A stretch of 64,000 nucleotides of DNA from Longimicrobiales bacterium (lineage in GTDB: Bacteria; Gemmatimonadota; Gemmatimonadetes; Longimicrobiales; RSA9). Positions 1-64,000 of this stretch are shown here, one piece after another; the first letter of the stretch is position 1, and the number at the start of each line of letters is the position of its first letter. The stretch lies in the NCBI GenBank assembly GCA_036381495.1, contig DASVCS010000059.1, forward strand, positions 2,352 to 66,351, given 5' to 3'. The notes below the pieces were generated by a model. It ran no database searches. It had not been told where the DNA came from and saw only the letters and a program-made list of their open reading frames with translations. The position numbers were made by a program, and so were the translations under genes.

Positions 1-216
1 AACGACAGCTCGAGCGGGTAGTTCATGTACACTCCATCGTGCGGTCGGCGGACGTGTGTATGGCGGAGGTTCCGGCGGTGCGCCGACTCACCGCACGGCC
101 GGTCGGGCCGTCCCCGCGAACCGCTCTCGCGCGCCGCCCGGGGGCGCCGCGATGGTCGCCATCGGCGGTGGTGCCGATCGGGCACGGGCTCAGCCCCGCC
201 ACCTGGGGCCGAACCA

Positions 217-687
217 TCATGGCATGCGCCCGACGGCCGCCCGGTAGATGATGGCGGCTCCGACGACGATCGCGGCGGCCGCCCCGCGCCCCTCATTCGC
301 CGCGAGCCCACGCACCCCGTGCGCGACCAGGAAGAGCCCGAGGCCGAGAGCCGACCAACGCACCAGCGGATGGTCCGCGAGCCGCGAGAACGACACGGCC
401 CCGCCTGCGCCCTCCTCGAGCAACAACCGCCGCGCAAGGGCCAGGGCTCCAAGATAGACCAGTCCACCGACGGAGGTCATGGCGATCTCGAGCGGCCAGA
501 GGTTGTGGGCGGTCGGATCGATCAGGACGCCGACGAGAATGTTCAGCCCGGCGAGGCCGAGCGCCAGGAGCGGGAGCAGCGCCAGCCGGCCCCAGTTCCC
601 CGACCAACCGCGTGCCAGCCGAATCGATACATACGGCATCGCCAGCACCGCACCGAGTACGGCGAGCATGAACAGCGGCAGGGCCAT
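217..687 (-). CDS. hypothetical integral membrane protein
   Basis: 156-aa ORF with about four helix-length hydrophobic segments (LFMLAVLGAVLAMPYV, LALLPLLALGLAGLNILVGVLI, SVGGLVYLGALALA, LGLGLFLVAHGV). No family recognised by eye. Confidence 0.45.
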   Translation of the reverse strand: MALPLFMLAVLGAVLAMPYVSIRLARGWSGNWGRLALLPLLALGLAGLNILVGVLIDPTAHNLWPLEIAMTSVGGLVYLGALALARRLLLEEGAGGAVSFSRLADHPLVRWSALGLGLFLVAHGVRGLAANEGRGAAAAIVVGAAIIYRAAVGRMP

Positions 688-1040
688 GCGGTCGTCTCCG
701 AATGTCCGGACGTGGGCTCACTCGGAATCCGCCGTGCGCCCTGCCCTCACGAAATCGAGAGGCTCGTGTCCTCAGAAGATCAGGATTTCACGTCGGCGGG
801 AATCCACGGCCGACCGGGCCCGACGCCGTGGGCGTCGGCGTAGCGGCACGGTCCGGTACGCGACGCCGCGGCATGATCATCCCTCCGCGCACCACAGTAT
901 CGGCAGGCGGCGCCAGTTTCCGAAATTCCTGGTCTTCGAGGCGAGCTGCTTCGGGAGCCGGGTTCGGCCGCGATCATAGCAGCGCGATCAGTGCATCGCG
1001 GGTGAGTTCGGTGTGGCGAAGGATCTTGCTCGGGACGGCT

Positions 1041-1817
1041 TCAGCCGTCCGCCGGCACCGCTTCGGCGAGCGGCGCGAACGTGGCCACCACCGGGTTGTG
1101 ATCGCTCAGCCGGTCCCATGGCGGTCCCTGCGCCACCTCGCACGCTTCCAGGCGGGCGCGCCACGCGGCCGGGACGAAGATTCCGTCGCAGTGGTAAGGC
1201 GCCGACCGGTTTCCGGACCAACGCAGGGTCTGCGCGAGGGGGCGGCCCGGATTCGCCGCCTGCCAGCAACTGGTCAACCCCAGCTCATCCGCGAGGCGCT
1301 CCAGGAGTTCGCGCTCGCCGCGCGTGACCTTGATGGGTGCGCCCGGCAGGCGGGTTCCGACCACGACGTTGAAGTCACCGCCGAGCACGAGATCGGCGTC
1401 CTCGCCGAGCGGGGCGAGCCGGTCCAGGATCCGGTGCAGGGTCCGCACGTATCCGCCCGCACCGGCAGGGCAGTGGATGCTGAACAGGCGGAGGGGCCGG
1501 CCGGATAATCCATCCAGTCCATCGATTTCGCCGCCGACCACCCACCCCGCGTAGTCCGGCACATCGATCGGGGTCAGCCGGGCCGACCGCACCAGCACGG
1601 CGCTGCCCCAGCGCCCGGCGCGCGCCGCGCACCAGTGGAACGCGTCTGCCGCGCCGGGGCGAAACACCTCGCCGGGGGAATCCTCCGGAGGGCGGCATTC
1701 CTGGGCGAACACCACATCCGGTGAGAAGGCGTCCAGCAGATGCGACCAGTGGCCGCCGCGCCGCTCGCTCCCGCCGGTCAGGAAGTTGTACGTGACGAGA
1801 CGGAAGCCGGCGCTCAA
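1041..1817 (-). CDS. endonuclease/exonuclease/phosphatase (EEP) family protein
   Basis: 258-aa ORF with EEP-like blocks LVTYNFL, DVVFAQEC, LGGDFN, SDHNPV. Apparent TTG start overlaps the TGA stop of the upstream methyltransferase (TTGA), suggesting coupling. Confidence 0.7.
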   Translation of the reverse strand: MSAGFRLVTYNFLTGGSERRGGHWSHLLDAFSPDVVFAQECRPPEDSPGEVFRPGAADAFHWCAARAGRWGSAVLVRSARLTPIDVPDYAGWVVGGEIDGLDGLSGRPLRLFSIHCPAGAGGYVRTLHRILDRLAPLGEDADLVLGGDFNVVVGTRLPGAPIKVTRGERELLERLADELGLTSCWQAANPGRPLAQTLRWSGNRSAPYHCDGIFVPAAWRARLEACEVAQGPPWDRLSDHNPVVATFAPLAEAVPADG

Positions 1818-2533
1818 CGCGATCCGCCTGCTGCCGCCGCGGGCTTTCTGCCCAGCGCGAAACCCACGCCCTGGACTCCCGGGAACCGCGGGAGCCTGAT
1901 CTCGCCGGTCTCGATCTGCGAGAACCCCGCCTCCGTCATCAGCTCGGGCTGATCCTGGATGCCGATCCCTCCGGCACCGAGCCGTCCAGATCGGCGCCCC
2001 GGCTCTTCCGGGCGCTTGAAATCCACGATCAGCAGGCGCCCGCCGGGCTCGAGCACGCGCGCGATCTCGGCGAGCCCCCGGCGCTTGAGGTCATCCGGCA
2101 AGTGGTGCATCATCAAGGTGCTCAGCACGACATCGAACGACCCGTCGGGGAACGCGAGGTCCTCGACCACACCGACCTGGAAGTCGACGGACAGGTTGCG
2201 CCGGGCGGCCTTCGAGCGGGCACGGGCGATCTGCCGCGGTCCCGGATCGATGCCGGCCACGCGGCCCGTCTCACCCACCCGCTCCCGGGCGACCAGCGCC
2301 AGCGCTCCGGTGCCGCACCCCACGTCCAGCACCGCTTCCCCGGGTCGCAGACCGGCCAGATCGGCGGCCGTCCGCGGGAGCGCCCGCAACCTGCCGCGGA
2401 ACATCACGACATCGAAGATCCCCACCATCAGGTCGTAGCGCCAGCCCAGGTCCATGACCAACCCACGCGTCGCCCCGGCCGACGACGTCGGGTCGCGATG
2501 CGCCGCCGAATGCAGCGATAGTACGCCTCTCAT
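1814..2533 (-). CDS. class I SAM-dependent methyltransferase
   Basis: Motif I VLDVGCGTG, then FDVVLSTLMMHH and LEPGGRLLIVDF. Start ambiguous (ATG at 2533 or 2455). The first ~110 codons of the 349-aa track ORF are R/G-rich and overlap marR, so they are excluded. Confidence 0.8.
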   Translation of the reverse strand: MRGVLSLHSAAHRDPTSSAGATRGLVMDLGWRYDLMVGIFDVVMFRGRLRALPRTAADLAGLRPGEAVLDVGCGTGALALVARERVGETGRVAGIDPGPRQIARARSKAARRNLSVDFQVGVVEDLAFPDGSFDVVLSTLMMHHLPDDLKRRGLAEIARVLEPGGRLLIVDFKRPEEPGRRSGRLGAGGIGIQDQPELMTEAGFSQIETGEIRLPRFPGVQGVGFALGRKPAAAAGGSR

Positions 2534-2631
2534 CAGAGATGCCCTCCTTTGCGAATCGGGCCTCCGCTCGCCCGCACCGTTCGCTCGCTGCGCTCGCACG
2601 GACTCCCGTAAGCCGTTGTCACAGAAATGGA

Positions 2632-3120
2632 TCAATCGACGCCGCCGCCCGGCCTCGCACCCGCCCCGACACCGCCGACGGCGAGCGCGGCGTCCAGGCG
2701 GCCGCGCAACTCCGCCGCCGCCTCCGCCCCGAGCACGGCGAGCACCCGGTCGTGCGCCTGCCGCCACAGCGGAGCCGCCGCCTCGACGAGACGCCGACCC
2801 GCCGGCGTCAACAGCAACAGCCGCGCGCGCCCGTCCGCGGGCGACCGCGCCACCCGCACCCATCCCGCTCTCTCGAGCGGCCGCACGTTGCGCGACAGCG
2901 TCGTACGGTCCATCGCCAGGAAGTCCGCCAGGACGTGCATCGCCACGCCCCCCTCATCGCTCATGGCGATCGCGTTCAGCAACATGAGTTGCGTCGCTTG
3001 GACGCCCAGCGGCCGCAGCGCGTCGTCGTAGAGCCGGGTCAGCACGCGGGAGAGGCGCCGGGCGCGGAAACAGAGACATTCGCCGGCCATTGCACGGGCG
3101 GCATCGCGGTGTCGACTCAT
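2632..3120 (-). CDS. MarR family transcriptional regulator
   Basis: Winged-helix region QLMLLNAIAMSDEGGVAMHVLADFLAMDRTTLSRNVRPLERAGWVRVARSPADGRARLLLLTPAGRRL. ATG at 3120 chosen because a promoter sits immediately upstream. Confidence 0.8.
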   Translation of the reverse strand: MSRHRDAARAMAGECLCFRARRLSRVLTRLYDDALRPLGVQATQLMLLNAIAMSDEGGVAMHVLADFLAMDRTTLSRNVRPLERAGWVRVARSPADGRARLLLLTPAGRRLVEAAAPLWRQAHDRVLAVLGAEAAAELRGRLDAALAVGGVGAGARPGGGVD

Positions 3121-3126
3121 GAGAAC

Positions 3127-3138
3127 ATGTATATACAT
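3127..3138. promoter_or_regulatory. perfect 12-bp palindrome ATGTATATACAT overlapping the marR -10 (putative MarR operator)
   Basis: Self-complementary 12-mer read directly. It overlaps the -10 hexamer, as in typical autoregulatory MarR operators. Confidence 0.45.
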
Positions 3139-3156
3139 ATATCGTGTCCATGTCAA
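3128..3156 (-). promoter_or_regulatory. sigma-70-type promoter of marR operon (TTGACA-17 nt-TATACA)
   Basis: On the minus strand, TTGACA (3151-3156), an exact 17-nt spacer and TATACA (3128-3133). Only 7 nt separate the -10 from the ATG at 3120, implying a leaderless or near-leaderless mRNA. AT-rich island in GC-rich DNA. Confidence 0.5.
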
Positions 3157-3195
3157 GGGGCGGATGTACGAGTTGCCGCATTTTCCATTCACAAC

Positions 3196-3207
3196 ATGTA
3201 GTTACAT
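3196..3207. promoter_or_regulatory. second palindrome ATGTAGTTACAT sharing the ATGTA/TACAT half-sites
   Basis: Same 5-bp half-sites as the palindrome at 3127-3138, located ~40 bp upstream of the -35. Confidence 0.35.
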
Positions 3208-3550
3208 TGATCCGGGTGTCCGGCCACGCGTGGGCGATCGGAACAGTGGGTTGCGCACGGGGGTCGGGGGAGCGGGGCGAGCGGGGTCAGGCGGTTGCGG
3301 GACTCGCGGCGGGCGGGCGGGCGTGCGCCAACGGATGTCGCTGTGGCCGTGATGTCGCCGAGTCGCGGCCGGCTCGATCGGTTCGGGCGTGGCGGCGGCG
3401 CGGAGCCTCGGGGGTTCGGCCCGCCACCACGCCCATTTTTTTGCGCAACGCCGCCGCTGGAGCGGTTGCCGCATCACTTCGGAGTCGCGTACTGCGGCCG
3501 CAAGTGCATCGCAGGCGGACACGCAGTTCCGAACCGGCGGAGGAGATGCG

Positions 3551-3648
3551 CTAGGGCGGGCTTCGCGTCGCTTCGGAGTCGTACGCGCCCGCGAACCGAG
3601 CGCGGTGAGCGTCCGCGTGGCTCCGAACCGGCGAGCGGACCGCTCTAG
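3551..3648 (+). repeat. ~98-nt CTAG-bounded repeat element, copy 1
   Basis: CTAGGGCGGGCTTCGCGTCGCTTCGGAGTCGTACGCGCCCGCGAACCGAGCGC...GGACCGCTCTAG. It aligns along its length with the reverse complement of 10992-11090. The termini CTAGGGCGG / CCGCTCTAG are inverted repeats. Confidence 0.6.
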
Positions 3649-3744
3649 AACGTTTCGCCGGCCGGTTTGGAGCGGCTCGGCCGTCTGTGGCGCGATCGCG
3701 AGGCGCGGGGCGACTCCGGATTGATGCGACAGCCGTTCCAACCG

Positions 3745-4218
3745 CTACGGCTGGACTCCACCGCTCTGGATCCGCGCCTGGATCCGCTGCTGCAACTCGG
3801 GCAGGTGCGGCGCGATCTGCTGCTGACCGATCTGCGCCCCCTCCTGCATGAGTCGCGGCATGACCTCGACGGTCTTGCGGCCCACGGGCGTCTTGTAGAA
3901 CGCGATGAGTTCCCGGAGCTCCGCTTCCGTGTACGCCTCGCGGTACAGGCGCACGTACTGGGGATAGAGCTCGTCCCACTTCATGTACTCGGCGAAGAAA
4001 TCCACGAAGACATCGCGGAACTGCGCCATTGCGGGGTTCTGCCGGACCATGCTCTCGACCATGACGTCGATCGAGGCCGCGGTCTGGTCGTCGAGCCGCA
4101 GGAGGTCGACCAACTCCGCGGCCGCGCGATCATGGCTGTCCGTCGGGACGTAGTTCTGCGCCGTGGCGGAAACCGCGGTGGCGAGCAGGATCGCCGGGAT
4201 GAGAACGAGGGTTCGCAT
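3745..4218 (-). CDS. DUF2059-like secreted protein
   Basis: 157-aa ORF with signal peptide MRTLVLIPAILLATAVSATA and the block LRELIAFYKTPVGRKTVEVMPRLMQEG, which resembles DUF2059 family members. Confidence 0.65.
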   Translation of the reverse strand: MRTLVLIPAILLATAVSATAQNYVPTDSHDRAAAELVDLLRLDDQTAASIDVMVESMVRQNPAMAQFRDVFVDFFAEYMKWDELYPQYVRLYREAYTEAELRELIAFYKTPVGRKTVEVMPRLMQEGAQIGQQQIAPHLPELQQRIQARIQSGGVQP

Positions 4219-4354
4219 GGGTACGCTCCAGGAGCGGAGGATCCGGGGTCGGGATTTCAGCGCCTATCTAACATCGTGGCGGTCATCATACAAGGATTGC
4301 GTTTCCGGCATCGGCCGTCCCGCGTCCGGGCGCGGCCGGCCCACGCGCGCCCTC

Positions 4355-5710
4355 TCACCCCATCCCCACGGGCAGCCGCAGCCGCGCGCGGCAGCCGCGG
4401 CGGCCCTTGCGGTTCTCGAGCGTGAGCGTGCCGCCGTGGGCCTCGGCGATCTGGCGGCTGAGGACGAGGCCGATGCCGGTGCCCTGGGGTTTGGTCGTGA
4501 AGAACGGGACGAAGAGGTTCGCGGTGTCGGGCAGGCCGGGGCCGTCGTCGTCGACGTAGACTTCGAGGGTGCGGGCGCGCAGCGTCCAGCCGATGCGTAC
4601 GCCTCCGCCGGTCTCGAGCGCGGCGTCGGCGGCGTTGCGGACGAGGTTGATGAGGAGCTGGTCGAGCTGGTCGCCGTCGGCGTGGATGGTCGCGTCGGGT
4701 CCGGCCTCGACCTGGACGGAGAGCCGGGTTTCGAGCGCGGCGACGCCGCGGATCCACGGGGCGACTTCGAGCGGCTCGGGCTTCGGCGGCGGGAGCCGCG
4801 CGAGACGGGCGTGGGCGGTCATGAAACGGCTGAGCGCCTCCGAGCGGGCGGCAATGACGCCGAGGCCGCGGCGGAGGTCGTCGTCGAGGTCGTCGGGGCG
4901 AGGTTCGCGGGCGAGGAGCCCCTGGAGCGACGCGGCGATGGACTTGATCGGCGCGAGCGAGTTGTTGATCTCGTGGCCGAGCACGCGGACCAGGCGCTGC
5001 CACGCCTGGCGCTCCTCCTCGCGAAGCGTGCGGCTGAGGTCGGAGAGGACGAGGAGGCGGTGCGGCAGGCCACCCTGCCGGAACTCGCCGGTGCGGACCT
5101 CCCAGCGGCCGGCACGGCCGGGGAACGCGATGTCGACGAGGCGCGGGCCGTCGTCGGCGCCGTCCAGACAGGGATCGAGCCCGAGATCGGCGGCGGCGTG
5201 GCCGATGAGCCGCTCGCTCGGCCGCGCGAGGATGCGCTCGCCCGCTCGGTTGACGAGGCGGAGCCGGCGCTGGTCGTCGAAGGCGAACACGGCGACGTCG
5301 ATCTCCTCCATGACCTTGCGGAGCAGTGCCGTGGCTTCGAGGGCGCCGAGCCGCTGCTCGCGGAGCGTGCGGCCGAGCGCATTGACTTCGCGGAGCGCGA
5401 GGCCCAGCGCGTCATCGGTCGCAGGTCGGCGGGAGCGGATCGAGTAGTCGCCTTCGAGGAGCGCGGCGAGGAGGTTCGAGAGCGTCTGGAGCGGCCGGAT
5501 CACGCGCTCGCGCAGGCTGAAGACGAACGCCCACCAGGCGAAGACGAGGAGCAGCGTGAAGGTCCACTGGACCTTGGGCGTGTAATCGCCGGTCCAGAGG
5601 AGTACCAGTGCGACGGCGGCGCCGGGGAGCCCGGTCAGGAAGCCGAGCAGCGCGATACGACGCTCGTAGTTGAGCCGCGGCCGCGCCGGCGGCCGGCGCC
5701 CGGTCGGCAT
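4355..5710 (-). CDS. sensor histidine kinase (NtrB/AtoS-like partner of the sigma-54 regulator)
   Basis: Two N-terminal TM segments, an H-box LGHEINNSLAPIKS, and ATPase boxes LINLVRNAADA, DDGPGLP, GTGIGLVLS. ATG at 5710 is in frame. The rest of the 880-aa track ORF overlaps the regulator gene in another frame. Confidence 0.8.
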   Translation of the reverse strand: MPTGRRPPARPRLNYERRIALLGFLTGLPGAAVALVLLWTGDYTPKVQWTFTLLLVFAWWAFVFSLRERVIRPLQTLSNLLAALLEGDYSIRSRRPATDDALGLALREVNALGRTLREQRLGALEATALLRKVMEEIDVAVFAFDDQRRLRLVNRAGERILARPSERLIGHAAADLGLDPCLDGADDGPRLVDIAFPGRAGRWEVRTGEFRQGGLPHRLLVLSDLSRTLREEERQAWQRLVRVLGHEINNSLAPIKSIAASLQGLLAREPRPDDLDDDLRRGLGVIAARSEALSRFMTAHARLARLPPPKPEPLEVAPWIRGVAALETRLSVQVEAGPDATIHADGDQLDQLLINLVRNAADAALETGGGVRIGWTLRARTLEVYVDDDGPGLPDTANLFVPFFTTKPQGTGIGLVLSRQIAEAHGGTLTLENRKGRRGCRARLRLPVGMG

Positions 5711-5964
5711 GACGGCGGACGGGGGATCGCCGGCCCCCGACGGGTGGGCTGCGGCCGGGCGACTGCCGACGCCTTCCGGTCGTCTGACCCGGGCCGCCCG
5801 GCGCTCCGGCGCCATTCGGGCGTCCCCGGCCGCGGTCCCGGCCTGGCGCGTGCCGGCTTCGCCGGGCGATCCGGGGGCCGCCCGACCTGCCGGCGGGTCC
5901 GGGGCGCCGGCATTCGCCGGCCGATCCCGGACGCCGGGCTTCGGGGCGTGTGCGCCGTCGTCCA

Positions 5965-7356
<1,392 letters not shown>

Positions 7357-7573
7357 GGGTTTGCCCGGCGGGCGGGCTCACGAACACCGCCGCGTCGAGC
7401 ACCTGAAATGGGGACCATCCGTCCTCGGGGGGCGCCGCGTACTCGCCCCGGGTCCAGGCCTTTCTGTCCGAGAGGGTTGGAGACATCGGACCTCCGTGCG
7501 CGGGCCGCTGAACCACGTCCCCGCCATAACATAACGCCTCGCCGCGAGCGCCGGAACGGGCGGCGGCGGCTCG

Positions 7574-10009
7574 CTATTCGCTGCGCAGCGCCACCATCGG
7601 ATCCACCCGCGCCGCGCGCCGGGCGGGCAGCCAGCTCGCGAGCAGGGCGATGGCGGCGAGAACCGCCGCGACACCGCCGAAGGTGAGCGGGTCGGTGGGG
7701 CTGACCTCGTAGAGCATGCCGGCCAGGGATCGGGTGAGCAGCAACGCCCCGGCGAGTCCGAAGGCGGCGCCGAGCGCCGCGAGTCGTGCGCCCTGGCCCA
7801 GCACGGCCCGCAGCACCTCGCCGCGGCGCGCGCCGAGCGCGATGCGGATGCCGATTTCGCGTGTACGTTGCGCGACCGTATACGAGATCACGCCGTAGAT
7901 CCCGCTTGCGGCGAGGATCACCGCGAGTGCGGCGAAGGCGCCGAGCAGAGAGAGGTGGAAGCGGCGATCGGCGACGGAGTCGGCGACGAGCGCGTCCATG
8001 GTCGCGAGCTCGGCGACGGGGAGCGCGGGATCGAGCGCGAACACCTGTTCCTTGACGGCCTGCGCGAGTGCGAGTGGATCGCGCGTCGTGCGGACGGCCA
8101 GCGTGAGCGTGCCGTAGGAGTAGACCTGCCGGAAGGCGACATAGAATTCGGGCCGCGGGACCGCGTCGAGCCCGCGGTGGCGGACGTTGCCGACCACGCC
8201 GATGATGTCGCACGCCGGATCGCCCGGATCGTCGCCGATCACGACGCTCTCGCGGAGCGGATCGGAGCCCGGCGGCAGGAAGCGCTGGACGAACGTCTCG
8301 TTGACCACGATCACGCACGGCGCATCCGCGCGGTCCCGTGCGGTGAAGCCGCGTCCCCTGAGGAGCGGGATCCCCATGGTCCGGAAATAGCCTTCGGATG
8401 CGATGCGGAAGTCGGCCTGAGGCAGCGGGTCGGCCAGTGCCTCGGGTGTACCGGGGACGCGGAACGGCATGTCGTGGTCGATGCCGACCGGGTTCATCGG
8501 CAGTGTCGTGACGGCGCCCACGGAGGTCACGCCGGGCAGGCTGCGGACCCGCTCGAGGAGCGACTCGAAGAAGTGGATCTGCCGCGCGTCGTCGGGATAG
8601 CGATTGTCCGGCAGGAAGATCGCCGCGGCGAGCAGGTGGTCGGCGTCGAAGCCGGGATCCACGTTGCTCAGGCGGTGGAAACTGCGGATGAGGAGCCCCG
8701 CGCCGACGAGCAGCACGATCGAGAGCGCGACCTCGGCGACGATCATCGCATGGCGGAGCCGGCGGCCACCGGCGCCCTCGGTCGTGCGGTCGCTCCCTTC
8801 CCTGAGCGCGCTCGCCGGGGCGGCCCGCGAGGCGTTCAGCGCGGGCGCGAGGCCGGCGAGGAGCGCGGTCGCCGCGGCGGCAAACGTCGTGAAGGCGAGG
8901 ACGTCGCCATCGATGCGGATCACGTTCCAGCGCGGGAGCCCTTCGGGCGCGAGTGCGAGGATCAGGTCGAGCCCCCAGACCGCGAGCAACAGCCCGGCCG
9001 CACCGCCGAGCAGCGCGACGAGCCCGCTCTCGACGAGCAGCGCGCGGACCAGCCGCCGGCGGCTCGCGCCCAGCGCGCTCCGGACCGCAATCTCCCGCTG
9101 CCGGTCCGCCGCCCGGGCGAGCAACAGACTCGCGACGTTGGCGCAGGCGATCAGCAGCACGAAGGCGACGGCGCCGAGCAGGACGAGCAGCGCCGGGCGG
9201 GTCTCGCCGATGACGACCTCCCGCGCCGGCTGGACCAGGACGTCCCACCCGCGGTGTGCCTCGGGATACTGCACGGCGAGGCGCCCGGCAATGGTGCTCA
9301 TCTCGTTCTGCGCCTGTTCGAGCGTCGCATCGGCCGCGAGCCGGCCGACCACGTTGAACATGCGCTGTCCGCGGCTGCGCAGCTCGTACGGGAGGTAAGA
9401 GAGCGGCACCCACATGCCGACGTCGTCGTCATCCGGGAAACGGAACCCGGCGGGCATGACGCCGACCACCGCGTACGGCTCGCCGTCCAGGGTGAGCGAG
9501 CGGCCCAGTATGCCGGGATCGCCGCCGAAGCGCCGCTGCCACAGGCCGTGGCTGAGGATGACGATGCGGTGCCGGCCGGGCTGCTCCTCTTCCGGGAGGA
9601 ACGCCCGCCCCAGCGCCGGCTCGACGCCGAGAAGCCGGAACAGGTTGGCGCTCGCTCGGACCGTGCCGATCTCCTCCGGCTCGCCCGCGCCGGTCAACGC
9701 GAAGCCCGAGTAGACCCACGCCGCGAGTTCGTCGAACGTGCGGCTCTGCGCGCGCCAGTCCTGGAACGTCGCGGCGGAGGTCGGCTCGGGCGGGCGGTCC
9801 GGCACCGCCGTCTCCTGCTCCCAGAGCACCATCAGTCGCTCGGGCTCCTTGAACGGCAGCGGCTCGAGCAGCACGGCGTCCACCACGCTGAAGACGGCCG
9901 TGTTGGCGCCGATCCCGAGCGCGAGCGCCAGGACGGCGATCGCGGTGAAGCCCGGACGCTTCAGGAGCTGCCGGGCGGCGTAGCGGAGATCGCGCAGGAT
10001 CGTGTCCAT
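7574..10009 (-). CDS. ADOP-1: double-FtsX ABC permease (ADOP / MacB-like family)
   Basis: N-terminus [44 protein letters not shown]-terminus [17 protein letters not shown], ~811 aa. Start trimmed to ATG 10009 by alignment with paralogs. Confidence 0.88.
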   Translation of the reverse strand: MDTILRDLRYAARQLLKRPGFTAIAVLALALGIGANTAVFSVVDAVLLEPLPFKEPERLMVLWEQETAVPDRPPEPTSAATFQDWRAQSRTFDELAAWVYSGFALTGAGEPEEIGTVRASANLFRLLGVEPALGRAFLPEEEQPGRHRIVILSHGLWQRRFGGDPGILGRSLTLDGEPYAVVGVMPAGFRFPDDDDVGMWVPLSYLPYELRSRGQRMFNVVGRLAADATLEQAQNEMSTIAGRLAVQYPEAHRGWDVLVQPAREVVIGETRPALLVLLGAVAFVLLIACANVASLLLARAADRQREIAVRSALGASRRRLVRALLVESGLVALLGGAAGLLLAVWGLDLILALAPEGLPRWNVIRIDGDVLAFTTFAAAATALLAGLAPALNASRAAPASALREGSDRTTEGAGGRRLRHAMIVAEVALSIVLLVGAGLLIRSFHRLSNVDPGFDADHLLAAAIFLPDNRYPDDARQIHFFESLLERVRSLPGVTSVGAVTTLPMNPVGIDHDMPFRVPGTPEALADPLPQADFRIASEGYFRTMGIPLLRGRGFTARDRADAPCVIVVNETFVQRFLPPGSDPLRESVVIGDDPGDPACDIIGVVGNVRHRGLDAVPRPEFYVAFRQVYSYGTLTLAVRTTRDPLALAQAVKEQVFALDPALPVAELATMDALVADSVADRRFHLSLLGAFAALAVILAASGIYGVISYTVAQRTREIGIRIALGARRGEVLRAVLGQGARLAALGAAFGLAGALLLTRSLAGMLYEVSPTDPLTFGGVAAVLAAIALLASWLPARRAARVDPMVALRSE

Positions 10010-10052
10010 GGTTTGTCGTGGCCGGAGCAGTGTCGTGGCCGGCCGCACGCGG

Positions 10053-10754
10053 CTACCCGCCCGCCGGCGCGCCGGCCCTCGGCGTCGGGGCGTCGCTCTC
10101 GATCCAGCCGTCGCGCAGTTCGACGATGCGGTCGCCGTAGGCCGCGTTCTCCTCCGAGTGCGTGACCTGGATGATCGTCGTCCCCTGCCTGTTCAGCCTC
10201 TTGAACAACTCCATGATCTCGCGGCCCTGCGCCGAGTGCAGATTGCCGGTCGGCTCATCGGCCAGGATCAGCTTGGGATCCGCGATCACGGCGCGCGCCA
10301 CGCCCACGAGCTGCTGCTGGCCGCCCGAGAGCTGGTTCGGGAAGAGATCCTTCTTCCCCACGATCTGGAAGCGGTCGAGCGTGTCGGCGACCAGCGACTG
10401 CCGCTCCTTGCGCGGCACGTTCCGGTACGAGAGCGGAATATCCAGGTTCTCGGCCACGGTCAGCCCGTCCAGCAGGTGGTACTGCTGGAAGACGAAGCCG
10501 ATGTACTGCCGGTTCAACTCCGCGCGCTTCTTCGGCTTCAGCGTGTGCACGGCGTGCCCGAGCAGGTAGTACTCGCCCGACCAGGCGTGGTCCAGCAGAC
10601 CCAGGATACTGAGGAGCGTGGTCTTCCCCGCGCCCGATGGCCCCATGATCGTCACGAACTCGCCTTCGCGGATCGTGAGGTCGATGCGCTGGAGCACGAA
10701 GGTGCGGCCGGCGGGGGTCTCATACGCCTTGCTGATGTTCCTGAGCTCGATCAT
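10053..10754 (-). CDS. ABC transporter ATP-binding protein (MacB/LolD type), ATPase-1
   Basis: Walker [10 protein letters not shown], signature LSGGQQQ, Walker [13 protein letters not shown]. Lies 43 nt upstream of ADOP-1. Confidence 0.9.
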
Positions 10755-10761
10755 CCTGCCT

Positions 10762-10833
10762 CTCTTCCGGAGCTGCTCTCTTCCGGACGTGGTTTCCGCT
10801 CTTGCGGACCTGGTTTCACTGTTTCGCGCTCTT
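10762..10833 (+). repeat. decaying tandem reiterations of the outer part of the 32-nt motif
   Basis: Units are ctcttccggagctg, then ctcttccggacgtggtttccg, then ctcttgcggacctggtttcactgtttcgcg, directly followed by the full copy. The last unit supplies the purine-rich stretch before the ATPase-1 ATG. Confidence 0.8.
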
Positions 10834-10865
10834 GCGGACCTGGTTTCACTTTTTCGATTCGTCCC
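10834..10865 (+). repeat. 32-nt ADOP-spacer motif, copy 1 (start-proximal arm of module M1)
   Basis: GCGGACCTGGTTTCACTTTTTCGATTCGTCCC, one mismatch to the consensus. Confidence 0.95.
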
Positions 10866-10991
10866 AAATCGACACCGCGCCGGGTCGCGTCACCCGCGGC
10901 ACGTCGAGGATCGGCCGGCGCCCATCCGGGCGCCGCAGGTGAGCGGGTTCGATCCGGTCGCCCGCGTCTGCGCGGGTCCTCACCGCCTCCT

Positions 10992-11090
10992 CTAGATGCG
11001 GTTCGCCCGTGGGTTCAGGCCCGCGCGGCCGCTCGCTGCGCTCGGTTCGCGGACACGTACGACTCCGAAGCGACGCGACAACCGCTCTAA
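10992..11090 (-). repeat. ~98-nt CTAG-bounded repeat element, copy 2
   Basis: The reverse complement reads TTAGAGCGGTTGTCGCGTCGCTTCGGAGTCGTACGTGTCCGCGAACCGAGCGC...GAACCGCATCTAG. The first ~60 nt are nearly identical to copy 1; the rest is clearly related. Confidence 0.6.
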
Positions 11091-11218
11091 GCTTCCGGCG
11101 ACACGCCTATCGCCGCCGTCAGACGCACCGCGCGACCGTGAGTCGCGCGGATGAGCGGTCCAGCGGGCGAATGCGCGGCCTGCATCCGGGGAGAAGCGTG
11201 CCAGCGGCGCGTTCTGCA

Positions 11219-11247
11219 ATAATATCTTGTACACCAATCAGTTACAA
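11219..11247 (-). promoter_or_regulatory. sigma-70-type promoter candidate (TTGTAA-17 nt-TATTAT) inside module M1
   Basis: On the minus strand, TTGTAA (11242-11247), an exact 17-nt spacer and TATTAT (11219-11224). A conspicuous AT-rich island, oriented toward ATPase-1/ADOP-1. Confidence 0.45.
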
Positions 11248-11491
11248 TGCCCTGACGCCTGCGTCGTCACGCGTTCGGGTGACCGCCGTCGGGACAGCGT
11301 GTCCCAATAGCGGACGGTCCGTTCCACCGGATGCACCGCGTGGCAGCGCCGTGCCGACGATGCCGATCATACCGTGGTCGCGCGCGATCCTGAGTTGCGG
11401 TGGAGCGGGCATGGCTGCATCCCGTGCGCTCCTCGCATTCCGGCCCCGAACGGTCACCGCCCCATCGGAGCGGCCAACCGGACGACTCGAT

Positions 11492-11523
11492 GGGACGAAT
11501 CGAAAAAGTAAAACCAGGTCCGC
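11492..11523 (-). repeat. 32-nt motif, copy 2 (stop-proximal arm of M1)
   Basis: The plus strand reads GGGACGAATCGAAAAAGTAAAACCAGGTCCGC, an exact reverse complement of the consensus with W=T. Confidence 0.95.
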
Positions 11524-11573
11524 CTACTCCAGGTCCGCCTACTCCAGGTCCGCCTACTCCGCCGTCCGCCTAC
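11514..11573 (-). repeat. 15/16-bp tandem repeat x4 at the ADOP-2 stop codon / motif junction
   Basis: The minus strand reads GAG TAG GCGGACGGCGGAG TAG GCGGACCTGGAG TAG GCGGACCTGGAG TAG GCGGACCTGGTTTTAC. Each unit fuses the last gene nucleotides (GAGTAG) to the first 10 nt of the motif. Confidence 0.85.
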
Positions 11574-14038
11574 TCCGCCCGCAACGCCTCCATCGGGTTC
11601 ACGCCGGCCGCCCTGCGGGCCGGGATGTGGCTGGCGAGCAGCGCGACGGCGGCAAGGATCAGGGCGACGCCGGCGAAGGTCAGCGGATCCGTCGCGCTGA
11701 CCCCGTAGAGCAGACTCGAGACGAACCGCGTGAGCGCGAATGCGGCGGCCAACCCGATGGCGACGCCGAGCAGCGCGAGTGTGAGCCCCTGGCGCAGGAT
11801 CATGCGCAACACGCTGCCGGACTCCGCGCCGAGCGCCATACGGATGCCGATCTCGCGCGTTCGCTGGCCGACCGAATACGCCATGACGCCGTAGATGCCG
11901 ACGGCGGCGAGCAGGAGGCCGAGCAGCCCGAAGAGCGTCGTCAGCACGGCACCGATCCGCTGTGTCAGCAGGTCATCGCCGATCAGGTCGGTCAGCGGCG
12001 TGAGGTCGAGGAGCGGGAGCGCCGGGTCGAGTGCGTGGACCGCGTCGCGCACCGCGCGGACGGTGGCGCCGGCGTCGTCTTCGGTCCGGACGGCGAGCAC
12101 CAGCTTCGAGCGGTAGTTCTGCTCCCGCGCGACGAAGATGAACGGCTCCGGCTCTTCACGCAAGGAACTGTACTTGCCATCCGGTACGACGCCGACGACC
12201 AGGAACTCCGCCGCCTCCGCTCCATCGGCCTGGCCGCTGATGATCTGAAACGCGGAGTACGCCTGGACGAATCGCTTCCCGATCGGATCCTGGCCCGGCC
12301 AGAAGTGCTCGGCCATGGTCTGGTTCACGATCGCGGCGTGCGGCGCGTCTTCACGGTCCGCAGTCGCGAACGTGCGCCCGCGCAGCACCGGGATGCCCAT
12401 GGTCCGGAAGTACTCCCCACCGACGACGTTGGCGTGGATCAACTCACCTTCGTCCTCGCCGGCTCCGGCCGGCCGCACGCGCAGCGCCTCCTCACCGGGG
12501 CCGAGGGGCACGCCGACGGAGAAGCTCGCGGATCGCACGCCGGGCACCTGGCGGACGCGCTCGAGGATGCGATCGTAGAGTTGCCGGCCGCGCGGTTCGT
12601 CGTAGCGCTGGCGTTGCAAATCGATCGAGGCGACCCACACGTCATCCGGGTCGAATCCCGGATCGATGCTGAGCGCGTGCTGGAGCGCCCGCAGGAAGAG
12701 GCCGGCCGCGACGAGCAGGAGCAGCGACATGGCGACCTGACCGACGACGAAGCCGTGGCGCAGCCACGCGCTCGGACGCCGGCCGCTGCGCCCCCCGTCC
12801 CTCGCCGGGACCAGTTCGGGCCGTGACGCGCGCAGCGCGGGGATGAGGCTGAACCCGAGCCCGGTCACGAGCGAGAGGAGCAGCGCGAAGCCCAGTACGC
12901 GGCCGTCGGGCGCGAGGTCGAGCGTGACCGGTACCGGCCAGCGGAACGCGAGGAGCAGGTCGGTGAGCCAGACGGCGAGCAGTACGCCGCCCGCGCCGCC
13001 GAGCAGGAAGAGGAGCACGCCCTCGGTCAGGAGTTGCCGGACGATCCGCGCGCGCCCGGCGCCGATCGCCGCTCGGATCACGACCTCGCGCTGGCGTCCC
13101 GCGGCGCGCGCGAGGAGCATCCCGGCCACGTTCACGCCCGCGATCAACAGCACGAGCGAGGTCGCGACGGCGAGCATCGTGAAGAAGCGCAGGAACGAAC
13201 CCTGGCGCGACGTCGGGATCCGGCTCAGCGGGTGCAGCTCGGCGTTCGTGTACTCGAGCGGACCGCCCAGCGCCTCGCCGACCTGCCGCAGCCCCGCGCT
13301 CAACTCGGCCTGCGCCCGCTCGATCGAGATCCCCGGGCGCAGGCGGCCGATCGCTTCCAGCCCGAACCACATCAGGCTGTAGAGACGGCTGTTCGGCACC
13401 ACTCGCTCGCGCAGCGCGAGCGGCGCCCAGAGCCCGGGCGCCCGGTCGATGCCGGTACCGGTGAACGAGGCCGGCGCCACCCCCACGACCGTCGCCGGCC
13501 GTCCGTTGAGCCGCACCGTCCGTCCGACGATCGATGGGTCCGCACCGAAACGCCGCCGCCACAGGCGATCGCTCAGGACGACGCCGGCCGTGGCCGCACC
13601 CCGGCGATCATCGGAAGGCGCCAGCAAACGCCCCAACGCCGGCCGGATTCCCAGCACGCGGAAGTAGTCGCCGGAGACGAACGCGGCCAAAACCTCCTCC
13701 GCGTACTCCTCATCCCCGAAGCTGAGCTGCGCGTCCGCGCGCGCAGCCAGCTCCGCCACGGCGCGGCCCCGCTCCCGCAACGCCTCGAAGTGCGGGAACG
13801 ACAGCGCGAATGGACGGCTCTCGCCCCCGCCGCCGAACGCGCCCAACGCCTGCACGCCGACCAGCCGGTCCGGCTCGCGCACCGGCAGCGGCCGCAGCAC
13901 CAGCGCGTTCACGGCCGTGAACAGCGCCGTGTTCGCACCCACCCCCAGCGCGATCGTGAGCACCGCGACCAACGCGAAGCCGGGGCGACGGAGAAGCATC
14001 CGGCCGGCGTAGCGGACGTCCTGGAGCAGCGTGTGCAT
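11570..14038 (-). CDS. ADOP-2: double-FtsX ABC permease
   Basis: [40 protein letters not shown] ... PARRAAGVNPMEALRAE; 822 aa. Confidence 0.9.
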   Translation of the reverse strand: MHTLLQDVRYAGRMLLRRPGFALVAVLTIALGVGANTALFTAVNALVLRPLPVREPDRLVGVQALGAFGGGGESRPFALSFPHFEALRERGRAVAELAARADAQLSFGDEEYAEEVLAAFVSGDYFRVLGIRPALGRLLAPSDDRRGAATAGVVLSDRLWRRRFGADPSIVGRTVRLNGRPATVVGVAPASFTGTGIDRAPGLWAPLALRERVVPNSRLYSLMWFGLEAIGRLRPGISIERAQAELSAGLRQVGEALGGPLEYTNAELHPLSRIPTSRQGSFLRFFTMLAVATSLVLLIAGVNVAGMLLARAAGRQREVVIRAAIGAGRARIVRQLLTEGVLLFLLGGAGGVLLAVWLTDLLLAFRWPVPVTLDLAPDGRVLGFALLLSLVTGLGFSLIPALRASRPELVPARDGGRSGRRPSAWLRHGFVVGQVAMSLLLLVAAGLFLRALQHALSIDPGFDPDDVWVASIDLQRQRYDEPRGRQLYDRILERVRQVPGVRSASFSVGVPLGPGEEALRVRPAGAGEDEGELIHANVVGGEYFRTMGIPVLRGRTFATADREDAPHAAIVNQTMAEHFWPGQDPIGKRFVQAYSAFQIISGQADGAEAAEFLVVGVVPDGKYSSLREEPEPFIFVAREQNYRSKLVLAVRTEDDAGATVRAVRDAVHALDPALPLLDLTPLTDLIGDDLLTQRIGAVLTTLFGLLGLLLAAVGIYGVMAYSVGQRTREIGIRMALGAESGSVLRMILRQGLTLALLGVAIGLAAAFALTRFVSSLLYGVSATDPLTFAGVALILAAVALLASHIPARRAAGVNPMEALRAE

Positions 14039-14047
14039 GAGGTCCTC

Positions 14048-16471
14048 CTATTCGCTTCGCAATGCCGCCATCGGATCCACCCGCGCCGCGCGCCGCGCCG
14101 GCAGCCAGCTCGCGATCAACGCGGCCCCCGCGAGCACGGCTACCACGCCGGCAAAGGCGAGCGGGTCCACGGGGCGGACACCGGCGACGATGCTGCCGAT
14201 GAGTCGACCGAGCGCGAGGGCGAGGGCCACGCCGAGCGCGGCGCCGATGGCGGTGAGACGGAGCCCGTCGCGGATGAAGAGCCCGAGCACCGCGCCGGCA
14301 TCGGCGCCGAGTGCGATGCGGATCCCGACCTCACGCGCCCGGGAGGCGGCCGTAAACGCCATCACGCCGTAAAGCCCGAGCGCCGCGAGCGCCAGTGCGA
14401 GCGCGCCGAAACCCGTGATCACCAGCGCGAGGTCGCGGTAGATGTCGACGCTCTCCTCGACGACCTGCGCCATCGTCCTCACGGCGTAGACCGGCACGTC
14501 GGGATCGATGGCGTGCACCGCGTCGCGCAGCGGCTCGATGATCGTCGAGGGGTCGCCCGCGACGCGCGCGATCAGGTACGATTCCGCCATCTGGAAATGC
14601 TGCGACCGGGGCAGAAACACCGCCATTTGGGGATCCGACAGGCTCGTGGCCACGTCGGGGACGACCCCCACCACCCGGATCGGCGTGTCCCGCGACGGCC
14701 CGAAGTAGAAGACGCGCCCGATCGGATCCCGGTCGGGCCACTGGCGCCGGGCGAGCTGCTGGCTGATGACCGCGACCCGTGGCGCATCCCTCGTGTCGCG
14801 ATCGGTGAAGCCGCGCCCCCGCAGCACCGGGATGCCGAGCGTGCGGAAGAAGCCGGGCGAGACGCCCATGGCGACGACCGGCGCGGCGCCGGCGGTCGTG
14901 CCGGCGGGCGTAGAAGCGCCTTCGGCTGCCGAAAGCCAGTGGAGCGTCCGTCCACCGACCAGCGGCGCCCCGCTCGCCACGGCGGCAGCGCGGACGCCCG
15001 GGAGCCCCGCGGCCCGCTCCCGCAACGCGCGCTGGAACGCTTCGCCCGCCGCGGGCGTGTAACCCTGGCTCTCGAGATCGAGCGTCAGGACCACGACGTC
15101 GTCGACTTCGAATCCGACGTCGGTCTCGGCCACGGTGTCGAGCCGGCGGAGAAACAACCCCGCGGCGAAGAGGAGTGTCAGCGACAACGCCATCTGGGCG
15201 ACCACGAGCGCGCCCTGGAGGCGTGACCGACGGAACCGCGATGCGCCATCGCCCGCGAGCGCCGGGCGCAGATCGGTTCGCGACGCGCGCCATGCCGGAA
15301 CGAGCCCGAACAGCACCCCGGTGCCGAGCGCGAGCGCGAACGTGAATGCCAGTGTGTGCGCGTCCGGTGAGACGTCGAGCGGTGCCAGCACCATGCGGAA
15401 CCGGGCGCGGAATGCATCCGCGAGCCAGAACGACCCGACGAGGCCGAGGCCGCCGCCCAGCAGGGCGAGGAGTACGCTCTCGGTGACGAGTTGACGGATC
15501 AGGCGACGTCGCCCCGCGCCGAGCGCCAGGCGCACGCCGATCTCGTGGCGCCGTGCCACGGCGCGCGCGAGCAGCAGGTTCGCGACGTTCGCGCAGGCGA
15601 TGAGGAGGACCAGGCCGGTGATCACGCCCGCAAAGGCGAGCATCGGGAGCGTGCTCCCCAGTCCGCGCAACGGGATCCATCCGGTCAACGGGGTAGCGGT
15701 CAGCCGCAGCGGCTCGAACCGGTCCGGCTCCGCGGGGTCGAGACGTCGCGAGATGACGCCGAGCGCGGCCTCGGCCTGCTCGAGCGGCACGCCGTCCGCG
15801 AGCCGCCCGATGAGGTGGAACCGGCCGAACCTGCGGTTGGTGAGCAGGTCGCTCGCGGCTGGCATCGCCCGGGCCCGCATCATCGTCGGCACCCACACCT
15901 CCGCCGGCTCCTCGATCTCGGTCCCCATGAACCCCTCGGGCGCGACACCCACGACCGTGAAACCGTAGCCGTTCAACGTCACGGTGCGCCCGACCACGGT
16001 CGGATCGGCCGCGAATCGCCGCACCCACAGGTCGTATCCGATCACCGCGACCGGATGCGTGCCGCGCGTGCGGTCCTCGCCGGCCAGGAATCCGCGGCCC
16101 AGGACCGGACGCACGCCGAGCACGTCGAAGTAGTTCCCGCTCACGAGCTGCCCCGTCACCCGGATCGGCTCACCGCCGGATGCCAGCGCCATCCCCGCGC
16201 TCGTGTACGCCGCGATTCCGGCGAACCGCCGCGCGGCATCGCGGATCTCGAGGTAGTCCGGGTAGGACACTTCCTCGAAACGACCGGCGTTCTCGACCCG
16301 GACCAGCCGGTCGCTCTCCGGGATGCCGGTCGGCGGCCGGAACAGCAGCGCGTTCAGCAGGCCGAACAGCGCACTGTTGGCGCCGATCCCCAGCGCCAGC
16401 GTGAGAATCGCCGTGGCCGCGAAGACGGGCGAGCGACGCAGCGTGCGCCAGGCGTAACGGATGTCGTGCAT
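14048..16471 (-). CDS. ADOP-3: double-FtsX ABC permease
   Basis: [36 protein letters not shown] ... PARRAARVDPMAALRSE. Start trimmed to ATG 16471. Its stop lies 9 nt from the ADOP-2 ATG. Confidence 0.88.
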   Translation of the reverse strand: MHDIRYAWRTLRRSPVFAATAILTLALGIGANSALFGLLNALLFRPPTGIPESDRLVRVENAGRFEEVSYPDYLEIRDAARRFAGIAAYTSAGMALASGGEPIRVTGQLVSGNYFDVLGVRPVLGRGFLAGEDRTRGTHPVAVIGYDLWVRRFAADPTVVGRTVTLNGYGFTVVGVAPEGFMGTEIEEPAEVWVPTMMRARAMPAASDLLTNRRFGRFHLIGRLADGVPLEQAEAALGVISRRLDPAEPDRFEPLRLTATPLTGWIPLRGLGSTLPMLAFAGVITGLVLLIACANVANLLLARAVARRHEIGVRLALGAGRRRLIRQLVTESVLLALLGGGLGLVGSFWLADAFRARFRMVLAPLDVSPDAHTLAFTFALALGTGVLFGLVPAWRASRTDLRPALAGDGASRFRRSRLQGALVVAQMALSLTLLFAAGLFLRRLDTVAETDVGFEVDDVVVLTLDLESQGYTPAAGEAFQRALRERAAGLPGVRAAAVASGAPLVGGRTLHWLSAAEGASTPAGTTAGAAPVVAMGVSPGFFRTLGIPVLRGRGFTDRDTRDAPRVAVISQQLARRQWPDRDPIGRVFYFGPSRDTPIRVVGVVPDVATSLSDPQMAVFLPRSQHFQMAESYLIARVAGDPSTIIEPLRDAVHAIDPDVPVYAVRTMAQVVEESVDIYRDLALVITGFGALALALAALGLYGVMAFTAASRAREVGIRIALGADAGAVLGLFIRDGLRLTAIGAALGVALALALGRLIGSIVAGVRPVDPLAFAGVVAVLAGAALIASWLPARRAARVDPMAALRSE

Positions 16472-16513
16472 GATTCCTCCGCGGTTGCGGACCGGGCGTC
16501 GGTATGTCGATCC

Positions 16514-16544
16514 GGGACGAATCGAAAAAGTAAAACCTGGTCCG

Positions 16545-16545
<1 letters not shown>
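16514..16545 (-). repeat. 32-nt motif, copy 3 (solo copy S1)
   Basis: The plus strand reads GGGACGAATCGAAAAAGTAAAACCTGGTCCGC. Its last base is the first base of the ADOP-4 stop codon (cta at 16545-16547). No inverted partner in this 73-nt spacer. Confidence 0.95.
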
Positions 16546-18947
<2,402 letters not shown>

Positions 18948-18995
18948 GGTCGGTCGTATCCTCTCAATGCGAATCGGCCACCGTCCGGCCTCCGT

Positions 18996-21401
18996 TCATT
19001 CCGCGCGCAACGCCTCCATCGGGTCGATGCTCGTCGCGCGGCGTGCGGGGACGTAACTCGCGAGCAGCGCGACGCCGGCGAGCAGGCCTCCCACGACGAC
19101 GAGGGTCGCGGGGTCGGTCGCGTCGACGCCGTAGAGGAGGAAGCCGAGGAGCGGGGTGACGGCGAGCGCGCCGGCGAGACCGAGTGCGAGGCCGATGCCG
19201 GCGAGGCGTGCGCCCTGGCCGACGACGAGGCGGAGCACGTCGCGCGGTCTGGCGCCGAGTGCGGTGCGCACGCCGAACTCGCGGGTACGCTGCGCGACGG
19301 CGTAGCTGATCACGCCGTACAGACCGACGCCGGAGATGACGAGCGCAATGAGCGCGAACGCCGCCATGATCCCCATGACGAGGCGGTACGGCGCGAGGAA
19401 CCAGGCGGCCCACCCGTCCATGGTCCGGACCCGCGCGATCGCGAGGTCGGCATCGAAGTCGCGGATCGCGCGGCGGATCGCGGGGGCGGCGCGCGCCGGG
19501 TCGCCTTCCGTTGCAACGGCCAGGGCCGCGGCCACCTGCGGCGCCTGCGCCTGCGGGAGGTAGATCTCGGGGTCCACGGCGTCGCCCACGCCCTGGTGGA
19601 AGACATCGCCGACGACGCCGACCACCTCCCAGCGCCGATCCCCGATGACCAGACCGCGGCCGAGCGGGTCTTCGCCCGGGAAGTAGCGCCGGGCGAGCGT
19701 TTGGTTGATGATCGCGACCCGGGGCGCATCGGCGCGGTCGCGGTCGTCGAAGGCGCGTCCCGCCACGAGCGGGATCCGCATGGCGGAGAAGTAGTGGGGC
19801 GTGATTCGCTGCATCCGCGCGCTCGGCCGATCGGCGGGCGTCGCCGGCGGTTGGCCCTCGACACTGAAACTCGATGAGCGGGAGGAGTGGCTGAGCGGGA
19901 GGTTGCTGACCACGCCCGCCGTGCGCACGCCCGGGAGCGCCTCGATCCGGTCGACGAGCCGGCCGTACGCCTCGCCGGCTTGCCCCCGCATCCCGACCGG
20001 CCAACGCAGCTCGAGGGTCAGCACGTGGTCGCTCCGAAAGCCCGGGTCCGCGTGGATCCGGTTCGCGACGCTGCGGACCAGGAGTCCGGCGCCCGCCAGC
20101 AGCACGAGCGCGAGCGCGATCTCACCCACCACGAGCGTCCGGCGGAGCCGGTTCGCGCTCCGTTCACCGGCCGTCCCCCGCGCACCCTCCCGGAGCGCGC
20201 CGGCCACTCCTGGCCGGGAGAAGCGGAGCGCCGGCGCGAGGCCGAAGAGGATGCCGGTCCCGATCGAGACCGCGAGCGTGAAGCCGACGACGCGCGCATC
20301 CACGCCCATCCGAGGCCAGCCGGGGACGAACCCCGCGAGGTCCGCGGGTACGGCCTCGTGCAGCATGGGCACCGCCCAGACGGCGATCAGGATGCCGGCG
20401 GCGCCACCCACCAGCCCCAACACCACGCTCTCGGCCAGGAGCCGACCCGCGATGCGCGAGCGGCTCGCGCCCAGCGCCGCGCGAATCGCCAGCTCCCGGC
20501 GCCGCGTCGTGGACCGGGCAATGAAGAGCCCCGCGAGGTTGATGCAGGCAATGAGGAGCACGAAGGCGACGGCGCCCATCATGACGCCGAGCATCCACCG
20601 GGTCGGCGGCTCCATGTGCCACGCGCGCATCGGGTCGGCGGTCCAGCGCCACCCCGCCATGCTCTCCGGGAACTCTGCGGCGATCCGCTCGCCGAGCGCG
20701 GCCACCTCGACGCGGGCATCGTCGAGCCCTGCGCCGGGCCGCAGCCGGCCGAAGACATCCAGGTAAAGACTGGTGCGATTGTTGGCGTCCTCCGCACCGA
20801 ACGACAACGGAACCCACACCTCGCCGCCCGGCGGGAAGGTGTAATCGGCAGGCAGCACGCCGACGACCGTGTGCGCCTGCCCATCGAGCACCACGGTCTC
20901 GCCGATGACACCGGGGTCGCCGCCGAACCGGCTCCGCCAGAACGCGTCGCTCAGGATCACCACCCGCTCCGCATCCGGCTCGGCATCCTCCGCGATGAAG
21001 GTGCGGCCCAATGCCGCCGGCACGCCGAGCATCCGGAAGAAGTTGCGCGTGACGCGGTAGCCCTGCACGATCTCGGTCCGCTCCGTACCGCGCATGGCAT
21101 AATCCCACCCGGTCATGGCCGCGACATCGGAGAGCGCGGTACTCGTCTCCCGCAGGCTGAGCATGTTCCCCGGCGCCATCGCCGTGCACAGCGGGCAACG
21201 GTCCGAGAACTGACGGATCGCAACCAGCCGGTCGCCATCGCGGAACGGCAGCGGATCCAGCAGCAGCGCATCGATCGCGCTGAAGATGGTCGTCGTGGCG
21301 CCGATCCCGAGCGCGAGCGTGAGCGCCGCCACGGCGGTGAAGCCGGGGCTCCTGCGGAGTGTACGCAGCGCGTAGCGGATCTCGTGGAGAAACACGTTCA
21401 T
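18996..21401 (-). CDS. ADOP-5: double-FtsX ABC permease
   Basis: [40 protein letters not shown] ... PARRATSIDPMEALRAE; 801 aa. Confidence 0.9.
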   Translation of the reverse strand: MNVFLHEIRYALRTLRRSPGFTAVAALTLALGIGATTTIFSAIDALLLDPLPFRDGDRLVAIRQFSDRCPLCTAMAPGNMLSLRETSTALSDVAAMTGWDYAMRGTERTEIVQGYRVTRNFFRMLGVPAALGRTFIAEDAEPDAERVVILSDAFWRSRFGGDPGVIGETVVLDGQAHTVVGVLPADYTFPPGGEVWVPLSFGAEDANNRTSLYLDVFGRLRPGAGLDDARVEVAALGERIAAEFPESMAGWRWTADPMRAWHMEPPTRWMLGVMMGAVAFVLLIACINLAGLFIARSTTRRRELAIRAALGASRSRIAGRLLAESVVLGLVGGAAGILIAVWAVPMLHEAVPADLAGFVPGWPRMGVDARVVGFTLAVSIGTGILFGLAPALRFSRPGVAGALREGARGTAGERSANRLRRTLVVGEIALALVLLAGAGLLVRSVANRIHADPGFRSDHVLTLELRWPVGMRGQAGEAYGRLVDRIEALPGVRTAGVVSNLPLSHSSRSSSFSVEGQPPATPADRPSARMQRITPHYFSAMRIPLVAGRAFDDRDRADAPRVAIINQTLARRYFPGEDPLGRGLVIGDRRWEVVGVVGDVFHQGVGDAVDPEIYLPQAQAPQVAAALAVATEGDPARAAPAIRRAIRDFDADLAIARVRTMDGWAAWFLAPYRLVMGIMAAFALIALVISGVGLYGVISYAVAQRTREFGVRTALGARPRDVLRLVVGQGARLAGIGLALGLAGALAVTPLLGFLLYGVDATDPATLVVVGGLLAGVALLASYVPARRATSIDPMEALRAE

Positions 21402-21431
21402 CGGTTGTGGCTCCGGTTGCGGGTTCCATGA

Positions 21432-21463
21432 GCGGACCAGGTTTTACTTTTTCGATTCGTCCC
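21432..21463 (+). repeat. 32-nt motif, copy 4 (start-proximal arm of M2)
   Basis: GCGGACCAGGTTTTACTTTTTCGATTCGTCCC, exact. Lies 30 nt from the ADOP-5 ATG. Confidence 0.95.
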
Positions 21464-21775
21464 ATATTGGCACAGGCCTGGCGCATCCGGTGACGTGCCG
21501 ACCGGACATACCGGTCCGGCGCGGGACGGACGCACTTCGGACCTGCGCGGCCGAGTGCGAGTGCGGCCGGGTCGCAGTCGCGGCGCGATCCGGGCTCGAC
21601 GCCGCGCAGATGCGCTGCGCGATATGCAGGGTCCCTTGCTCCCGCGCACGCGCTCACGTGGCGGCACGCAGCTCCGGACCGGTGCGGGTTCCGCCTGGCG
21701 TCCGGTGCCACGAACCAGTGCGTCGAGCCTCCGCTGCCAGACCGATTTCGGGATCAGCCAGAACCCTGTCGATCC

Positions 21776-21807
21776 GCGGCGAATCGAAAAAGTAAAACCT
21801 GGTCCGC
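21776..21807 (-). repeat. 32-nt motif, copy 5 (stop-proximal arm of M2)
   Basis: The plus strand reads GCGGCGAATCGAAAAAGTAAAACCTGGTCCGC, with two mismatches at the inner end. Lies 29 nt from the ADOP-6 stop. Confidence 0.9.
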
Positions 21808-21836
21808 GGACCTCGGCGCGGGTCCCGCCGCCCCCG

Positions 21837-24299
21837 CTACTCCGCCCGCAGCGCGACCATCGGGTCCACACGCGTCGCGCGGCGCGCCGGGATGGTGCTC
21901 GCCAGCGTGGCGCTCGCCGCCAGCGTGAGTGCGACCATGGCGAAGGTCAACGGGTCGCGCGCGGAGACGCCGTAGAGGAGCGCGTCCAGGAGTCGGGTCG
22001 CGGTCCATGCGCCGGCGAGCCCAAGGACCAGCCCCACGGCGACGGGCCGCATCCCCTGCCCGACCACCAGTCGGAGGATCTGGCGATCGCCCGCGCCGAG
22101 CGACTTGCGCACCCCGATCTCGCGCGTGCGCTCGGCCACGAGATAGGCGACGACGCCGTAGAGCCCGACGGCCGCGAGCCCGAGCGCCAGCACGCCGAAG
22201 AGCGTGAAGAGCAGTGCGCCCAGTCGGAACGGCAGCATCTCGGGGCGCAGCGTCGCCTCGAGCGACTGCACGTCGACGTAGGGGAGGTCCGCGGCCAACC
22301 CCTGAACCACGCTCCGCACCGTCGGTGCGAGCGCGGCGGACTCGCCACGGGTTCGAATCAGCAGATGCGGCATGAAGAACGCGAAGCCGGCCGACATCGG
22401 GGACTGGGCGGACGCCAGGAACGCTTCCGGGATGATCTGCTCATCGAGGTAGCGATAGCGCGCATCGGCCGCGACTCCGACAACGCGCGTGCACCCGCCC
22501 TGCTGTGTCTGCTCCATGAGCGCGAGGCACATCCCGACCGCATTGCCGTCGGGGGTGAGCAGCCGTGCGAACCGCTCGTTGATGATGACGACGCGCTCGC
22601 CCCCCGCCCGATCCTGCTCGGTGAAGCCGCGCCCTCGGACGATCGGCATGCCGACGGTCCTGAAGTAGTCGGGCCCGACGATGTTCATGTACGGGCCCTC
22701 GTCGACCGCCGTGCTGTCCCAGCCGGGCGCCTCGACGGCGAGCCCCATCGAGTTGCCGTCGAACGGCGCGAGCAGCGCGATACTCGCCGCCTCGACGCCC
22801 GGCAATGCGCGCAACCGCTCGAGCGCGCGGTCGTAGAAGGCCTTCCGGCCGGCCGCGTCGTAGCCCGCGCGTTCGAGGTCGACCGAGACGGTGAGCAGAC
22901 GGTCGACATCGACGCCGGGATCCACGGCGGACACTGCGCGGAGCGAGCGGAGGCAGAGGCCGCTCGCGACGAGGAGCACGACCGAGAGCGCGACCTGTAC
23001 GCCGACGAGCGCGCTACGACCGCGGCCGCGCGTGGCGCGTGCGGCCGACATCGTCGCCTGGAGGCCGGCGACCGGTTCCCCGCGGGCCGCGGCGAGCGCC
23101 GGCGCGAGCCCGAAGAGCAGGCCGGTGAGCACCGAGACCATGGCGGTGAATCCGAGGATGCGCGCATTGAAAACGCCGTGCGTGGCCGGCACCGGGAAGC
23201 GGTCGGTCAGTTCGGCGCCCCAGAGCGCGATCACGAGCGCGGCGGCGCCGCCGGCGAGCGCGAGGACGAGGCTCTCGGTCAGGAGCTGCCGCACGATCCG
23301 ACGGCGGCCCGCGCCGAGCGAGATCCGGAGCGCGATCTCGCGCCGGCGCGTCGTCGCCCGCGCGAGCAGCAGGTTCGCCACGTTCGCGCACGCGATCAGC
23401 AGCACGACGGCGGTCGCGACCGCGAGCACGAGAGCGAGATCCGCCTCCGTCGAGCGGCGCGGCCCTCGCGCGGTGTTCAGCGGCCCGGTGATCACGGAGG
23501 GCTCGGGATCGAGGCCGTCCACGGACTCCGCGGCGTGGCGCAGCACCGCCGTTGCACTGGCGATGGCCTGCGCCGGCGTCGCGTCCGCCGCCAGCCGTCC
23601 GAGGAAGCCCACGAACAGCATGAGCGGCGTATCCCGCCACCCCTGGGGGGCCAGCCCCATCGGGCCCGTCATCGCGAGCGGCAGCCAGACGTCGAGCGGC
23701 TCGGCATCGATTCCGCCGAACGCCTCGGGCGCGACGCCGACCACCGTGAAGGTCTGGCCGTTCAGGAGGATGGACCGACCGAGCACGTCCGGGTCACCGC
23801 CGAACTCGCGCTGCCAGAAGCCGTGTCCCAGGACGACGACGGGGTGCGCACCAGGATCCTCGCCCTCCTCCGGCAGGAAGAACCGACCCAGCGCCGGCCG
23901 CACGCCGAGCACCGAGAAGAACTCCGGCGAGACCGGCCGCCCGCGCAACCGGCGCGCCGCCTCGCCCCGGCCGTAATCGAGATCTCGCGGGAAGGTGTAC
24001 GCCGCGAGCCCGTCGAACCCGCGCGCACCCTCCCGCAGCGCACGGAAATCCATGTACGAGCCGGCACCGCCGTTCGGCGTCCGAACCGCGCCGGTCCGCC
24101 GCACGATGTACAGCCGCACCACCTGGTCCGGCTCGCGCACACCCGCCGGCGGTCGCAGGAAGAGCCCGTCCAGCACACCGAACATCGTCGCGTTCGCGCC
24201 GATCCCGAGCGCGAGCGTCAGCACCACCACAACGGCGAAGCCGGGGCTGCGCCGTAGCGTGCGCACCGTGTAGCGGACATCCTGGAGCAGTGTTTCCAT
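21837..24299 (-). CDS. ADOP-6: double-FtsX ABC permease
   Basis: [40 protein letters not shown] ... [17 protein letters not shown]; 820 aa. Confidence 0.9.
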
Positions 24300-24530
24300 G
24301 AGCGCCCCCTCTCGTCATGGTGCTTCCGACAGCGGTTTCGCCGGATCCGTTCCTTCATCGAACCCTGCGGGAGGGACCCCGGCCGCTGAACGGATGACAC
24401 GCGCGGATCCGGATACGAGGCCGGTCGCGGCGAGTCACCGCTCGGCCCCAGGGGCAACGAAGCGGCCCGTGCGGGCCGCGCCGCCGGCACGGCAGGCGGT
24501 GGACTCGACGGAACCCGATCCACCGCTCAG

Positions 24531-24545
24531 GGAAGGCCCGTGCCA
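24531..24545 (-). promoter_or_regulatory. sigma-54-like -24/-12 candidate (TGGCACGGGCCTTCC)
   Basis: The minus strand reads CTGGCACGGGCCTTCCC, a perfect -24 TGGCACG with correct spacing to TT, but the -12 reads TTCC instead of TTGC. About 230 nt upstream of the ADOP-6 ATG. Confidence 0.3.
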
Positions 24546-24824
24546 GCACGGCACGACGCCCCAATCACTTGTATCACAACGAGATCAAACGCAACGTGGG
24601 GAGTGGGGCGGCCGACCGGTCGTCCGCCTGCGGGATCGGCCGTCCCGAAAGCGGACACCCGGGCGCGCCCGGCGACCGAGTTCGAACGCGCACCGCGCCA
24701 CACCATTGCTGCGGGTCCCGTGAAGGGCATCGGCCGACCGGCCGATCTCATGCGGGGGATCGACGGCGGGTGCCGGGCCGCAGCCCGAGGCGACGCCGCG
24801 CCCGCCGCGTCCCGGGCTCGTCGC

Positions 24825-27272
24825 CTACTCGGCGCGCAGCGCGACGGTCGGATCGACGCGCGTCGCGCCCCGAGCCGGCAGGTAGCCGGCGAGGAACGCC
24901 ACGCCGATGAGCGTGAGCGCCACGGCGCCGTAGGTCAGCGGGTCGGTGGCCGTGACGCCGTAGAGCAGCGATCCGAGCAGTCGGGTGAGCGCGAGCGCGC
25001 CGAGCAGCCCGACGCCCAGTCCGGTCGCCGCCAGCGCCAGTGCGCGGCCGACCACCAGTCGCCGGACGCTCCCGGGATCGGCGCCCAACGCCATGCGGAT
25101 CCCGATCTCGCGAGTGCGTTGTGCCACGGCGTAGGTCATCACGCCGAAGGTGCCGATCGCCGCCAGTGCCAGCGCGACGCCGGCGAAAACGGCGAGGAGC
25201 AGCATGTAGAAGCGTGGCTGGGAGATGGACCGCGCGACGAGTTGTTCGAGGGTCCGGAGCTCGGCGATGGGCAGGTCGGCGTCGAGCGCGCCGACCTCGC
25301 GGCGTACGGCGCCGGCGAGGGTGAGCGGCGGCACGGCGGTGCGGACCACCAGGGTCATTCCGCCCACCGGCACCTGGGCGTGCGGGACGTAGACGACCGC
25401 CGACTGCTCTTCCGCCAGCTCGAATTGCTTCACATCGCCGACCACGCCGACGATCACGCCGCCCACGTTCGGCCGGCCCGGACCGCGGCCCCACCCGAGC
25501 GTGATGCGCCGGCCGATCGGGTCTTCATCCGGGAAGTAGCGCCGGACGGCGGACTCGCTGATCAGCACGACTTGCGGCGCGTCGGCCCGATCCTGCGCGG
25601 TGAACGCCCGCCCGCGGAGCAGCGGGATGCCCATGGTACGGAAATAGCCCGGCGTCACGACCCGCGTCTGGAGGCTCTGATCCGACCCCGGCTGTGCCGG
25701 CTCGCGGCCCTCGACATTGAACGTGAAGGTGAAGCTGAAACCGCTGAGCGGCAGCGCCATGATCGCGCCCGCCGACCGGACGCCCGGCAGCGCTTCGAGG
25801 CGCTCGATGAGCCGGTCGTAGAACGCGGCGCGCGCCGACTCCTCATTGTAGGCGACGCCGGGGAGCGAGAGCCTGAACGCGAGCGCGCCCTCCGCGCGGA
25901 AGCCGGGGTCGACTCGCTGGAGCCGCGCGAAGCTGTTGATCAGCAGCCCCGCTCCGGCGAGCAGGATGACGGCCAGCGCCATCTCGGCCACGACCAGTGC
26001 GTTCCGTACCCGCGCACTCCCCTTGGCCGCCAGCGCGCCGCGGCCACCTTCCCGGAGCGTGGCGGCAAGCTCGGTACGAGCCGTCTGGAGGGCGGGCACG
26101 AGACCGAACAGGAGCCCGGTCAGCAGCGCGATCGCGGCAGTGAAGGCGATGACCGTGCCATCCACCGTGACCTCGTCCAGGCGCGGAACGTTCCGCGGCT
26201 GCAACGCGACCAGGAAACCGGTCCCCCAGACGGCGAGCAGCAATCCCGCCGCTCCTCCGAGCGCGCCCAGGATCAGACTCTCGGTCAGGAGCTGGCGGAT
26301 CAGGCGCCCGCGCCCCGCACCCAGCGCCGCCCGTACCGCCAGCTCGCCCTCCCGCGAAGCCGCCCGCGCCAGCAGCAGGTTCGCCACATTCGCGCACGCA
26401 ATGAGCAGCACGAAGCCCACGGCACCGAGCAGCACCCACAACGCCGTGCGGACATCGCCCACCATCGCGTCGTGCAGCGAGAGGACCGTCATACCCACGT
26501 TGGTGTTGACCTGCGGATACGCCTTCTCGAGCCGCCGGCCGATCGCCGCCACCCGGCTCGCCGCCTGCTCCTCCGAGACACCCGGAGCGAGACGTCCGAC
26601 CACCGACAGGTACCACGCGCCGCGACTGTTTTCGCTCATGAACTCCGCATCGTACTCGATCGGCGTCCACACATCGCGCTCGGCCGGGAACGAGAAGCCC
26701 TCCGGCATCACCCCGACCACTTCGTACGGATTGCCATCGAGACGGATGACCCGGCCGATGATCTCCGGTTCGGCGCCGAACCGCTGCTGCCACAGCCGGT
26801 GACTCAGAATCGCGACCCGGGTCCGCCCGGGCTCGTTCTCATCCGGGCGGAACGTGCGCCCGAGCACCGGCGCCACACCCAGGACATCGAAGAAGCCGGC
26901 GCCCACCTCCACGCCTTGGAGACGCACCGGGTCGCCGCTCCCGGTCAGCGTGAAGTCCGACCGGTAGTACGGCGCCATCTCCTCGAGCACCGGGGACGAA
27001 GTGCCGTCCGCCCCCGTCGCCTGCTGCCGGACATCACGAAAATTCGCCGGCGTCATCACCGCGCGATCCCCCTGCCAGAGCTGGTAGACGCCCACCAGCC
27101 GATCCGGCTCGGGGTACGGCAGCGGGTGCAGCAGCACGCCGTTGACCACGCTGAAGATCGCGGTGTTCGCGCCGATCCCGAGCGCGAGCGTGAGCACCGC
27201 CACCGCGGTGAAGCCGGGGGCGCGGCGCAGGGTGCGCAGGGCGTAGCGGATGTCCTGAAGAAGTGTGTCCAT
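24825..27272 (-). CDS. ADOP-7: double-FtsX ABC permease
   Basis: [40 protein letters not shown] ... PARGATRVDPTVALRAE. Start trimmed to ATG 27272. Confidence 0.88.
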   Translation of the reverse strand: MDTLLQDIRYALRTLRRAPGFTAVAVLTLALGIGANTAIFSVVNGVLLHPLPYPEPDRLVGVYQLWQGDRAVMTPANFRDVRQQATGADGTSSPVLEEMAPYYRSDFTLTGSGDPVRLQGVEVGAGFFDVLGVAPVLGRTFRPDENEPGRTRVAILSHRLWQQRFGAEPEIIGRVIRLDGNPYEVVGVMPEGFSFPAERDVWTPIEYDAEFMSENSRGAWYLSVVGRLAPGVSEEQAASRVAAIGRRLEKAYPQVNTNVGMTVLSLHDAMVGDVRTALWVLLGAVGFVLLIACANVANLLLARAASREGELAVRAALGAGRGRLIRQLLTESLILGALGGAAGLLLAVWGTGFLVALQPRNVPRLDEVTVDGTVIAFTAAIALLTGLLFGLVPALQTARTELAATLREGGRGALAAKGSARVRNALVVAEMALAVILLAGAGLLINSFARLQRVDPGFRAEGALAFRLSLPGVAYNEESARAAFYDRLIERLEALPGVRSAGAIMALPLSGFSFTFTFNVEGREPAQPGSDQSLQTRVVTPGYFRTMGIPLLRGRAFTAQDRADAPQVVLISESAVRRYFPDEDPIGRRITLGWGRGPGRPNVGGVIVGVVGDVKQFELAEEQSAVVYVPHAQVPVGGMTLVVRTAVPPLTLAGAVRREVGALDADLPIAELRTLEQLVARSISQPRFYMLLLAVFAGVALALAAIGTFGVMTYAVAQRTREIGIRMALGADPGSVRRLVVGRALALAATGLGVGLLGALALTRLLGSLLYGVTATDPLTYGAVALTLIGVAFLAGYLPARGATRVDPTVALRAE

Positions 27273-27320
27273 AGTCCTCTCACTCGTCTGGCGGACCTGG
27301 CTTTCGTTACCGCGTGGCAA

Positions 27321-27360
27321 ACCTGCCGTCCGGCGGACCTGCCTGCCGTCCGGCGGACCT
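27321..27360 (+). repeat. 20-bp tandem duplication covering the outer end of motif copy 6
   Basis: acctgccgtccggcggacct / gcctgccgtccggcggacct. The second unit runs into the full motif. Confidence 0.85.
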
Positions 27361-27384
27361 GGTTTTACTTTTTCGATTCATCCC
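27353..27384 (+). repeat. 32-nt motif, copy 6 (start-proximal arm of M3)
   Basis: GCGGACCTGGTTTTACTTTTTCGATTCATCCC, one mismatch. Confidence 0.95.
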
Positions 27385-27717
27385 ACCGGATCCGTACAAT
27401 GGCCAATCGAATCATGCGGCAGCCGGTGCCGCTGTGGTACAGCCCCGCGACGCACGGACTTCAGCCAGATACGCGGGCAAGGCACTCAACCACCGAACCC
27501 TCCGGATCGCACGCTTACACCGTGTGCCGGTTGAGTCGGAAGCCGTGCGGCCGTCCGCCGATCGTGCCATAGCACCATCGCAGCACAGCACGCAGCTCTG
27601 CCGCCCTTGGCTCGGTTCCGCCCGGCGGGCTGTGTACACGCCGGTGGGTCGAGTCTCCTGTCCATCGGCGTGCTCCGGGCCGACGGATTTCACCGGCAGC
27701 CAATCCCCTACCGATCC

Positions 27718-27748
27718 GGGACGAATCGAAAAAGTAAAACCTGGTCCG

Positions 27749-27749
<1 letters not shown>
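27718..27749 (-). repeat. 32-nt motif, copy 7 (stop-proximal arm of M3)
   Basis: The plus strand reads GGGACGAATCGAAAAAGTAAAACCTGGTCCGC, exact. Its last base is shared with the ADOP-8 stop codon (cta at 27749-27751). Confidence 0.95.
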
Positions 27750-30163
<2,414 letters not shown>

Positions 30164-30202
30164 GGCAATCTCAACTCCAGTGCGTTGCCGGCGTCCCATC
30201 CA

Positions 30203-32677
30203 CTACTCGTTCCTGAGCGCCACGATCGGGTCCACCCGCGCCGCCCGGCGCGCCGGCAGGTACGCGGCCACCAGGGCGACGGCGGCCAGGGCGACGGCCG
30301 CGGCCGTGAAACTGGCCGGGTCGGTCGCACTCACGTCGAAGAGGAATTGCGAGGCGAGACGGGTCACGGCGACGGCGGCGAGCAGACCCAGCCCGAGCCC
30401 GAGCGCCACCAGCCCCATGCCCCGCCCCACGATCATCCGCACGACGTCTGGACCGCGTGCGCCGAGCGCCATGCGGATCCCGACCTCGCGCGTCCGGCTC
30501 GCCACGGCGTACGCCATGACGCCGTACAGGCCGATCATCGCGAGCAGCACCGCGAGCGAGCCGAAGCCGCCGAGCAGCGCGGCGGCCGCGCGCTGCGGCA
30601 GCAGCGAGCCGCCGACGGCCTGTTCGAGCGTAGTCACGTTCAGCAGCGCCAGGTCGGCATCGAGTTCGCGCACCGCGCCGCGCACGGCGGGGGCGAGCGC
30701 CGCGGGGTCGCCGGCCGTGCGGACGTGTAGCATCATGTTGCCGCGGTAATCCTGCGCGTGCGGGATGAAGAACTGCGCGCGCTGCGGCTCGGCGCGGCTG
30801 CGGACCGGCGCATCGCGGACGACACCGACGACCTCCGCGAACGCATCACGCCGGTACGACAGCCGCTTGCCGATCGGGTCCTCGCCCGGCCAGAACCGGC
30901 GCGCGAACGTCTCGTTCACCACGACCACGAGCGGCGCGCCCTCACGGTCCTCCGCCGTGAAGCCGCGCCCGCGCGCGAGCGGCATCCGCATCAGCTCGAA
31001 GTACCCGGCGCTCACGCCGTTGAAGTCGAACTCCATGTCCTCGCCCGGCGCGGGCTCGTATCCCTCGATGCTGACGCTCCGCCGCTGCTGGTTGCCGATC
31101 ATGAGCGGCACGACCTCCGCGACCGCCGCCGACTCGACGCCGGGGAGCGCCTCGACCCGCTCGAGCAGTCGCGTGTAGAACACCCGCCCCTCGGCCGGCG
31201 TGTACCCCTCGAGGTCCAGCATCAACGTGGCGAGAAGGACGCCCTCGGGATCGAAGCCGAGGTCGACGGCAGCCGCGTTCCGCAGGCTCCGCACGAACAG
31301 GCCGGCGCCGATGAGCAGCACGAGCGAGACGGCCACCTGCCCGACGACCAGCGCACTGCGCAGCCACGGCCGGCGGCCGCCCACCCGCGCCGCGCCCGAC
31401 TCGTCCTTCAGCGCCGGGACGAGCTCGGGCCGGGACGCCTCGAGCGCCGGTACCAGCCCGAAGATGATGCCGGTGAGCACCGAGACCGCGAGCGCGAACG
31501 AGACGACACGGCCGTCCAACCCCACGTCGAGCGCGATCGGGAGCGGCAGCGGCGGCTGGAACCCGGTGAGCAGGTCCGTGAGCCAGAGCGCGATCAGCAG
31601 CCCGGCGCCGCCGCCGAGCAGCGCGAGCACCAGGCTCTCGGTCAGGAGCTGGCGCACGAGCCGCCCGCGCCCGGCGCCGACGGCCAGCCGGATCGCGATC
31701 TCCCGCCGACGCTGCGTCGCCCGCGCCAGGAGCAGATTCGCCACGTTCGCACACGCGATCAGCAGCACCAGCCCGACCACGCCCATCAGCATGCCCACGA
31801 ATCCGAGCACGGCGCCACGTGCCGCCGGCGGCACCCGCGTCTCCGGCTCGGGCAGCAGCGTCACACGACGCGTGGCCTCCCGGACATCCGTCCAGGCGCC
31901 CGGGTAGCGCGCGTGCAGCCCCGCCGCGAGCGTCGTGACCTGCGCCTGCGCTCGCTCCAGCGTCGCTCCGTCCGCCAACCGACCGATGACCCCGAGCCAG
32001 CGCGAGCCGCGCTCCTCGAGCAGACTGTCATCCCCGCTCTGGCCCGTGAGCCGGTCCGCCATCGCCATCGGCACCCACACGCCCGCGGCGAGCGGTCGCG
32101 TGCTCCCCGCGAAACCCGGAGGCGCCACGCCGATGATCGTGTACGGCTGGCCGTTCAGACGGACCGTCCGCCCGACCACATCGGGATTCAGCCCGAACGA
32201 CCGCTGCCACACCGTGTAGGAAATCACGGCCACCGGCGCACGTCCGGGCACATCGTCGTCCGACGGCAGGATCAACCGCCCCACCGCCGGCGTGACGCCC
32301 AGCACCGAGAAGTAGTTCCCGCTCACCAGCTCACCGGCCGTCAGCTCCGCCCGGTCGCCGATCGCCAGTTGCACCGGCCTGAAGCCGTACGCCGCGAGCC
32401 CGGAGAATGCGTCCGCCCCGTCCCGGAACGCCTCGTAGTCCGGGTACGACGAGGCGCCGTAGAGCGGTCCGCTGTAATCGCTCGTGTAGAGCTGCACCAG
32501 CCGCTCCGGCTCCCGCACCTGCGGTGGCGGCCGCAGCAGCACGGCGTTCACCACACTGAAGATCGCGCTGTTCGCGCCGATGCCGAGCCCGAGCGTGAGC
32601 ACGGCCACGACCGCGAAGCCGGGGTTCCTGGCGAGGCCGCGGAGGGTGTAGCGCAAGTCGTTCATGAGCGTCGTCAT
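30203..32677 (-). CDS. ADOP-9: double-FtsX ABC permease
   Basis: MTTLMNDLRYTLRGLARNPGFAVVAVLTLGLGIGANSAIF ... PARRAARVDPIVALRNE; 824 aa. Confidence 0.9.
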   Translation of the reverse strand: MTTLMNDLRYTLRGLARNPGFAVVAVLTLGLGIGANSAIFSVVNAVLLRPPPQVREPERLVQLYTSDYSGPLYGASSYPDYEAFRDGADAFSGLAAYGFRPVQLAIGDRAELTAGELVSGNYFSVLGVTPAVGRLILPSDDDVPGRAPVAVISYTVWQRSFGLNPDVVGRTVRLNGQPYTIIGVAPPGFAGSTRPLAAGVWVPMAMADRLTGQSGDDSLLEERGSRWLGVIGRLADGATLERAQAQVTTLAAGLHARYPGAWTDVREATRRVTLLPEPETRVPPAARGAVLGFVGMLMGVVGLVLLIACANVANLLLARATQRRREIAIRLAVGAGRGRLVRQLLTESLVLALLGGGAGLLIALWLTDLLTGFQPPLPLPIALDVGLDGRVVSFALAVSVLTGIIFGLVPALEASRPELVPALKDESGAARVGGRRPWLRSALVVGQVAVSLVLLIGAGLFVRSLRNAAAVDLGFDPEGVLLATLMLDLEGYTPAEGRVFYTRLLERVEALPGVESAAVAEVVPLMIGNQQRRSVSIEGYEPAPGEDMEFDFNGVSAGYFELMRMPLARGRGFTAEDREGAPLVVVVNETFARRFWPGEDPIGKRLSYRRDAFAEVVGVVRDAPVRSRAEPQRAQFFIPHAQDYRGNMMLHVRTAGDPAALAPAVRGAVRELDADLALLNVTTLEQAVGGSLLPQRAAAALLGGFGSLAVLLAMIGLYGVMAYAVASRTREVGIRMALGARGPDVVRMIVGRGMGLVALGLGLGLLAAVAVTRLASQFLFDVSATDPASFTAAAVALAAVALVAAYLPARRAARVDPIVALRNE

Positions 32678-32686
32678 GGGGAACTC

Positions 32687-35113
32687 CTATTCACTGCGGA
32701 GCGCGGTGACCGGATCGATCCTCGTGGCGCGCCGGGCGGGTGCGTACGCAGCCAGCATCGCGGCGGCGAGCAGGGCGAGCGACACGCCGATGAAGGTGCC
32801 GGGATCCGTGGGCGAGACGTCGTAGAGCCAGCCCGCAATGAACCGGCTCAGCGCCAGTGCGCCGGCTGCCCCCGCACCCAGCCCGACCGCCACCATCGCG
32901 ACGGCCCGGCGCGCGACCATCCACAACACGCGGCCCGGCTCCGCGCCGAGGGCGATGCGGATCCCGAGTTCCTGCGTCCGCTGGCCCACCGTGAATGCGA
33001 TGAGTCCGGCAATGCCGGCGACGGAGATCGCCAGCGCGAGCGCGCCGAAGAGGCCGAGCAGCACCGTGGTCAGGCGCGGCGCGGCGATCGACTCGCCGCG
33101 GACCTCCTCGAGCGTCCGGACGAACGCGACGGGTTGCCGGGGGTCGATCGAGTGCACCGCCGCGATCGCCTGGCGGGCGACACTCGTCGGATTCGCGGTC
33201 GTCCGGATCATGAGGTGCGCACCCGTGGGTGGGCTCTCGCTCAGCGCGATGTAGACTTGATCGACGACCTCGCCGGCCAACTCCTCCTGCTTCACGTCGC
33301 CGACCACGCCCACGACCGTCGCCCAGTGCTCGCCATCGCCCGACATGCGCGCGCCGATCGGGTTCTCGTCACCCCAATAGCGACGCGCGAGGGACCGGCT
33401 GATGACCACGACATCCGTGGCATCCTCGTGATCCCGGGCCGTGAACGTCCGACCGCGCAGGAGCGGGATGTGCAGCGTCTCGAAGTACCCGGGACTCACC
33501 ACCTGGTGGTCCGTCCGCGGCCGGATTCCACCCTCGGGCACCGGCCTGCCCGCGATCTGGAACGGGATGCTCGGCACGCCGCCGCCGAGCGGGACGTAGC
33601 CGGCCAGCCCCGCCGAGACGACGCCAGGCAGAGCGCCGACCTTCTCCAGCAGGCGCCGGTAGAACTCACGCCGATCGTCATCGGCGAGGTAGCTGGACCA
33701 GTCCAGGTCGATCCGCATGGTCAGCACGTGCTCCGGGTCGAAGCCCGGATCCACGCGCTGGAGCTTGAGAAAGCTCTGGATCATGAGGCCCGCGCCGATC
33801 AGGAGCATGAACGTCCCCGCCAGTTGCGCCGCGACCAGCGCGCTCCGGATCCGCTGGCGTCCCGCCCCCGCGGTTGCGTGACCGCCCCCCTCCCGCAGCG
33901 ACGACTCGACGCTCCGCCCGAACAGAACCGCCGAGACCAGCCCGATCGCGACGCCGGTCGCGACCGATACGCCCAGCGTGAAGAGCAGGACCCGCCCATC
34001 GACGGCGACTTCGCCCGCGCGCGGCGTGAACCGCGCCGCGAACGCCGCGAGCAGATCCGTCGCATAGACGGCAACGAGCAACCCCAGTGCGCCGCCCGCG
34101 ACGGCCAGCAGCGCACTCTCCGTGAGGAGTTGCCGCGTCAGTCGGCCGCGGCTCGCGCCCAGCGCCGACCGCACCGCAAGCTCCTGCTCGCGCCCCGACA
34201 TGCGCGCGAGCGTCAGGTTCGCCACGTTCGCGCACGCGATCAGCAGAACGAACCCCGCCATGCCGAACAGGACCAGGAACACGGGGCGCGCGGTCCGGGT
34301 CAGCTCCTCACGCAGCGGAACGACCGTCGCACCGAACCCCTCGCCGTCCGGATACGCCTCCGGATGCTCGGCGAACATTGCCCCCGCCACGCGGGCGACA
34401 TCGGCACGCGCACGCTCGATCGTCGTCCCCGGCCGCAACCGCCCGAACACCTGCAACGCGCGCCAGTCGCGGTACCCGGTCCACACGTCGCCGGTCCGGA
34501 ACGGGCACGCATACCACGGCACCCAGACGTCGTTGTTTCCGGGGTAGTCGGGGAGCGGCGGCAGCACGCCTACGATCGTGTGGACCTGGTCGTTCATCTC
34601 GACCGTCCGGCCGATCACGCCGGGATCCCCGCCGAAACGCGTCCGCCAGAACTCGTGGCCCAGCACGAGCACCGGCTCCGCGCCCTCCCGGTTCTCGCTC
34701 GGCAAAAACGTCCGGCCCAGGATCGGCTCGACGCCCAGGACCTCGAAGAAGTCCCACGACACCACGCCCGCCTGCACCCGCTCCGGTACGCCCCGGTCCA
34801 GCAGCGTGAACCACAGCGAATGGTATTCGACCAGGCCGCTCAGCGCCCGCGTACCCTCCCGGTAGTCGCGCAGCTCCTGGACGGAGATCCCCGTGTGGTC
34901 CATCCCCGGCATCGACGCGTACTGCTCCAGCCGCACGAGCCGCTCGCCCTCCTCATAGGGGAGCGGCCGCAACAGCACGCCGCTGATGACACTGAAGATC
35001 GCGCTGTTCGCGCCGATGCCGAGCGCGAGCGTCAGCAGCGCCACCACCGCGAAGCCGGGGTTCCGGCGCAGCGAACGCGCCGCGTAGCGCACGTCCTGTA
35101 GCAGGGTCCGCAT
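32687..35113 (-). CDS. ADOP-10: double-FtsX ABC permease
   Basis: [40 protein letters not shown] ... PARRATRIDPVTALRSE; 808 aa. Its stop lies 9 nt from the ADOP-9 ATG. Confidence 0.9.
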   Translation of the reverse strand: MRTLLQDVRYAARSLRRNPGFAVVALLTLALGIGANSAIFSVISGVLLRPLPYEEGERLVRLEQYASMPGMDHTGISVQELRDYREGTRALSGLVEYHSLWFTLLDRGVPERVQAGVVSWDFFEVLGVEPILGRTFLPSENREGAEPVLVLGHEFWRTRFGGDPGVIGRTVEMNDQVHTIVGVLPPLPDYPGNNDVWVPWYACPFRTGDVWTGYRDWRALQVFGRLRPGTTIERARADVARVAGAMFAEHPEAYPDGEGFGATVVPLREELTRTARPVFLVLFGMAGFVLLIACANVANLTLARMSGREQELAVRSALGASRGRLTRQLLTESALLAVAGGALGLLVAVYATDLLAAFAARFTPRAGEVAVDGRVLLFTLGVSVATGVAIGLVSAVLFGRSVESSLREGGGHATAGAGRQRIRSALVAAQLAGTFMLLIGAGLMIQSFLKLQRVDPGFDPEHVLTMRIDLDWSSYLADDDRREFYRRLLEKVGALPGVVSAGLAGYVPLGGGVPSIPFQIAGRPVPEGGIRPRTDHQVVSPGYFETLHIPLLRGRTFTARDHEDATDVVVISRSLARRYWGDENPIGARMSGDGEHWATVVGVVGDVKQEELAGEVVDQVYIALSESPPTGAHLMIRTTANPTSVARQAIAAVHSIDPRQPVAFVRTLEEVRGESIAAPRLTTVLLGLFGALALAISVAGIAGLIAFTVGQRTQELGIRIALGAEPGRVLWMVARRAVAMVAVGLGAGAAGALALSRFIAGWLYDVSPTDPGTFIGVSLALLAAAMLAAYAPARRATRIDPVTALRSE

Positions 35114-35220
35114 CGAAGGCTCCGGTTCCGATCAGCGCGAGCACGGGCGCCACGCGCGTCGGGCGGCGGACCGGGCGAGGACCGTCACCCGTACACGGTG
35201 CAAATGTTCGCCTGATCAAG

Positions 35221-35235
35221 GGAAGGGGCGTGCCA
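35221..35235 (-). promoter_or_regulatory. sigma-54-like -24/-12 candidate (TGGCACGCCCCTTCC)
   Basis: The minus strand reads ATTGGCACGCCCCTTCCCTTG, ~108 nt upstream of the ADOP-10 ATG and ~160-200 nt downstream of motif copy 8. The -12 reads TTCC rather than TTGC. Confidence 0.35.
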
Positions 35236-35396
35236 ATGTGGCGTAGAGATCCAAATCACTGCCACAAAACAACATGCGGCCCTGCGGGCGCCCGGCGCCG
35301 CCCCGGCGACCGTCCGGTTCCGGGAATCGCCGTCCCGGACGCGGACAATGTCCGGCGAACGGGGTGGTCGCGTTCGCGGAGCTGGTCTTCGTATTC

Positions 35397-35428
35397 GCGG
35401 ACCTGGTTTTACTTTTTCGATTCGTCCC
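35397..35428 (+). repeat. 32-nt motif, copy 8 (start-proximal arm of M4)
   Basis: GCGGACCTGGTTTTACTTTTTCGATTCGTCCC, exact. Confidence 0.95.
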
Positions 35429-35719
35429 ATCGGGTCGCCCGGATGGCCGATCCGGTGAGCCGGCCACCGACTACCCTGATGGCACCGGATCGCACCGCTT
35501 CCACCAGGCGCTCCCGACCGAGCCCCCGATCGCGTAGCCACGGCGTGGCCGGGGTCGATCACCGCGCGGGCGCTCGGCTCGCCGCGCACCAGACAGCACG
35601 CATGGCCGGCGTGGTTTCCGTCGCGGAGGGCATCCCACCGACCCCCGCACCGAACCTCCCCCCGCCGTTCGGAATCCTGCGGTGGCCAATTTCGAAACCA
35701 GCCAACACGCTGCCGATCC

Positions 35720-35751
35720 GGGACGAATCGAAAAAGTAAAACCTGGTCCGC
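35720..35751 (-). repeat. 32-nt motif, copy 9 (stop-proximal arm of M4)
   Basis: The plus strand reads GGGACGAATCGAAAAAGTAAAACCTGGTCCGC, exact. Lies 4 nt from the ADOP-11 TGA stop (35756-35758). Confidence 0.95.
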
Positions 35752-35755
35752 CTAT

Positions 35756-38164
35756 TCAATCCGCCCGCAGCGCCACCATCGGATCCACCCGCGCCGCGCG
35801 CCGCGCCGGGATCCAGCTCGCGAGCAGTCCGACGCCGCCGAGCACGAGCGCGACGGCCGTGAACGTCCCGGGGTCCGTCGCGCTGACCTCGTAGAGCATG
35901 CTGGCGACGACGCGGCTGAGCGCGAACGCCGCGACGAGCCCGATGCCGAGCCCGACCGCGACCATCGCCATCCCCTGGCGCACGACGAGGCCCACGACGT
36001 TGCCGTGCTTCGCGCCGAGTGCCACGCGGATGCCGATCTCGTGCGTCCGCTGTCGCGCGGTGTAGGCGACGACGCCGTAGATGCCGATCGCGGTGAGCAC
36101 GAGTGCGAGCCCGGCGAAGGTGGTGAGCAGGCGGGCGCGGAAGCGCTCGGCGGCGATGGATGCGCCGACGACTTCGGTCATCGGGCGCAGCCGCAGGATC
36201 GGCTGCTGGGAATCGGCCTCATGGATCGCTTCGCGGAGCGCGGCCACGACCGCCGCCGGGTTGTCGGTCCGGACCGCGAACGCGGCCATGAACCAGTTGT
36301 TCATCGCGCGGGTCATCCCGTCGCTGAGCTGCGCGCGGGGGATGAAGGCGGTGGGGCGCGCGCTCGCATCGAGGTCGATGTCCTTGATGTCGCGCACCAC
36401 GCCGACCACGACCCGTTCCGGTCTGTCGACCGCGATCCGCGCGCCGAGCGGGTCGTAATCGGCGAGGAACCGGCGCACGAACGCCTCGTTGACGAGCGCG
36501 ACGGGGGGTGCGCCCGCGTCGTCGGACTCGGTGAAGCCGCGGCCGCTCACCACCGTCGCGCCGAGCGTCCGGAGCAAGTCGGGGCTCACGGCACGGACCT
36601 CGATCACGTCGCCACGCCGCGGCCCGGGCGAGAGAATGCGGGCGCCGGTGTTCAGTCCCCGCTCGAGCGGCAGGTTGGATGCGGAGCCCGCGGCGACGAC
36701 GCCGGGCAGTCCCCGGATCCGGTCGAGCACCTGTCGCTCGAAGCGCCATGTCGCCGCCGTCGTCGTGTAGCGCTCGGGCGGGAGTGCGAGCTCGGCGGTG
36801 TAGACGCCCTCGGGCTCGAAGCCCAGCTCGACGCCGCTCAGCCGGAAGTAGCTGACGATGAACAGGCCGGCGCCGATCAGCAGCACGACGGAGAACGCGG
36901 CTTCGGCGGCGACGAGCAGGCCACGGGCGTGCAACCGCCGCGCACCGCCTGCCCGGGTGCGGCCCCCTTCTCGCAGCACGTCCGCGACGTCGGGTCGGGC
37001 GGCGCGCACCGCGCCCGCGAGCCCGACGGCGATCCCGGTCGCGAGCGAGACGGCCAGCGCGAAGCCGAGGACGCGGGTGTCGAGTCCGACGCGGTCGAGC
37101 CCCGGAACACCGGCCGGCGCCAGCGCGAGCACGGCGTCCAGCCCCCAGGCGGCGAGGACCAGCCCGGCGCCGCCCCCGGCCAGCCCGAGCAACACGCTCT
37201 CCGCGAGCAGGTGGCCGAGGATCCGGCCGCGGCCGGCGCCGAGCGCCGCGCGGACGGCCAGCTCGGCACGCCGCGCGGCAACGCGCCCCAGCAGCAGGTT
37301 CGCGACGTTCACGCACGCGATCAGCAGCACCAGCCCGACCGCGCCGAAGAGCACCCAGACGGCCGTATCGCGGCCGGCCACCAGGTAGTCGCGGTACGTC
37401 GCCGTCTCGAAGTGCTGGCCTCCGTCGATGGCGCCCGGGTCCATCGCCGCGAACCGCTCCGTGAACGCATCCGCCTCCGCCTGCAAGCGCTCGCGCGAGA
37501 TGCCCGGCTCGAGTCGGCCGAACGCCCGATAGTTGTGCCCCTGGTCGCGCGGGTCCACGACCAGCCGCAGCGGCGCGAGGACGTCGACCCCCGCGGGCGC
37601 GAAGCCGGGCGGCATCACGCCCACCACCATGTGCGGCGCGCCATCGAGCGTGATCGTCCGCCCGACCACCCCCGAATCCGCACCGAAGCTGCGCCGCCAC
37701 ACCCCATCGCTCAGGATGACGACCGCCGGACCGCCCGGCACGTCCTCCTCGGGAAGGAACGCCCGGCCCAGCGCCGGCATCACGCCGAGCACCTGGAAGT
37801 AGCCGTCGGAGACCAGCTCGCCCGCGAGCTGCTGCGGCTCGGCACTGCCCGTCAGCACGTACTGCGTCTCATCCGTGATGGCGAACGCCTCGAACGCCTC
37901 GCTGGTCTCCTTCCAGAGCTGCGCCTGTGCCGGCGTGAGCGCCATCGTGTTCCCACGGCCCGGGCCCCAGTTCCACCCGACCACCGCGAGCCGCTCCGGC
38001 TCCGGCCACGGCGCCGGATGCAACACCGTGCCGTCCAGGACGCTGAAGATCGCGGTGTTCGCCCCGATCCCGAGCGCCAGCGTGAGCACGGCCACGGCCG
38101 TGAAGCCGGGGGTTCGGCGCAGTGCGCGCGCGGCGTAACGGAGATCCCCTAGCCATGTGTTCAT
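35756..38164 (-). CDS. ADOP-11: double-FtsX ABC permease
   Basis: [40 protein letters not shown] ... [17 protein letters not shown]; 802 aa. Confidence 0.9.
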   Translation of the reverse strand: MNTWLGDLRYAARALRRTPGFTAVAVLTLALGIGANTAIFSVLDGTVLHPAPWPEPERLAVVGWNWGPGRGNTMALTPAQAQLWKETSEAFEAFAITDETQYVLTGSAEPQQLAGELVSDGYFQVLGVMPALGRAFLPEEDVPGGPAVVILSDGVWRRSFGADSGVVGRTITLDGAPHMVVGVMPPGFAPAGVDVLAPLRLVVDPRDQGHNYRAFGRLEPGISRERLQAEADAFTERFAAMDPGAIDGGQHFETATYRDYLVAGRDTAVWVLFGAVGLVLLIACVNVANLLLGRVAARRAELAVRAALGAGRGRILGHLLAESVLLGLAGGGAGLVLAAWGLDAVLALAPAGVPGLDRVGLDTRVLGFALAVSLATGIAVGLAGAVRAARPDVADVLREGGRTRAGGARRLHARGLLVAAEAAFSVVLLIGAGLFIVSYFRLSGVELGFEPEGVYTAELALPPERYTTTAATWRFERQVLDRIRGLPGVVAAGSASNLPLERGLNTGARILSPGPRRGDVIEVRAVSPDLLRTLGATVVSGRGFTESDDAGAPPVALVNEAFVRRFLADYDPLGARIAVDRPERVVVGVVRDIKDIDLDASARPTAFIPRAQLSDGMTRAMNNWFMAAFAVRTDNPAAVVAALREAIHEADSQQPILRLRPMTEVVGASIAAERFRARLLTTFAGLALVLTAIGIYGVVAYTARQRTHEIGIRVALGAKHGNVVGLVVRQGMAMVAVGLGIGLVAAFALSRVVASMLYEVSATDPGTFTAVALVLGGVGLLASWIPARRAARVDPMVALRAD

Positions 38165-38287
38165 GTGCAGCTCCTCGAGGATTCGATGGATCGGTCCCGC
38201 TCATCCGCGGCGGCATGTCCTGCAGGCCGGCATCCGGCGGCGAACCGGGACCCGGACCATGATCACGCCGCGCGCATTTCCATTCTC

Positions 38288-40711
38288 CTACTGCTCCCTC
38301 AGCGCCACCATCGGATCGACGTCGGCGGCCCGATGCGCCGGGAGATGGACGGCGATCAGCGTCACGGCCGCGAGCACGAGTGCGACGCCGGCGAAGGTCG
38401 CGGGGTCCGCCGGGTCCACGCCATAGAGCAGGCTGGAGAGGATGCGTGTCAGTGCGAGCGCCGCCACGATTCCCACGGCCAGCCCGGCCAGCGCGGGTGC
38501 GATCCCCTGAACGATGATCAGCCGAAGCACATCGCCCCTCGTCGCGCCGAGCGCGATGAGGATGCCGACCTCGTACGTGCGCCGGCTGACGGTGTACGCG
38601 ATCACGCCGTAGACGCCCAGTGCGGCGAGGATGAGCGCGAGGCCGCTGAAGCTGCCGAGCAGCAGCATGAGGAAGCGGGGCCGGGCGACCGTATCGGAGA
38701 CCACCCGCTGCATGGTCGTGACGCCGGAGATCGGTTGATCCGGGCTCACATCCCAGATCGCCCGCCGGATGGCGCCCGCGAGCCGCACGGGGTCGGTGGC
38801 GGTCCGGACGAACAGCTTCATGCTCGAGCGCGGCGCCAGATACATGGGGACGTAGACCGCCGGTCCCGGCGCCTGTGCGATTCCGTCGTTCCTCACGTCG
38901 CCGACGACACCCACGATGCGGAACTCGGATTCACCGGATCCGAGACTCTTGCCGACCGGGTCCTCACCGGGCCAGTAGCGCCGGGCCATGGCCTGGTTCA
39001 CGATCACCACCGGCGCGCCGTTCGTCTCATCCGCGGCCGTGAACACCCTCCCGCGCACAAGCGGGATTCCGAGCGCACGGAAGTAGCCCGACGAGACGAT
39101 GAACCCGCCCGATTCCGGCGTGATCGAAGACGCGTCGGTGCGGCCCGGCAGGGAGAACGAAAAGGGTTCGCCGCCGCCCCGCAGCGGGATCGTCTTGCTC
39201 GCGCCGACGGCCAGCACGCCCGGAAGGTTCGCGACCCGGTCGAGGATCTCGCGTCTGTACACGTTGCGTCGATCGCCCTGCGCGATCTCCGATGGCGTCG
39301 AGAGGCTGAGCGTGAGTACGTTCTCGCTGCTGAAGCCGGGATCGACGCGCGTAAGGTTCCAGAAGCTGCGGATCAGGAGACCCGCGCCCGCCAGCAGGAC
39401 GACCGCGAGTGCCGTCTCCGCGACGACGAACAGCCGGCGCATCCCGTGGCGCCGGCCGCCGGCGGTACCGCGCCCGCCTTCCTTGAGCGCCTCCCCGACG
39501 TCGACGCGCGAGGCGGTGAGCGAGGGGACGAGGCCGAAAACCACGCCGGTGAGCACGGAAACCGCGAGGGTGAAGCCGATGACCCGCGCGTCCAGTCGGA
39601 TCGCGTCCGGCCGCGGGATCGTCCCGGCGCTCAGGGACACGAACGCGTCGACGCCCCAGAACGCGAGCGCGAGACCGACGCCACCGCCGGCGAGCGCCAG
39701 CGCCACGCTCTCGGTGAGGAGCTGCCGAACCACGCGGGAGCGGCCGGCGCCGAGCGCCGCGCGGATCGCGAGCTCCCGGCTGCGCGCGTTGCCGCGGGCG
39801 AGCAACAGGTTGGCCAGGTTGGCGCAGGCGATGAGCAGCACGAGCGCCACCGCGCCGAGCAGGACGAGCAGCGCAGGGCGCACCTCGCCGACGAGCGACT
39901 CGCGCAGCGGGACCACCGTCGCCGAACCCCACCCCTCGTTCGTCTCCGGATATGCGCTCTCGAGACGCCGCAGAACGGTGTTGGTCGCCGACGTCGCCGT
40001 CTCGATCGTCGCACCCGGCGCGAGGCGCCCGAGCGCGGCGATCCAGCGGAGTCCCCGGACATGAGGGATGTCATCCTCGCCGATCAGCGACAGCGGAACC
40101 CAGATCTCCGTTTCCGGAGAGGGGAAGTCGAAGGACGGCGGCATGACACCGATGACCGTGAACGACTCGCCGTCCAGCGAGAGCGTCCGTCCGACCACGC
40201 CAGGATCGGATCCGAACCGGCGGCGCCAGAATCCGTCGCTCAGGACGACGACCCGGTCCGCGCCCGGCACGTTCTCGTCCGCTCCCGGCACGCGGCCCAG
40301 CGCGGGAGGCACGCCCAGCGCCGCGAAGAATTCGGCGGAAACGAACGCCGTCTCGAGCTCCCGCGGCTCACCGCCACCCACGAGGATCGTTTCGCTCTGC
40401 CCCGGGACGAAGTAGTACCCCGCCAATCGCTCGTAGACGACGTTGTCGCGCTTCAGATCCTCGAAGTCCTGTGGCGAGAACGCACCGGGCGTGACCGCGA
40501 AGCCGTTCTCGGGCGCGCGGTGCAGAACCCGGACCAGCCGCTCCGGCTCCGCGAACGGCAGCGGTTCGAGAAGCACGCCGTCGACCACGCTGAAGATGGC
40601 CGTGTTCCCGCCGATCCCGAGCGCCAGCGTGAGCACGGCCACGGCCGTGAAGCCGGGGGTACGGCGCAGCGAGCGAAACGCGTACCGCAGGTCCTGAAGC
40701 AGGTCGCCCAT
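38288..40711 (-). CDS. ADOP-12: double-FtsX ABC permease
   Basis: [40 protein letters not shown] ... [17 protein letters not shown]; 807 aa. Confidence 0.9.
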   Translation of the reverse strand: MGDLLQDLRYAFRSLRRTPGFTAVAVLTLALGIGGNTAIFSVVDGVLLEPLPFAEPERLVRVLHRAPENGFAVTPGAFSPQDFEDLKRDNVVYERLAGYYFVPGQSETILVGGGEPRELETAFVSAEFFAALGVPPALGRVPGADENVPGADRVVVLSDGFWRRRFGSDPGVVGRTLSLDGESFTVIGVMPPSFDFPSPETEIWVPLSLIGEDDIPHVRGLRWIAALGRLAPGATIETATSATNTVLRRLESAYPETNEGWGSATVVPLRESLVGEVRPALLVLLGAVALVLLIACANLANLLLARGNARSRELAIRAALGAGRSRVVRQLLTESVALALAGGGVGLALAFWGVDAFVSLSAGTIPRPDAIRLDARVIGFTLAVSVLTGVVFGLVPSLTASRVDVGEALKEGGRGTAGGRRHGMRRLFVVAETALAVVLLAGAGLLIRSFWNLTRVDPGFSSENVLTLSLSTPSEIAQGDRRNVYRREILDRVANLPGVLAVGASKTIPLRGGGEPFSFSLPGRTDASSITPESGGFIVSSGYFRALGIPLVRGRVFTAADETNGAPVVIVNQAMARRYWPGEDPVGKSLGSGESEFRIVGVVGDVRNDGIAQAPGPAVYVPMYLAPRSSMKLFVRTATDPVRLAGAIRRAIWDVSPDQPISGVTTMQRVVSDTVARPRFLMLLLGSFSGLALILAALGVYGVIAYTVSRRTYEVGILIALGATRGDVLRLIIVQGIAPALAGLAVGIVAALALTRILSSLLYGVDPADPATFAGVALVLAAVTLIAVHLPAHRAADVDPMVALREQ

Positions 40712-40756
40712 GTGCTGTCTCCTGTTCGGCGCGCCGGGTGCGATGACCGGAGCCGC

Positions 40757-43249
40757 TTACTCGCCTCGCAACGTGACCATCGGGTCCACGTTGCTCGCGC
40801 GCCGGGCCGGGATGTAGCTCGCGAGCAGTGCAACGCCGCCGAGCACGACCGCGATGCCCGCGAAGGTCATCGGATCCGCCGTGCCCACGTCGTAGAGCAT
40901 ACCGCTGAGGAAGCGGGTCAGAACGAACGCGGCGAGGAGACCGACCGCGATGCCGGCCAGAGCGAGGACCGCGCCCTGCCCCACCAGCAGCCGGACCACC
41001 GATTCGCGCCGTGCGCCGAGCGCCATGCGGATCCCCACCTCCTGCGTCCGCTGCGTCGACAGGTACGAGACCACGCCGTAGATGCCCATGACCGCCAACA
41101 GCAGCGCGGTGGCGCCGAAGGTGCCGATCAGGAGCAACGCGAAGCGCTGGGCGGAGAGCGATGCCGAAAAGATCTGCTCGAGCGTGCGGAAGCGCAGGGG
41201 CACCTCGGGGTTCAGCCCACGCACGATCCGGCGGGCCGACGCGATCATCCCTGCCGGTTCGATCGAACCGCGCATGACGACGCTGTATCGGAACGTCTTC
41301 AGCGGCCGCTGCCGCGAATTGGCGTAGAACGTGGGTTCCGGCTGCGCCACGAGACTCCGCTCCCGGACGTCGCCCACGATGCCGATGATCGTGAACGGCC
41401 GCAGGTCGCCGTCCATGTTGCCGAACTCGATGAGCTTGCCGATCGGGTCCTCGTTCGGCCAGCGGGCCTCCGCGAGGGATTCGCTGATGACTGCGACGTG
41501 CGGGGCGTCGGGGCCGTCGCGCTCGTCGAAGAGGCGCCCGCGCACGAGCGGGATCCCCATCGCCTCGAAGTATCCCTGGCTCGCAACCCGGAACTCCGCC
41601 GAACCGGTGTGCGTCGGGTCATCGAACATCCGATCGAGCCGCGCCATGAGCGCCGGCTCGCGCATGAGCTGCTCGAAGCTCGTCATGCCGGCAACCTGGT
41701 CCGGGCTGTCGAGGATGATGAACGTGCCGTTGCCCCCGCTGCCGGTCAGCGGGAAGACGTTCACGCCGCCGGCCGCCTCCACGCCGGGGATCGCGCGCAG
41801 CCGGCCGAGCAGCTCCGTGTAGAAGCGCCCGGTCCGTGCCTTCGCGGCCTCGTCCTCCGGGGAGGGCAGCCAGAGATCCATCACCACCGCCCCCTTCGTG
41901 CGGAATCCCGGATCGACCGCGAGCACGCGCAGGAAGCTGCGCGCGAGCAGCCCCGCGCCGACCAGCAGCACCAGCGTCAGCGCGACCTGCGACGCGGCGA
42001 GGATGCGACGGATCCGGTGGCCCGATGCCCCGCCGGTCTGTGTCCGCTGACCATCCGCGAGCGACCCGCGCACGTCCGTGCGCGTCGCCCGCAACGCCGG
42101 CGCAAGACCCAGCGCGACGGCCGCTCCGAGCGCAACGGCCAGCGCGAAGAGGAGCACGGCCCAGTCCACGCCGACCTCGTCGAGACGCGGCAGACCGCCC
42201 GGCTCGAACGCGAGCAGCGCGGGCACGCCCCAGACGGCCAGCAGCATTCCCAGCACGCCGCCCGCGAGGCACAGCACGAGCGCCTCGGTCAGGAACTGCA
42301 CGGCCAGCCGCCGTGCGCCTGCGCCCAGCGCCAGCCGGATCGACAGCTCCCGCTGCCGCGCCGCCATCCGCGCCAGCAGCAGGTTCACCACGTTCGCGCA
42401 CGCGATGAGCAGCAGGAACCCCGCCGCGCCCAGAAGGATCAGCAGCATCGGCCGCGCCCGGCCGACGAGTTCCTCGCGCAACGGGACCACGGCCGCATCG
42501 GACATCCGGGTATCATCGCCGTAGCGGGCCTTCAGCCGCCGCGCGACCGCAGTCAGGTCACTGCGCGCCTGCTCCAGCGCCACGCCATCGCGAAGGCGGC
42601 CGATCACCCGGAAGTTGTGGCCCGTGCGGGTCTGGTTGGCCAGCGATGCATCGCTCGGCAGCCACAGCTCGGTTCCCGCCGGAAACGAGAAGCCCGGTGG
42701 CATCACACCGATGACCGCGTACGCGCGGTCACCGATCCGCACGACGTCGTCCGAAAGATCCCGGTCGCCGCCGAGCCGGCTCTGCCAGTAACCGTAGCCG
42801 ACCACCGCCACCGCCGGGCCGGCCACGCCCAGCTCCTCCGGCAGGAACACCCGCCCGAGCGCCGGCTCCACCCCCAGCACATCGAAGAACCCGGACGTCA
42901 CCCACGCCGCGCCTACGCGGATCCCCTCGCCGCCGGCGGTGACCGACGCGGTGCTGCTCCCGTACGCGCCCATCGCCTCGAAGCTGCGGCTCTGATCGCG
43001 CAGATCCACGTAATTCGGATAGGACACGCTGAGCTGTGACCCGCCGCCCTCGCCCACCTGCCGGATCTGCACCACCTCATCCGGCTCCGGATACGGCAAC
43101 GGCCGCAGCAGCACGCCGTTGACCACGCTGAAGATCGCAGTGTTCGCGCCGATGCCGAGCGCGAGGGTGAGCACGGCGACGGCCGCGAAACCGGGGTTCC
43201 GGCGCAGCGTTCGGAGTGCGTAGCGAAAGTCGTGGAGCAGTCTATCCAT
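40757..43249 (-). CDS. ADOP-13: double-FtsX ABC permease
   Basis: [40 protein letters not shown] ... PARRASNVDPMVTLRGE. The second ATG (43249) is preferred because GAGAGG lies 6 nt upstream; the alternative start is 43255. Confidence 0.88.
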   Translation of the reverse strand: MDRLLHDFRYALRTLRRNPGFAAVAVLTLALGIGANTAIFSVVNGVLLRPLPYPEPDEVVQIRQVGEGGGSQLSVSYPNYVDLRDQSRSFEAMGAYGSSTASVTAGGEGIRVGAAWVTSGFFDVLGVEPALGRVFLPEELGVAGPAVAVVGYGYWQSRLGGDRDLSDDVVRIGDRAYAVIGVMPPGFSFPAGTELWLPSDASLANQTRTGHNFRVIGRLRDGVALEQARSDLTAVARRLKARYGDDTRMSDAAVVPLREELVGRARPMLLILLGAAGFLLLIACANVVNLLLARMAARQRELSIRLALGAGARRLAVQFLTEALVLCLAGGVLGMLLAVWGVPALLAFEPGGLPRLDEVGVDWAVLLFALAVALGAAVALGLAPALRATRTDVRGSLADGQRTQTGGASGHRIRRILAASQVALTLVLLVGAGLLARSFLRVLAVDPGFRTKGAVVMDLWLPSPEDEAAKARTGRFYTELLGRLRAIPGVEAAGGVNVFPLTGSGGNGTFIILDSPDQVAGMTSFEQLMREPALMARLDRMFDDPTHTGSAEFRVASQGYFEAMGIPLVRGRLFDERDGPDAPHVAVISESLAEARWPNEDPIGKLIEFGNMDGDLRPFTIIGIVGDVRERSLVAQPEPTFYANSRQRPLKTFRYSVVMRGSIEPAGMIASARRIVRGLNPEVPLRFRTLEQIFSASLSAQRFALLLIGTFGATALLLAVMGIYGVVSYLSTQRTQEVGIRMALGARRESVVRLLVGQGAVLALAGIAVGLLAAFVLTRFLSGMLYDVGTADPMTFAGIAVVLGGVALLASYIPARRASNVDPMVTLRGE

Positions 43250-43309
43250 GGTCATCCTCTCGATCAGGGGCTTCGGCCCGCCCGTTGCCTTGGTAGACCC
43301 GTCGCCATC

Positions 43310-43341
43310 GCGGACCAGGTTTTACTTTTTCGATTCGTCCC
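43310..43341 (+). repeat. 32-nt motif, copy 10 (start-proximal arm of M5)
   Basis: GCGGACCAGGTTTTACTTTTTCGATTCGTCCC, exact. Confidence 0.95.
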
Positions 43342-43603
43342 ACAGCGTCACCTGGCTGGCCGATCCGGTAGTGCGCCAACCGGACGTATCCGTGGAACGA
43401 GAGGCGCACGGCTTCGGACACGTGCCCCGGATCGCACAGCCGCCCCGCGACCCGCATTGGCCGCCACGCGAATGCTTGATCCACGCTCGCGTGCCGGCAC
43501 GCACGTCCGGCCCCGGCGCCGCCCTGTGGACCGCCCCACAACCAGGTGGGTCGAGCCGCCGCCAACCGGCTGATATCGGGATAAGCCAATGCCCTGGCGA
43601 TCT

Positions 43604-43635
43604 GGGACGAATCGAAAAAGTAAAACCTGGTCCGC
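43604..43635 (-). repeat. 32-nt motif, copy 11 (stop-proximal arm of M5)
   Basis: The plus strand reads GGGACGAATCGAAAAAGTAAAACCTGGTCCGC, exact. It directly abuts the ADOP-14 TGA stop (43636-43638). Confidence 0.95.
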
Positions 43636-46119
43636 TCATTCCGCCCGCAGCGCGACCATCGGGTCCACGCGCGCGGCACGCCGCGCAGGCAGCCAGCTCG
43701 CGAACCCCGCCACGCCGGCGAGCAGCGTAGCCGCCGCGATGTACGCGATCGGATCCGTCGGCTCGATGCCGAAGAGCATGCCGCGCAACAGTCGCGTCAG
43801 CAGGAGCGCGGCGCCGGTCCCGGCGACGAGCCCGGCCAGGACCAGTCTCAGAGAGCCGGCGACGACGAGCCGCTCGACCTGCCGCGCCTGCGCGCCGAGC
43901 GCGATGCGCACGCCGATCTCCCCCGTGCGCCGCGTGACGACGTAGGAGACGACGCCGTAGAGCCCGATCGCGGCGAGCGCGAGCGCCACGCCCGCGGCGA
44001 GCGCCAGGAGCGCGAGCGTGAAGGACTGGCGGCTCATCGAGCGGTCCACGATCGTCTGCATCTCGTCGACGTTGGCCAGCGGGATCGCGGGGTCGAGGTC
44101 CGCGACGATGCGGCGGATCGCCGGGAAGAGCGACGCCGGGTCCGCCAGCTCCGTGCGCACGACGAGGTACCGCGCACTGCCCCAGCCGCCCGAGCCGGGG
44201 GCGGGCACGATGGGATAGTAGATCGCCACCGCCGGCGCCTCTTCCACCGAACTCGCGTACACATCGCCGACCACGCCGACCACCCGGTAGAACGGCGCGC
44301 TCCGGCTGCCCGGCGCCACGCGTTTGCCGATCGGGTCCTCGCCCGGCCAGAAGCGCTCGGCGAAGGCGCGGCTGACCACCGCAACCGGTTCACCACTGCC
44401 GCTGTTGTCGTCGTCCCTGAACGTGCGTCCGGCGAGGAGGGGGATCCCGAGCGCCTCGAAATAGCCGGGCGACGTCGGCGTCTGGCCCGCGCAGGTGGTC
44501 AGGCCGGCGTCGTCGAGGCGAGCATAGACCTCACGGTCCGCGAAAGCCTGCGTTGTACAGCCGTAACCGCCGCTGAACGGCATGTCGTTCGACACGCCCG
44601 CCGCGGTCACGCCCGGTAGCGCGCGCACGCGCTCGAGCATTGCGCGGTAGAACTGCCAGCGCGCCGCGTGCCCGTCGTAGCGGCCGGATGGAAGATAGAG
44701 CTCCATCGTGAGCACGCCCTCCGGATCGACGCCTGGATCGACGGCGCGCAGACCGCGGAAGCTCTCGAGCAGCAGCCCCGCGCCCACGATCAGGATCAGC
44801 GCGAGCGCGACCTGGCCGACGACGAGGGCCGACCGCACTCGCTGCCGCTCGCGGCCGACCGTGGCGGAGCGGCCGCTTTCGGCAAGCGCGGCAACGCCAA
44901 CGGACCCGCGCTGCCGCAGCACGGCCACGCCCGCGAGCACGACCGCGATGACGAGCGACACGCCGAGCGCGAAGCCGAACACGCTCGCGTCGACCCGGAT
45001 CGCGTCCAACCGCGGGATCGCTGCAGGCGCGATGGCGACGAGCCACTCGACGCCCCAGGTGCCGAGCAGTAGCGCCACAGCGCAGCCGGCCACCGACAGC
45101 ACCACGCTCTCGGCCAGGCAGTGCATCGCGATCGCCGCTCGGGACGCGCCGAGTGCCGCACGCACCGCCAGCTCGTGACGCCGCGCCTCGATCCGGACCA
45201 GGAACAGGTTCGCCACGTTCGCCGCCGCGATCAGCAGGACCAGCCCGACGGCACCAAGCAGGATCCACAGATTCCGGGCGACATCGCCGACCACGTCGTC
45301 TTTCAGCGAACGCAGCACCGTGTGCAGCCCGGACCGCTCGAACATGCGCGCGCTGTAGATGTCCGGGTACGCCTCCATCAAACCCGGCCTCAATGCGTCC
45401 AGCTCCGCCTGCGCCGACTCGAGCGTCGCGCCCGGCGCGAGCCGCGCGATCCCCGACACCGTGTGGCTGCCCAGCCAGGTCGGATCGAGCTGGTACGGAA
45501 TCCACACGTCCGTCCGCAGCCGGCCGAACCTGCCACCCGGCTCCGGCAGCTCCGTCCCCGGCGCCATCACCCCGATGACCTCGATCGGGATTCCGTTCAT
45601 CTCGATCGCACGGCCGATCACGTCGGGATCGCCGCCGAACTGCCGCTGCCAGAAGCCGTGGGAGAGCACCGCCACCGGCGCCCCGCCCGGCGAATCGTCC
45701 CGGTCATCGAAGAGCCGCCCGAGCGCGGCGCGAGCGCCCAGAATGCGGAACACACTCGCAGTCGCAATCGCCGCGCGGCCGCGCACCACCTCGCCCGGAC
45801 CGGCGAGGTTCACTCCGCCGACCCGGTACATCCCCATCGCTTCCAGCGAGCGCGCATGCTCGCCGAAGTACAGGTACTGCGCCGGCGAGAGCTGCCACTC
45901 CACATCCGCGCCCACCCCCGGCACCGGATTCGCGATCCGCACCAGCCGCTCCGCATCCGGGTACGGCAGCGGATCCAGCACCACGGACTCGAGCACCGCA
46001 TAGATCGCCGTCGTCGCGCCGATCGCGAGCGCGAGCGTCAGCACCGCCACGACCGCGTAGCCGGGACTGCGACGCAACCCGCGCAACGCGTAACGCAGGT
46101 CCTGGAAACCTGTTGCCAC
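43636..46119 (-). CDS. ADOP-14: double-FtsX ABC permease (start uncertain)
   Basis: VATGFQDLRYALRGLRRSPGYAVVAVLTLALAIGATTAIY ... [17 protein letters not shown]. There is no ATG at the paralog-aligned position, so the in-frame GTG at 46119 is proposed. The track ORF extends to 46320 through a G/R/E-rich low-complexity stretch. Confidence 0.8.
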   Translation of the reverse strand: MATGFQDLRYALRGLRRSPGYAVVAVLTLALAIGATTAIYAVLESVVLDPLPYPDAERLVRIANPVPGVGADVEWQLSPAQYLYFGEHARSLEAMGMYRVGGVNLAGPGEVVRGRAAIATASVFRILGARAALGRLFDDRDDSPGGAPVAVLSHGFWQRQFGGDPDVIGRAIEMNGIPIEVIGVMAPGTELPEPGGRFGRLRTDVWIPYQLDPTWLGSHTVSGIARLAPGATLESAQAELDALRPGLMEAYPDIYSARMFERSGLHTVLRSLKDDVVGDVARNLWILLGAVGLVLLIAAANVANLFLVRIEARRHELAVRAALGASRAAIAMHCLAESVVLSVAGCAVALLLGTWGVEWLVAIAPAAIPRLDAIRVDASVFGFALGVSLVIAVVLAGVAVLRQRGSVGVAALAESGRSATVGRERQRVRSALVVGQVALALILIVGAGLLLESFRGLRAVDPGVDPEGVLTMELYLPSGRYDGHAARWQFYRAMLERVRALPGVTAAGVSNDMPFSGGYGCTTQAFADREVYARLDDAGLTTCAGQTPTSPGYFEALGIPLLAGRTFRDDDNSGSGEPVAVVSRAFAERFWPGEDPIGKRVAPGSRSAPFYRVVGVVGDVYASSVEEAPAVAIYYPIVPAPGSGGWGSARYLVVRTELADPASLFPAIRRIVADLDPAIPLANVDEMQTIVDRSMSRQSFTLALLALAAGVALALAAIGLYGVVSYVVTRRTGEIGVRIALGAQARQVERLVVAGSLRLVLAGLVAGTGAALLLTRLLRGMLFGIEPTDPIAYIAAATLLAGVAGFASWLPARRAARVDPMVALRAE

Positions 46120-46349
46120 GATCTGACCCGTGCGCTTCCGCTCCTTTCGTTCCACTTCGACCGGCCCGGACGCTCCATCCCGGAGTCCGCCGCGCCGCCC
46201 CCGTCTCGCTCGCCTCTCCTCCCGCTCGACCGAACGGCCTGCCCCGCCGCCGGCACCCGCGCCCGCCGTTCCGCCCTTGCCCCCTATCGTCAGCTCCATG
46301 GCCGATCTCGCTATGGACACCCTCCGACCGGCGAGGTTATCCTTCGCCC

Positions 46350-47156
46350 ATGGACGCCGAGACCCGCGAACGCTTCGACCAGCTCACCGCTGCTTTGCAA
46401 GCGGCGGAGGCGCGCTGGAACGAACGCTTCGACCAGCTCGCCGCCTCGCTCGAAGCGGCGGAGAAACGTTGGGACCAGCGTTTCCAGGAGGCCGAGGCGC
46501 GCTGGGACGCGCGTCTCCGGGAAGCCGAGGCGCGTTGGGATGAGCGTCTCCAGGAAGCCGAGGCACGCTGGGATGCGCGTCTCCGGGAGGCCGAGGCACG
46601 CTGGGATGAGCGTCTCGATAAGTTCGCCGCGATGGTCGCCCGGGGGTTCGAGTCGGAGGCGGAGCAGGCGAACCATCGCTTCGCCCGCATCGAAGAGCGG
46701 TTCGCCCGCATCGAAGAGCGGCTCGACCGCATCGAGGAGCGCCTCGACCGCATCGAGGAGCGCCTCGATCGCGTGGAGGCACGCCTCGACGGCGTGGAGA
46801 CGCGCCTCGATCGGCTCGAGCACCGCGTCGAGGCGATGGACGTCAAGTTCACCGAGCAGTTCATCGCGGTCGATGAACAGTTCCGGACGCTGAGCATACG
46901 TCTGACCGGGTTCGAAAACCGTGTGACGATGACGGTGACGGACACCCGCAAAGAAGTCGAGATCCTCGCGCAGCACGTCGCGTCACTCGACGCGTTGTTC
47001 GTAGGGCTCGCCGACCGGGTGAGCAAGCTCGGCGGACGCGTCGGCGTGATCGAGGAAGGCATGGCGGATCTCAGCGGCCGGATCGACGGGCTCGCCGACG
47101 ACATGCGCCTGCGGTTCCGCCTTGTGGATGAGCGGTTGGCGGTCCTGGCCACCTGA
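46350..47156 (+). CDS. coiled-coil repeat protein of unknown function
   Basis: 268 aa from ATG 46350 (GAGG 13 nt upstream) with high GC3. Contains 11-residue repeats (EAEARWDxRLx) followed by heptad repeats (RIEERLD). It is the only plus-strand gene inside the array. Confidence 0.65.
   Translation: MDAETRERFDQLTAALQAAEARWNERFDQLAASLEAAEKRWDQRFQEAEARWDARLREAEARWDERLQEAEARWDARLREAEARWDERLDKFAAMVARGFESEAEQANHRFARIEERFARIEERLDRIEERLDRIEERLDRVEARLDGVETRLDRLEHRVEAMDVKFTEQFIAVDEQFRTLSIRLTGFENRVTMTVTDTRKEVEILAQHVASLDALFVGLADRVSKLGGRVGVIEEGMADLSGRIDGLADDMRLRFRLVDERLAVLAT
46488..46619 (+). repeat. 33-bp tandem repeat x4 inside the coiled-coil gene
   Basis: gaggccgaggcgcgctgggacgcgcgtctccgg and three near-identical units, encoding EAEARWDARLR / EAEARWDERLQ. 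Confidence 0.85.
46686..46832 (+). repeat. 21-bp tandem repeat x7 inside the coiled-coil gene
   Basis: cgcatcgaagagcggttcgcc and six progressively diverging units, encoding RIEERFA / RIEERLD / RVEARLD heptads. Confidence 0.85.
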
Positions 47157-47399
47157 GCCGGCATCGGCCCGGGCCGCGGTTTCATCCGGAATTCGGCGAA
47201 CCCGTGCTGCATCGAATGCCACCGAAGCTCGAGCGGGGTCGTGGGACTCGCGTCGAAGAGCAGCGCCCGCAACGCGGAACGCAGGTCGTGCATCATGTCG
47301 ACCACCTCCGCTGCCGGCGGATTCGCTCCGCTTGCGACCACTGGATCACTCGCGAGCCCATGATCGCGCCGGCCGGTCTCCAACCGGGCGGCGTAGCCG

Positions 47400-49841
47400 T
47401 CACTCCTCCCGCAACACCACCATCGGGTCCACCGTAGCCGCCCGCCGTGCGGGGAGGTACGTCGCGAATGCCGCTACGGCCGCCAGCGCGATCGGCACGG
47501 CCGCGAACGTCACGGGGTCCGTCGGGCTCACGCCGTAGAGCAGGCTCTCGATCAGCCGGGTCAGTGCGAACGCGGCGACGATGCCGATGCCGAGGCCGAT
47601 CGCGACCGGCACCATCCCCTGGCGTACGAAGAGTCGCACGACCTCATCGCGGCGCGCGCCGAGCGCCATGCGGATCCCGATCTCGCCCGTCCGCTGCCGT
47701 ACGGTGTAGGAGACGATACCGTAGATCCCGATCGCGGTGAGTACGAGCGCCAGCCCCGCAAAGAGGCCGAGGAGCACTGCGTTGAACCGCTCCTGCGCGA
47801 CCGAGGCGCCGATCACCTCGGGCATGCTCCGGAACCGCGGCAGCGGCATGCGCGGCTCGAGCGCGCGGATCGCGTCGAGGACGGCCGGTCCGACCACCGC
47901 GCCTCCCTGCACCCGCACGGCGATCGCACCAAGCGCGGCGACAGCCCAGCCATCCGGCGCCTGCGCACGCGGGATGTACATCGTTTCGGATGGCGCCCGA
48001 TCGAGTCCCAAGCCGTGTACATCTCCGACGACGCCCACGATCTCGCGCGGCGGATCGTCGAAGCCGGGGATGAGTTCTTTCCCCTGGTAGGTGCCGATGT
48101 CGATCCGCTGGCCGATCGGGTTTTGTCCCGGGAAGTACTTCCGGGCGAACGTCTCGTTGACGATGACGACGGGCGGCATGCGGTCGTCGTCGCGCGCGGT
48201 GAAGGCGCGCCCGCGCACCAGCGGGATCCGCAGGGTCTCGAAGTACCCCGGCGTGATGCCGCGCCACTGGACTGCGCCGAAGGTGGCATCCGGGCGGCCG
48301 ACCACCGTCATCGGAAAGTTGTACTGACCCTGGAGCGGCAGTGTCGATGTGGCCGCGGCCGAGACGACGCCCGGGATGGCACGGATCCGTTCGAGCACCT
48401 GGCGCTCGAACTGCCAGACCCGGGCCGCCGTCCCGTACTCCGCCGGCGTGCGCCGGAATTCGACCGCGAGCACGCCCTCCGGCTCGAAGCCGGCGCTGAC
48501 CGAGCGCAGCTCGAAGAAGCTCGTGATGAGCAGCCCCGCGCCGGTCAGCAGCACCACGGCCAGCGCGGCCTCGGATGCGGCGAAGAGCGAGCGGACCCGC
48601 CTCCGGCTACGCTCCCCGGTCCGGCGCGCGCCACCGCGCAACGCGCCGCTCAGGTCGACGCGGAACGCGTGCGCTGCCGCCGTCAGCCCGAACGCGATCC
48701 CGGTCGCGAGCGCGACGGCCAGCGTGAAGCCGAGCACTCGCCCGTCCAACCCGATCTCCTCCATCCGCGGCAAACCGGATGGCGCGAGCGCGAGCAGCCC
48801 GTCCACGCTCCACTCCCCCACCACCAGCCCCAGCGCCGCGGCGCCGAGCGCGAGCAGCACGCTCTCCGTCAGGAGCTGCCGCACGATGCGCCCACGGCCG
48901 GCGCCGATCGCGGCGCGGACCGCCATCTCGCGCTGCCGGCTCGTGGCACGGGCGAGCATGAGGTTCGCCACGTTCACGCACGCGATGAGCAGCACGAAGC
49001 CGACCGCGCCCAGCAGGATCCAGAGCGTCCGCTCGAGGCCACCGACGAAGATGTCCTGGTACCCGAGGATCGCGACACCGACCTCGCTCTCGCCCATGAG
49101 TTCCGGATGCTCCTCCCGGAACCGCGCCGAGACCGCCGCCAGGTCGGCCCGCGCCTGCTCGAGCGTCACACCCGGCCGGAGCCGCGCACGGACCTGGTAG
49201 TTTTGCCCCTTATCCCGCGGGTCCGGGTCGAGACGGAACGGCACCACGAAATCCGTGTACCCGGGCGCCTCGGGGAAACGGAACCCGGGCGGCATCACCC
49301 CGACCACCGCGTGCGGCACGCCGCCGAGCCGCACCGTGCGACCGAGCACCGCCGGATCCGCGTCGAAGCGGGTGCGCCAGACACCATCGCTCAATACGAC
49401 GACGGGCGGCGCGCCGGGCCGGTCCTCCTCCGGCAGGAACGCCCGCCCGAGCGCCGGAGCGATCCCGTTGACCCGGAAGAAATCCGCGGTCGCGCGCAGC
49501 CCTCGCACCTCGTCCGGGACCGCACCCTCACCCAGCTCCGTCGCCCAGCCCCGTTCCGTGCTCACGCCGTCGAAGACCCGCGCGTGCTCGCGGATGTATT
49601 CGTACGTGTACGCGGTGACGGTGGAGTTCACGCCTCCGCTGTTCCATTCCCAGCCCAGGTAGACGAGCCGATCCGGTTCCGGGTACGGCAGCGGCCGCAG
49701 CAGCACGCCATTGACCACACTGAAGACCGCCGTGTTCGCGCCGATCCCGAGCGCGAGCGTGAGCATCGCGGCCAGCGTGAACCCGGGGCTCTTCACCAAC
49801 GTGCGGACAGCGTAGCGGAGATCACTGAACAGCGTTTCCAT
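47400..49841 (-). CDS. ADOP-15: double-FtsX ABC permease
   Basis: [40 protein letters not shown] ... [20 protein letters not shown] 49841 is preferred (AGGTGG 6 nt upstream) over the GTG at 49850. Confidence 0.88.
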
Positions 49842-50127
49842 CGCGGCCACCTATTCGTCGAGGGGGTCGGGTTGCGGAGTCATTGCGAATCTCGCCGCAT
49901 CGGGCGTGCGGCAGGGCTCACGGTTTCGGTTCATCTCGAGAGCGGGCCGGGGTGGCCGGCCCGGTCACGCGGCAACCCGGTGCGGCCGCCAAACACCCCG
50001 TGGCTGTGCGAGCCGAGCCACGCACGGGCGTCCGACCGGAGTCTCCCGACCACGTCCCCGGCCGACATGGTCATGGCGGACGCGGCACGAACCGGGGCGA
50101 ACCTGAGGAGCCCGACCCGGTCCGCGA

Positions 50128-50295
50128 TTCATCCCTGAACGCCACCACCGGATCCACCCGTACCGCCCGCCGCGCCGGCAGGCAACTCGCCACGAGCGCA
50201 ACGGCGGCCAGCAGCAGCGGGACCATGGCGAACGCCGCAGGATCGGTCGCAGCGACGCCGTACAGCAGACTCGACAGGATGCGCGTCACGCACAT
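50128..50295 (-). pseudogene. relic of the C-terminal end of an ADOP permease
   Basis: Encodes TRILSSLLYGVAATDPAAFAMVPLLLAAVALVASCLPARRAVRVDPVVAFRDE, matching the last TM helix and tail of the paralogs. There is no upstream permease body. The expected stop is replaced by TCG, followed by CGGACCGGGT, which resembles the start of the 32-nt motif. Confidence 0.7.
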
Positions 50296-50398
50296 CCTGG
50301 AACAGCGAATTCAAGGCAAGGCTCTCGACGCGAGTGGATGCCGCCCGTGGCCCGCGACCGGGCCTCCGGCCGCGGACCCCGTCCTCGGGACCCGAACC

Positions 50399-51136
50399 TC
50401 ACGCCAGCTCGAAACCATGTTCCTGAAGCTGTTCCGCGACCTGCCCCGCCTCGTCCTTCACGACCTGGCCGTCGAAGAGATGGATGCTGCGCTCCGCGTA
50501 GCGCTCGTAGCGCGGGTCGTGCGTGACCATGCAGATCGTCGCGCCGCCCTGGTGCAACTCGCGCAGCAGGTCCATCACCGCCTCACCGTTCTTCGAATCC
50601 AGGTTCCCCGTCGGCTCGTCGGCAAGCAGGATCAACGGGTCGCCGCTGATCGCGCGCGCCACCGCCACGCGCTGCTGCTGACCGCCGCTGAGCTGCGCGG
50701 GATAATGGCGCATCCGGTGCGCCATCCCCACCCGCTCCAGCGCCGTCTCGACCCGCCGCTTCCGCTCCGCGCTCGGCATCCCGCGGTACGTGAGCGGCAG
50801 CTCGACGTTCTCGTAGACCGTCAGGTCGCCGATCAGGTTGAACGCCTGGAAAATGAAGCCGATCTGGCGGTTGCGGATGTAGGCGCGCTGCGACGCCGTC
50901 AACCCGGAAACCGGATTGCCATCCAGCAGGTACGTCCCTTCCGTCGGCGAATCCAGGAGCCCGAGGATCGAGAGCAACGTCGTCTTGCCGCACCCCGACG
51001 GACCGGCAATCGCGACGTATTCGCCGCTGTTGATCTCGAGATGGACCCCCGAGAGCGCGTGCGTCTCGACCTCGTCCGTGTAGAAGACCTTCCGGATCGC
51101 GTCGAGGCGGATCAACGGCTTCGTCCCGTTCTGCAT
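50399..51136 (-). CDS. ABC transporter ATP-binding protein (MacB/LolD type), ATPase-2
   Basis: Walker A GPSGCGKTT, signature LSGGQQQRVAVARAI, Walker [13 protein letters not shown]; 245 aa. Confidence 0.9.
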   Translation of the reverse strand: MQNGTKPLIRLDAIRKVFYTDEVETHALSGVHLEINSGEYVAIAGPSGCGKTTLLSILGLLDSPTEGTYLLDGNPVSGLTASQRAYIRNRQIGFIFQAFNLIGDLTVYENVELPLTYRGMPSAERKRRVETALERVGMAHRMRHYPAQLSGGQQQRVAVARAISGDPLILLADEPTGNLDSKNGEAVMDLLRELHQGGATICMVTHDPRYERYAERSIHLFDGQVVKDEAGQVAEQLQEHGFELA

Positions 51137-51507
51137 CTCGTTCTCCTTGTCACGGTGGCACGTTCCACTCTGCTGCCCCGCCCGGCGCGGGTTTCAGGCG
51201 TGGGAATCCAGGGCCGTAGAGGCCGCGAAGGCACTCGCTCGAAACACCCCCAACCCCAGTCCGCTCCGGAGCCGTACCCCATTGCGGTGTTGCGGCACTT
51301 CCTCGCGGACCTTGCGTCCTCTACGGCCACAGTGTTCGACGAAGGCGACGCTCGAGACGCGCCGCCCCGTCCTTTGGTCCTGTCTGTTTCCGGTACTCGA
51401 CCGGCATGGAGATCGCCGCCGTACGCGGCGCACCCCCGCGCGGTTTCATCCGTACGCCCGGCGCACCGGCGGCGCAATCCGCCGACCGCGTGCGCGTCGC
51501 CGCGACT

Positions 51508-52752
51508 TCACCGCAGCCGCACCCGATCGACGGCATCCCAGGCCGACATGTCGGACAGGATCACGATGTCGCCGACCTGCAACCCCTCGCGGACCTCGAT
51601 CGTGTTCACCGATGCCCGGCCGAGGCGCACGTTCACGCGGATCGCCGCATCCCCGTCGTCGACCACCTTGAAGAGCCCGACCGTGCTCTCCGGCTGACCG
51701 TACCCCGGCCGCCCGACGAACAGCACGTCATCGAGACGCTCGATCTCGATCGTGCCGTCCACGCTCAGGTCCGGCCGCGCACCCGGCGGCAGCGCCTCAT
51801 CGAGCGCGACGTCGACGGTCACCGTCCCGTCCTGGACCGCCGGGTCGATCCGGGATACATGCCCCTTGATGAGCGAGTTCCGCGTGTCGATCGTCGCCTT
51901 CTGCCCGATCGCCACGTCCTTCGCCTGCGTCTCCGGGATCCGCAGCTCCGCCTTCAGCCGGCCGGGCTGCACCACCTTCGCCAGCGTCATCCCGGGCGTG
52001 ACCCATTGGCCGACTTCGAGCGGCAACTCCTGTAGCACGCCATCCGCGCCCGCCCGGACGTGCATGGCCTCGACCTGCGCCCGCTGGAACTCGGCGACCG
52101 CGCGCAGTCGGTCGACCTGAGCCTGCTGCACCGCGAGCTGGTCGTCCACCGACTCGGACAGGATCTCGAGGCGCTTCCGCTCGATCTCGAGCTTCGTCTT
52201 GAATTCTTCCGCCTGGTCCTGCGAACGCGCCAGCTCGTTCGGCGCGATCAACCCCTCCTTCGCGAGCTGCCGGTTCGTCTCGACGTTCCGCAGCGCCTCA
52301 CGGTACGCGCTCTCCGCCGTCGCGACCATGGCCTCCTGGTTCAACCGCTGCGTCTCGAGCTGCGTCCGCAGACTCACCAGCGTCGCCCGCGCCGCCGTCA
52401 ACTGCTGTTCCGCACCCAGCGCCTGGATGTTGACGTCCGGGTTGCTGAGCTCCAGGAGCACCGTCTCGCGCGTCACCTCCATGCCGGGCTCCGCGAGGAT
52501 CCGCTCGACGCGGCCCGGCGTCAGCGTCGAGATCCACTGGATCCGTTCCGGCACCAGCTTCCCGGGACCACGGACCTCGCGGACCATCGTGCCTCGCTGC
52601 ACCGTATCCGTCCAGATCGTGGCGCGCTCGACCGTCGGCGCCGCCGGCTCCAGCCGCGAGAGCGCCACCGTGGTCAGCACCACGGCCGCCAGGCCGCCTC
52701 CGACATAGAAATAGCGCCGGCGATTCTTCGGTTTCTCGCGTGGGATATCCAT
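51508..52752 (-). CDS. periplasmic efflux adaptor (HlyD/MacA membrane-fusion family)
   Basis: Has an N-terminal anchor (YFYVGGGLAAVVLTTVAL). A long coiled-coil hairpin follows (QLTAARATLVSLRTQLETQRLNQ ... QLAVQQAQVDRLRAVAEFQRAQ), then barrel/MP-like C-terminal blocks. Start trimmed to ATG 52752. Confidence 0.8.
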   Translation of the reverse strand: MDIPREKPKNRRRYFYVGGGLAAVVLTTVALSRLEPAAPTVERATIWTDTVQRGTMVREVRGPGKLVPERIQWISTLTPGRVERILAEPGMEVTRETVLLELSNPDVNIQALGAEQQLTAARATLVSLRTQLETQRLNQEAMVATAESAYREALRNVETNRQLAKEGLIAPNELARSQDQAEEFKTKLEIERKRLEILSESVDDQLAVQQAQVDRLRAVAEFQRAQVEAMHVRAGADGVLQELPLEVGQWVTPGMTLAKVVQPGRLKAELRIPETQAKDVAIGQKATIDTRNSLIKGHVSRIDPAVQDGTVTVDVALDEALPPGARPDLSVDGTIEIERLDDVLFVGRPGYGQPESTVGLFKVVDDGDAAIRVNVRLGRASVNTIEVREGLQVGDIVILSDMSAWDAVDRVRLR

Positions 52753-52833
52753 GGCTTCACCTTCTCGGGTTGGGGCACGCCACGAGGCGCGCACCGCCCG
52801 GCGATGATGCGCCGGCTTCGATGCGTGGTCCAG

Positions 52834-52849
52834 GCCAAGGACCGTGCCA
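52834..52849 (-). promoter_or_regulatory. sigma-54-like -24/-12 candidate (TGGCACGGTCCTTGGC)
   Basis: The minus strand reads CTGGCACGGTCCTTGGCC, ~85 nt upstream of the adaptor ATG. The -24 is perfect, but the -12 reads TTGG(C), which is either one mismatch or a 1-nt spacing shift. Confidence 0.35.
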
Positions 52850-52983
52850 GAATGTTCGCATAATACAACGCATTGTCGTAAACCCGTTTACAGGCGCACC
52901 GGCCGCCGCTCCCGCCCGCCGCGGTGACCGCTCGTGGGATGCAGCATCCCGAAAGCGGACACATCCGGCCGGCCGCATCGCCG

Positions 52984-54522
52984 TCACTGCCCGCCGGAAT
53001 CCGGGCGGAGTCGACGGCCCACGGCAGCTTCGAGCGCCGCCAGCGCCTCGTGGAAGCCGTACACCGCGTCGAGACGCGCGCGGTCCGCCTCCGCCTTCTG
53101 CGTCTCCGCCTGACTCAGCTCGACGAAGGTGGCGACGCCCAGCCGGTAGCGTTCGCGCGCCAGGCGGAGTTGCTCGGCGGCCGTCGCGGCGTTCTTCTCC
53201 TCCAGCATGGCCGAGCGGTAGGCCGCCTTCAGATCGAGTAGCGCCGTGGCCACGGCGGTGCGGCGGCGCAGTTCCTCCGCGCGCAGGTCGTAGCGCGCAT
53301 CGGCCTCGGCCGCTTGCGCCTCTTCGAGTTGTCGCCGCGCCGAGAGCCCCTGGAAGAGCGGCAGCGAGATCTGGAGCGAGGCGCTGAACGGCTGCTCCGT
53401 GAATTTGAACGGGAAGCGGCGGTTGTCGGCCAGTACGGCATCGATCCCCTCCTGCGTCAGTGCATACTGGGAGCAGTCGAGGGGGTACCCGGGGAGCGGC
53501 TGAGACAGCCCCGCCGAGATGAGGTTCTGCGTCTCGCAGGATTCGATGCGGGCCTCCGCGCGGCTCTTCGCGCCGTCGATCAGGTACTGGTCATCCGCCG
53601 CCACCATCCGCGAGAAGCCGGACCACCCGGCGGAGAACCTGAGCGTCGGGAGGAACGAACCGCGGGTCGACCGCACGGCCGCGCGCCGGGCCCGCTCCTC
53701 CGCGCGCAGCGATTCGATCTGCGGATGCGCCGCAAGCGCCTCGTCCACCAGCTCGTCGCGGGTCCACGACGGCTCGAAGACCTCGAACGACGTCGTCAGC
53801 CGGACGTCCGCGTCCAGATCGGTCCCGAGCTGCTCCATCAGGCGCAGCCGCTCCGTATCGTAGAGGTTCTCAGCCTGCACCAGCGCGACCTCGGCGCGGC
53901 CGCGCTCGACCTGCGCCTGCATGGCCTCGAGCGGCGGCGCCGCGCCGACCCGCACGCGAGCCTCCGCGAGTTCGAGGTTCTGTGATGCGCTCTCGAGCTG
54001 CTGCCGCGCCAGCGTGACACCATCCTGCGCCCGCAACACCGCGATGTACTGGCGCGTCACATCCGCGCGCAGCGTGAAGGCGGCCGCGTCGATCCGCGAC
54101 TCGACCGCCTCGCGACTCGCCCGCGCCTCCCCCATCCCGAACAGCGTGGCGGCGCTGAGCTGGAGCGACATGCCGATCGAATAGCTCGAGAAATAGTACG
54201 CAGGCGTCGCACCCAGACCGAGGTCCGACCCCGTGAACGACCCCACCAACGCCGGGCCACCGCCCTCGTAGCGGAAGCCCAGGCCCGTGTTCGCTCGCGG
54301 CAGCCACGCCGAGTACGCCTCACGCACCCGCCAGTCCGCCGGACCCGCATCGTTGTCCTGCTTCAGGAACGCCGGGTTGTGCTCTCGCGCCAGCGCGATC
54401 GCCTCCTCCAACGTCAACGTCACCGGCGTCTCCTGCGCCCGAGCCGCGGCGAACGGCAGACACGCCGGGGCGAGCAGCGCACCCGCCAATGCCGCCGCGC
54501 GACTCCGCACCGTCAGCCTCAT
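52984..54522 (-). CDS. TolC-family outer membrane efflux protein
   Basis: 512 aa with a signal peptide (AALAGALLAPACLPFAAARA). Two repeated helical halves carry typical TolC blocks (LTLEEAIALAREHNP, AEARVRVGAAPPLE, RERYRLGVATFVELSQAE). A GGAGGAG RBS precedes the ATG. Confidence 0.85.
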   Translation of the reverse strand: MRLTVRSRAAALAGALLAPACLPFAAARAQETPVTLTLEEAIALAREHNPAFLKQDNDAGPADWRVREAYSAWLPRANTGLGFRYEGGGPALVGSFTGSDLGLGATPAYYFSSYSIGMSLQLSAATLFGMGEARASREAVESRIDAAAFTLRADVTRQYIAVLRAQDGVTLARQQLESASQNLELAEARVRVGAAPPLEAMQAQVERGRAEVALVQAENLYDTERLRLMEQLGTDLDADVRLTTSFEVFEPSWTRDELVDEALAAHPQIESLRAEERARRAAVRSTRGSFLPTLRFSAGWSGFSRMVAADDQYLIDGAKSRAEARIESCETQNLISAGLSQPLPGYPLDCSQYALTQEGIDAVLADNRRFPFKFTEQPFSASLQISLPLFQGLSARRQLEEAQAAEADARYDLRAEELRRRTAVATALLDLKAAYRSAMLEEKNAATAAEQLRLARERYRLGVATFVELSQAETQKAEADRARLDAVYGFHEALAALEAAVGRRLRPDSGGQ

Positions 54523-54788
54523 GGTTCTCCTCCGTGTTCGCCGTGAACGCCCGCCCAGCCACGGGCGCCGACCGACCGCGACGGTCGGCGGCGCAACACA
54601 GGAAAGGACCGTACCACGGGATCCGTCTCTGTAATCGATTGTCGTGGCCAGTTTTACGAGTCGACACCACCGCCCGCTCGCGGGCGCCGGTGTCCGATGG
54701 CGGGACGCGGCGTCTCGGATCCGGACGCCCGAGGCAGGCGAGGAGCCGGAACCACCGCCCGACCGGCCACGGATTCGTGGGGATTCGG

Positions 54789-55493
54789 CTAACTGCCGGT
54801 CAACTGCCGGAGCGCCTCGCGGGCCTCCGTCATCTGCGGGAAGCGGTCGGTGATCATGCGATAGAGTTCGATCGCGCGGCTGGTCCGGCCGGCATCCTGG
54901 TAGACCTGCGCCTGCGAGTAGAGGCGGACCGCCTCGGCGGGGATCTCGCGGGATTCGCGGGCCTCTCGGACCGGCGCCGGGAGCGGCGGCAGGTCGACGC
55001 CCGCGGTGATCCGGGAGGCCAGTTGGACGAGCAGGTCGTAGATCTTCTCCCGCCGGTCCCGGACCTCCTCGGTCTTGATGACCTCGCCGGTCTCGACATC
55101 CACGATCCTGCCATCGAGCCGGAAGTCGCCGAACAGGTCCGTGAACACGCCGGTGACCACGTAGCGCGCGCCGACCAGCTTCCCGACCTCCGCAGCGGTC
55201 CGCGCATCGACCTGCCCGGACTGCGCGAGCCGCTGTTCGTCGAGGATCTCCCGCAGAATGCTGCGGTCCACGATTCGGAGCGCGGAGTTCTGGGCGAGTT
55301 CGGTGAGCAGCATCTGCTGGATCCCGATACGCAGCGGGTCGAGATCCTCCTTGTCGGGACCGTACGAGCCGCCGTTCGTGAACGGGAACACCGCTATGCC
55401 CGGACGATCATCGGCGTCGTCCTGCCCCGCGGCCGGCGCCGGCGCGGCCAGACACGCCGCAACGCCGAGCAGGATCAAGGAGCGCAACCGCAT
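54789..55493 (-). CDS. CsgG/TolB-N-like lipoprotein with TPR-like C-terminus
   Basis: Has a signal peptide (MRLRSLILLGVAACLAAPAPAAG). It carries the block IAVFPFTNGG...LTELAQNSALRIVDRSILREILDEQRL...GKLVGARYVVTGVF, typical of CsgG-like periplasmic domains. A GGGAGGAA RBS precedes ATG 55493. Confidence 0.5.
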   Translation of the reverse strand: MRLRSLILLGVAACLAAPAPAAGQDDADDRPGIAVFPFTNGGSYGPDKEDLDPLRIGIQQMLLTELAQNSALRIVDRSILREILDEQRLAQSGQVDARTAAEVGKLVGARYVVTGVFTDLFGDFRLDGRIVDVETGEVIKTEEVRDRREKIYDLLVQLASRITAGVDLPPLPAPVREARESREIPAEAVRLYSQAQVYQDAGRTSRAIELYRMITDRFPQMTEAREALRQLTGS

Positions 55494-55620
55494 GACTTCC
55501 TCCCATCGAAGGGTCGGAGCGACCGCGCGGCGGTGGCACGCCGCGCCGCGCCCGCGCCGCTGAACCGAATATGCGCCATGGGCCCGGAGCCCGGAAGAGT
55601 GCCGGATCCGGGTTCGGAAA

Positions 55621-57537
55621 TCAGCTCCGGGCGCGCGCCCAGACGTTGTTCTCCCGGTCCTGGTCCGGCATGGCGTGATCGGGATCGACCTCGACTCGCA
55701 CGACTCCCGCGGGGAGCGCGACCGGGTACGCGTACGTGTTGCCGTTGTACCAGATCTCGACGGGGAGCGCGATGTCGCGCGTCTCGCCACCGGCCAGGGT
55801 GAGCCGCAGGTCGAGCGGCATGACGAGCGGCGTACGATTCGAGAGGTGGATCGTCGCGACCACGCCGTCGCCGTCACGCTGTTGCGTCACCGAGTCGACC
55901 GCCTGGTCGAGCGTGTGGGTGGTGTAGAACCAGCCGCGCCAGAACCAGTCGAGGTCGTGCCCCGAAACTTCCTCGATCGTCCGGAAGAAGTCCGCGGGCT
56001 GCGGGTGCTTGAACGCCCACCGCCGGATGTACTCGCGGAACGCGGCATCGAACGCCTCCGGCCCGAGCACCTCGTCGCGCAGGAGGTTCAACGCCATGGC
56101 CGGCTTACGGTAGCCGACCAGTCCGAGGAGCGCGCGCTGCACGCGGTCGGGTGGCGTCATGATCGGCTGCTCCCGACCCTCGGACGAGAAAGCCATGTAC
56201 TGTTGCACGTATGCTGCCTTCGCGTCGGTGCCGGGGTAGCGCAGGTCGTTCGCCCACGCGTCGATGAACGTGTTGAAGCCCTCGTCCATCCAGGTGTAGC
56301 GCCGCTCGTTGCTCCCCACGATCATCGGGAACCACTCGTGCCCGTGCTCGTGCGCGATGGTGCTGAAGACGGTCGGCTCATCGCCGCCGGCGTGGACCAT
56401 CACGAACATCGGATACTCCATCCCGCCGACCGGCCCGGCGACGCTCGTCGCCTGCGGATAGGGGTAGTGGTACCACCGCTCGGAGAACTCGCGGATCGAG
56501 AAGCAGGTCATGTCCGCGGCGGTACGCCATGCCGCGGCATCCTCCTGGTAGTACGCGTTGCAGAGGATGCCGTCCCAGCTCGTCGCATCCCAGCGGAAAT
56601 CGGGAGAGGCCGCCCAGGCGAAGTCGTGCACGTTCTCCGCGTGGAAGCGCCAGGTCAGCATCCCCTCGTCGGCCGGGTGCGCCTTGCGGGTCCCGACCTC
56701 ATCGGCACGGATGATCGCGACCTGCTCCCCGCTCCGGGCCGCCTCTGCCAGCCGCTCCCGCTGCTCGGGCGTCAACACGACCTCGGGGTTCTGCAACGTG
56801 CCGGTCGCCGCGACCGTGTAACCGGCAGGCACCGTCAGCGCGACGTCGTAGTCACCGTATTCGAGGTAGAACTCGCCCTGCCCCAGGTACGGGTCGGTGT
56901 TCCACCCCGAGATGTCGTCATAGACGGCCATGCGCGGGAACCACTGCGCGATCTCGTAGAGGTCGCCCTGGCGCGCCATGCGGTCCGATCCGTGCTCCGG
57001 CACGGGGAACGACCAGCCAATGCTCAGATCGATGGTGCCGCCGGGCGGGAGGGGCCGCGGCAGGTCCAGGCGCATCATCGTGTCGTAGATGTACGGCTCG
57101 ACCTCGGTCCCGTCCGCCCGCGCGTAGCGGATCTCCATGCCACCCTCGAAACCGCGCGCGCCCCACCGGCTCTCGGCCGGCGAGACGAACGAGCCCCGAC
57201 TCCCGGGACGATACAGGTTCTGGTCGACCTGGAGCCAGACGAAGCGCAGGGTGTGCGGCGAGTTGTTGTGGTAGCGCACCGTTTCGCTCCCCGTGACCGT
57301 CGTCGTCGCGGGGTCGAGCGTCGCCTCGATCCGGTAGTCGGCCCGCTGCTGCCAGTAGTCCGGGCCCGGCGCACCTCCGGCCGTCCGCAGCCGATTCGGC
57401 GCAGGCAGGTCCAGCGGGCGGAAGATCGAGGCATCCGCCCCGTCCTGCGGCGCGTGCTGCGCTGCGGCGACGGCCGGGAGGACGAAGAGCAGAGCTGCGC
57501 CGAGGATCCGTGACACCCGGTGCATCGCAACCATCAT
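55621..57537 (-). CDS. M1-family zinc metallopeptidase (secreted)
   Basis: GGMEYP (GxMEN-like) and HEHGHEWF...WMDEGF (HExxH-x18-E) motifs, plus signal peptide SRILGAALLFVLPAVAAAQ. The start is one of the ATGs at 57537/57534/57525. Confidence 0.8.
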   Translation of the reverse strand: MMVAMHRVSRILGAALLFVLPAVAAAQHAPQDGADASIFRPLDLPAPNRLRTAGGAPGPDYWQQRADYRIEATLDPATTTVTGSETVRYHNNSPHTLRFVWLQVDQNLYRPGSRGSFVSPAESRWGARGFEGGMEIRYARADGTEVEPYIYDTMMRLDLPRPLPPGGTIDLSIGWSFPVPEHGSDRMARQGDLYEIAQWFPRMAVYDDISGWNTDPYLGQGEFYLEYGDYDVALTVPAGYTVAATGTLQNPEVVLTPEQRERLAEAARSGEQVAIIRADEVGTRKAHPADEGMLTWRFHAENVHDFAWAASPDFRWDATSWDGILCNAYYQEDAAAWRTAADMTCFSIREFSERWYHYPYPQATSVAGPVGGMEYPMFVMVHAGGDEPTVFSTIAHEHGHEWFPMIVGSNERRYTWMDEGFNTFIDAWANDLRYPGTDAKAAYVQQYMAFSSEGREQPIMTPPDRVQRALLGLVGYRKPAMALNLLRDEVLGPEAFDAAFREYIRRWAFKHPQPADFFRTIEEVSGHDLDWFWRGWFYTTHTLDQAVDSVTQQRDGDGVVATIHLSNRTPLVMPLDLRLTLAGGETRDIALPVEIWYNGNTYAYPVALPAGVVRVEVDPDHAMPDQDRENNVWARARS

Positions 57538-57703
57538 GGCCGTGTCCTGTCGTGTGTGGGGGATCGTCGCATTGCGCGCCCTAATACTGCACGGGACACG
57601 CGGTCGGTTCCATCGGTGCCACGGGCGTCCCCCGCCGTGGCCGACCCCGATGGGTCCCGCTATCTTAGCAGCCGATCGACACCGACGCGAACCGAATACC
57701 ACC

Positions 57704-58495
57704 ATGGCACTGAGAATCCTTCAAGTCGATGCCTTCACCGACCGTCCGTTCCGGGGCAACCCGGCCGCGGTCTGCGTACTGCCCGAACCCCGGGAACCGG
57801 CGTGGATGCAGGACGTCGCCCGCGAGATGAACCTCTCCGAAACCGCGTTCCTCGTTCCGGAGGACGACGGCTTCCGCCTGCGCTGGTTCACACCCGCCGT
57901 CGAGGTGGACCTCTGCGGCCACGCCACCCTGGCCAGCGCGCACGTCCTCTGGGAAGACGGACTGCTCGCGCCGGAAGCCACGGCGCGCTTCCACACGCGG
58001 AGCGGACTGCTGACCGCGGTACGCAGCGGCGATCGGATCGTGCTGGACTTCCCGGCCAAGCCGGAGGAGGCGACGACGGCGCCGGAAGGACTCGCCCATG
58101 CGCTCGGCATCACGCCCGCGTACGTCGGCCGGAACAAGTTCGACCTGCTGGTCGAGTTGCCGTCGGAGGCGGCGGTACGCGAGCTGGCTCCGGACTTCGC
58201 CCGACTGCGCACCATTGACGCCCGCGGCGTGATCGTCACCGCCCGCGCCGCGACGCGGGATTACGACTTCGTCTCCCGCTTCTTCGCGCCGCGCGTGGGC
58301 GTGGATGAAGATCCGGTCACGGGCTCGGCGCACTGCTGCCTCGGTCCGTTCTGGCAGAAGCGGCTCGGACGGACGGAGTTCACCGCCTACCAGGCCTCGC
58401 CGCGCGGCGGCACCGTGCACGTCGAGGTGCGCGGCGACCGCGTGCGACTCGGTGGACAGGCGGTCACCGTGCTGCGGGGCGAACTCGCGGAGTGA
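57704..58495 (+). CDS. PhzF-family isomerase-like protein
   Basis: MALRILQVDAFTDRPFRGNPAAVCVL, MNLSETAF and CGHATLA blocks typical of PhzF/YddE proteins. Start trimmed to ATG 57704. Confidence 0.8.
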   Translation: MALRILQVDAFTDRPFRGNPAAVCVLPEPREPAWMQDVAREMNLSETAFLVPEDDGFRLRWFTPAVEVDLCGHATLASAHVLWEDGLLAPEATARFHTRSGLLTAVRSGDRIVLDFPAKPEEATTAPEGLAHALGITPAYVGRNKFDLLVELPSEAAVRELAPDFARLRTIDARGVIVTARAATRDYDFVSRFFAPRVGVDEDPVTGSAHCCLGPFWQKRLGRTEFTAYQASPRGGTVHVEVRGDRVRLGGQAVTVLRGELAE

Positions 58496-58634
58496 GCCGG
58501 CGCGAGATCGACGCCTGCGCCGCTTCAGCGTGCCGAGGGCGAGCGATCCGATGCGCGCATCCGGACCAACGTCACGATCCCGCTCCCTCCGACTCGGGCC
58601 GGGTGGACCCGCGCGCGTACTCGCACTCGCGTGC

Positions 58635-60617
58635 CTACGAGGGCGGCCGGCCGTGTGGGTCCACCGGGGCGCCCTCGAGCGGCACGGCCTCCGCCGCGCT
58701 GCGCTCGCCGCCCTCGGCGACAGGGATCGTGAACGAGATCGTCGTGCCGACGCCGACCGTGCTCTCGGCGCGAATGCGTCCCCCGTGCGCCTCGACGATG
58801 CCACGCGCGATGGCCAGCCCCAGCCCCGCGCCTTCGCCCCTCCGGCCGACCTGCCAGAACGGGTCGAAGAGATGCGGCAACTGGTCGGCGGGGATCCCGC
58901 GCCCGGTGTCCCGGACCCAGAAACGTACACTGCCGTCCTGCGTTTCCGCACCGACCGTGATCCGCCCGTGCTCGGGCGTGAACTTGATGGAGTTGCCGAG
59001 CAGGTTCCCGAACACCTGGAGCAGGCGGTCGCGATCCGCCCAGATGTCGGGGAGCCCTGCCGGCAGCTCGCCGACCAGCTCCTGACCATTCGCCTGCGCC
59101 TGGCTGCGATGCGACTCGACGGCTTCGGACGCGACCTCGCGGCTCGAGATCCGCCGTCGGTCGAGCCGGAGCCGACCCGCTTCGAGACGGGCGACATCGA
59201 GCAGATCGTGAATCAGGCGATCGGCGCGCCGGACGCTGCGGCCGATGATGTCGAGTTGTTGGCGCGACGTCTCGTCCACCGAGGGCATGGTCTGTTCGAG
59301 CATCCCGAGCGCGAGCGAGATCGTGTTCAACGGGTCACGCAGGTCGTGACTGACGACGGCCAGCATCTCGTCACGGCTGCGTGTGGCGCGCTGGGCTTCG
59401 GCGTAGAGTCGGGCATTGTCGAGCCCGAGCGACGCTCTGCCGGCCAGGGTCTCGGCCAGCGCCAGGTCGTCGGGCCCGTACCGCCTGGACTCGGCGGCCA
59501 GTATCGTCAGGGCGCCCGTCAGAGCGCCACGCGTCCGCAGCGGCACGATGATGGCCGGACGGGCGCCGAGATCCCGGATCGGGCCGACATCGATGCGCGG
59601 GACGCTCCGCACCTGACCGGTTTCGAGCACCTCGGCGATCGGGCTGCCCCGGCCGCTCGGCGGGACGGCCTCCCGGAGCCGCGCCGCCATCGCCTCCGCG
59701 CGTGGATCCGCGTGCGCGACGGCGACGCGCCGGACACGATCGCCCTCCAGCACATCGATGATGCACCAATCGCCCAGTGCGGGCACGACCAGCCGCGCCA
59801 ACTGCTCGAAGATGGTCTCGTGTTTCAGGGTCGAACCCAGGATCCGACTGGCTTCGGCGAGGAACCGCGAACGCTCCTCCGCCGCCCGCGCGGCCGCGCG
59901 CTCCGCCCGCGCCCGCGCGAGCTGGCGCATCCGCTCGTCGGCGCGATCCCGCTCGATCACCGCGGCCACCAGCGCCGCCGATGCCTTCAGCGCCTCCACC
60001 TCCGCCGGCGACCACCAGCGCTCCCACCGGATCTCATCGAACCCGATGAACCCCCACCACTCGGGACCGATGAAGATCGGCAACACCACGAGCGAACGAA
60101 TGCCCTGCGCCCTCAGCAGCGGCTGCTCGCTCTCAGGGAAGTCGCCGACATTGCCCAGGATCGCTTCGCCCCGGCCCAGCACGATCTTCCATCGGTGCAT
60201 CCCGTGGCTGTCGTAGGCGGCCCCCTGGAGTTCCGGATTGTCGATCTGTGGCGGAATCCCCGGAGCGGTCCACTCGAAGCGCTGGCTGGCGACGAGTTCG
60301 CCGGATGCGTCCCGTCCGTTCTGGAAGATGTAGGCCCGCGTGACACCCGTCGCCCTGCCCAGGCGTCCGAGGAATTCGTTCAGGCGGCGTGGGTCCGTCC
60401 CGCGCACCAGCCACTCGGCGCCGGAGCCGATCGCCGCGAGGATCCGGTCCCGTCGCAGCAGCGCCTGCTCCCGGGCCACGGCGCGCCCGCGCGCCTTCTG
60501 GATCCATCGGCCGAGTACCACGCCGATTACGGACAACACGATGACGCCGGGGACGAGACCGGCCATCTTCGGAGGGTCGCCGGCGCGGTGATCGACCGGC
60601 CCGGGCGGATCCCGCAT
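58635..60617 (-). CDS. membrane-anchored GAF-GAF sensor histidine kinase (no adjacent response regulator)
   Basis: One TM helix (LVPGVIVLSVIGVVLG), two GAF-like regions, an H-box VVSHDLRDPLN, and ATPase boxes (LLGNSIKFT, DTGRGIP, GAGLGLAIA). The start is uncertain (ATG 60716/60701/60617/60566). Confidence 0.75.
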   Translation of the reverse strand: MRDPPGPVDHRAGDPPKMAGLVPGVIVLSVIGVVLGRWIQKARGRAVAREQALLRRDRILAAIGSGAEWLVRGTDPRRLNEFLGRLGRATGVTRAYIFQNGRDASGELVASQRFEWTAPGIPPQIDNPELQGAAYDSHGMHRWKIVLGRGEAILGNVGDFPESEQPLLRAQGIRSLVVLPIFIGPEWWGFIGFDEIRWERWWSPAEVEALKASAALVAAVIERDRADERMRQLARARAERAAARAAEERSRFLAEASRILGSTLKHETIFEQLARLVVPALGDWCIIDVLEGDRVRRVAVAHADPRAEAMAARLREAVPPSGRGSPIAEVLETGQVRSVPRIDVGPIRDLGARPAIIVPLRTRGALTGALTILAAESRRYGPDDLALAETLAGRASLGLDNARLYAEAQRATRSRDEMLAVVSHDLRDPLNTISLALGMLEQTMPSVDETSRQQLDIIGRSVRRADRLIHDLLDVARLEAGRLRLDRRRISSREVASEAVESHRSQAQANGQELVGELPAGLPDIWADRDRLLQVFGNLLGNSIKFTPEHGRITVGAETQDGSVRFWVRDTGRGIPADQLPHLFDPFWQVGRRGEGAGLGLAIARGIVEAHGGRIRAESTVGVGTTISFTIPVAEGGERSAAEAVPLEGAPVDPHGRPPS

Positions 60618-60862
60618 GCCCGCGCCCCCCGGCGAGCGGGCGTCCTCGGGGACGCCCGAGCCGCGGTGCGTGCGACCGGCGCCGAACCAGGGGATCAGCA
60701 TCTGGAAACGCCTCATCCCGGCACCGGAAGAGAAAGAGCGTGACGCGCTGATGGGGCGTGACGCAACGCAGCGATCGGCCGGCCCGTACCGGCCGATGAG
60801 GCAACGATCTTCCCCGTCGCGTTCGGCAAGTCGCGCGCCGGGGCGAACCTGCGACGATCGAT

Positions 60863-62638
60863 TCAGGCAGCGGCATCGGCGGCCGTGGATGCCGCCGGCA
60901 CGACGACCCGCGCGACGCCCGCGACCTCGCCCGTCCCGAGCTCGAATCGGACGGTCACGACGTAGGCGACCCCCGGCTGCGGCGCGATCCGCGGCGCACC
61001 GACCGCGACACGACACGCGACCCTGCCACGCGCGGGGAGGACCGACCCACACGACATCGACAGCCGCGTCGCCCAGATGGGCCGCGCCTTCGTCCGCCAG
61101 CCCAACACGTGGCCGACCGCGATGATCGCTGCATCTCCCACGATGCGCAACGCCAGCGGCATGGCCACGAAGTCGACTGCCGCCCTCGGCTCGACCTCGA
61201 ACCGGTAGGCCCGCTCCCCCACGCGCCGCGCCTCGAGGATCGTGTAGCCATCAGCCGCGGCGTCCTCGTGCATGTACCGGCTGTGGAGCGCCTCGATCGT
61301 CGCCCCGTCGATCGGCACACCCTCCGGCGCCGTGCCACCCCACGCCGCCGGCACGTGCGCCTGCACGCCCGGCTGGAAGAACGGATCCTCCGCGCGCCGC
61401 ACGAGCCGAAGCGAACCGTCCGCCTCGATGATGACGTGCGCGGGGCCGCGCCGGCCGTTGAAGTGGCTCGACACCGACTCGCAGTACGCGCCGGCGTGCC
61501 GGACCAGCACCGGGTCGCCGCGCTTCACCCCATCCAACCGCGTCGCCGGGAGCAGCACGTCGCCGGCAAAGCAGAGGGGCCCCACGAGCGCATCCTCGCC
61601 CTCCCTCGGCAACGGCCGGTGCTCGGCATCGTCGATCCGGTGCTCCCACCGCGCGATCGTGAACTTCACCAACTGGTCCGTGCCGACATCGAGAATGCCC
61701 CAGCGCCGGCCACGCTTGGTCTTGATCGCGACCACGCGGGCGAGCAGCGCGACCGCATTGCCGACCAGTGAATTGCCCGGCTCGACCTCGTAGGCCAGCC
61801 CGGCGCGCCGAAGCGGCCGGATCGCCGCACCCAACGCCTCGATGGACGGAAACCGCTGACCATCCAGGAACGGGATCCCCAACCCGCCGCCGAGGTTCAA
61901 CGTCGTGATCCGGTGCGCCGTGCGCGCCTCCACGAGATCGCTCAACCGGTGAAGGAACTCGAGCGCCGCCGTGAACGCCTCGACGTTGTCCATCTGCGTC
62001 CCGACGTGCATGTGCAATCCCGTCACCGGCATGGGGGTGCGCGCCAGGAGCCGCGGCACGACCTCCGACGGGATCCCGAACGGACTGTCATCCGCGCCAT
62101 GCGCCGTGTACCGGTGGATCTCGGCGGCACGGCGATAACCGGGCAGGCCGCCGGGACTCACCCGAATGAAGAGACGGCCCGCGAAGTCGTCGCCCGCCAA
62201 CTGCTCCCGCAGATCCGCAAGCGCCTCCGCCGAGTCCGCGACGACGGTCCCCCCGGACCGCAACAGCCACACGGCCAACCGCGATTCCGGCGCCGGCGAG
62301 TTGTAGCTGATCCTCTCGATCGGGATGCCCGCCTCGAGCGCCAGCCACACCTCGTCCCGCGACGCACAGTCCGCTCCGCCGCCGAGTGCCGCGATCGCCT
62401 CCAGAATCGCCGCCGACGGGTTCGCCTTCACCGGGTACCGGATCCCGTCCGCTCGGCCGACGACCGCGACGTACCGCGCAAAGTTTTCTCGCAGGGTGTT
62501 CGAATCGATGATGTACAACGGCGTACCGTACGTGGCCGCGAGCCCCCGAAGGTCCAACGACCGTGACCACTCCTCGAACGCCGCCTCCGCTGCGGCTCCG
62601 CGCCGCCGCTCCCGTGACTTGTCCGTCCGCCTGGGCAT
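60863..62638 (-). CDS. PLP-dependent Orn/DAP/Arg decarboxylase family protein with ~170-aa C-terminal extension
   Basis: Carries the PLP-lysine block YPVKANP and the blocks LNLGGGLGIP, EPGNSLVG and GPLCFAGD, typical of fold-type III decarboxylases. It is 591 aa long, so ~170 residues follow the decarboxylase body. Confidence 0.75.
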   Translation of the reverse strand: MPRRTDKSRERRRGAAAEAAFEEWSRSLDLRGLAATYGTPLYIIDSNTLRENFARYVAVVGRADGIRYPVKANPSAAILEAIAALGGGADCASRDEVWLALEAGIPIERISYNSPAPESRLAVWLLRSGGTVVADSAEALADLREQLAGDDFAGRLFIRVSPGGLPGYRRAAEIHRYTAHGADDSPFGIPSEVVPRLLARTPMPVTGLHMHVGTQMDNVEAFTAALEFLHRLSDLVEARTAHRITTLNLGGGLGIPFLDGQRFPSIEALGAAIRPLRRAGLAYEVEPGNSLVGNAVALLARVVAIKTKRGRRWGILDVGTDQLVKFTIARWEHRIDDAEHRPLPREGEDALVGPLCFAGDVLLPATRLDGVKRGDPVLVRHAGAYCESVSSHFNGRRGPAHVIIEADGSLRLVRRAEDPFFQPGVQAHVPAAWGGTAPEGVPIDGATIEALHSRYMHEDAAADGYTILEARRVGERAYRFEVEPRAAVDFVAMPLALRIVGDAAIIAVGHVLGWRTKARPIWATRLSMSCGSVLPARGRVACRVAVGAPRIAPQPGVAYVVTVRFELGTGEVAGVARVVVPAASTAADAAA

Positions 62639-62934
62639 ACGATCCTACTCCTTGCCAACGCTCCGGCGCCCGACACGGGTCACGAGTTCTCCACCCGCCT
62701 GCGGTCGACCCTGGAGCATGAAACCGCCGTTCGCGCACGCGCACGAGCTTCCTCATCAGGCGAGAACATCGGGCGCGAATCCGGCGGGTCGCGCTGCACC
62801 CGCGCCGCGCTCCCGCTACGCGACGTACCGCGCGCACGCCACCGGGTTCCGACCGTGCCGACGCGCTCGCCCCGCGGCCTGCCCCTGCGGCAGTCCGACG
62901 CGCCACCTGCCATTCCGGCGCAGTCGGCGTTATA

Positions 62935-62963
62935 TTACAGGTGCCGCTGAAATTGTTCTTAAT
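62935..62963 (+). promoter_or_regulatory. sigma-70-type promoter candidate upstream of lon (TTACAG-17 nt-CTTAAT)
   Basis: AT-rich island at 62931-62985. An alternative pair, TTGTTC-17 nt-AACAAT, lies just downstream. A perfect 7-bp stem GGCGGTC/GACCGCC follows in the leader (about 63040-63060). Confidence 0.3.
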
Positions 62964-63087
62964 CTACGTAACCACAACAATTTAGCGGGGTAGTAGCAAC
63001 GGTGGCCCGCCATCTGCTTTGCGGGTTCGCCGTATCACGGCGGTCTGCCGGACCGCCGGCTTCCAGAAGACGAAGTGGGGTCTACTG

Positions 63088-64000
63088 ATGGCTGAGCGAG
63101 TCAAGCTTCCCGTGCTTCCGCTGCGGGACACGGTGGTGTTCCCCGGCGTTGCAGTCCCGATCAGTGCGGGGCGAGCGGGCACGGTCGAGGCAATCCAGAG
63201 CGCGTTGGACGGGGACCGCCGGATGCTGGCGGTCTGCCAGCGCGAGAACGTGGAGCGGCCGGAGCCGGAGCTGCTGTACCAGACGGGCGTGATCGTCCGG
63301 TTGGTGCAGGTACAGCGGACGCGTGGCGGACTCCAGCTCCTGATCCAGGGGGAGGAACGCGCACTGGTCCTGACGTACGGGAAGGCGGGCAAGGCGATGT
63401 TGGAGGCGTCGGTCCGTGTCGTCGAGGACGTCCAGCCGACCGCGTCGGATCTCTCGTCGTTCATGGCGCTGGATCGTGAGTTGCGGTCGCGGGCGGTCGA
63501 GCTGGGGCGCCGCCGGGGGATTCCGGCGGAGGCGCTGGACCAGCTCGTCGAGGGGGTGAGCGAGCCGGGCGCCTTTGCGGACCTCGTCGCCTTCTACCTG
63601 GATATCCCGGCTCGAGAGAAGCAGGAGTTGCTCGAGCTCTACGATGTCGAGGAGCGGCTCCGCAAGGTGTTGGTCGCGGTCGAACGCGACCTGCTCCGGA
63701 TCGAGGCGCAGCAGGACATCCAGCAGAAGGTGCAGGAGGAGCTGGGCGACAAGCAGCGCGAGATGGTGCTGCGCGAGCAGCTCAAGGCGATCCAGAAGGA
63801 GCTGGGTGAGGAGGACGAGGCGGGGGACCTCGAAGAGCTGAGGGAGCGGGTCGCCGCGCTCGAACTCGGGGACGAGGCGCGCAAGGAAGTCGAGCGCGAG
63901 TTGCACCGTCTCCAGCGCACGCACCCGCAATCGGCGGAGTACCAGGTCATCCGCACGTATCTCGAGTGGGTGCTCGACCTGCCGTGGAGCACGCGCACCG
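63088..64000 (+). CDS. lon: ATP-dependent Lon protease, N-terminal part (runs off the window)
   Basis: My own translation from ATG 63088 gives MAERVKLPVLPLRDTVVFPGVAVPISAGRAGTVEAIQ... and later REQLKAIQKELGEEDE, hallmarks of the Lon N-domain and coiled-coil. Absent from the ORF track because no stop occurs in the window. Confidence 0.85.
   Translation, partial: MAERVKLPVLPLRDTVVFPGVAVPISAGRAGTVEAIQSALDGDRRMLAVCQRENVERPEPELLYQTGVIVRLVQVQRTRGGLQLLIQGEERALVLTYGKAGKAMLEASVRVVEDVQPTASDLSSFMALDRELRSRAVELGRRRGIPAEALDQLVEGVSEPGAFADLVAFYLDIPAREKQELLELYDVEERLRKVLVAVERDLLRIEAQQDIQQKVQEELGDKQREMVLREQLKAIQKELGEEDEAGDLEELRERVAALELGDEARKEVERELHRLQRTHPQSAEYQVIRTYLEWVLDLPWSTRT

Follow-up and report, generated by a model that had tools for sequence, protein, structure and literature searches.

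A 47-kb array of 15 ADOP permease genes with single channel and adaptor genes, two ATPase genes and a regulator/kinase pair in a Longimicrobiales bacterium

Results

Genes at the locus

The analysed stretch of a Longimicrobiales (Gemmatimonadota) contig, 64,000 nucleotides long and hereafter called the window, contains 15 intact ADOP (TIGR03434) permease ORFs of 800-830 aa each, all on the minus strand between positions 7574 and 49841. They lie downstream of a TolC-family gene and a HlyD/MFP gene, and a regulator and a kinase gene stand at the end of the array. The original prediction had named the 15 co-directional permeases, their ADOP/MacB-like family (FtsX plus MacB_PCD) and the two upstream genes, and profile searches bore this out. 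Two ABC ATPase genes inside the array had gone unreported. The permeases have no ATPase domain of their own, and the other pump-component genes at the locus are the following.

52984..54522, minus strand: outer-membrane factor (OMF, TolC family), 512 aa; Pfam OEP in three stretches, E = 8e-53
51508..52755, minus strand: membrane-fusion (periplasmic adaptor) protein, MFP, of the HlyD/MFP family; Pfam HlyD_3 and HlyD_D23
50399..51136, minus strand: ABC ATPase type 1 (ATP1), 245 aa; MacB-NBD/LolD/FtsE/DarD clade
10053..10754, minus strand: ABC ATPase type 2 (ATP2), 233 aa; 46% identical to ATP1

The OMF has a signal-peptide-like N-terminus, and its matches to TIGR01844 and TIGR01845 were under their cut-offs. 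The MFP, whose start (MDIPREKPK) was placed by comparison with external locus L049, scored 106 bits against TIGR01730 (cut-off 94.9). Both ATPases retain complete Walker A, signature, Walker B and H-loop motifs, and their top-scoring models were DarD, MacB NBD, LolD and FtsE. No transposase was seen at the locus, base composition is even, and there is no obvious genomic island. The GC content of the window is 71%, at which long ORFs readily arise by chance.

The ADOP permeases

TIGR03434 was matched over its full length by all 15 ORFs at 826-1022 bits (cut-off 622.3 bits), and Pfam MacB_PCD and Pfam FtsX were both matched by 15/15, with two stretches of each in P1, the copy taken as a detailed example. 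A six-frame profile scan of the window returned exactly the same 15 full-length copies (all minus strand; TIGR03434 score in bits).

47400..49841, minus strand: P1, ADOP permease, 813 aa; 955
43636..46119, minus strand: P2, ADOP permease, 827 aa, start set by alignment; 864
40757..43249, minus strand: P3, ADOP permease; 913
38288..40711, minus strand: P4, ADOP permease; 985
35756..38164, minus strand: P5, ADOP permease; 878
32687..35113, minus strand: P6, ADOP permease; 946
30203..32677, minus strand: P7, ADOP permease; 971
27749..30163, minus strand: P8, ADOP permease; 1022
24825..27272, minus strand: P9, ADOP permease; 1018
21837..24299, minus strand: P10, ADOP permease; 827
18996..21401, minus strand: P11, ADOP permease; 920
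16545..18947, minus strand: P12, ADOP permease; 991
14048..16471, minus strand: P13, ADOP permease; 861
11570..14038, minus strand: P14, ADOP permease; 894
7574..10009, minus strand: P15, ADOP permease; 1017

The 15 proteins could be aligned end to end, with pairwise identities of 37-54%, and the consensus termini quoted in the earlier reading were recovered. The periplasmic domains are the divergent parts, as had been proposed by eye: identity is 35-36% there, compared to 50-73% in the cytoplasmic and TM parts overall and 56-73% in the termini, TM1 and the cytoplasmic coupling loops. The termini are equally conserved when compared to ADOPs from unrelated genomes; they are a family trait and no evidence for adaptation to a shared local partner. 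The two halves of an ADOP differ in sequence, and its two coupling loops are similar to one another. Codon-position GC of all 15 genes is typical for coding sequence, and the profile matches run end to end free of frameshifts.

An AlphaFold2 model of P1 (pLDDT 81) has eight long TM helices and two beta-rich periplasmic domains, one between TM1 and TM2 and one between TM5 and TM6. An ADOP is predicted to join two MacB-like units of 4 TM helices each in one chain, for a total of 8 TM helices and two MacB_PCD domains on the periplasmic side. The top structural match was E. coli YbbAP, followed by MacB, LolCDE and BceAB, and the top sequence matches among solved structures were MacB and LolC/E.

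Interruptions of the array

With a plus-strand gene and two ABC ATPase genes within it, the array is not a single unbroken co-directional block. Two decayed copies had also been reported, and only one was found.

about 50128..50314, minus strand: remnant of an ADOP gene that was otherwise deleted; matches profile positions 752-807 (E = 7e-23)
46350..47156, plus strand: gene for a coiled-coil protein, with EARWDERL and RIEERLD repeated in tandem; interrupts the array
43312..43633, minus strand: hairpin-forming intergenic element 1, with perfect inverted repeats of 30-33 bp at its ends (GCGGACCAGGTTTTACTTTTTCGATTCGTCCC)
35399..35749, minus strand: inverted-repeat intergenic element 2
27355..27747, minus strand: inverted-repeat intergenic element 3
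21434..21805, minus strand: inverted-repeat intergenic element 4
10836..11521, minus strand: inverted-repeat element 5, the longest (686 bp), carrying the TGGCACGCTTCTCCCC motif at 11188-11203
16514..16543, minus strand: solo 30-bp repeat copy, 1 nt past the P12 stop codon

In frame translations the relic consists of a short N-terminal piece (LNSLFQDVR) and, attached to it in a different frame, the final 56 codons, and its DNA is 75% identical to the 3' end of P12 (family D13). The gap 46120-47399 was considered as a second decayed ADOP and rejected, as it holds the plus-strand coiled-coil gene, whose codon-position GC (0.77/0.42/0.84, against 0.49/0.71/0.82 for the antisense ORF) looks coding. 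Profile searches with this gene gave weak coiled-coil/SMC-like matches only, and a sigma70-like site lies by it at 46314-46343. Element 1 starts 2 nt past the P2 stop codon and has a fold z-score of -9.

Non-coding gaps of 370-815 bp, together with the opposite-strand gene, cut the array into several transcription units, and about 9 were inferred at the locus. Other neighbours are tightly spaced (P6-P7, 9 bp; ATP2-P15, 43 bp).

Regulator, kinase and promoter-like motifs

5965..7356, minus strand: sigma54-dependent response regulator; receiver, AAA+ Sigma54_activat and HTH_8
4355..5650, minus strand: histidine kinase, 431 aa; two predicted TM helices, then PAS and HATPase_c
54604..54616, minus strand: promoter-like motif TGGTACGGTCCTT, 82 nt upstream of the TolC start
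52837..52849, minus strand: promoter-like motif TGGCACGGTCCTT, upstream of the MFP gene
35223..35235, minus strand: promoter-like motif TGGCACGCCCCTT, 110 nt upstream of P6
24533..24545, minus strand: promoter-like motif TGGCACGGGCCTT, within the 525-bp gap upstream of P10

The TM helices of the kinase are linked by a loop of ~7 residues (LWTGDYTPKVQWT), an N-terminal arrangement (TM, 7-residue loop, TM) kept in orthologues, and the PAS and catalytic ATPase domains are in the cytoplasmic region. Without a real periplasmic domain, the protein resembles intramembrane-sensing kinases. It is 100% identical to a protein of a Longimicrobiales MAG.

The pattern TGGCACG-N2-CCTT was observed 4 times versus 0.83 expected, always on the minus strand and in the gaps upstream of TolC, MFP, P6 and P10. 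TGGTACGGTCCTT looks like a sigma54 -24 element whose accompanying -12 is non-canonical, and the -12 part of the motifs (TTCC, TTGG, TTTC) is without the canonical GC. Kindred motifs precede the MFP genes of L049 (TGGCACGGTTCTTCCC) and L036 (TGGCACGGTCTTTGAC), and canonical TGGCACG-N4-TTGCA/T sites precede ADOPs in L064 and L072. TGGCA[CT][GA] upstream of external genes was found 15 times versus 8 expected, an enrichment of only about 2-fold. The motifs precede only 4-5 of the about 9 inferred transcription units, and the window has no rpoN gene. Control of the array by sigma54 is thus putative.

Recurrence in other genomes

We sampled 80 external loci, 42 of them longer than 20 kb. An MFP gene, an ATPase gene and several ADOP genes co-occur in many Acidobacteriota and Gemmatimonadota genomes, often accompanied by the other ATPase type and by this regulator/kinase pair, and comparable arrays stand on many independent contigs, one of them >5 Mb. 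At least 4 ADOPs were present in 13/42 of the longer loci. The layout had been thought unusual for a single locus; it is common in these two phyla, and a 10-paralog cluster is already published (PMC3914696). Size alone puts the present array at the upper end of the sampled loci.

ADOP number ranges from 1 to 15 per array, and more than one ATP1-type or ATP2-type gene was found in 0/80 external loci. The ATP1 orthogroup adjoins the MFP gene in most of them, and ATP2 belongs to a separate conserved orthogroup. The two orthogroups are well apart (about 350-400 bits vs about 190 bits), are kept across two phyla and have their genes side by side in L031 and L036.

Between relatives, identity was 65% for the MFP and 75% for ATP1 (both in L049), 69% for ATP2 (L084), 71-73% for the regulator and 65-75% for the kinase. 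The best ADOP matches reached 44-50%, with no relative's ADOP above about 50% to any window copy. ADOPs adjacent to ATPase genes in different loci are not positional orthologues of one another (mutual identity 42-44%). Regulator orthologues (71-73%) lie at the ends of ADOP arrays in L049, L082, L083 and L084, high-scoring homologues occur also in L005, L024 and L031, and all loci seeded independently from the kinase have ADOP arrays ending in regulator and kinase. The gene beside the MFP gene is no OMF gene in six external loci, and L082 has no ATPase or MFP gene within the 8 kb upstream of its regulator gene; the duct may therefore serve only some ADOPs.

Comparison with known systems

E. coli YbbAP-TesA (PDB 9ge6; PMC12646458) is the best full-length structural match, at a sequence identity of only 14%. 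Like an ADOP, its permease is a double unit in one chain that carries two periplasmic domains, and the ATPase is a protein of its own. YbbP has 10 TM helices, with two extra linking helices (PMC5985334), compared to the 8 predicted for ADOP. YbbAP partners with the hydrolase TesA and works without MFP or OMF (PMC12646458), and since it is the structurally nearest solved system this casts doubt on duct use here. No TesA-like gene was found at this locus.

BceB differs from ADOP in having 10 TM helices and one extracellular domain. The response regulators also belong to different classes, BceR being of the OmpR type and the present one a sigma54 enhancer-binding protein. The likeness to BceAB-BceRS (PMC4513084, PMC10314905) lies in type VII ABC transporter genes adjoining a two-component system and in a kinase with two TM helices and almost no extracellular loop, to which the present kinase adds a cytoplasmic PAS domain. 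By this analogy, a putative flux-sensing arrangement is suggested, with the transporter signalling to the kinase. Descriptions of Bce modules come from Gram-positive bacteria; the OMF and MFP genes here imply an outer membrane.

MacAB-TolC (type VII ABC; PDB 5nik) shares the permease-unit fold (4 TM helices and a periplasmic domain), the ATPase clade and the presence of MFP and OMF genes, and mechanotransmission would be the expected mechanism. In MacB, which works as a homodimer, an ATPase domain is fused to the N-terminus (PMC5985334), whereas an ADOP is a fused double permease with a separately encoded ATPase, and here 15 permease genes stand to one MFP gene and one OMF gene. The darobactin exporter DarBCD (NF038007, NF038008, NF038010) also combines an MFP, a separate ATPase and a 777-position FtsX-type permease. 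DarD was the top-scoring NCBIfam model for ATP1 and ATP2 (251-252, curated cut-off 375), DarC reached 74 (cut-off 450) and DarB matched a 68-residue stretch only, all far under curated cut-offs; the locus has no biosynthetic genes.

In Psychroflexus torquis ATCC 700755, genomic island 43 carries a 42-kb cluster of 10 paralogs (PMC3914696) from the same ADOP family, again with many divergent paralogs within tens of kilobases. Other transporter genes, some of them ATP-binding, go with this cluster, and efflux was suspected from the MacB periplasmic domain (PMC3914696). The present array differs in its 15 intact copies, its Longimicrobiales host and its position on no obvious genomic island. Its conserved companions have also been identified and comprise an OMF, an MFP, two ATPase orthogroups and a sigma54 two-component system.

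Discussion

The locus is probably a regulated type VII (MacB-superfamily) ABC export/extraction system with constant engine parts and a fast-diversifying permease set. The constant parts, one gene each, would be the outer-membrane channel, MFP, ATP1, ATP2, sigma54-dependent regulator and histidine kinase, and the variable part the 15 ADOPs. Each ADOP would recruit two ATPase subunits via its cytoplasmic N-terminal helix, two coupling loops and C-terminal helix, all conserved, and ATP binding and hydrolysis would power mechanotransmission to the divergent periplasmic domains. These may capture substrates that differ from one ADOP to another, either out of the periplasm or from the inner membrane's outer leaflet, and at least some ADOPs would hand them on to the duct formed by the MFP and the TolC-like channel. 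Via sigma54-type promoters, the two-component system would turn on several transcription units, and, like BceS with BceAB, the kinase may monitor how active the transporter is.

The ATPases are the only partners strictly required by the permeases. We infer, with good support, that ATP1 and ATP2 are shared among the ADOPs; the 15 permeases would differ in substrate, and use of the adaptor and outer-membrane channel by at least some of them is putative. The idea of one scaffold with many alternative permeases thus stands in part. In its favour are the one OMF, one MFP and two ATPases per 15 permeases, the recurrent MFP-ATPase-ADOPxN layout and the 65-75% identity of accessory genes versus at most about 50% for ADOPs. 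It had ignored the ATPases, and it fits less well with several transcription units and with the six loci where no OMF adjoins the MFP.

We consider it unlikely that the locus holds two separate ordinary transporters and their passengers. TolC-MFP-ATP1 with the deleted ADOP or P1 would then be a tripartite pump and ATP2-P15 a duct-less transporter, the other 13 ADOPs using ATPases encoded elsewhere or working in another way and accumulating by recombination between similar genes. ADOPs are usually apart from ATPase genes, as the TIGR03434 name and concept have it. The placing of ATP1 after the MFP gene and of ATP2 43 bp upstream of P15, the opposite-strand gene and long gaps that split the array, and the ADOPs, regulator and kinase of L082 without nearby ATPase or MFP would all fit. 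Yet it is the ATPases and not the ADOPs beside them that have conserved orthology, ADOP number varies while each ATPase type never exceeds one gene per array, and the regulator/kinase pair tracks the array rather than the ATPase-adjacent gene.

It is quite improbable that ATP1 and ATP2 form an obligate heterodimer, one on each half of an asymmetric, pseudo-heterodimeric ADOP, serving all 15. Such pairing would agree with two distinct orthogroups kept across two phyla at one each per array, with their adjacency in L031 and L036 and with the unlike ADOP halves. LolCDE, however, works with a LolD homodimer. Both ATPases have complete catalytic motifs, the two coupling loops of one ADOP are alike, L049 has only an ATP1-type gene and the examined stretch of L084 only an ATP2-type gene. 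The fused permease of YbbAP also pairs with one ATPase species, YbbA (PMC5985334, PMC12646458).

An assembly artefact joining dispersed paralogs, or a pseudogene graveyard, is very improbable: the source is a metagenome-assembled genome, 30-bp repeats recur in the gaps and long ORFs come easily at this GC, but DNA comparison found no long near-identical repeat among the paralogs that could cause a mis-join (60-88% identity even in the best-conserved segments of up to 300 nt), similar arrays stand on independent contigs, and 15/15 genes are frameshift-free with coding-type codon-position GC.

The preferred reading, a constant engine with a diversifying permease set, applies to a layout type that is common. 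The 47-kb array of this soil-type Longimicrobiales bacterium is no one-off but a large instance of a widespread, unstudied layout.

Fifteen ADOP genes and one relic

All 15 permease genes of the array (P1 to P15, 7574-49841) were matched over their full length by the ADOP model TIGR03434, with 826-1022 bits against a curated NCBI cut-off of 622.3 bits and coverage from profile positions 1-3 to 802-803. Both MacB_PCD and FtsX (Pfam) were also matched by all 15, in two stretches each in P1. These matches confirm the family assignment of the original prediction, and the 15 proteins align end to end with the consensus termini that it quoted. When all stop-to-stop frames were scanned with the profile at maximal sensitivity, exactly these 15 genes and one fragment were detected. 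The relevant genes between 7574 and 54522 are all encoded on the minus strand, the exception being a plus-strand gene for a coiled-coil protein. GC content of the window is 71%. In the direction of transcription the locus is organized as follows:

52984-54522, minus strand, TolC-family outer-membrane channel (OMF) with Pfam OEP domains, first in transcription order
51508-52755, minus strand, HlyD-type periplasmic adaptor (MFP) with HlyD_3 and HlyD_D23 domains, TIGR01730 above cut-off
50399-51136, minus strand, ABC ATPase of type 1 (ATP1), third in transcription order, followed by the ADOP relic and then P1
about 50128-50314, minus strand, ADOP relic (the would-be sixteenth gene), between ATP1 and P1
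46350-47156, plus strand, coiled-coil gene, 268 aa, between P1 and P2
after the coiled-coil gene and before ATP2, minus strand, ADOP permeases P2 to P14
10053-10754, minus strand, ABC ATPase of type 2 (ATP2), after P14 and before P15
7574-10009, minus strand, ADOP permease P15, last permease of the array
5965-7356, minus strand, sigma54-dependent response regulator, directly downstream of P15
4355-5650, minus strand, histidine kinase, downstream of the array with the regulator

The predicted TolC-family and MacA/HlyD genes were thus found upstream of the permeases. Two decayed copies had also been proposed, and one of them is real. In this relic an N-terminal piece (LNSLFQDVR) abuts the last 56 codons of the gene in another frame and the normal stop codon is lost; the profile match spans positions 752-807 (E = 7e-23) in a stop-to-stop frame at 50074-50310. 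This structure indicates that the gene suffered a clean internal deletion and did not decay slowly. The second copy, placed at 46.1-47.4 kb, was not recovered by the sensitive profile scan in any frame; it is the antisense of the coiled-coil gene. The codon-position GC of that gene (0.77/0.42/0.84) is coding-like, and a sigma70-like site lies immediately upstream of it. In its product EARWDERL/EARWDARL and RIEERLD are each repeated almost perfectly in tandem, forming two runs, and no homologue was present in 80 external loci.

Gaps of 9-123 bp link P3-P5, P6-P8, P11-P14, and ATP2-P15, and these groups are set apart by non-coding gaps of 370-815 bp in which GC is flat. The distance from ATP1 to the downstream P1 is 557 bp, and that from ATP2 to P15 is 43 bp. 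ADOPs are often preceded by genes of the PadR type; the presence of small regulators in the gaps was rejected here on the lack of coding-like ORFs and on flat codon-position GC. In three of the gaps, 51137-51507 (371 bp), 49842-50398 (557 bp, containing the relic), and 24300-24824 (525 bp, containing a promoter-like motif), GC was flat across codon positions and neither an Rfam match nor a 30-bp repeat was found. Rfam models at gathering threshold returned nothing over the whole window. A 'tRNA-???' with a 4-base anticodon, called by ARAGORN at 34538-34612 on the plus strand, opposite to and inside P6, is most likely a false positive.

Predicted fold of the permeases

Hydropathy analysis identified eight hydrophobic membrane cores in the permeases. 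An AlphaFold2 model of P1 (pLDDT 81, pTM 0.72) has eight long helices and two mixed alpha/beta periplasmic domains, the first inserted between TM1 and TM2, the second between TM5 and TM6. The linker at residues 392-418 is short, cytoplasmic, and modelled with low confidence. Foldseek searches with this model placed E. coli YbbAP at the top, with a match over the full length, ahead of MacB, a S. pneumoniae MacB-like transporter, LolCDE, and BceAB, with a probability of 1.00 for YbbAP, MacB, LolCDE, BceAB, and HrtBA. Profile searches of solved structures yielded MacB and LolC/E chains. From the eight-helix, two-domain model and these structural matches, the ADOP is predicted to consist of two MacB-type units fused directly to each other (4+4 TM). 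The features of type VII ABC transporters are present, namely a 4-TM unit in which TM1 and TM2 are separated by a large periplasmic domain, and cytoplasmic coupling helices. We assign the locus to the ADOP family and the type VII ABC superfamily. Two deviating permeases were observed elsewhere: a half-size protein of 401 aa with one MacB_PCD and one FtsX domain just upstream of the regulator in external locus L084 (7390-8595), and, in L082 (4172-6985), an insertion-bearing ADOP of 937 aa.

No ABC_tran domain was detected in any of the 15 ADOPs. In the original ADOP concept, 'orphan' meant the lack of a fused or adjacent ABC ATPase gene. This trait is descriptive and lies outside the HMM definition, and it does not hold in the window, where ATP1 and ATP2 lie inside the array. 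The view of the locus as a single TolC/MacA scaffold had overlooked these two genes. The two ATPases are 46% identical to each other and complete in their catalytic motifs, and their best NCBIfam matches are DarD, MacB NBD, LolD, and FtsE (E = 1e-53 to 1e-75). A partner ATPase of the MacB-NBD/LolD/FtsE clade is accordingly present at the locus, together with the genes for an MFP adaptor and an OMF channel.

Divergence among the permeases

Pairwise protein identity among the 15 copies is 37-54%. The copies were compared all against all and with 177 ADOPs of other genomes. Adjacent copies are no closer to each other (43.5%) than distant ones (43.2%), and the window copies are 43.2% identical among themselves vs. 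40.8% to the external ADOPs. A rough neighbour-joining tree shows window copies and external ADOPs intermingled, and for 7 of the 15 window copies the nearest relative is external and closer than any copy in the window. We rejected recent tandem duplication on these grounds, that is, the equal similarity of adjacent and distant copies and the interleaved tree. In paralog dN/dS comparisons synonymous sites are saturated at this level of divergence (approximately 45% protein identity). An assembly artefact that collects dispersed paralogs into one array is unlikely, because the best-conserved DNA segments are only 60-88% identical over no more than 300 nt, which argues against repeat-driven joining.

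Conservation is unevenly distributed along the protein. Identity is 62% in the N-terminal helix, 73% in TM1, 61% and 56% in the two cytoplasmic coupling loops, and 71% in the C-terminal helix, vs. 35-36% in the periplasmic domains, in agreement with the divergence of the central regions previously noted by eye. A locus-specific conservation of the near-invariant termini was rejected. Comparison of the window copies with external ADOPs gives the same conservation profile along the protein, so the termini are a family trait and no evidence for local co-adaptation. Their conservation is consistent with a common ATPase-docking surface.

Recurrence in other genomes

A set of 80 external loci, mostly from Acidobacteriota and some from Gemmatimonadota, was retrieved from reference genomes with the ADOP alignment. 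Four to eight full-length ADOPs within approximately 22 kb are present in 13 of the 42 loci that exceed 20 kb, and an MFP-ATPase pair followed by a co-directional ADOP run was seen in seven loci (L008, L021, L023, L025, L044, L063, and L075). A 42-kb cluster of ten paralogs with ATP-binding transporter genes, highly expressed, has been published for Psychroflexus torquis (PMC3914696), and Dyadobacter genomes contain 28-33 ADOP copies (PMC11573002). The layout is thus common elsewhere, and as a type the array is not the unusual one that had been suggested.

ATPase genes are present in 22 of the 80 external loci and fall into two sharply separated orthogroups, the ATP1-like genes usually beside the MFP gene and the ATP2-like genes usually distal. 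Each type is represented at most once per locus in all 80 sampled loci; an ATP1-like and an ATP2-like gene are adjacent in L031 and L036. A positional orthology, with a given ADOP always beside ATP1 or ATP2, was rejected: the ATPase-adjacent ADOPs are not positional orthologues. Because six external loci have a gene other than an OMF upstream of the MFP, a TolC gene adjoining the MFP, as in the window, is not the rule.

Close homologues of both regulator and kinase occur in L049, L005, L024, and L031. In an independent test with the kinase alone as query, a 100% identical protein was found in a Longimicrobiales MAG, which establishes the lineage of the source. Kinase orthologues on three long contigs were in all three cases accompanied by the sigma54 regulator, and in each the pair closes a run of MacB_PCD-FtsX-MacB_PCD-FtsX genes on its downstream side. 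Compared with L049 (Gemmatimonadota), identity is 65% for the MFP, 75% for ATP1, 72% for the regulator, and 65% for the kinase, and the single ADOP of L049 is at most 45.5% identical to any window copy. In three loci reached via the kinase (L082, L083, and L084) the values are 71-73% for the regulator, 69-75% for the kinase, 69% for ATP2, and no more than 50% for the ADOPs. Array size ranges from one ADOP in L049 and two in L082 to 15 in the window.

Putative regulation of the array

A search for TGGCACG-N2-CCTT with one mismatch allowed found four sites vs. 0.83 expected in the window. All four are intergenic and on the minus strand, and one more site of similar sequence is found in the ATP2 gap:

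54604-54616, minus strand, promoter-like motif TGGCACG-N4-(T/C)T, upstream of TolC
52837-52849, minus strand, promoter-like motif TGGCACG-N4-(T/C)T, upstream of MFP
35223-35235, minus strand, promoter-like motif TGGCACG-N4-(T/C)T, upstream of P6
24533-24545, minus strand, promoter-like motif TGGCACG-N4-(T/C)T, upstream of P10
11188-11203, minus strand, fifth similar promoter-like site, in the ATP2 gap

The motif is sigma54-like at -24, and its -12 part (TTCC, TTGG, or TTTC) is without the canonical GC. An ACAA-N4-TTR motif, loosely resembling an IHF site, is located 20-35 nt upstream of each window site. Related motifs precede the MFP genes in L049 and L036, and in L064 and L072 ADOPs have canonical sigma54 sites (TGGCACG-N4-TTGCA/T) upstream. 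No rpoN was seen within the window. Together with the conserved enhancer-binding regulator, the promoter-like motifs point to a putative sigma54 control of the array.

The N-terminus of the kinase consists of a TM helix, the sequence LWTGDYTPKVQWT, and a second TM helix. As the predicted loop between the helices is only approximately 7 residues, the kinase would be without a periplasmic sensor domain. The arrangement is kept in L049 (6474-7784), L005 (18923-20242), and L024 (16570-18045), with the loop pattern LWTG-D/S/P-F/Y-x-x-K-V/L-Q/V-WT. More than 8000 relatives of the kinase were found in public data, many of them labelled NtrY-like.

Intergenic inverted repeats

An AT-rich 30-bp sequence (GGACCAGGTTTTACTTTTTCGATTCGTCCC / GCGGACCAGGTTTTACTTTTTCGATTCGTCCC) is present in 11 copies in the window, all in array gaps. 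The copies are perfect inverted repeats over 30-33 bp and form five pairs around 260-620 bp, plus one solo copy:

10836-11521, inverted-repeat element
21434-21805, inverted-repeat element
27355-27747, inverted-repeat element
35399-35749, inverted-repeat element
43312-43633, inverted-repeat element
16514-16543, solo copy

Most of the stop-proximal repeats, including the solo copy, begin 1-6 nt past an ADOP stop codon; those after P10 and P14 lie 31 nt and 48 nt downstream of the stop, respectively. Element interiors are diverged, as RNA the elements form long hairpins (z = -9), and no target-site duplication is visible at them. No match to the 30-nt pattern was obtained from 185,579 reference genomes; a search of JGI metagenomes with its 22-nt core returned a single hit, due to chance, in a coding region of an unrelated contig. 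Integron-like cassettes were dismissed, with no integrase and a repeat spacing of 260-620 bp, and a role as regulator binding sites was likewise discarded, the placement of the repeats relative to the promoter-like motifs being inconsistent. MITE or REP-like mobile elements would be marked by terminal inverted repeats flanked by target-site duplications and by numerous dispersed copies. The repeats could mark or stabilise transcript ends, or could be a lineage-specific mobile element. At 11522-11569, 10755-10835, and 27273-27354, adjoining the outer ends of two elements, the repeat terminus is partly duplicated in tandem (for example GTAGGCGGACCTGGA three times, GTGAAACCAGGTCCGCAAGAGCG twice, and CAGGTCCGCCGGACGGCAGG twice), which suggests slippage or repeated partial insertion.

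Relation to known systems and implications

The locus resembles MacAB-TolC in having MFP and OMF genes. MacB differs in carrying an N-terminal fused ATPase and acting as a homodimer, whereas the window ADOPs have no ATPase domain, and the MacB equivalog model matched them at best with E = 3e-41, far under its 966-bit cut-off. YbbP has 10 TM helices, two of them extra linking helices, and BceB has a single extracellular domain (PMC5985334). The partner of YbbAP is TesA. The window ADOPs have eight predicted TM helices, the YbbP model matched only one of the 15 copies, weakly, and no TesA-like gene was seen at the locus. Bce modules contain a loop-less kinase that receives its signal from a type VII transporter (PMC4513084, PMC10314905). 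The window kinase, with two TM helices and a minimal loop and encoded beside a transporter, finds its closest analogy there, and we use it as an analogy only. A Bce module has a BceB-type permease with 10 TM helices and one extracellular domain, and an OmpR-type regulator, in contrast to eight TM helices, two domains, and a sigma54 enhancer-binding regulator in the window. The locus is thus not strictly a MacB, YbbP, BceB, or DarB. We class it with a widespread, functionally uncharacterised kind of locus, of which it is an unusually large member, and it constitutes no new class; our literature search for functional ADOP work found nothing beyond passing mentions. The observation behind the original prediction is real, with corrections, and its interpretation is partly supported. 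Two points are new: the array has conserved companions (an MFP, two types of ATPase, a sigma54 regulator, and a loop-less kinase), and the permeases diverge much faster than these companions.

A tentative reading, which we consider rather unlikely, is that ADOP arrays are modular envelope systems with 'one engine, many heads'. An interchangeable, fast-diversifying library of permeases would then be served by two conserved ATPases acting as a pair, perhaps as an ATP1/ATP2 heterodimer, by a single adaptor with its channel, and by a transporter-coupled sigma54 two-component system. If so, such arrays would be the Gram-negative counterpart, with many permeases, of Bce-type flux-sensing modules, and soil Gemmatimonadota and Acidobacteriota would gain a combinatorial repertoire for expelling or extracting many envelope-active compounds.

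ADOPs rank among the largest paralogous families of Acidobacteriota and Gemmatimonadota. The window and the survey supply candidate partners for these 'orphan' permeases, namely two ATPase types, an adaptor, and a regulator with its kinase. They raise the questions of how one ATPase set powers many permeases, whether mixed ATPase pairs act on fused permeases, and whether a Bce-like signal passes from transporter to kinase in bacteria with an outer membrane.

Follow-up and report, generated by a model that had tools for sequence, protein, structure and literature searches.

Several described systems resemble the locus analysed here. Integron attC sites, and chromosomal cassette arrays such as the Vibrio VCRs, consist of near-identical, species-specific elements: inverted repeats enclose a variable centre, and each element sits right after a cassette ORF in a co-oriented array. 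In Bacteroides fragilis, a set of invertons shares a single inverted-repeat sequence and a single master invertase. Invertons are invertible promoters (PMC11602134), and they form several short segments (<~700 bp) that carry the same flanking inverted repeat upstream of operon units with envelope functions. REP/BIME and REPIN elements are found at gene 3' ends and between operon genes, in inverted pairs whose two end types differ slightly (in part, PMC3184786). The R64-type shufflon, with Rci and its sfx sites, has an asymmetric site of ~31 nt in which the presumed crossover separates a conserved side from a variable flank, many alternating sites per locus, and invertible segments of 0.1–0.5 kb (PMC11852207, PMC4176322, PMC5430464). 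Finally, the Correia repeat-enclosed elements of Neisseria and other bacterial MITEs are non-coding, have terminal inverted repeats of ~26–32 bp, lie in intergenic spaces beside or between co-transcribed genes, can carry promoters, fold into long hairpins and occur as internal-deletion variants (PMC10969869, PMC2649163). Apart from the master invertase, these are the respects in which the modules described below are like them.

The locus belongs to a MAG of a soil-type bacterium of the Longimicrobiales (Gemmatimonadota) and was analysed in a window of 64 kb. Exactly 11 matches to the 32-mer GCGGACCWGGTTTTACTTTTTCGATTCGTCCC are found in this window at ≤3 mismatches, each with 0–2, and none in 100 dinucleotide-preserving shuffles. 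All intact copies lie within an array in which 15 ADOP permease genes follow one another in tandem and in the same direction. The 31 kb of the window beyond the array hold no copy, and the other genomes, metagenomes, viruses and plasmids searched, relatives included, gave no match. The genes beside the motif belong to the ADOP permease family (TIGR03434, with E values down to 0) and form a MacB-type array; these flanking paralogs share 37–54% protein identity, the nearest outside homolog reaches 61%, and the paralogs diverged before the split from that homolog. The motif itself has a fixed sequence and stands out as an A/T-rich island from DNA of 71% G+C, and a single copy is asymmetric rather than a hairpin, with a predicted fold of 0 kcal/mol. 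Its copies form five inverted pairs (modules M1 to M5) and one solo copy, and its orientation alternates strictly along the array, as is also seen for transposon ends and Rci sfx sites (PMC11852207, PMC4176322). An earlier note on this DNA had described 11 copies with 0–2 mismatches, paired in five modules of 326–690 bp plus the solo copy at 16514-16545, a unit that is no strong hairpin, strongly diverged permeases, and the distances to the stop codons at 16545, 27749, 35756, 43636, 11570 and 21837. All of this was borne out, and a decayed pair (M6) is additional (Table 1).

Table 1. Features of the permease array and its modules, by position in the window.
Feature	Position	Strand	Details
Degenerate direct partial copies (2-3)	10770..10833	+	Outer 14-25 nt of motif + CTCTT flank, M1 to ATPase start codon
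Module M1 (690 bp)	10834..11523	-	Termini 10834-10865 (+, 1 mismatch), 11492-11523 (-)
Second, unrelated small repeat nested in M1 (repeat I1)	10998..11089	.	Inverted copy 3552-3643
Promoter-like region within M1	11188..11247	-	Sigma-70-like + sigma-54-like, both toward downstream ATPase gene
Reiterated partial copies, ADOP A2 stop to M1	11524..11569	-	(GAGTAG + motif positions 1-9) x3 + 1 variant
Solo copy	16487..16545	-	Perfect 38-nt stop-proximal end (16514-16545 + GGATCG) + 12 nt arm + CCGGTCCGC
Module M2 (376 bp)	21432..21807	-	Termini 21432-21463 (+), 21776-21807 (-, 2 mismatches)
Exact 20-nt tandem duplication, M3 start-proximal edge	27322..27361	+	CCTGCCGTCCG + motif positions 1-9
Module M3 (397 bp)	27353..27749	-	Termini 27353-27384 (+, 1 mismatch), 27718-27749 (-)
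Module M4 (355 bp)	35397..35751	-	Termini 35397-35428 (+), 35720-35751 (-)
Module M5 (326 bp)	43310..43635	-	Termini 43310-43341 (+), 43604-43635 (-), both perfect
Decayed module M6	49908..50125	-	Stop-proximal copy 50094-50125 (21/32); inverted partner 49908-49935
ADOP gene C-terminal remnant (family D14)	50126..50310	-	Stop codon lost; decayed copy continues in register

A typical module spans ~330 bp and has conserved inverted termini of 32–38 nt, the conserved block being 38 nt at the stop-proximal ends. Roughly 15–35 bp inward of the terminus lies a second inverted box of ~10 bp (TGGCYGATCC), and just beyond several module ends there are partial copies of the outer 9–16 nt of the motif. 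Conservation is island-like, with pairwise identities of 0.92–1.00 in the motif, ~0.75 in the second box and ~0.3, the random level, both in the centre and outside the module. The centres are to all appearances unconstrained, their resemblance being no better than that of random sequence. No coding signal was detected in the modules and no Rfam family matched them. Seven differences were counted between paired arms. Five of them break pairing, the central W of M3 and of M4 among them, and two are G-U compatible on the sense strand; no compensatory changes were seen, and covariation is nil, with a covariation term of -0.44.

The position of the modules is as regular as their ends. A stop codon is abutted by a full or partial copy of the motif in seven of seven cases, six of the seven modules have a common orientation, and array spacers that lack a module measure 3–123 nt. 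The motif overlaps the TAG at 16545 and at 27749, where the stop-proximal terminus of M3 meets the end of A8, follows directly after the TGA at 43636, and lies 4 nt downstream of the TGA at 35756. At 11570 it is joined to the stop through reiterated partial copies, and at 21837 it is 29 nt off, with a partial copy (TAGCGG...) directly after this stop. Neither target-site duplications nor significant flanking direct repeats were found at the modules.

M1 encloses a promoter-like region, and its interior is enlarged and flipped with respect to M2–M5, opposite to the orientation of its paralogous modules. Its stop-proximal end corresponds to the start-proximal one of M4 (58 nt, 93% match), and the flip has an arm score of 19 against a null of 3.9 ± 1.8 (null maximum 12), with repeats I2/I3 in addition. 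The sigma-70-like element, TTGTAA-17-TATTAT at 11247-11219, is the sole match of sigma-70 type in 10–30 kb, while the sigma-54-like element, TGGCACGCTTCTCCC at 11203-11189, is one of four TGGCACG sigma-54-like sites. The nested repeat I1 covers 92 nt at 82% identity (91% over 55 nt). Among the partial copies between M1 and the ATPase gene, the one at 10804 has 10 mismatches and the last unit before the start codon provides the ribosome-binding site. The reiterated copies on the other side of M1 contain GCGGACCTGG at 11529-11538 and 11544-11553, and an extra GCGGACCTGG stands near M3 at 27291. The stop-proximal edge of M2 has a head-to-head palindrome, GGTCCGCGGACC, and M4 has a degenerate partial copy at 35376-35391.

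The solo copy is 100% identical to the M3 and M4 ends over 37–38 nt. Eighteen nucleotides beyond it lies CCGGTCCGC (16487-16495), and the A3 start codon follows ~20 nt further on; probably a partner copy once stood here and CCGGTCCGC is its remaining outer tip, the solo copy then being an internally deleted module. Of that partner only the outer 9 nt would be retained, and both the 15-nt triplication at M1 and the exact 20-nt duplication at M3 end at motif position 9. The boundary is unambiguous in M3 (positions 9|10), while the unit reiterated at M1 could end after position 8 or 9. These independent DNA rearrangements cluster at motif position 9/10. Extra outer partial copies accompany all four ends with W=T, and direct ones accompany none of the seven ends with W=A.

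In M6, the A/T core of the stop-proximal copy is now G/C and the arm reads GGTTCG. Its partner matches at 21/30 with a 2-nt gap and lies 58 nt upstream of the A15 start; two arms scoring this well were found in none of 2000 shuffles and none of 417 real windows. The distribution of mismatches is bimodal, with 11 copies at 0–2 and none at 3–9. As M6 decayed behind a dead ADOP fragment, copies do decay once constraint is lifted, and the intact ones are maintained. M6 thereby serves as a neutral control, which shows that the intact copies are under selection. The earlier suggestion, that a motif so nearly identical beside anciently diverged paralogs points to selection, conversion or recent spread, holds, and is sharpened by this decayed pair and by the island-like identity.

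The modules also depart from each of the described systems. In contrast to Correia elements and MITEs, they have no target-site duplication, combine near-invariant termini with random-level interiors, abut the stop codons of one gene family in every case and, within the window, in one array only. They measure 326–690 bp as against ~100–155 bp for Correia elements, and no cognate transposase is known for them. Like an inverton, M1 encloses a promoter and is oriented oppositely to its paralogs, but only one of the five modules has a recognisable promoter, the 64 kb contain no invertase gene, and the repeat of 32–38 nt is at the long end of the inverton range. The sfx sites of the R64 shufflon lie inside coding sequence and swap the C-terminal exons of one gene, whereas the array motif is outside genes; the subterminal box is no more like GTGCCAATCCGGT than chance would give, and the window holds no Rci homolog. 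Integron attC sites differ in length, core sequence and the integrase that is missing here, and the modules occur only every 1–3 genes. Every REP sequence forms a G+C-rich palindrome, whereas the 32-mer is A/T-rich and does not fold, and its partners are spaced 260–630 nt apart rather than tens of nucleotides. Because the motif unit is not a palindrome, the REPIN-like half of an earlier MITE/REPIN proposal for ADOP 3' ends is unsupported, while its targeted, MITE-like half is among the best fits.

We propose that these small non-coding DNA modules form a lineage-specific family, and that the 32-mer is the sequence by which their termini are recognised. The reading we favour, with a probability of about 0.45, is that these are non-autonomous modules inserted site-specifically, with termini on which a recombinase or transposase encoded elsewhere would act. 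They resemble substrates of recombination or transposition that are still under selection, and possibly genetic switches, rather than ordinary decaying junk repeats. Both termini would be bound by the enzyme, and the DNA would be broken and joined near motif position 9/10 (CCWG^G). Such a reaction would have put the modules at ADOP 3' ends, with one orientation preferred, and the same reaction would have flipped M1, whose sigma-54-type promoter now points toward the downstream ATPase gene. As long as the termini are used, purifying selection would act on them and leave the remainder of the module to drift. The anatomy, the islands of conservation, the decayed control, the flipped and the deleted module and the clustering of breakpoints were seen in the DNA; we infer the enzyme, its cleavage position, its present-day activity and any regulatory use. 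Among the four explanations of the earlier note, the two at the DNA level, a MITE-like element targeted to ADOP 3' ends and a recombination site, fit best, given the flipped module, the internal deletion, the breakpoints at 9/10 and the asymmetric, alternating site. Several points speak against this reading. No recombinase or transposase gene was found within the 64-kb window, the modules lack flanking direct repeats, and since the motif was seen in no other genome, metagenome, virus or plasmid searched, mobility and inversion are without comparative or population support. With all 15 permease genes co-directional, no large-block inversion has been fixed, and a recognisable promoter in M1 only leaves M2–M5 without an evident payload. 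Tandem duplications like those at the module ends are not normal products of conservative recombinases.

An ordinary selfish MITE would derive by deletion from a DDE-type insertion sequence located elsewhere in the genome, be moved in trans, have no host function and survive only where the short spacers of the array tolerate it; in this unlikely alternative the conserved termini would merely reflect young copies. It is consistent with terminal inverted repeats, a length of ~330 bp, several copies in both orientations, the lack of an ORF and a long hairpin fold. One copy has a second repeat nested in it, one is internally deleted and one has decayed, the usual life history of a MITE family (PMC10969869). 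However, young copies should have common interiors and target-site duplications, and here the centres are at random level and flanking repeats are not significant; old copies should have decayed termini like those of M6, and none is intermediate. Nor would untargeted insertion predict the abutment of seven of seven stop codons or the orientation shared by six of seven modules. Beyond the array, 31 kb of the window are free of copies. A further alternative is that double-stranded DNA at the motif is bound by a nucleoid protein or by a regulator, the local NtrC-family activator for instance, and that paired sites loop or insulate the DNA between sub-operons. This would account for an A/T-rich island in which sequence is conserved rather than pairing, and an NtrC-type two-component system and sigma-54-like sites are present at the same locus. 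It is nonetheless improbable: 32–38 nt without dyad or direct-repeat symmetry is atypical for such regulators, the placement relative to the four sigma-54-like promoters is inconsistent, and the flipped module, the deletion and the end duplications are left unexplained. Very doubtful is an integron-like arrangement in which 1–3 permease genes and a module would be excised and re-inserted as a cassette by a site-specific integrase. Inverted-repeat bounds, conserved ends, variable centres and a place just behind the ORFs of a co-oriented array would suit it, and GTTTTAC...GTAAAAC agrees with the attC core consensus, RYYYAAC...GTTRRRY, at 6 of 7 positions. Against this, the invariant AAC/GTT triplets are missing, attC sites measure 57–141 bp as against 326–690 bp for the modules, modules follow some genes only, and the window is without intI, attI or a tyrosine recombinase.

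The remaining alternative acts on RNA and is a little less probable than the selfish MITE. The modules would be co-transcribed with the permease genes and their 32-nt arms would pair, the duplex being cut by RNase III or blocking read-through, so that a long transcript is split into sub-operon units, as happens with Correia elements, and selection for a perfect duplex freezes the sequence. RNase III cleavage is documented for the inverted-repeat stems of MITEs (PMC10969869, PMC2649163). Folds with a 32-bp arm stem and a second-box helix are indeed predicted (-197 and -205 kcal/mol, z about -6 to -7), and two arm differences allow G-U pairing in the sense strand. The units that follow M5, M3, M2 and the solo copy showed no recognisable promoter of their own, which makes read-through plausible. 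The RNA stems proposed earlier are predicted to form, but the idea is weakened: five of the seven arm differences break pairs, covariation is nil, and the solo copy is perfect over 38 nt although unpaired. Modules are also identical to each other in sequence, beyond mere complementarity within each, no Rfam family matches, and the breakpoints at 9/10 and the reiterated outer partial copies are left unexplained. Set beside the recombinase reading, the 32-bp RNA duplex that paired arms would give if co-transcribed is a point on the other side. The decay of M6 came after the death of the upstream gene, and it also fits a function tied to that gene's transcript.

The A/T-rich 32-mer GCGGACCWGGTTTTACTTTTTCGATTCGTCCC matches the window 11 times when up to three mismatches are allowed, every copy carrying 0-2 of them, and none of 100 dinucleotide-preserving shuffles contained any match. 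An exhaustive mismatch scan of the window is bimodal: the 11 copies fall at 0-2 mismatches, nothing falls at 3-9, and beyond this gap lie a partial tandem copy at 10 mismatches and one copy at 11. An earlier note had described 11 copies, ten of them forming five inverted pairs and one left solo, and the window scan bears out both their positions and this arrangement. The pairs of 32-nt inverted repeats bound five modules, M1 to M5, with a span of 326-690 bp, and the strand order of the copies alternates throughout, the solo copy excepted. All copies in the window are confined to the array of ADOP permease genes. The 32-mer alone folds no better than 0 kcal/mol (minimum free energy), less well than its own shuffles, and thus has no secondary structure, in agreement with the view of the same note that it is not a strong hairpin.

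Few gene families of soil Acidobacteriota and Gemmatimonadota are as expanded, or as poorly understood, as the ADOP permeases. The stretch from 7574 to 54522 on the minus strand forms a single very large MacB-type export locus with 15 permeases (A1-A15) and two separate ABC ATPases; it lies in a window of 69-74% G+C whose minus strand carries nearly all genes. One protein of the window is 100% identical to HEX7049884.1, annotated as an ABC transporter permease from a Longimicrobiales bacterium MAG and encoded on a 153-kb contig. The permease paralogs share only 37-54% protein identity with each other, compared with 61% between one of them and its best outside homolog, which indicates that the array is ancient. 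Modules part it into blocks in which one to three genes are tightly coupled, in the order [A14] M5 [A13-A11] M4 [A10-A8] M3 [A7] gap [A6] M2 [A5-A4] solo [A3-A2] M1 [ATPase2-A1], ATPase2 being the second ABC ATPase gene. Spacers within blocks, and array spacers without modules in general, measure 3-123 nt, and from each of the five modules to the start of the next gene downstream there are 31-284 nt. In the coding sequence of the array, a 35-nt stretch is 100% identical between 18066-18100 and 23355-23389 (family D18, 13 copies) in paralogs that are ~42% identical overall, and is 74-94% identical in the eleven other copies; strong constraint at the codon level could explain this, as could local gene conversion among the paralogs. 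A15 and A14 are 1.1 kb apart, and the gap contains the sole plausible plus-strand ORF inside the array (46113-47156, 347 aa), with codon-position G+C that looks coding and only sub-threshold coiled-coil-type Pfam matches.

Features of the export locus, its modules, sigma-54-like sites and the partial motif copies at module ends
Feature	Position	Strand	Description
Outer-membrane efflux protein	52984-54522		
HlyD-type adaptor	51508-52794		
ABC ATPase, first	50399-51136		
ADOP-family duplicated permeases (TIGR03434), n=15	49850 down to 7574		second ATPase interposed
ATPase2	10053-10754		interposed among permeases
NtrC-family response regulator	5965-7356		after permeases
PAS histidine kinase			last in gene order, after NtrC-family regulator
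M1	10834-11523		inverted motif pair
M2	21432-21807		inverted motif pair
M3	27353-27749		inverted motif pair
M4	35397-35751		inverted motif pair
M5	43310-43635		inverted motif pair
Solo copy	16514-16545		unpaired
Sigma-54-like site	52835-52849	minus	-12 box TTGG
Sigma-54-like site	35221-35235	minus	-12 box TTCC
Sigma-54-like site	24531-24545	minus	-12 box TTCC
Sigma-54-like site	11189-11203	minus	-12 box TCCC
M1 stop side			GAGTAG + motif positions 1-9, three times, and one variant
M3 start side			exact 20-nt duplication of CCTGCCGTCCG + motif positions 1-9; further GCGGACCTGG 42 nt away
M1 start side			two to three degenerate copies, 14-25 nt
M4 start side			one degenerate copy
M2 stop side			head-to-head GGTCCGCGGACC

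The placement of the modules is exact. A full or partial copy of the motif starts 0-4 nt from an ADOP stop codon in 7/7 cases, with a decayed sixth module, M6, and the partial copies beside A2 and A6 included in the count, and the same type of end stands beside the stop in six of the seven modules. The best direct matches in the sequence flanking the modules gave p = 0.12-0.99 relative to shuffled flanks, so that no target-site duplication was detected, a very short or eroded one being possible. The last codons of the module-adjacent genes do not cluster together, and the idea that the element includes the end of the upstream gene was rejected. So was a palindromic target present before insertion, GCGGACCWGGTCCGC (18 matches at up to three mismatches where ~10 are expected, all of them with three), and no convincing case of such a target standing empty after an ADOP stop was found in the window. 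Precise and oriented placement without duplication fits site-specific recombinases or targeted transposons, not untargeted DDE transposition.

When the copies are aligned in one sense, reading GCGGACC...GTCCC and then into the module, the stop-proximal ends (those beside the upstream stop codon) of M2-M5 and the solo copy continue with GGATCG, which extends the conserved block to a 38-mer with 95-100% identity between copies. The start-proximal ends, which face the downstream gene, have a different continuation, and two module-end types can therefore be recognized. Both types of arm carry an inverted second box, TGGCYGATCC (box 2), ~15-35 nt inward of the motif. Mean pairwise identity is 0.24-0.37 immediately outside the motif, 0.92-1.00 within it, 0.46-0.60 between motif and box 2, and ~0.75 at box 2. 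It falls to 0.28-0.41 in the module centres, which are therefore alike only as random G+C-rich DNA. A protein-coding interior was rejected: cross-module similarity is the same in all six frames and there is no GC3 signal. The interiors show no covariation (term -0.44), and a conserved RNA structure inside them was rejected on this ground. A known RNA family was considered as well and rejected, no Rfam 15 covariance model reaching its gathering score in the window and the modules giving only chance-level miRNA matches (E >= 0.58).

What the conservation of the termini means can be read from M6. Between the first ATPase and A15, ~185 nt translate as an ADOP C-terminus (...LLYGV..DP..F....LL..VAL.AS..PARRA.RVDP...) with a mutated stop codon. 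This C-terminal pseudogene fragment (50126-50310), fused downstream of the first ATPase gene, is evidence that the head of the array once suffered a deletion. In register with the lost stop lies a stop-proximal copy, GCGGACCgGGTcggGCTccTcaGgTTCGcCCC, followed by GGtTCG; it is 21/32 identical to the motif, its A/T core having turned G/C. Its inverted partner (21/30, one 2-nt gap) follows after another 158 nt and precedes the A15 start by 58 nt, with a recognisable box 2 beside it. The two arm scores were reached jointly in 0/2000 shuffles and 0/417 real windows; among the ~128,000 positions on both strands of the window, the sole non-family position at up to 11 mismatches is the partial tandem copy. 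M6, attached to a gene that is dead, shows about as much drift as the live modules do in their unconstrained parts. It serves as an internal neutral control: in M1-M5 and in the solo copy the termini are being maintained, not merely inherited. This supports the proposal of the earlier note that near-identity of the motif among strongly diverged paralogs implies selection, gene conversion or recent spread. The solo copy consists of a perfect 38-mer, 12 nt more of arm and then CCGGTCCGC, followed by the ribosome-binding site of A3. Since CCGGTCCGC equals the outer tip of an inverted partner but for a single central base that is missing, an internally deleted module is the probable reading of the solo copy, though not a secure one, as the flank of M2 has a similar string.

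M1 differs from the other modules in its orientation. Its stop-proximal end is 93% identical over 58 nt to the start-proximal end of M4, whereas comparison in the same orientation matches the motif alone. Aligned over the arm only, the score is 19, compared with 3.9 +/- 1.8 and a maximum of 12 for shuffles, and repeats I2 and I3 from the repeat search agree. From its arms, M1 is inverted relative to M2-M5; that its other end is of the stop-proximal type is a weaker assignment. The interior of M1, at 626 nt, is larger than that of the other modules. It contains TTGTAA-17-TATTAT on the minus strand, the sole sigma-70-type match in 10-30 kb, followed by the sigma-54-like TGGCACGCTTCTCCC; both sites lie between the termini and are directed at the downstream ATPase gene. 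Promoter scans recognised none in the interiors of M2-M5, the sigma-54-like site beside M4 falling outside the module. M1 also nests an unrelated repeat of ~100 nt (10998-11089) with CTAG-type ends; the inverted copy (3552-3643, 82% over 92 nt) sits between two small ORFs. This repeat is possibly another tiny mobile element.

Further traces are found just outside the termini, where many ends carry partial copies of the motif's outer part. Both exact duplications end at motif positions 9/10 (CCWG^G) without microhomology, and the solo remnant breaks at the same positions. Direct partial copies of GCGGACCTG lie outside all four ends in which W, the central base of CCWGG, is T (10834, 11492, 27353 and 35397) and outside none of the seven in which it is A (Fisher p ~0.003). 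In M3 and M4 the arms have different bases at W, which leaves the CCWGG cores of these modules in direct and not inverted orientation. As far as the sequence tells, we take the clustered breakpoints to mean that DNA was repeatedly broken and joined at one fixed position within the site.

In kind, we place these with MITE-like or recombination-site modules. We give slightly less than even odds, roughly 0.45, to the reading that they act at the DNA level, their termini and box 2 being used by a recombinase or transposase. The termini and box 2 would bind such an enzyme, encoded elsewhere, and ADOP 3' boundaries would be where the modules, themselves non-autonomous, were inserted site-specifically. 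At least M1 would then have been inverted when paired termini recombined, and continued use would keep the sites under selection. The chemistry that produced the tandem duplications is not accounted for by this reading. A plain young MITE would be expected to show similar interiors and intact duplications, neither of which is seen, and an old one would have decayed termini, whereas those of the live modules are intact. If the modules were a plain lineage-private MITE, they would be of local interest only. The decayed copy beside a dead gene is an unusually clean internal control and supports selection on a MITE-like element in place.

The module arms may pair in the transcript instead, a 32-bp duplex being predicted if they are transcribed through, and several gene blocks have no promoter of their own. 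Such a stem resembles RNase III-processed Correia-type stems, which call for a duplex of at least ~22 bp; stems of 32 bp with 0-2 mismatches are predicted in M4 and M5. Against pairing, the motif stays identical between modules as well as within them; of the seven differences between arms, five disrupt base pairs, the central W of M3 and M4 among them, and the partnerless solo copy is perfect. Nor does pairing account for the DNA scars. The motif may also be a regulator-binding site on DNA, but it lacks symmetry and has no fixed position relative to promoters. As a sigma-70, ECF or sigma-54 promoter it was rejected on inspection, spacings and key bases misfitting. Box 2 as a sigma-54 promoter was rejected too, since it has no -12 GC. 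A further DNA-level reading is programmed rearrangement, in which a dedicated recombinase would invert modules, and possibly the gene blocks between opposite 32-mers, in a shufflon-like manner, switching or insulating the sub-operons of the 15 ADOP permeases. We consider this unlikely. Were it true, Gemmatimonadota would have an export pump with phase-variable choice of substrate, its sub-operons being used with a common MacB-type ATPase, membrane-fusion protein and outer-membrane channel. A repeat that stays invariant right where the permease genes end, and of which one copy is flipped around a promoter, offers a concrete, testable handle on permease choice, whether by inversion switching, cassette exchange or transcript partitioning.

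Among known systems, MITEs such as the Correia elements are closest in form (PMC10969869, PMC2649163). Like them, the modules are short elements (<~800 bp) with terminal inverted repeats and no coding capacity; unlike them, they have no significant target-site duplication. Closest in logic are invertons with a common repeat, the Rci/sfx shufflon and integron attC arrays. Sets of invertons that use one common inverted repeat are known (PMC11602134), and the five modules likewise place a pair of inverted repeats around a short intergenic segment upstream of genes. Of these segments, M1 has promoter-like sites facing downstream, and M2-M5 have none by the scans. Invertons usually have a site-specific recombinase nearby, whereas no plausible ORF of the 64-kb window was found to encode one, and the sole indirect trace of inversion is M1, flipped relative to its four paralogs. 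The sfx sites of the Rci shufflon are 31 nt long, asymmetric, conserved on one side and alternating in orientation (PMC11852207, PMC4176322, PMC5430464). This resembles the many asymmetric, non-palindromic and alternating copies of the motif in one locus, which, unlike sfx sites, begin at or after the stop codon and not inside coding sequence, where inversion exchanges the 3' segments of a gene. Box 2 as the sfx core and right arm, GTGCCAATCCGGT, was rejected as chance (25 matches at up to three mismatches, 21 expected). Integron attC sites are 57-141 bp long with RYYYAAC and GTTRRRY cores. The modules are far longer, their GTTTTAC/GTAAAAC lacks the AAC/GTT triplets, and no intI, attI or Pc occurs in the window. 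A REPIN-like element, a candidate of the earlier note, does not hold, as the 32-mer is not palindromic and forms no stem-loop. A presumed likeness to the terminal repeats of the Tn3 family is inconsistent in register.

Enzymes and relatives were also sought. Among the plausible ORFs of the 64-kb window no tyrosine or serine recombinase and no transposase turned up, and the sole unexplained ORF inside the array is coiled-coil-like. A 20-mer of the motif matched five times among 185,579 species-representative genomes, always in low-G+C taxa and with at least 7 mismatches over the full 32-mer, or no full-length match at up to 9. Two of these chance matches, both in low-G+C MAGs (L001 199-230 and L005 5839-5870), have a common 44-nt context, which is probably conserved in those genomes and has nothing to do with the element. 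A 25-mer gave no match in JGI metagenomes, the 18 matches of a 19-mer spanning inner end and arm were all chance, viral contigs held no motif and plasmids nothing at the termini. None of the collections searched contains the motif, so that all inference is drawn from a single MAG and there from one stretch of 64 kb. Seven relative loci with ADOP homologs (53-61% identity) have neither the motif nor comparable inverted repeats, and their spacers are tight or short; synteny with one locus (L006) is too unclear for an empty site to be called.

The sigma-54-like site of M1 belongs to a set of four. A perfect -24 box, TGGCACG, occurs on the minus strand in M1 and upstream of HlyD, A10 and A6, and the four sites are plausible sigma-54 promoters, by sequence, that would be served by the local NtrC-type regulator. 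All four precede operon starts. None of the four -12 boxes reads the canonical TTGC, which may be a variant specific to the lineage; it is also possible that none of the sites is a sigma-54 promoter. The upstream sequence around the -24 boxes is partly shared, and a TGATTGG motif is found upstream of both A10 and A6.

Follow-up and report, generated by a model that had tools for sequence, protein, structure and literature searches.

How did the junction between a permease gene and a dispersed DNA motif come to be repeated in tandem directly behind the stop codon of the gene? This question is raised by the 3′ end of the gene ADOP-2 in a stretch of 64,000 nucleotides from a Longimicrobiales bacterium (contig DASVCS010000059.1, positions 2,352 to 66,351), the whole of which is referred to here as the window; coordinates given without a contig label are positions in it. 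The gene ADOP-2 (11570-14038, − strand) encodes a duplicated MacB/FtsX-type permease of 822 aa that matches TIGR03434 (ADOP, E=1e-268, 893.7 bits) as well as the Pfam families MacB_PCD and FtsX, and its C-terminus, ..NPMEALRAE*, is typical of the paralogs. The stop codon is the TAG at 11572-11570 (− strand), preceded by GCG TTG CGG GCG GAG. The reiterated junction extends over 11518-11579 (− strand) and is composed of two 16-nt units, GGCGGAGTAGGCGGAC (11579-11564 and 11563-11548), and two 15-nt units, CTGGAGTAGGCGGAC (11547-11533 and 11532-11518), after which the remainder of the motif, CTGGTTTTACTTTTTCGATTCGTCCC, reaches position 11492. Tandem Repeats Finder (TRF) reported the array as 11514-11576 with a period of 15, 4.1 copies, 93% matches and a score of 103.

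A preliminary description of this locus, made from the sequence alone, had presented the array as a stop codon/motif junction tandemly reiterated four times. The junction GAGTAGGCGGAC was indeed found four times, but exact-repeat analysis resolved two unit types, so that the idea of a single unit copied four times had to be given up. The 16-nt unit joins 10 nt of the gene end to 6 nt of the motif (GCGGAC) and is present in 2.0 exact copies with 0 microhomology, while the 15-nt unit joins 5-7 nt of the gene end to 8-10 nt of the motif and is present in 3.13 exact copies with a 2-nt GG microhomology. Given these two unit types, at least two separate duplication events must have taken place in addition to expansion. 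The ADOP-2 protein is unaffected, since translation ends at the first TAG (11572-11570). The array of about 60 nt is below read length and arrays of the same kind occur in independent assemblies, which makes an assembly artefact unlikely. The array is also far beyond chance, as tandem repeats with a period of at least 10 and a score of at least 70 were found at 1.05% of 1613 other gene 3′ ends. The array is a genuine scar of duplication, situated where a small mobile element has its outer tip.

The motif itself is the 32-nt terminal inverted repeat (TIR) of a mobile-element family, designated family 1. Copies of the 32-mer (GCGGACCWGGTTTTACTTTTTCGATTCGTCCC) numbered 11 in the window and 30 in the genome (4.28 Mb in 169 contigs), and most of them form convergent inverted pairs 236-690 bp apart. 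The pair next to ADOP-2, designated module M1 (10834-11523), is a non-coding segment of 690 bp with inverted 32-nt TIRs at both ends. Its end abutting ADOP-2 is the full 32-nt TIR GCGGACCTGGTTTTACTTTTTCGATTCGTCCC (11492-11523, − strand), with 0 mismatches to the 26-nt core, and is of the type that forms the left-hand end of modules M2-M5. M1 lies in the opposite orientation to these modules, and over 73 nt (bases 618-690) it agrees at 88% with the left end of M4 read in reverse. M1 is about twice as long as M2-M5, and its interior shows, at bases 153-254, an 84% match to a module on contig C123. At its other end (10778-10865, + strand), M1 carries a full TIR at 10834-10865, preceded by reiterated junctions of its own. 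Here, a 30-nt unit consisting of CTCTT and the first ~25 nt of the TIR is present in 2.2 copies, together with older, decayed units of 21 nt and 16 nt (TRF: 10792-10856, period 30, score 116; 10778-10817, period 21, score 66). A gene for an ABC-transporter ATP-binding protein (10053-10754, − strand; Pfam ABC_tran, E=3.4e-30) lies directly downstream of M1.

Reiteration at the remaining modules was found at left ends. At the left end of M3 (27322-27384, + strand), an exact 20-nt sequence, CCTGCCGTCCGGCGGACCTG, occurs twice and is followed by the full TIR at 27353-27384. This unit consists of 11 nt of flank and 9 nt of TIR with a microhomology of 0 (TRF: 27322-27361, period 20, 100% matches, score 80), and an older degenerate partial copy of it is found at 27291. 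The left end of M4 (35376-35428, + strand) shows an imperfect 21-nt duplication (TTCGCGGAGCTGGTCTTCGTA / TTCGCGGACCTGGTTTTACTT) before or overlapping the full TIR at 35397-35428, which was seen by eye and is absent from the TRF output. No reiteration was found at M2 (21432-21807; TIRs at 21432-21463, + strand, and 21776-21807, − strand), at the right TIR of M3 (27718-27749, − strand), which begins on the final G of the upstream ADOP stop codon TAG and provides an unduplicated end for comparison, at the right TIR of M4 (35720-35751, − strand), 4 nt past an ADOP stop codon TGA, or at M5 (43310-43635; TIRs at 43310-43341, + strand, and 43604-43635, − strand), whose right TIR abuts an ADOP stop codon. 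A solo TIR overlaps another ADOP stop codon (16514-16545, − strand). Two further tandem arrays in the window, at 46466-46616 (33/66-nt units, 4.6 copies, score 204-239) and 46677-46831 (21-nt units, 7.4 copies, score 142), lie between or overlap long open reading frames at 45121-46976 and are unrelated to the TIR motif.

None of M1-M5 is bordered by a target-site duplication, and within each module the flank at one end is unrelated to that at the other. M1 and the termini gave no match to an Rfam family, and their single-strand folding was no better than that of shuffled sequence (z −1.2 to +1.3). Two ways in which the tip might have been provided by the target were discarded. GCGGACCWGG is not a pre-existing target, as the genome count of this 10-mer outside both TIR families (see below for the second) is at background level, and CCWGG is not a target-site duplication, as the W differs between same-strand ends in M1, M2, M5 and the transposase copy described below. 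The 32-nt motif was not found in 40 relatives, and a 20-mer scan of metagenome and genome contig collections gave 12 matches, all of them chance matches lacking the GCGGACC prefix and the GTCCC suffix. The family-1 TIR sequence is therefore new and lineage-specific.

A candidate enzyme for the activity at the tip was found about 7 kb past the right end of the window. There, a TIR-bounded transposase element (C59:73389-74515, window-equivalent 71038-72164) contains, inside the TIR pair, an intact open reading frame for a RAYT-like Y1/HUH transposase of 327 aa (C59:73464-74447), with the 32-nt inverted arms 43 nt upstream and 37 nt downstream of it. The protein matches NF047646 (REP-associated tyrosine transposase) at E=2.4e-20, with 72.9-75.5 bits against a cut-off of 80, and Pfam Y1_Tnp at E=1.7e-4. 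Its HTH-like C-terminal tail is a weak match to HTH_23 (E=5.7e-4, 20.1 bits, below the 24.6-bit cut-off), and precomputed PF13384 hits are present on several homologs of the transposase. The sole PDB match was E. coli TnpA-REP (4ER8), in which the HUH motif and the region of the catalytic Tyr were aligned, MPNHLHLI pairing with LPEHMHCI and VYTHLNPVRAG with DYIYINPVKHG. This copy is likely the autonomous partner of M1-M5. Sharing its TIRs and its asymmetric subterminal sequence, M1-M5 appear to be its non-coding relatives and are presumably mobile.

A second transposase paralog (C54:18348-19501), 46% identical to the first and matching NF047646 with 91 bits, above the cut-off of 80, is flanked by a different TIR, GCGGACCAGGCCCCGTTTC[CT]CGG.., designated family 2, which has the same first 10 nt (GCGGACCWGG) as family 1. 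Family 2 comprises 25 ends, for example at C3:4252-4437, C77:11162-11372 and C141:64545-64600. Both families occur mostly as inverted pairs and are distributed over 8 or more contigs; each transposase is single-copy, with 20-30 ends being non-autonomous. At C123:4280-4380, two complete family-2 TIR units of about 49 nt stand head to tail (period 49, 85% matches), which is a whole-TIR tandem duplication and not a tip-only stutter.

The preliminary description had further suggested a mechanistically active site at the outer boundary of the motif, and had named as the opposite outcome that similar repeats are equally common at unrelated gene ends. To compare the two, we took as a control 1613 likely gene 3′ ends without the motif and scored repeats with a period of at least 10 within 45 nt of the stop codon. 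Such repeats were present at 3.2% of the control ends at a score of at least 50 and at 1.05% at a score of at least 70. Among the family-1 ends, boundary-spanning duplications were detected by TRF at 5 of 30 (all with scores of at least 72), and at 8 of 30 when three imperfect ones are included; the reiterations at the left end of M4, at C23:9630 and at C105:46284 were scored by eye. For family 2, junction duplications were present at 10 (TRF) to 13 of the 25 ends, many with 100% identical units of 27-31 nt, and the reiterated ends include the upstream end of the C54 transposase itself. These fractions are to be read with the caveat that ends within one genome are non-independent. TRF coverage peaked within −40 to +20 of the outer boundary and was near background elsewhere within ±150 nt; for the aligned family-1 ends, the peak lay at −30 to 0. 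In the whole genome, GCGGACC is present in 21 of 211 high-scoring tandem-repeat loci, and 14 of 108 exact tandem duplications with a period of 10-31 lie at the 55 termini, which make up about 0.05% of the 4.28-Mb genome. With boundary duplications in two TIR families and in other genomes (see below), against 1-3% at gene ends, the proposal of an active boundary is supported.

The family-1 ends differed in this respect according to the base at W, the centre of the palindrome ACCWGGT. Ends of the CTGG variant (GCGGACCTGG) were reiterated in 7 of 8 cases, and CAGG ends (GCGGACCAGG) in 1 of 22. The window ends at 10834, 11523, 27353 and 35397 bear on this contrast. At C105:46015, two 30-nt copies differ at W only.

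Turning to the anatomy of the events, we found that the duplicated segment straddles the boundary and contains 4-12 nt of locus-specific flank together with an initial portion of the TIR, which measures either 6-10 nt or, mainly in family 2, 18-25 nt. GCGGAC is kept in every unit, and the inner breakpoint is clustered. In roughly half of the events (6 of 13 in this genome) there is no microhomology, which argues against classic slipped-strand mispairing. The same feature was considered as proof of an enzyme-mediated join, but this argument is weakened by the exact duplications elsewhere in the genome, a third of which (29 of 89) also have none. A Ku homolog is encoded at C96:18384-18908 (PF02735, 153.5 bits), so non-homologous end joining is probably available; together with the unrelated duplications that lack microhomology, this indicates that a host process may carry out the joining. 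On neither the flank nor the element side did the breakpoints share a di- or tetranucleotide, and a sequence-specific HUH cut at both breakpoints is excluded, as the unambiguous breakpoints share no dinucleotide. The clustering of the inner breakpoint lends no more than loose support to a single specific cut.

To see how far this pattern extends, other genomes were considered. Within the window's own taxonomic family, 25 of 60 other genomes encode homologs of the transposase with 40-49% identity, as do 2 of 200 others sampled across the phylum, and the transposase clade is thus nearly confined to this family. In other genera, the TIRs of the homologs begin with (G)CGGAC(C/G). Transposase-flanking ends in the other genomes carry a repeat at the outer boundary in 11 of 32 cases. 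In one genome of another genus (G024), ends of the TIR family GCGGACGGTGCACCAGTCGCCAGTT show exact 10-18-nt duplications at 13 of 20, and four independent loci have a 16-nt unit made of 8 nt of flank and the 8 nt GCGGACGG, with 0 microhomology. In a genus other than that of the present genome, a transposase homolog at locus L064 (G004:C95, ~106.9-108 kb) is flanked by ..CGGACCAGGTTTTACTTTTTACATTTT.., a relative of the family-1 TIR, which indicates that the AT-rich core is older than the lineage of the present genome. The recurrence of the scars in several genomes supports the view that the TIR tip is repeatedly broken or re-copied DNA.

Based on these results, we consider it probable that the ADOP-2 array is a mutational scar and not a designed signal, left by at least two tandem duplications across the outer tip of the TIR through a nick or stall, re-synthesis and rejoining, followed by expansion; all steps beyond the hot spot at the tip are ones that we infer. 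Judging from the scars, the transposase, or a complex nucleated by it, would bind and nick the DNA a few bases inside the GCGGAC tip, or stall replication there. The free 3′ end would then be extended by 10-31 nt across the boundary, and the strand could be rejoined in a homology-independent manner. Resealing through the phosphotyrosine would be one route to this, and fill-in by Ku/LigD with end joining of a staggered break another. As soon as two copies are present, unequal alignment could add more. The chemistry needed for the nick has a precedent in TnpA-REP, the closest enzyme to have been studied, which cleaves single-stranded DNA near its repeat to give a 5′-phosphotyrosine link and a free 3′-OH and performs strand transfer (PMC8266576). 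Counting against this favoured view, single-strand folding revealed at the termini no significant hairpin of the kind usually recognised by Y1 enzymes. A more specific form of it, which we put forward only tentatively, is that the stutters are the footprint of catalysis by the TIR-associated tyrosine transposase (TIRYT). In that case, the ...GGTCCGC-3′ strand would be nicked 6-10 (or about 20) nt inside the tip, the 3′-OH would be extended, and the phosphotyrosine would reseal onto the extended end, giving a homology-free tandem duplication.

The main rival dispenses with the nick. Replication would be blocked a few bases inside the TIR by the HTH tail of the transposase, by another protein or by transient TIR-TIR pairing on the lagging-strand template, and the nascent end would re-align 10-31 nt upstream and copy the junction again. 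Such a stall with template switching would account for inner breakpoints that are clustered by position without being sequence-specific, for the 1-6 nt of microhomology in some events, and for the excess of reiteration at CTGG ends (7 of 8) over CAGG ends (1 of 22); 30-nt copies that differ only at the centre of ACCWGGT also fit, as a strand switch would flip that base. However, about half of the events have no microhomology that could guide the re-alignment, and no stable structure is predicted at the termini, and we therefore regard it as rather unlikely, if well worth keeping in view. Generic replication slippage would require no element at all: the ADOP end (..GGCGGAGTAG) and the motif start (GCGGAC..) share GCGGA and GG by chance, and an element-independent mini-satellite could arise from them. 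The 15-nt unit is indeed bounded by the 2-nt GG, a GCGGA lies 10 nt upstream of the motif, and 3-4 copies can grow out of an existing duplication without any special mechanism. Slippage nevertheless appears improbable, since the 16-nt unit of the same array has zero microhomology, the same kind of duplication is found at the unrelated flanks CCTGCCGTCCG, TGCGCCGGACA, CCTCTCT, CTCTATCTTGG and CGACTCAC, and junction duplications recur in two TIR families and in at least five other genomes; with only 1-3% of other gene ends affected, the gene-end control largely refutes it.

Two other explanations place the origin of the arrays in selection or in transposition itself. If the arrays were selected as binding sites, the extra GCGGAC copies would act as iterons or operators, bound by the HTH tail of the transposase or by a host protein that regulates the permease operons. 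The presence of GCGGAC in every unit would suit this role, as would the putative HTH-like C-terminal tail, which in this subclass is related to DnaA-box binding domains (PMC6006769). Yet the spacing is anything between 10 and 31 nt, outer copies have decayed (e.g. at 10760-10800), most ends have no extra copy, arrays also stand beside unrelated genes, and the units bear locus-specific flank and hence were formed in place, all of which makes selected arrays quite improbable. Repeated insertion and imprecise excision at one site would leave footprints as partial copies, and every partial copy is indeed located outside the full one, with its inner side cut short. But the local flank is repeated with each partial copy at 100% identity, which is the signature of tandem duplication, target-site duplications are lacking, and the flank is absent from the other end of the element, so that we give this explanation hardly any weight.

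The position of the elements relative to the permease genes was also recurrent. TIR tips of both families lie 0-6 nt (in one case 29 nt) past the stop codons of ADOP/FtsX-type genes. Tips at ADOP stop codons were found in the window at 16545, 27749, 35756, 43636 and 11570, elsewhere in the genome at C57:101372, C109:5074 and C105:46343, and in other genomes at the loci L048 and L027. TIR tips occupy 9-10 of the 50 ends of ADOP/FtsX-type genes in the genome, and such genes make up about 1.4% of all genes. The C-terminal codons of ADOP genes (..CTGCGGGCGGAGTAG) include GCGGA, the pentamer with which the TIR starts, and its occurrence there together with the frequent occupancy suggests a target preference. 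Besides, G-rich repeats of the CTAGGG/GGCTGG hexamer type adjoin some TIR ends and ADOP stop codons (C141:64500-64545, C93:39 and C123:42694).

For the widespread TIR-associated tyrosine transposases, the junction duplications predict a processing site just inside the conserved GCGGAC tip, and de novo junction duplications would be a simple read-out for a TIRYT activity assay. If the reading as a footprint of catalysis is true, the arrays map the cleavage site of the TIRYT class and reveal an undescribed HUH route to tandem repeats beside genes. For the host, the elements locally destabilise the DNA directly behind the stop codons of a large permease gene family, and the stutter at the tip would be a source of length variation that is usable for strain typing and may occasionally alter gene ends.

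Compared with known systems, two classes can be set aside at once. A DDE-type MITE was rejected, as no target-site duplication of fixed length lies beside the TIRs, and a slippage mini-satellite (VNTR) was rejected in view of the strong dependence of the arrays on the position of the TIR tip. Elements of the IS200/IS605 type (IS608, ISDra2) share with the present element the Y1/HUH chemistry, the lack of a target-site duplication and a likely preference for a short target context. They are, however, strand-asymmetric, multicopy whole elements with subterminal hairpins and no TIRs, whereas the element described here has TIRs and single-copy transposases, and terminal stutter is not described for IS200/IS605. 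With regard to mechanism, the repair of paired or staggered nicks in nickase experiments gives short tandem duplications with little or no microhomology, the length of which equals the spacing of the breaks. Those duplications are engineered, whereas the breaks in the present case would have a natural origin and be linked to the tip of a transposon, and the analogy is one of mechanism only.

The REP/BIME/REPIN-RAYT systems (REPtrons) resemble the element in having a single-copy, domesticated-looking Y1 transposase between inverted copies of the repeat that it presumably mobilises, and in that most of the repeats lie close behind genes. TnpA-REP cuts at CT/CA dinucleotides on both sides of its repeat and can rejoin the strands (PMC8266576), and REP clusters reiterated along with flanking DNA are the nearest precedent in the literature for the arrays. 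Unlike REPs and REPINs, which are palindromes with a GTAG (or CGTC) tag, the element has no conserved GTAG and no stable palindrome of 20-40 nt, and it is therefore not a member of this group; the GTAG in the ADOP-2 array is the ..GAG TAG end of the gene and differs at other ends. Another difference is that the reiteration concerns only the first 6-25 nt, not the whole repeat.

The closest agreement is with the TIRtrons (Di Nocera et al. 2013, PMC3733652), which correspond to subclass 2.1 in Quentin et al. 2018 (PMC6006769). In these, Y1 transposases with HTH tails (TIRYTs) lie between TIRs, and the TIRs can be scattered as repeat families of singles, dimers and groups. The C-terminal extensions of subclass 2.1 are HTH_23, HTH_28 or Bac_DnaA_C (PMC6006769). 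Like TIRtrons, the present element encodes a RAYT-like Y1/HUH transposase, about 330 aa long and with a putative HTH-like tail, and has long TIRs at about 40-75 nt without REP hairpins; its TIRs are likewise moderately abundant, dispersed, and often arranged as inverted dimers. The TIRtron motif GGGGWSAS was published for the "majority" of TIRs (PMC3733652, PMC6006769) and hence need not be present in all; it is not carried by the tip GCGGACCW, which agrees with it at 5 of 8 positions. The dimers described here differ from those of described TIRtrons in enclosing a non-coding interior of 236-690 bp. In the literature searched, the works that use the terms TIRYT or TIRtron make no mention of a terminal junction stutter (PMC3733652, PMC6006769), which thus appears to be undescribed. 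Taken together, the element is a new, lineage-specific TIRtron that encodes a TIRYT.
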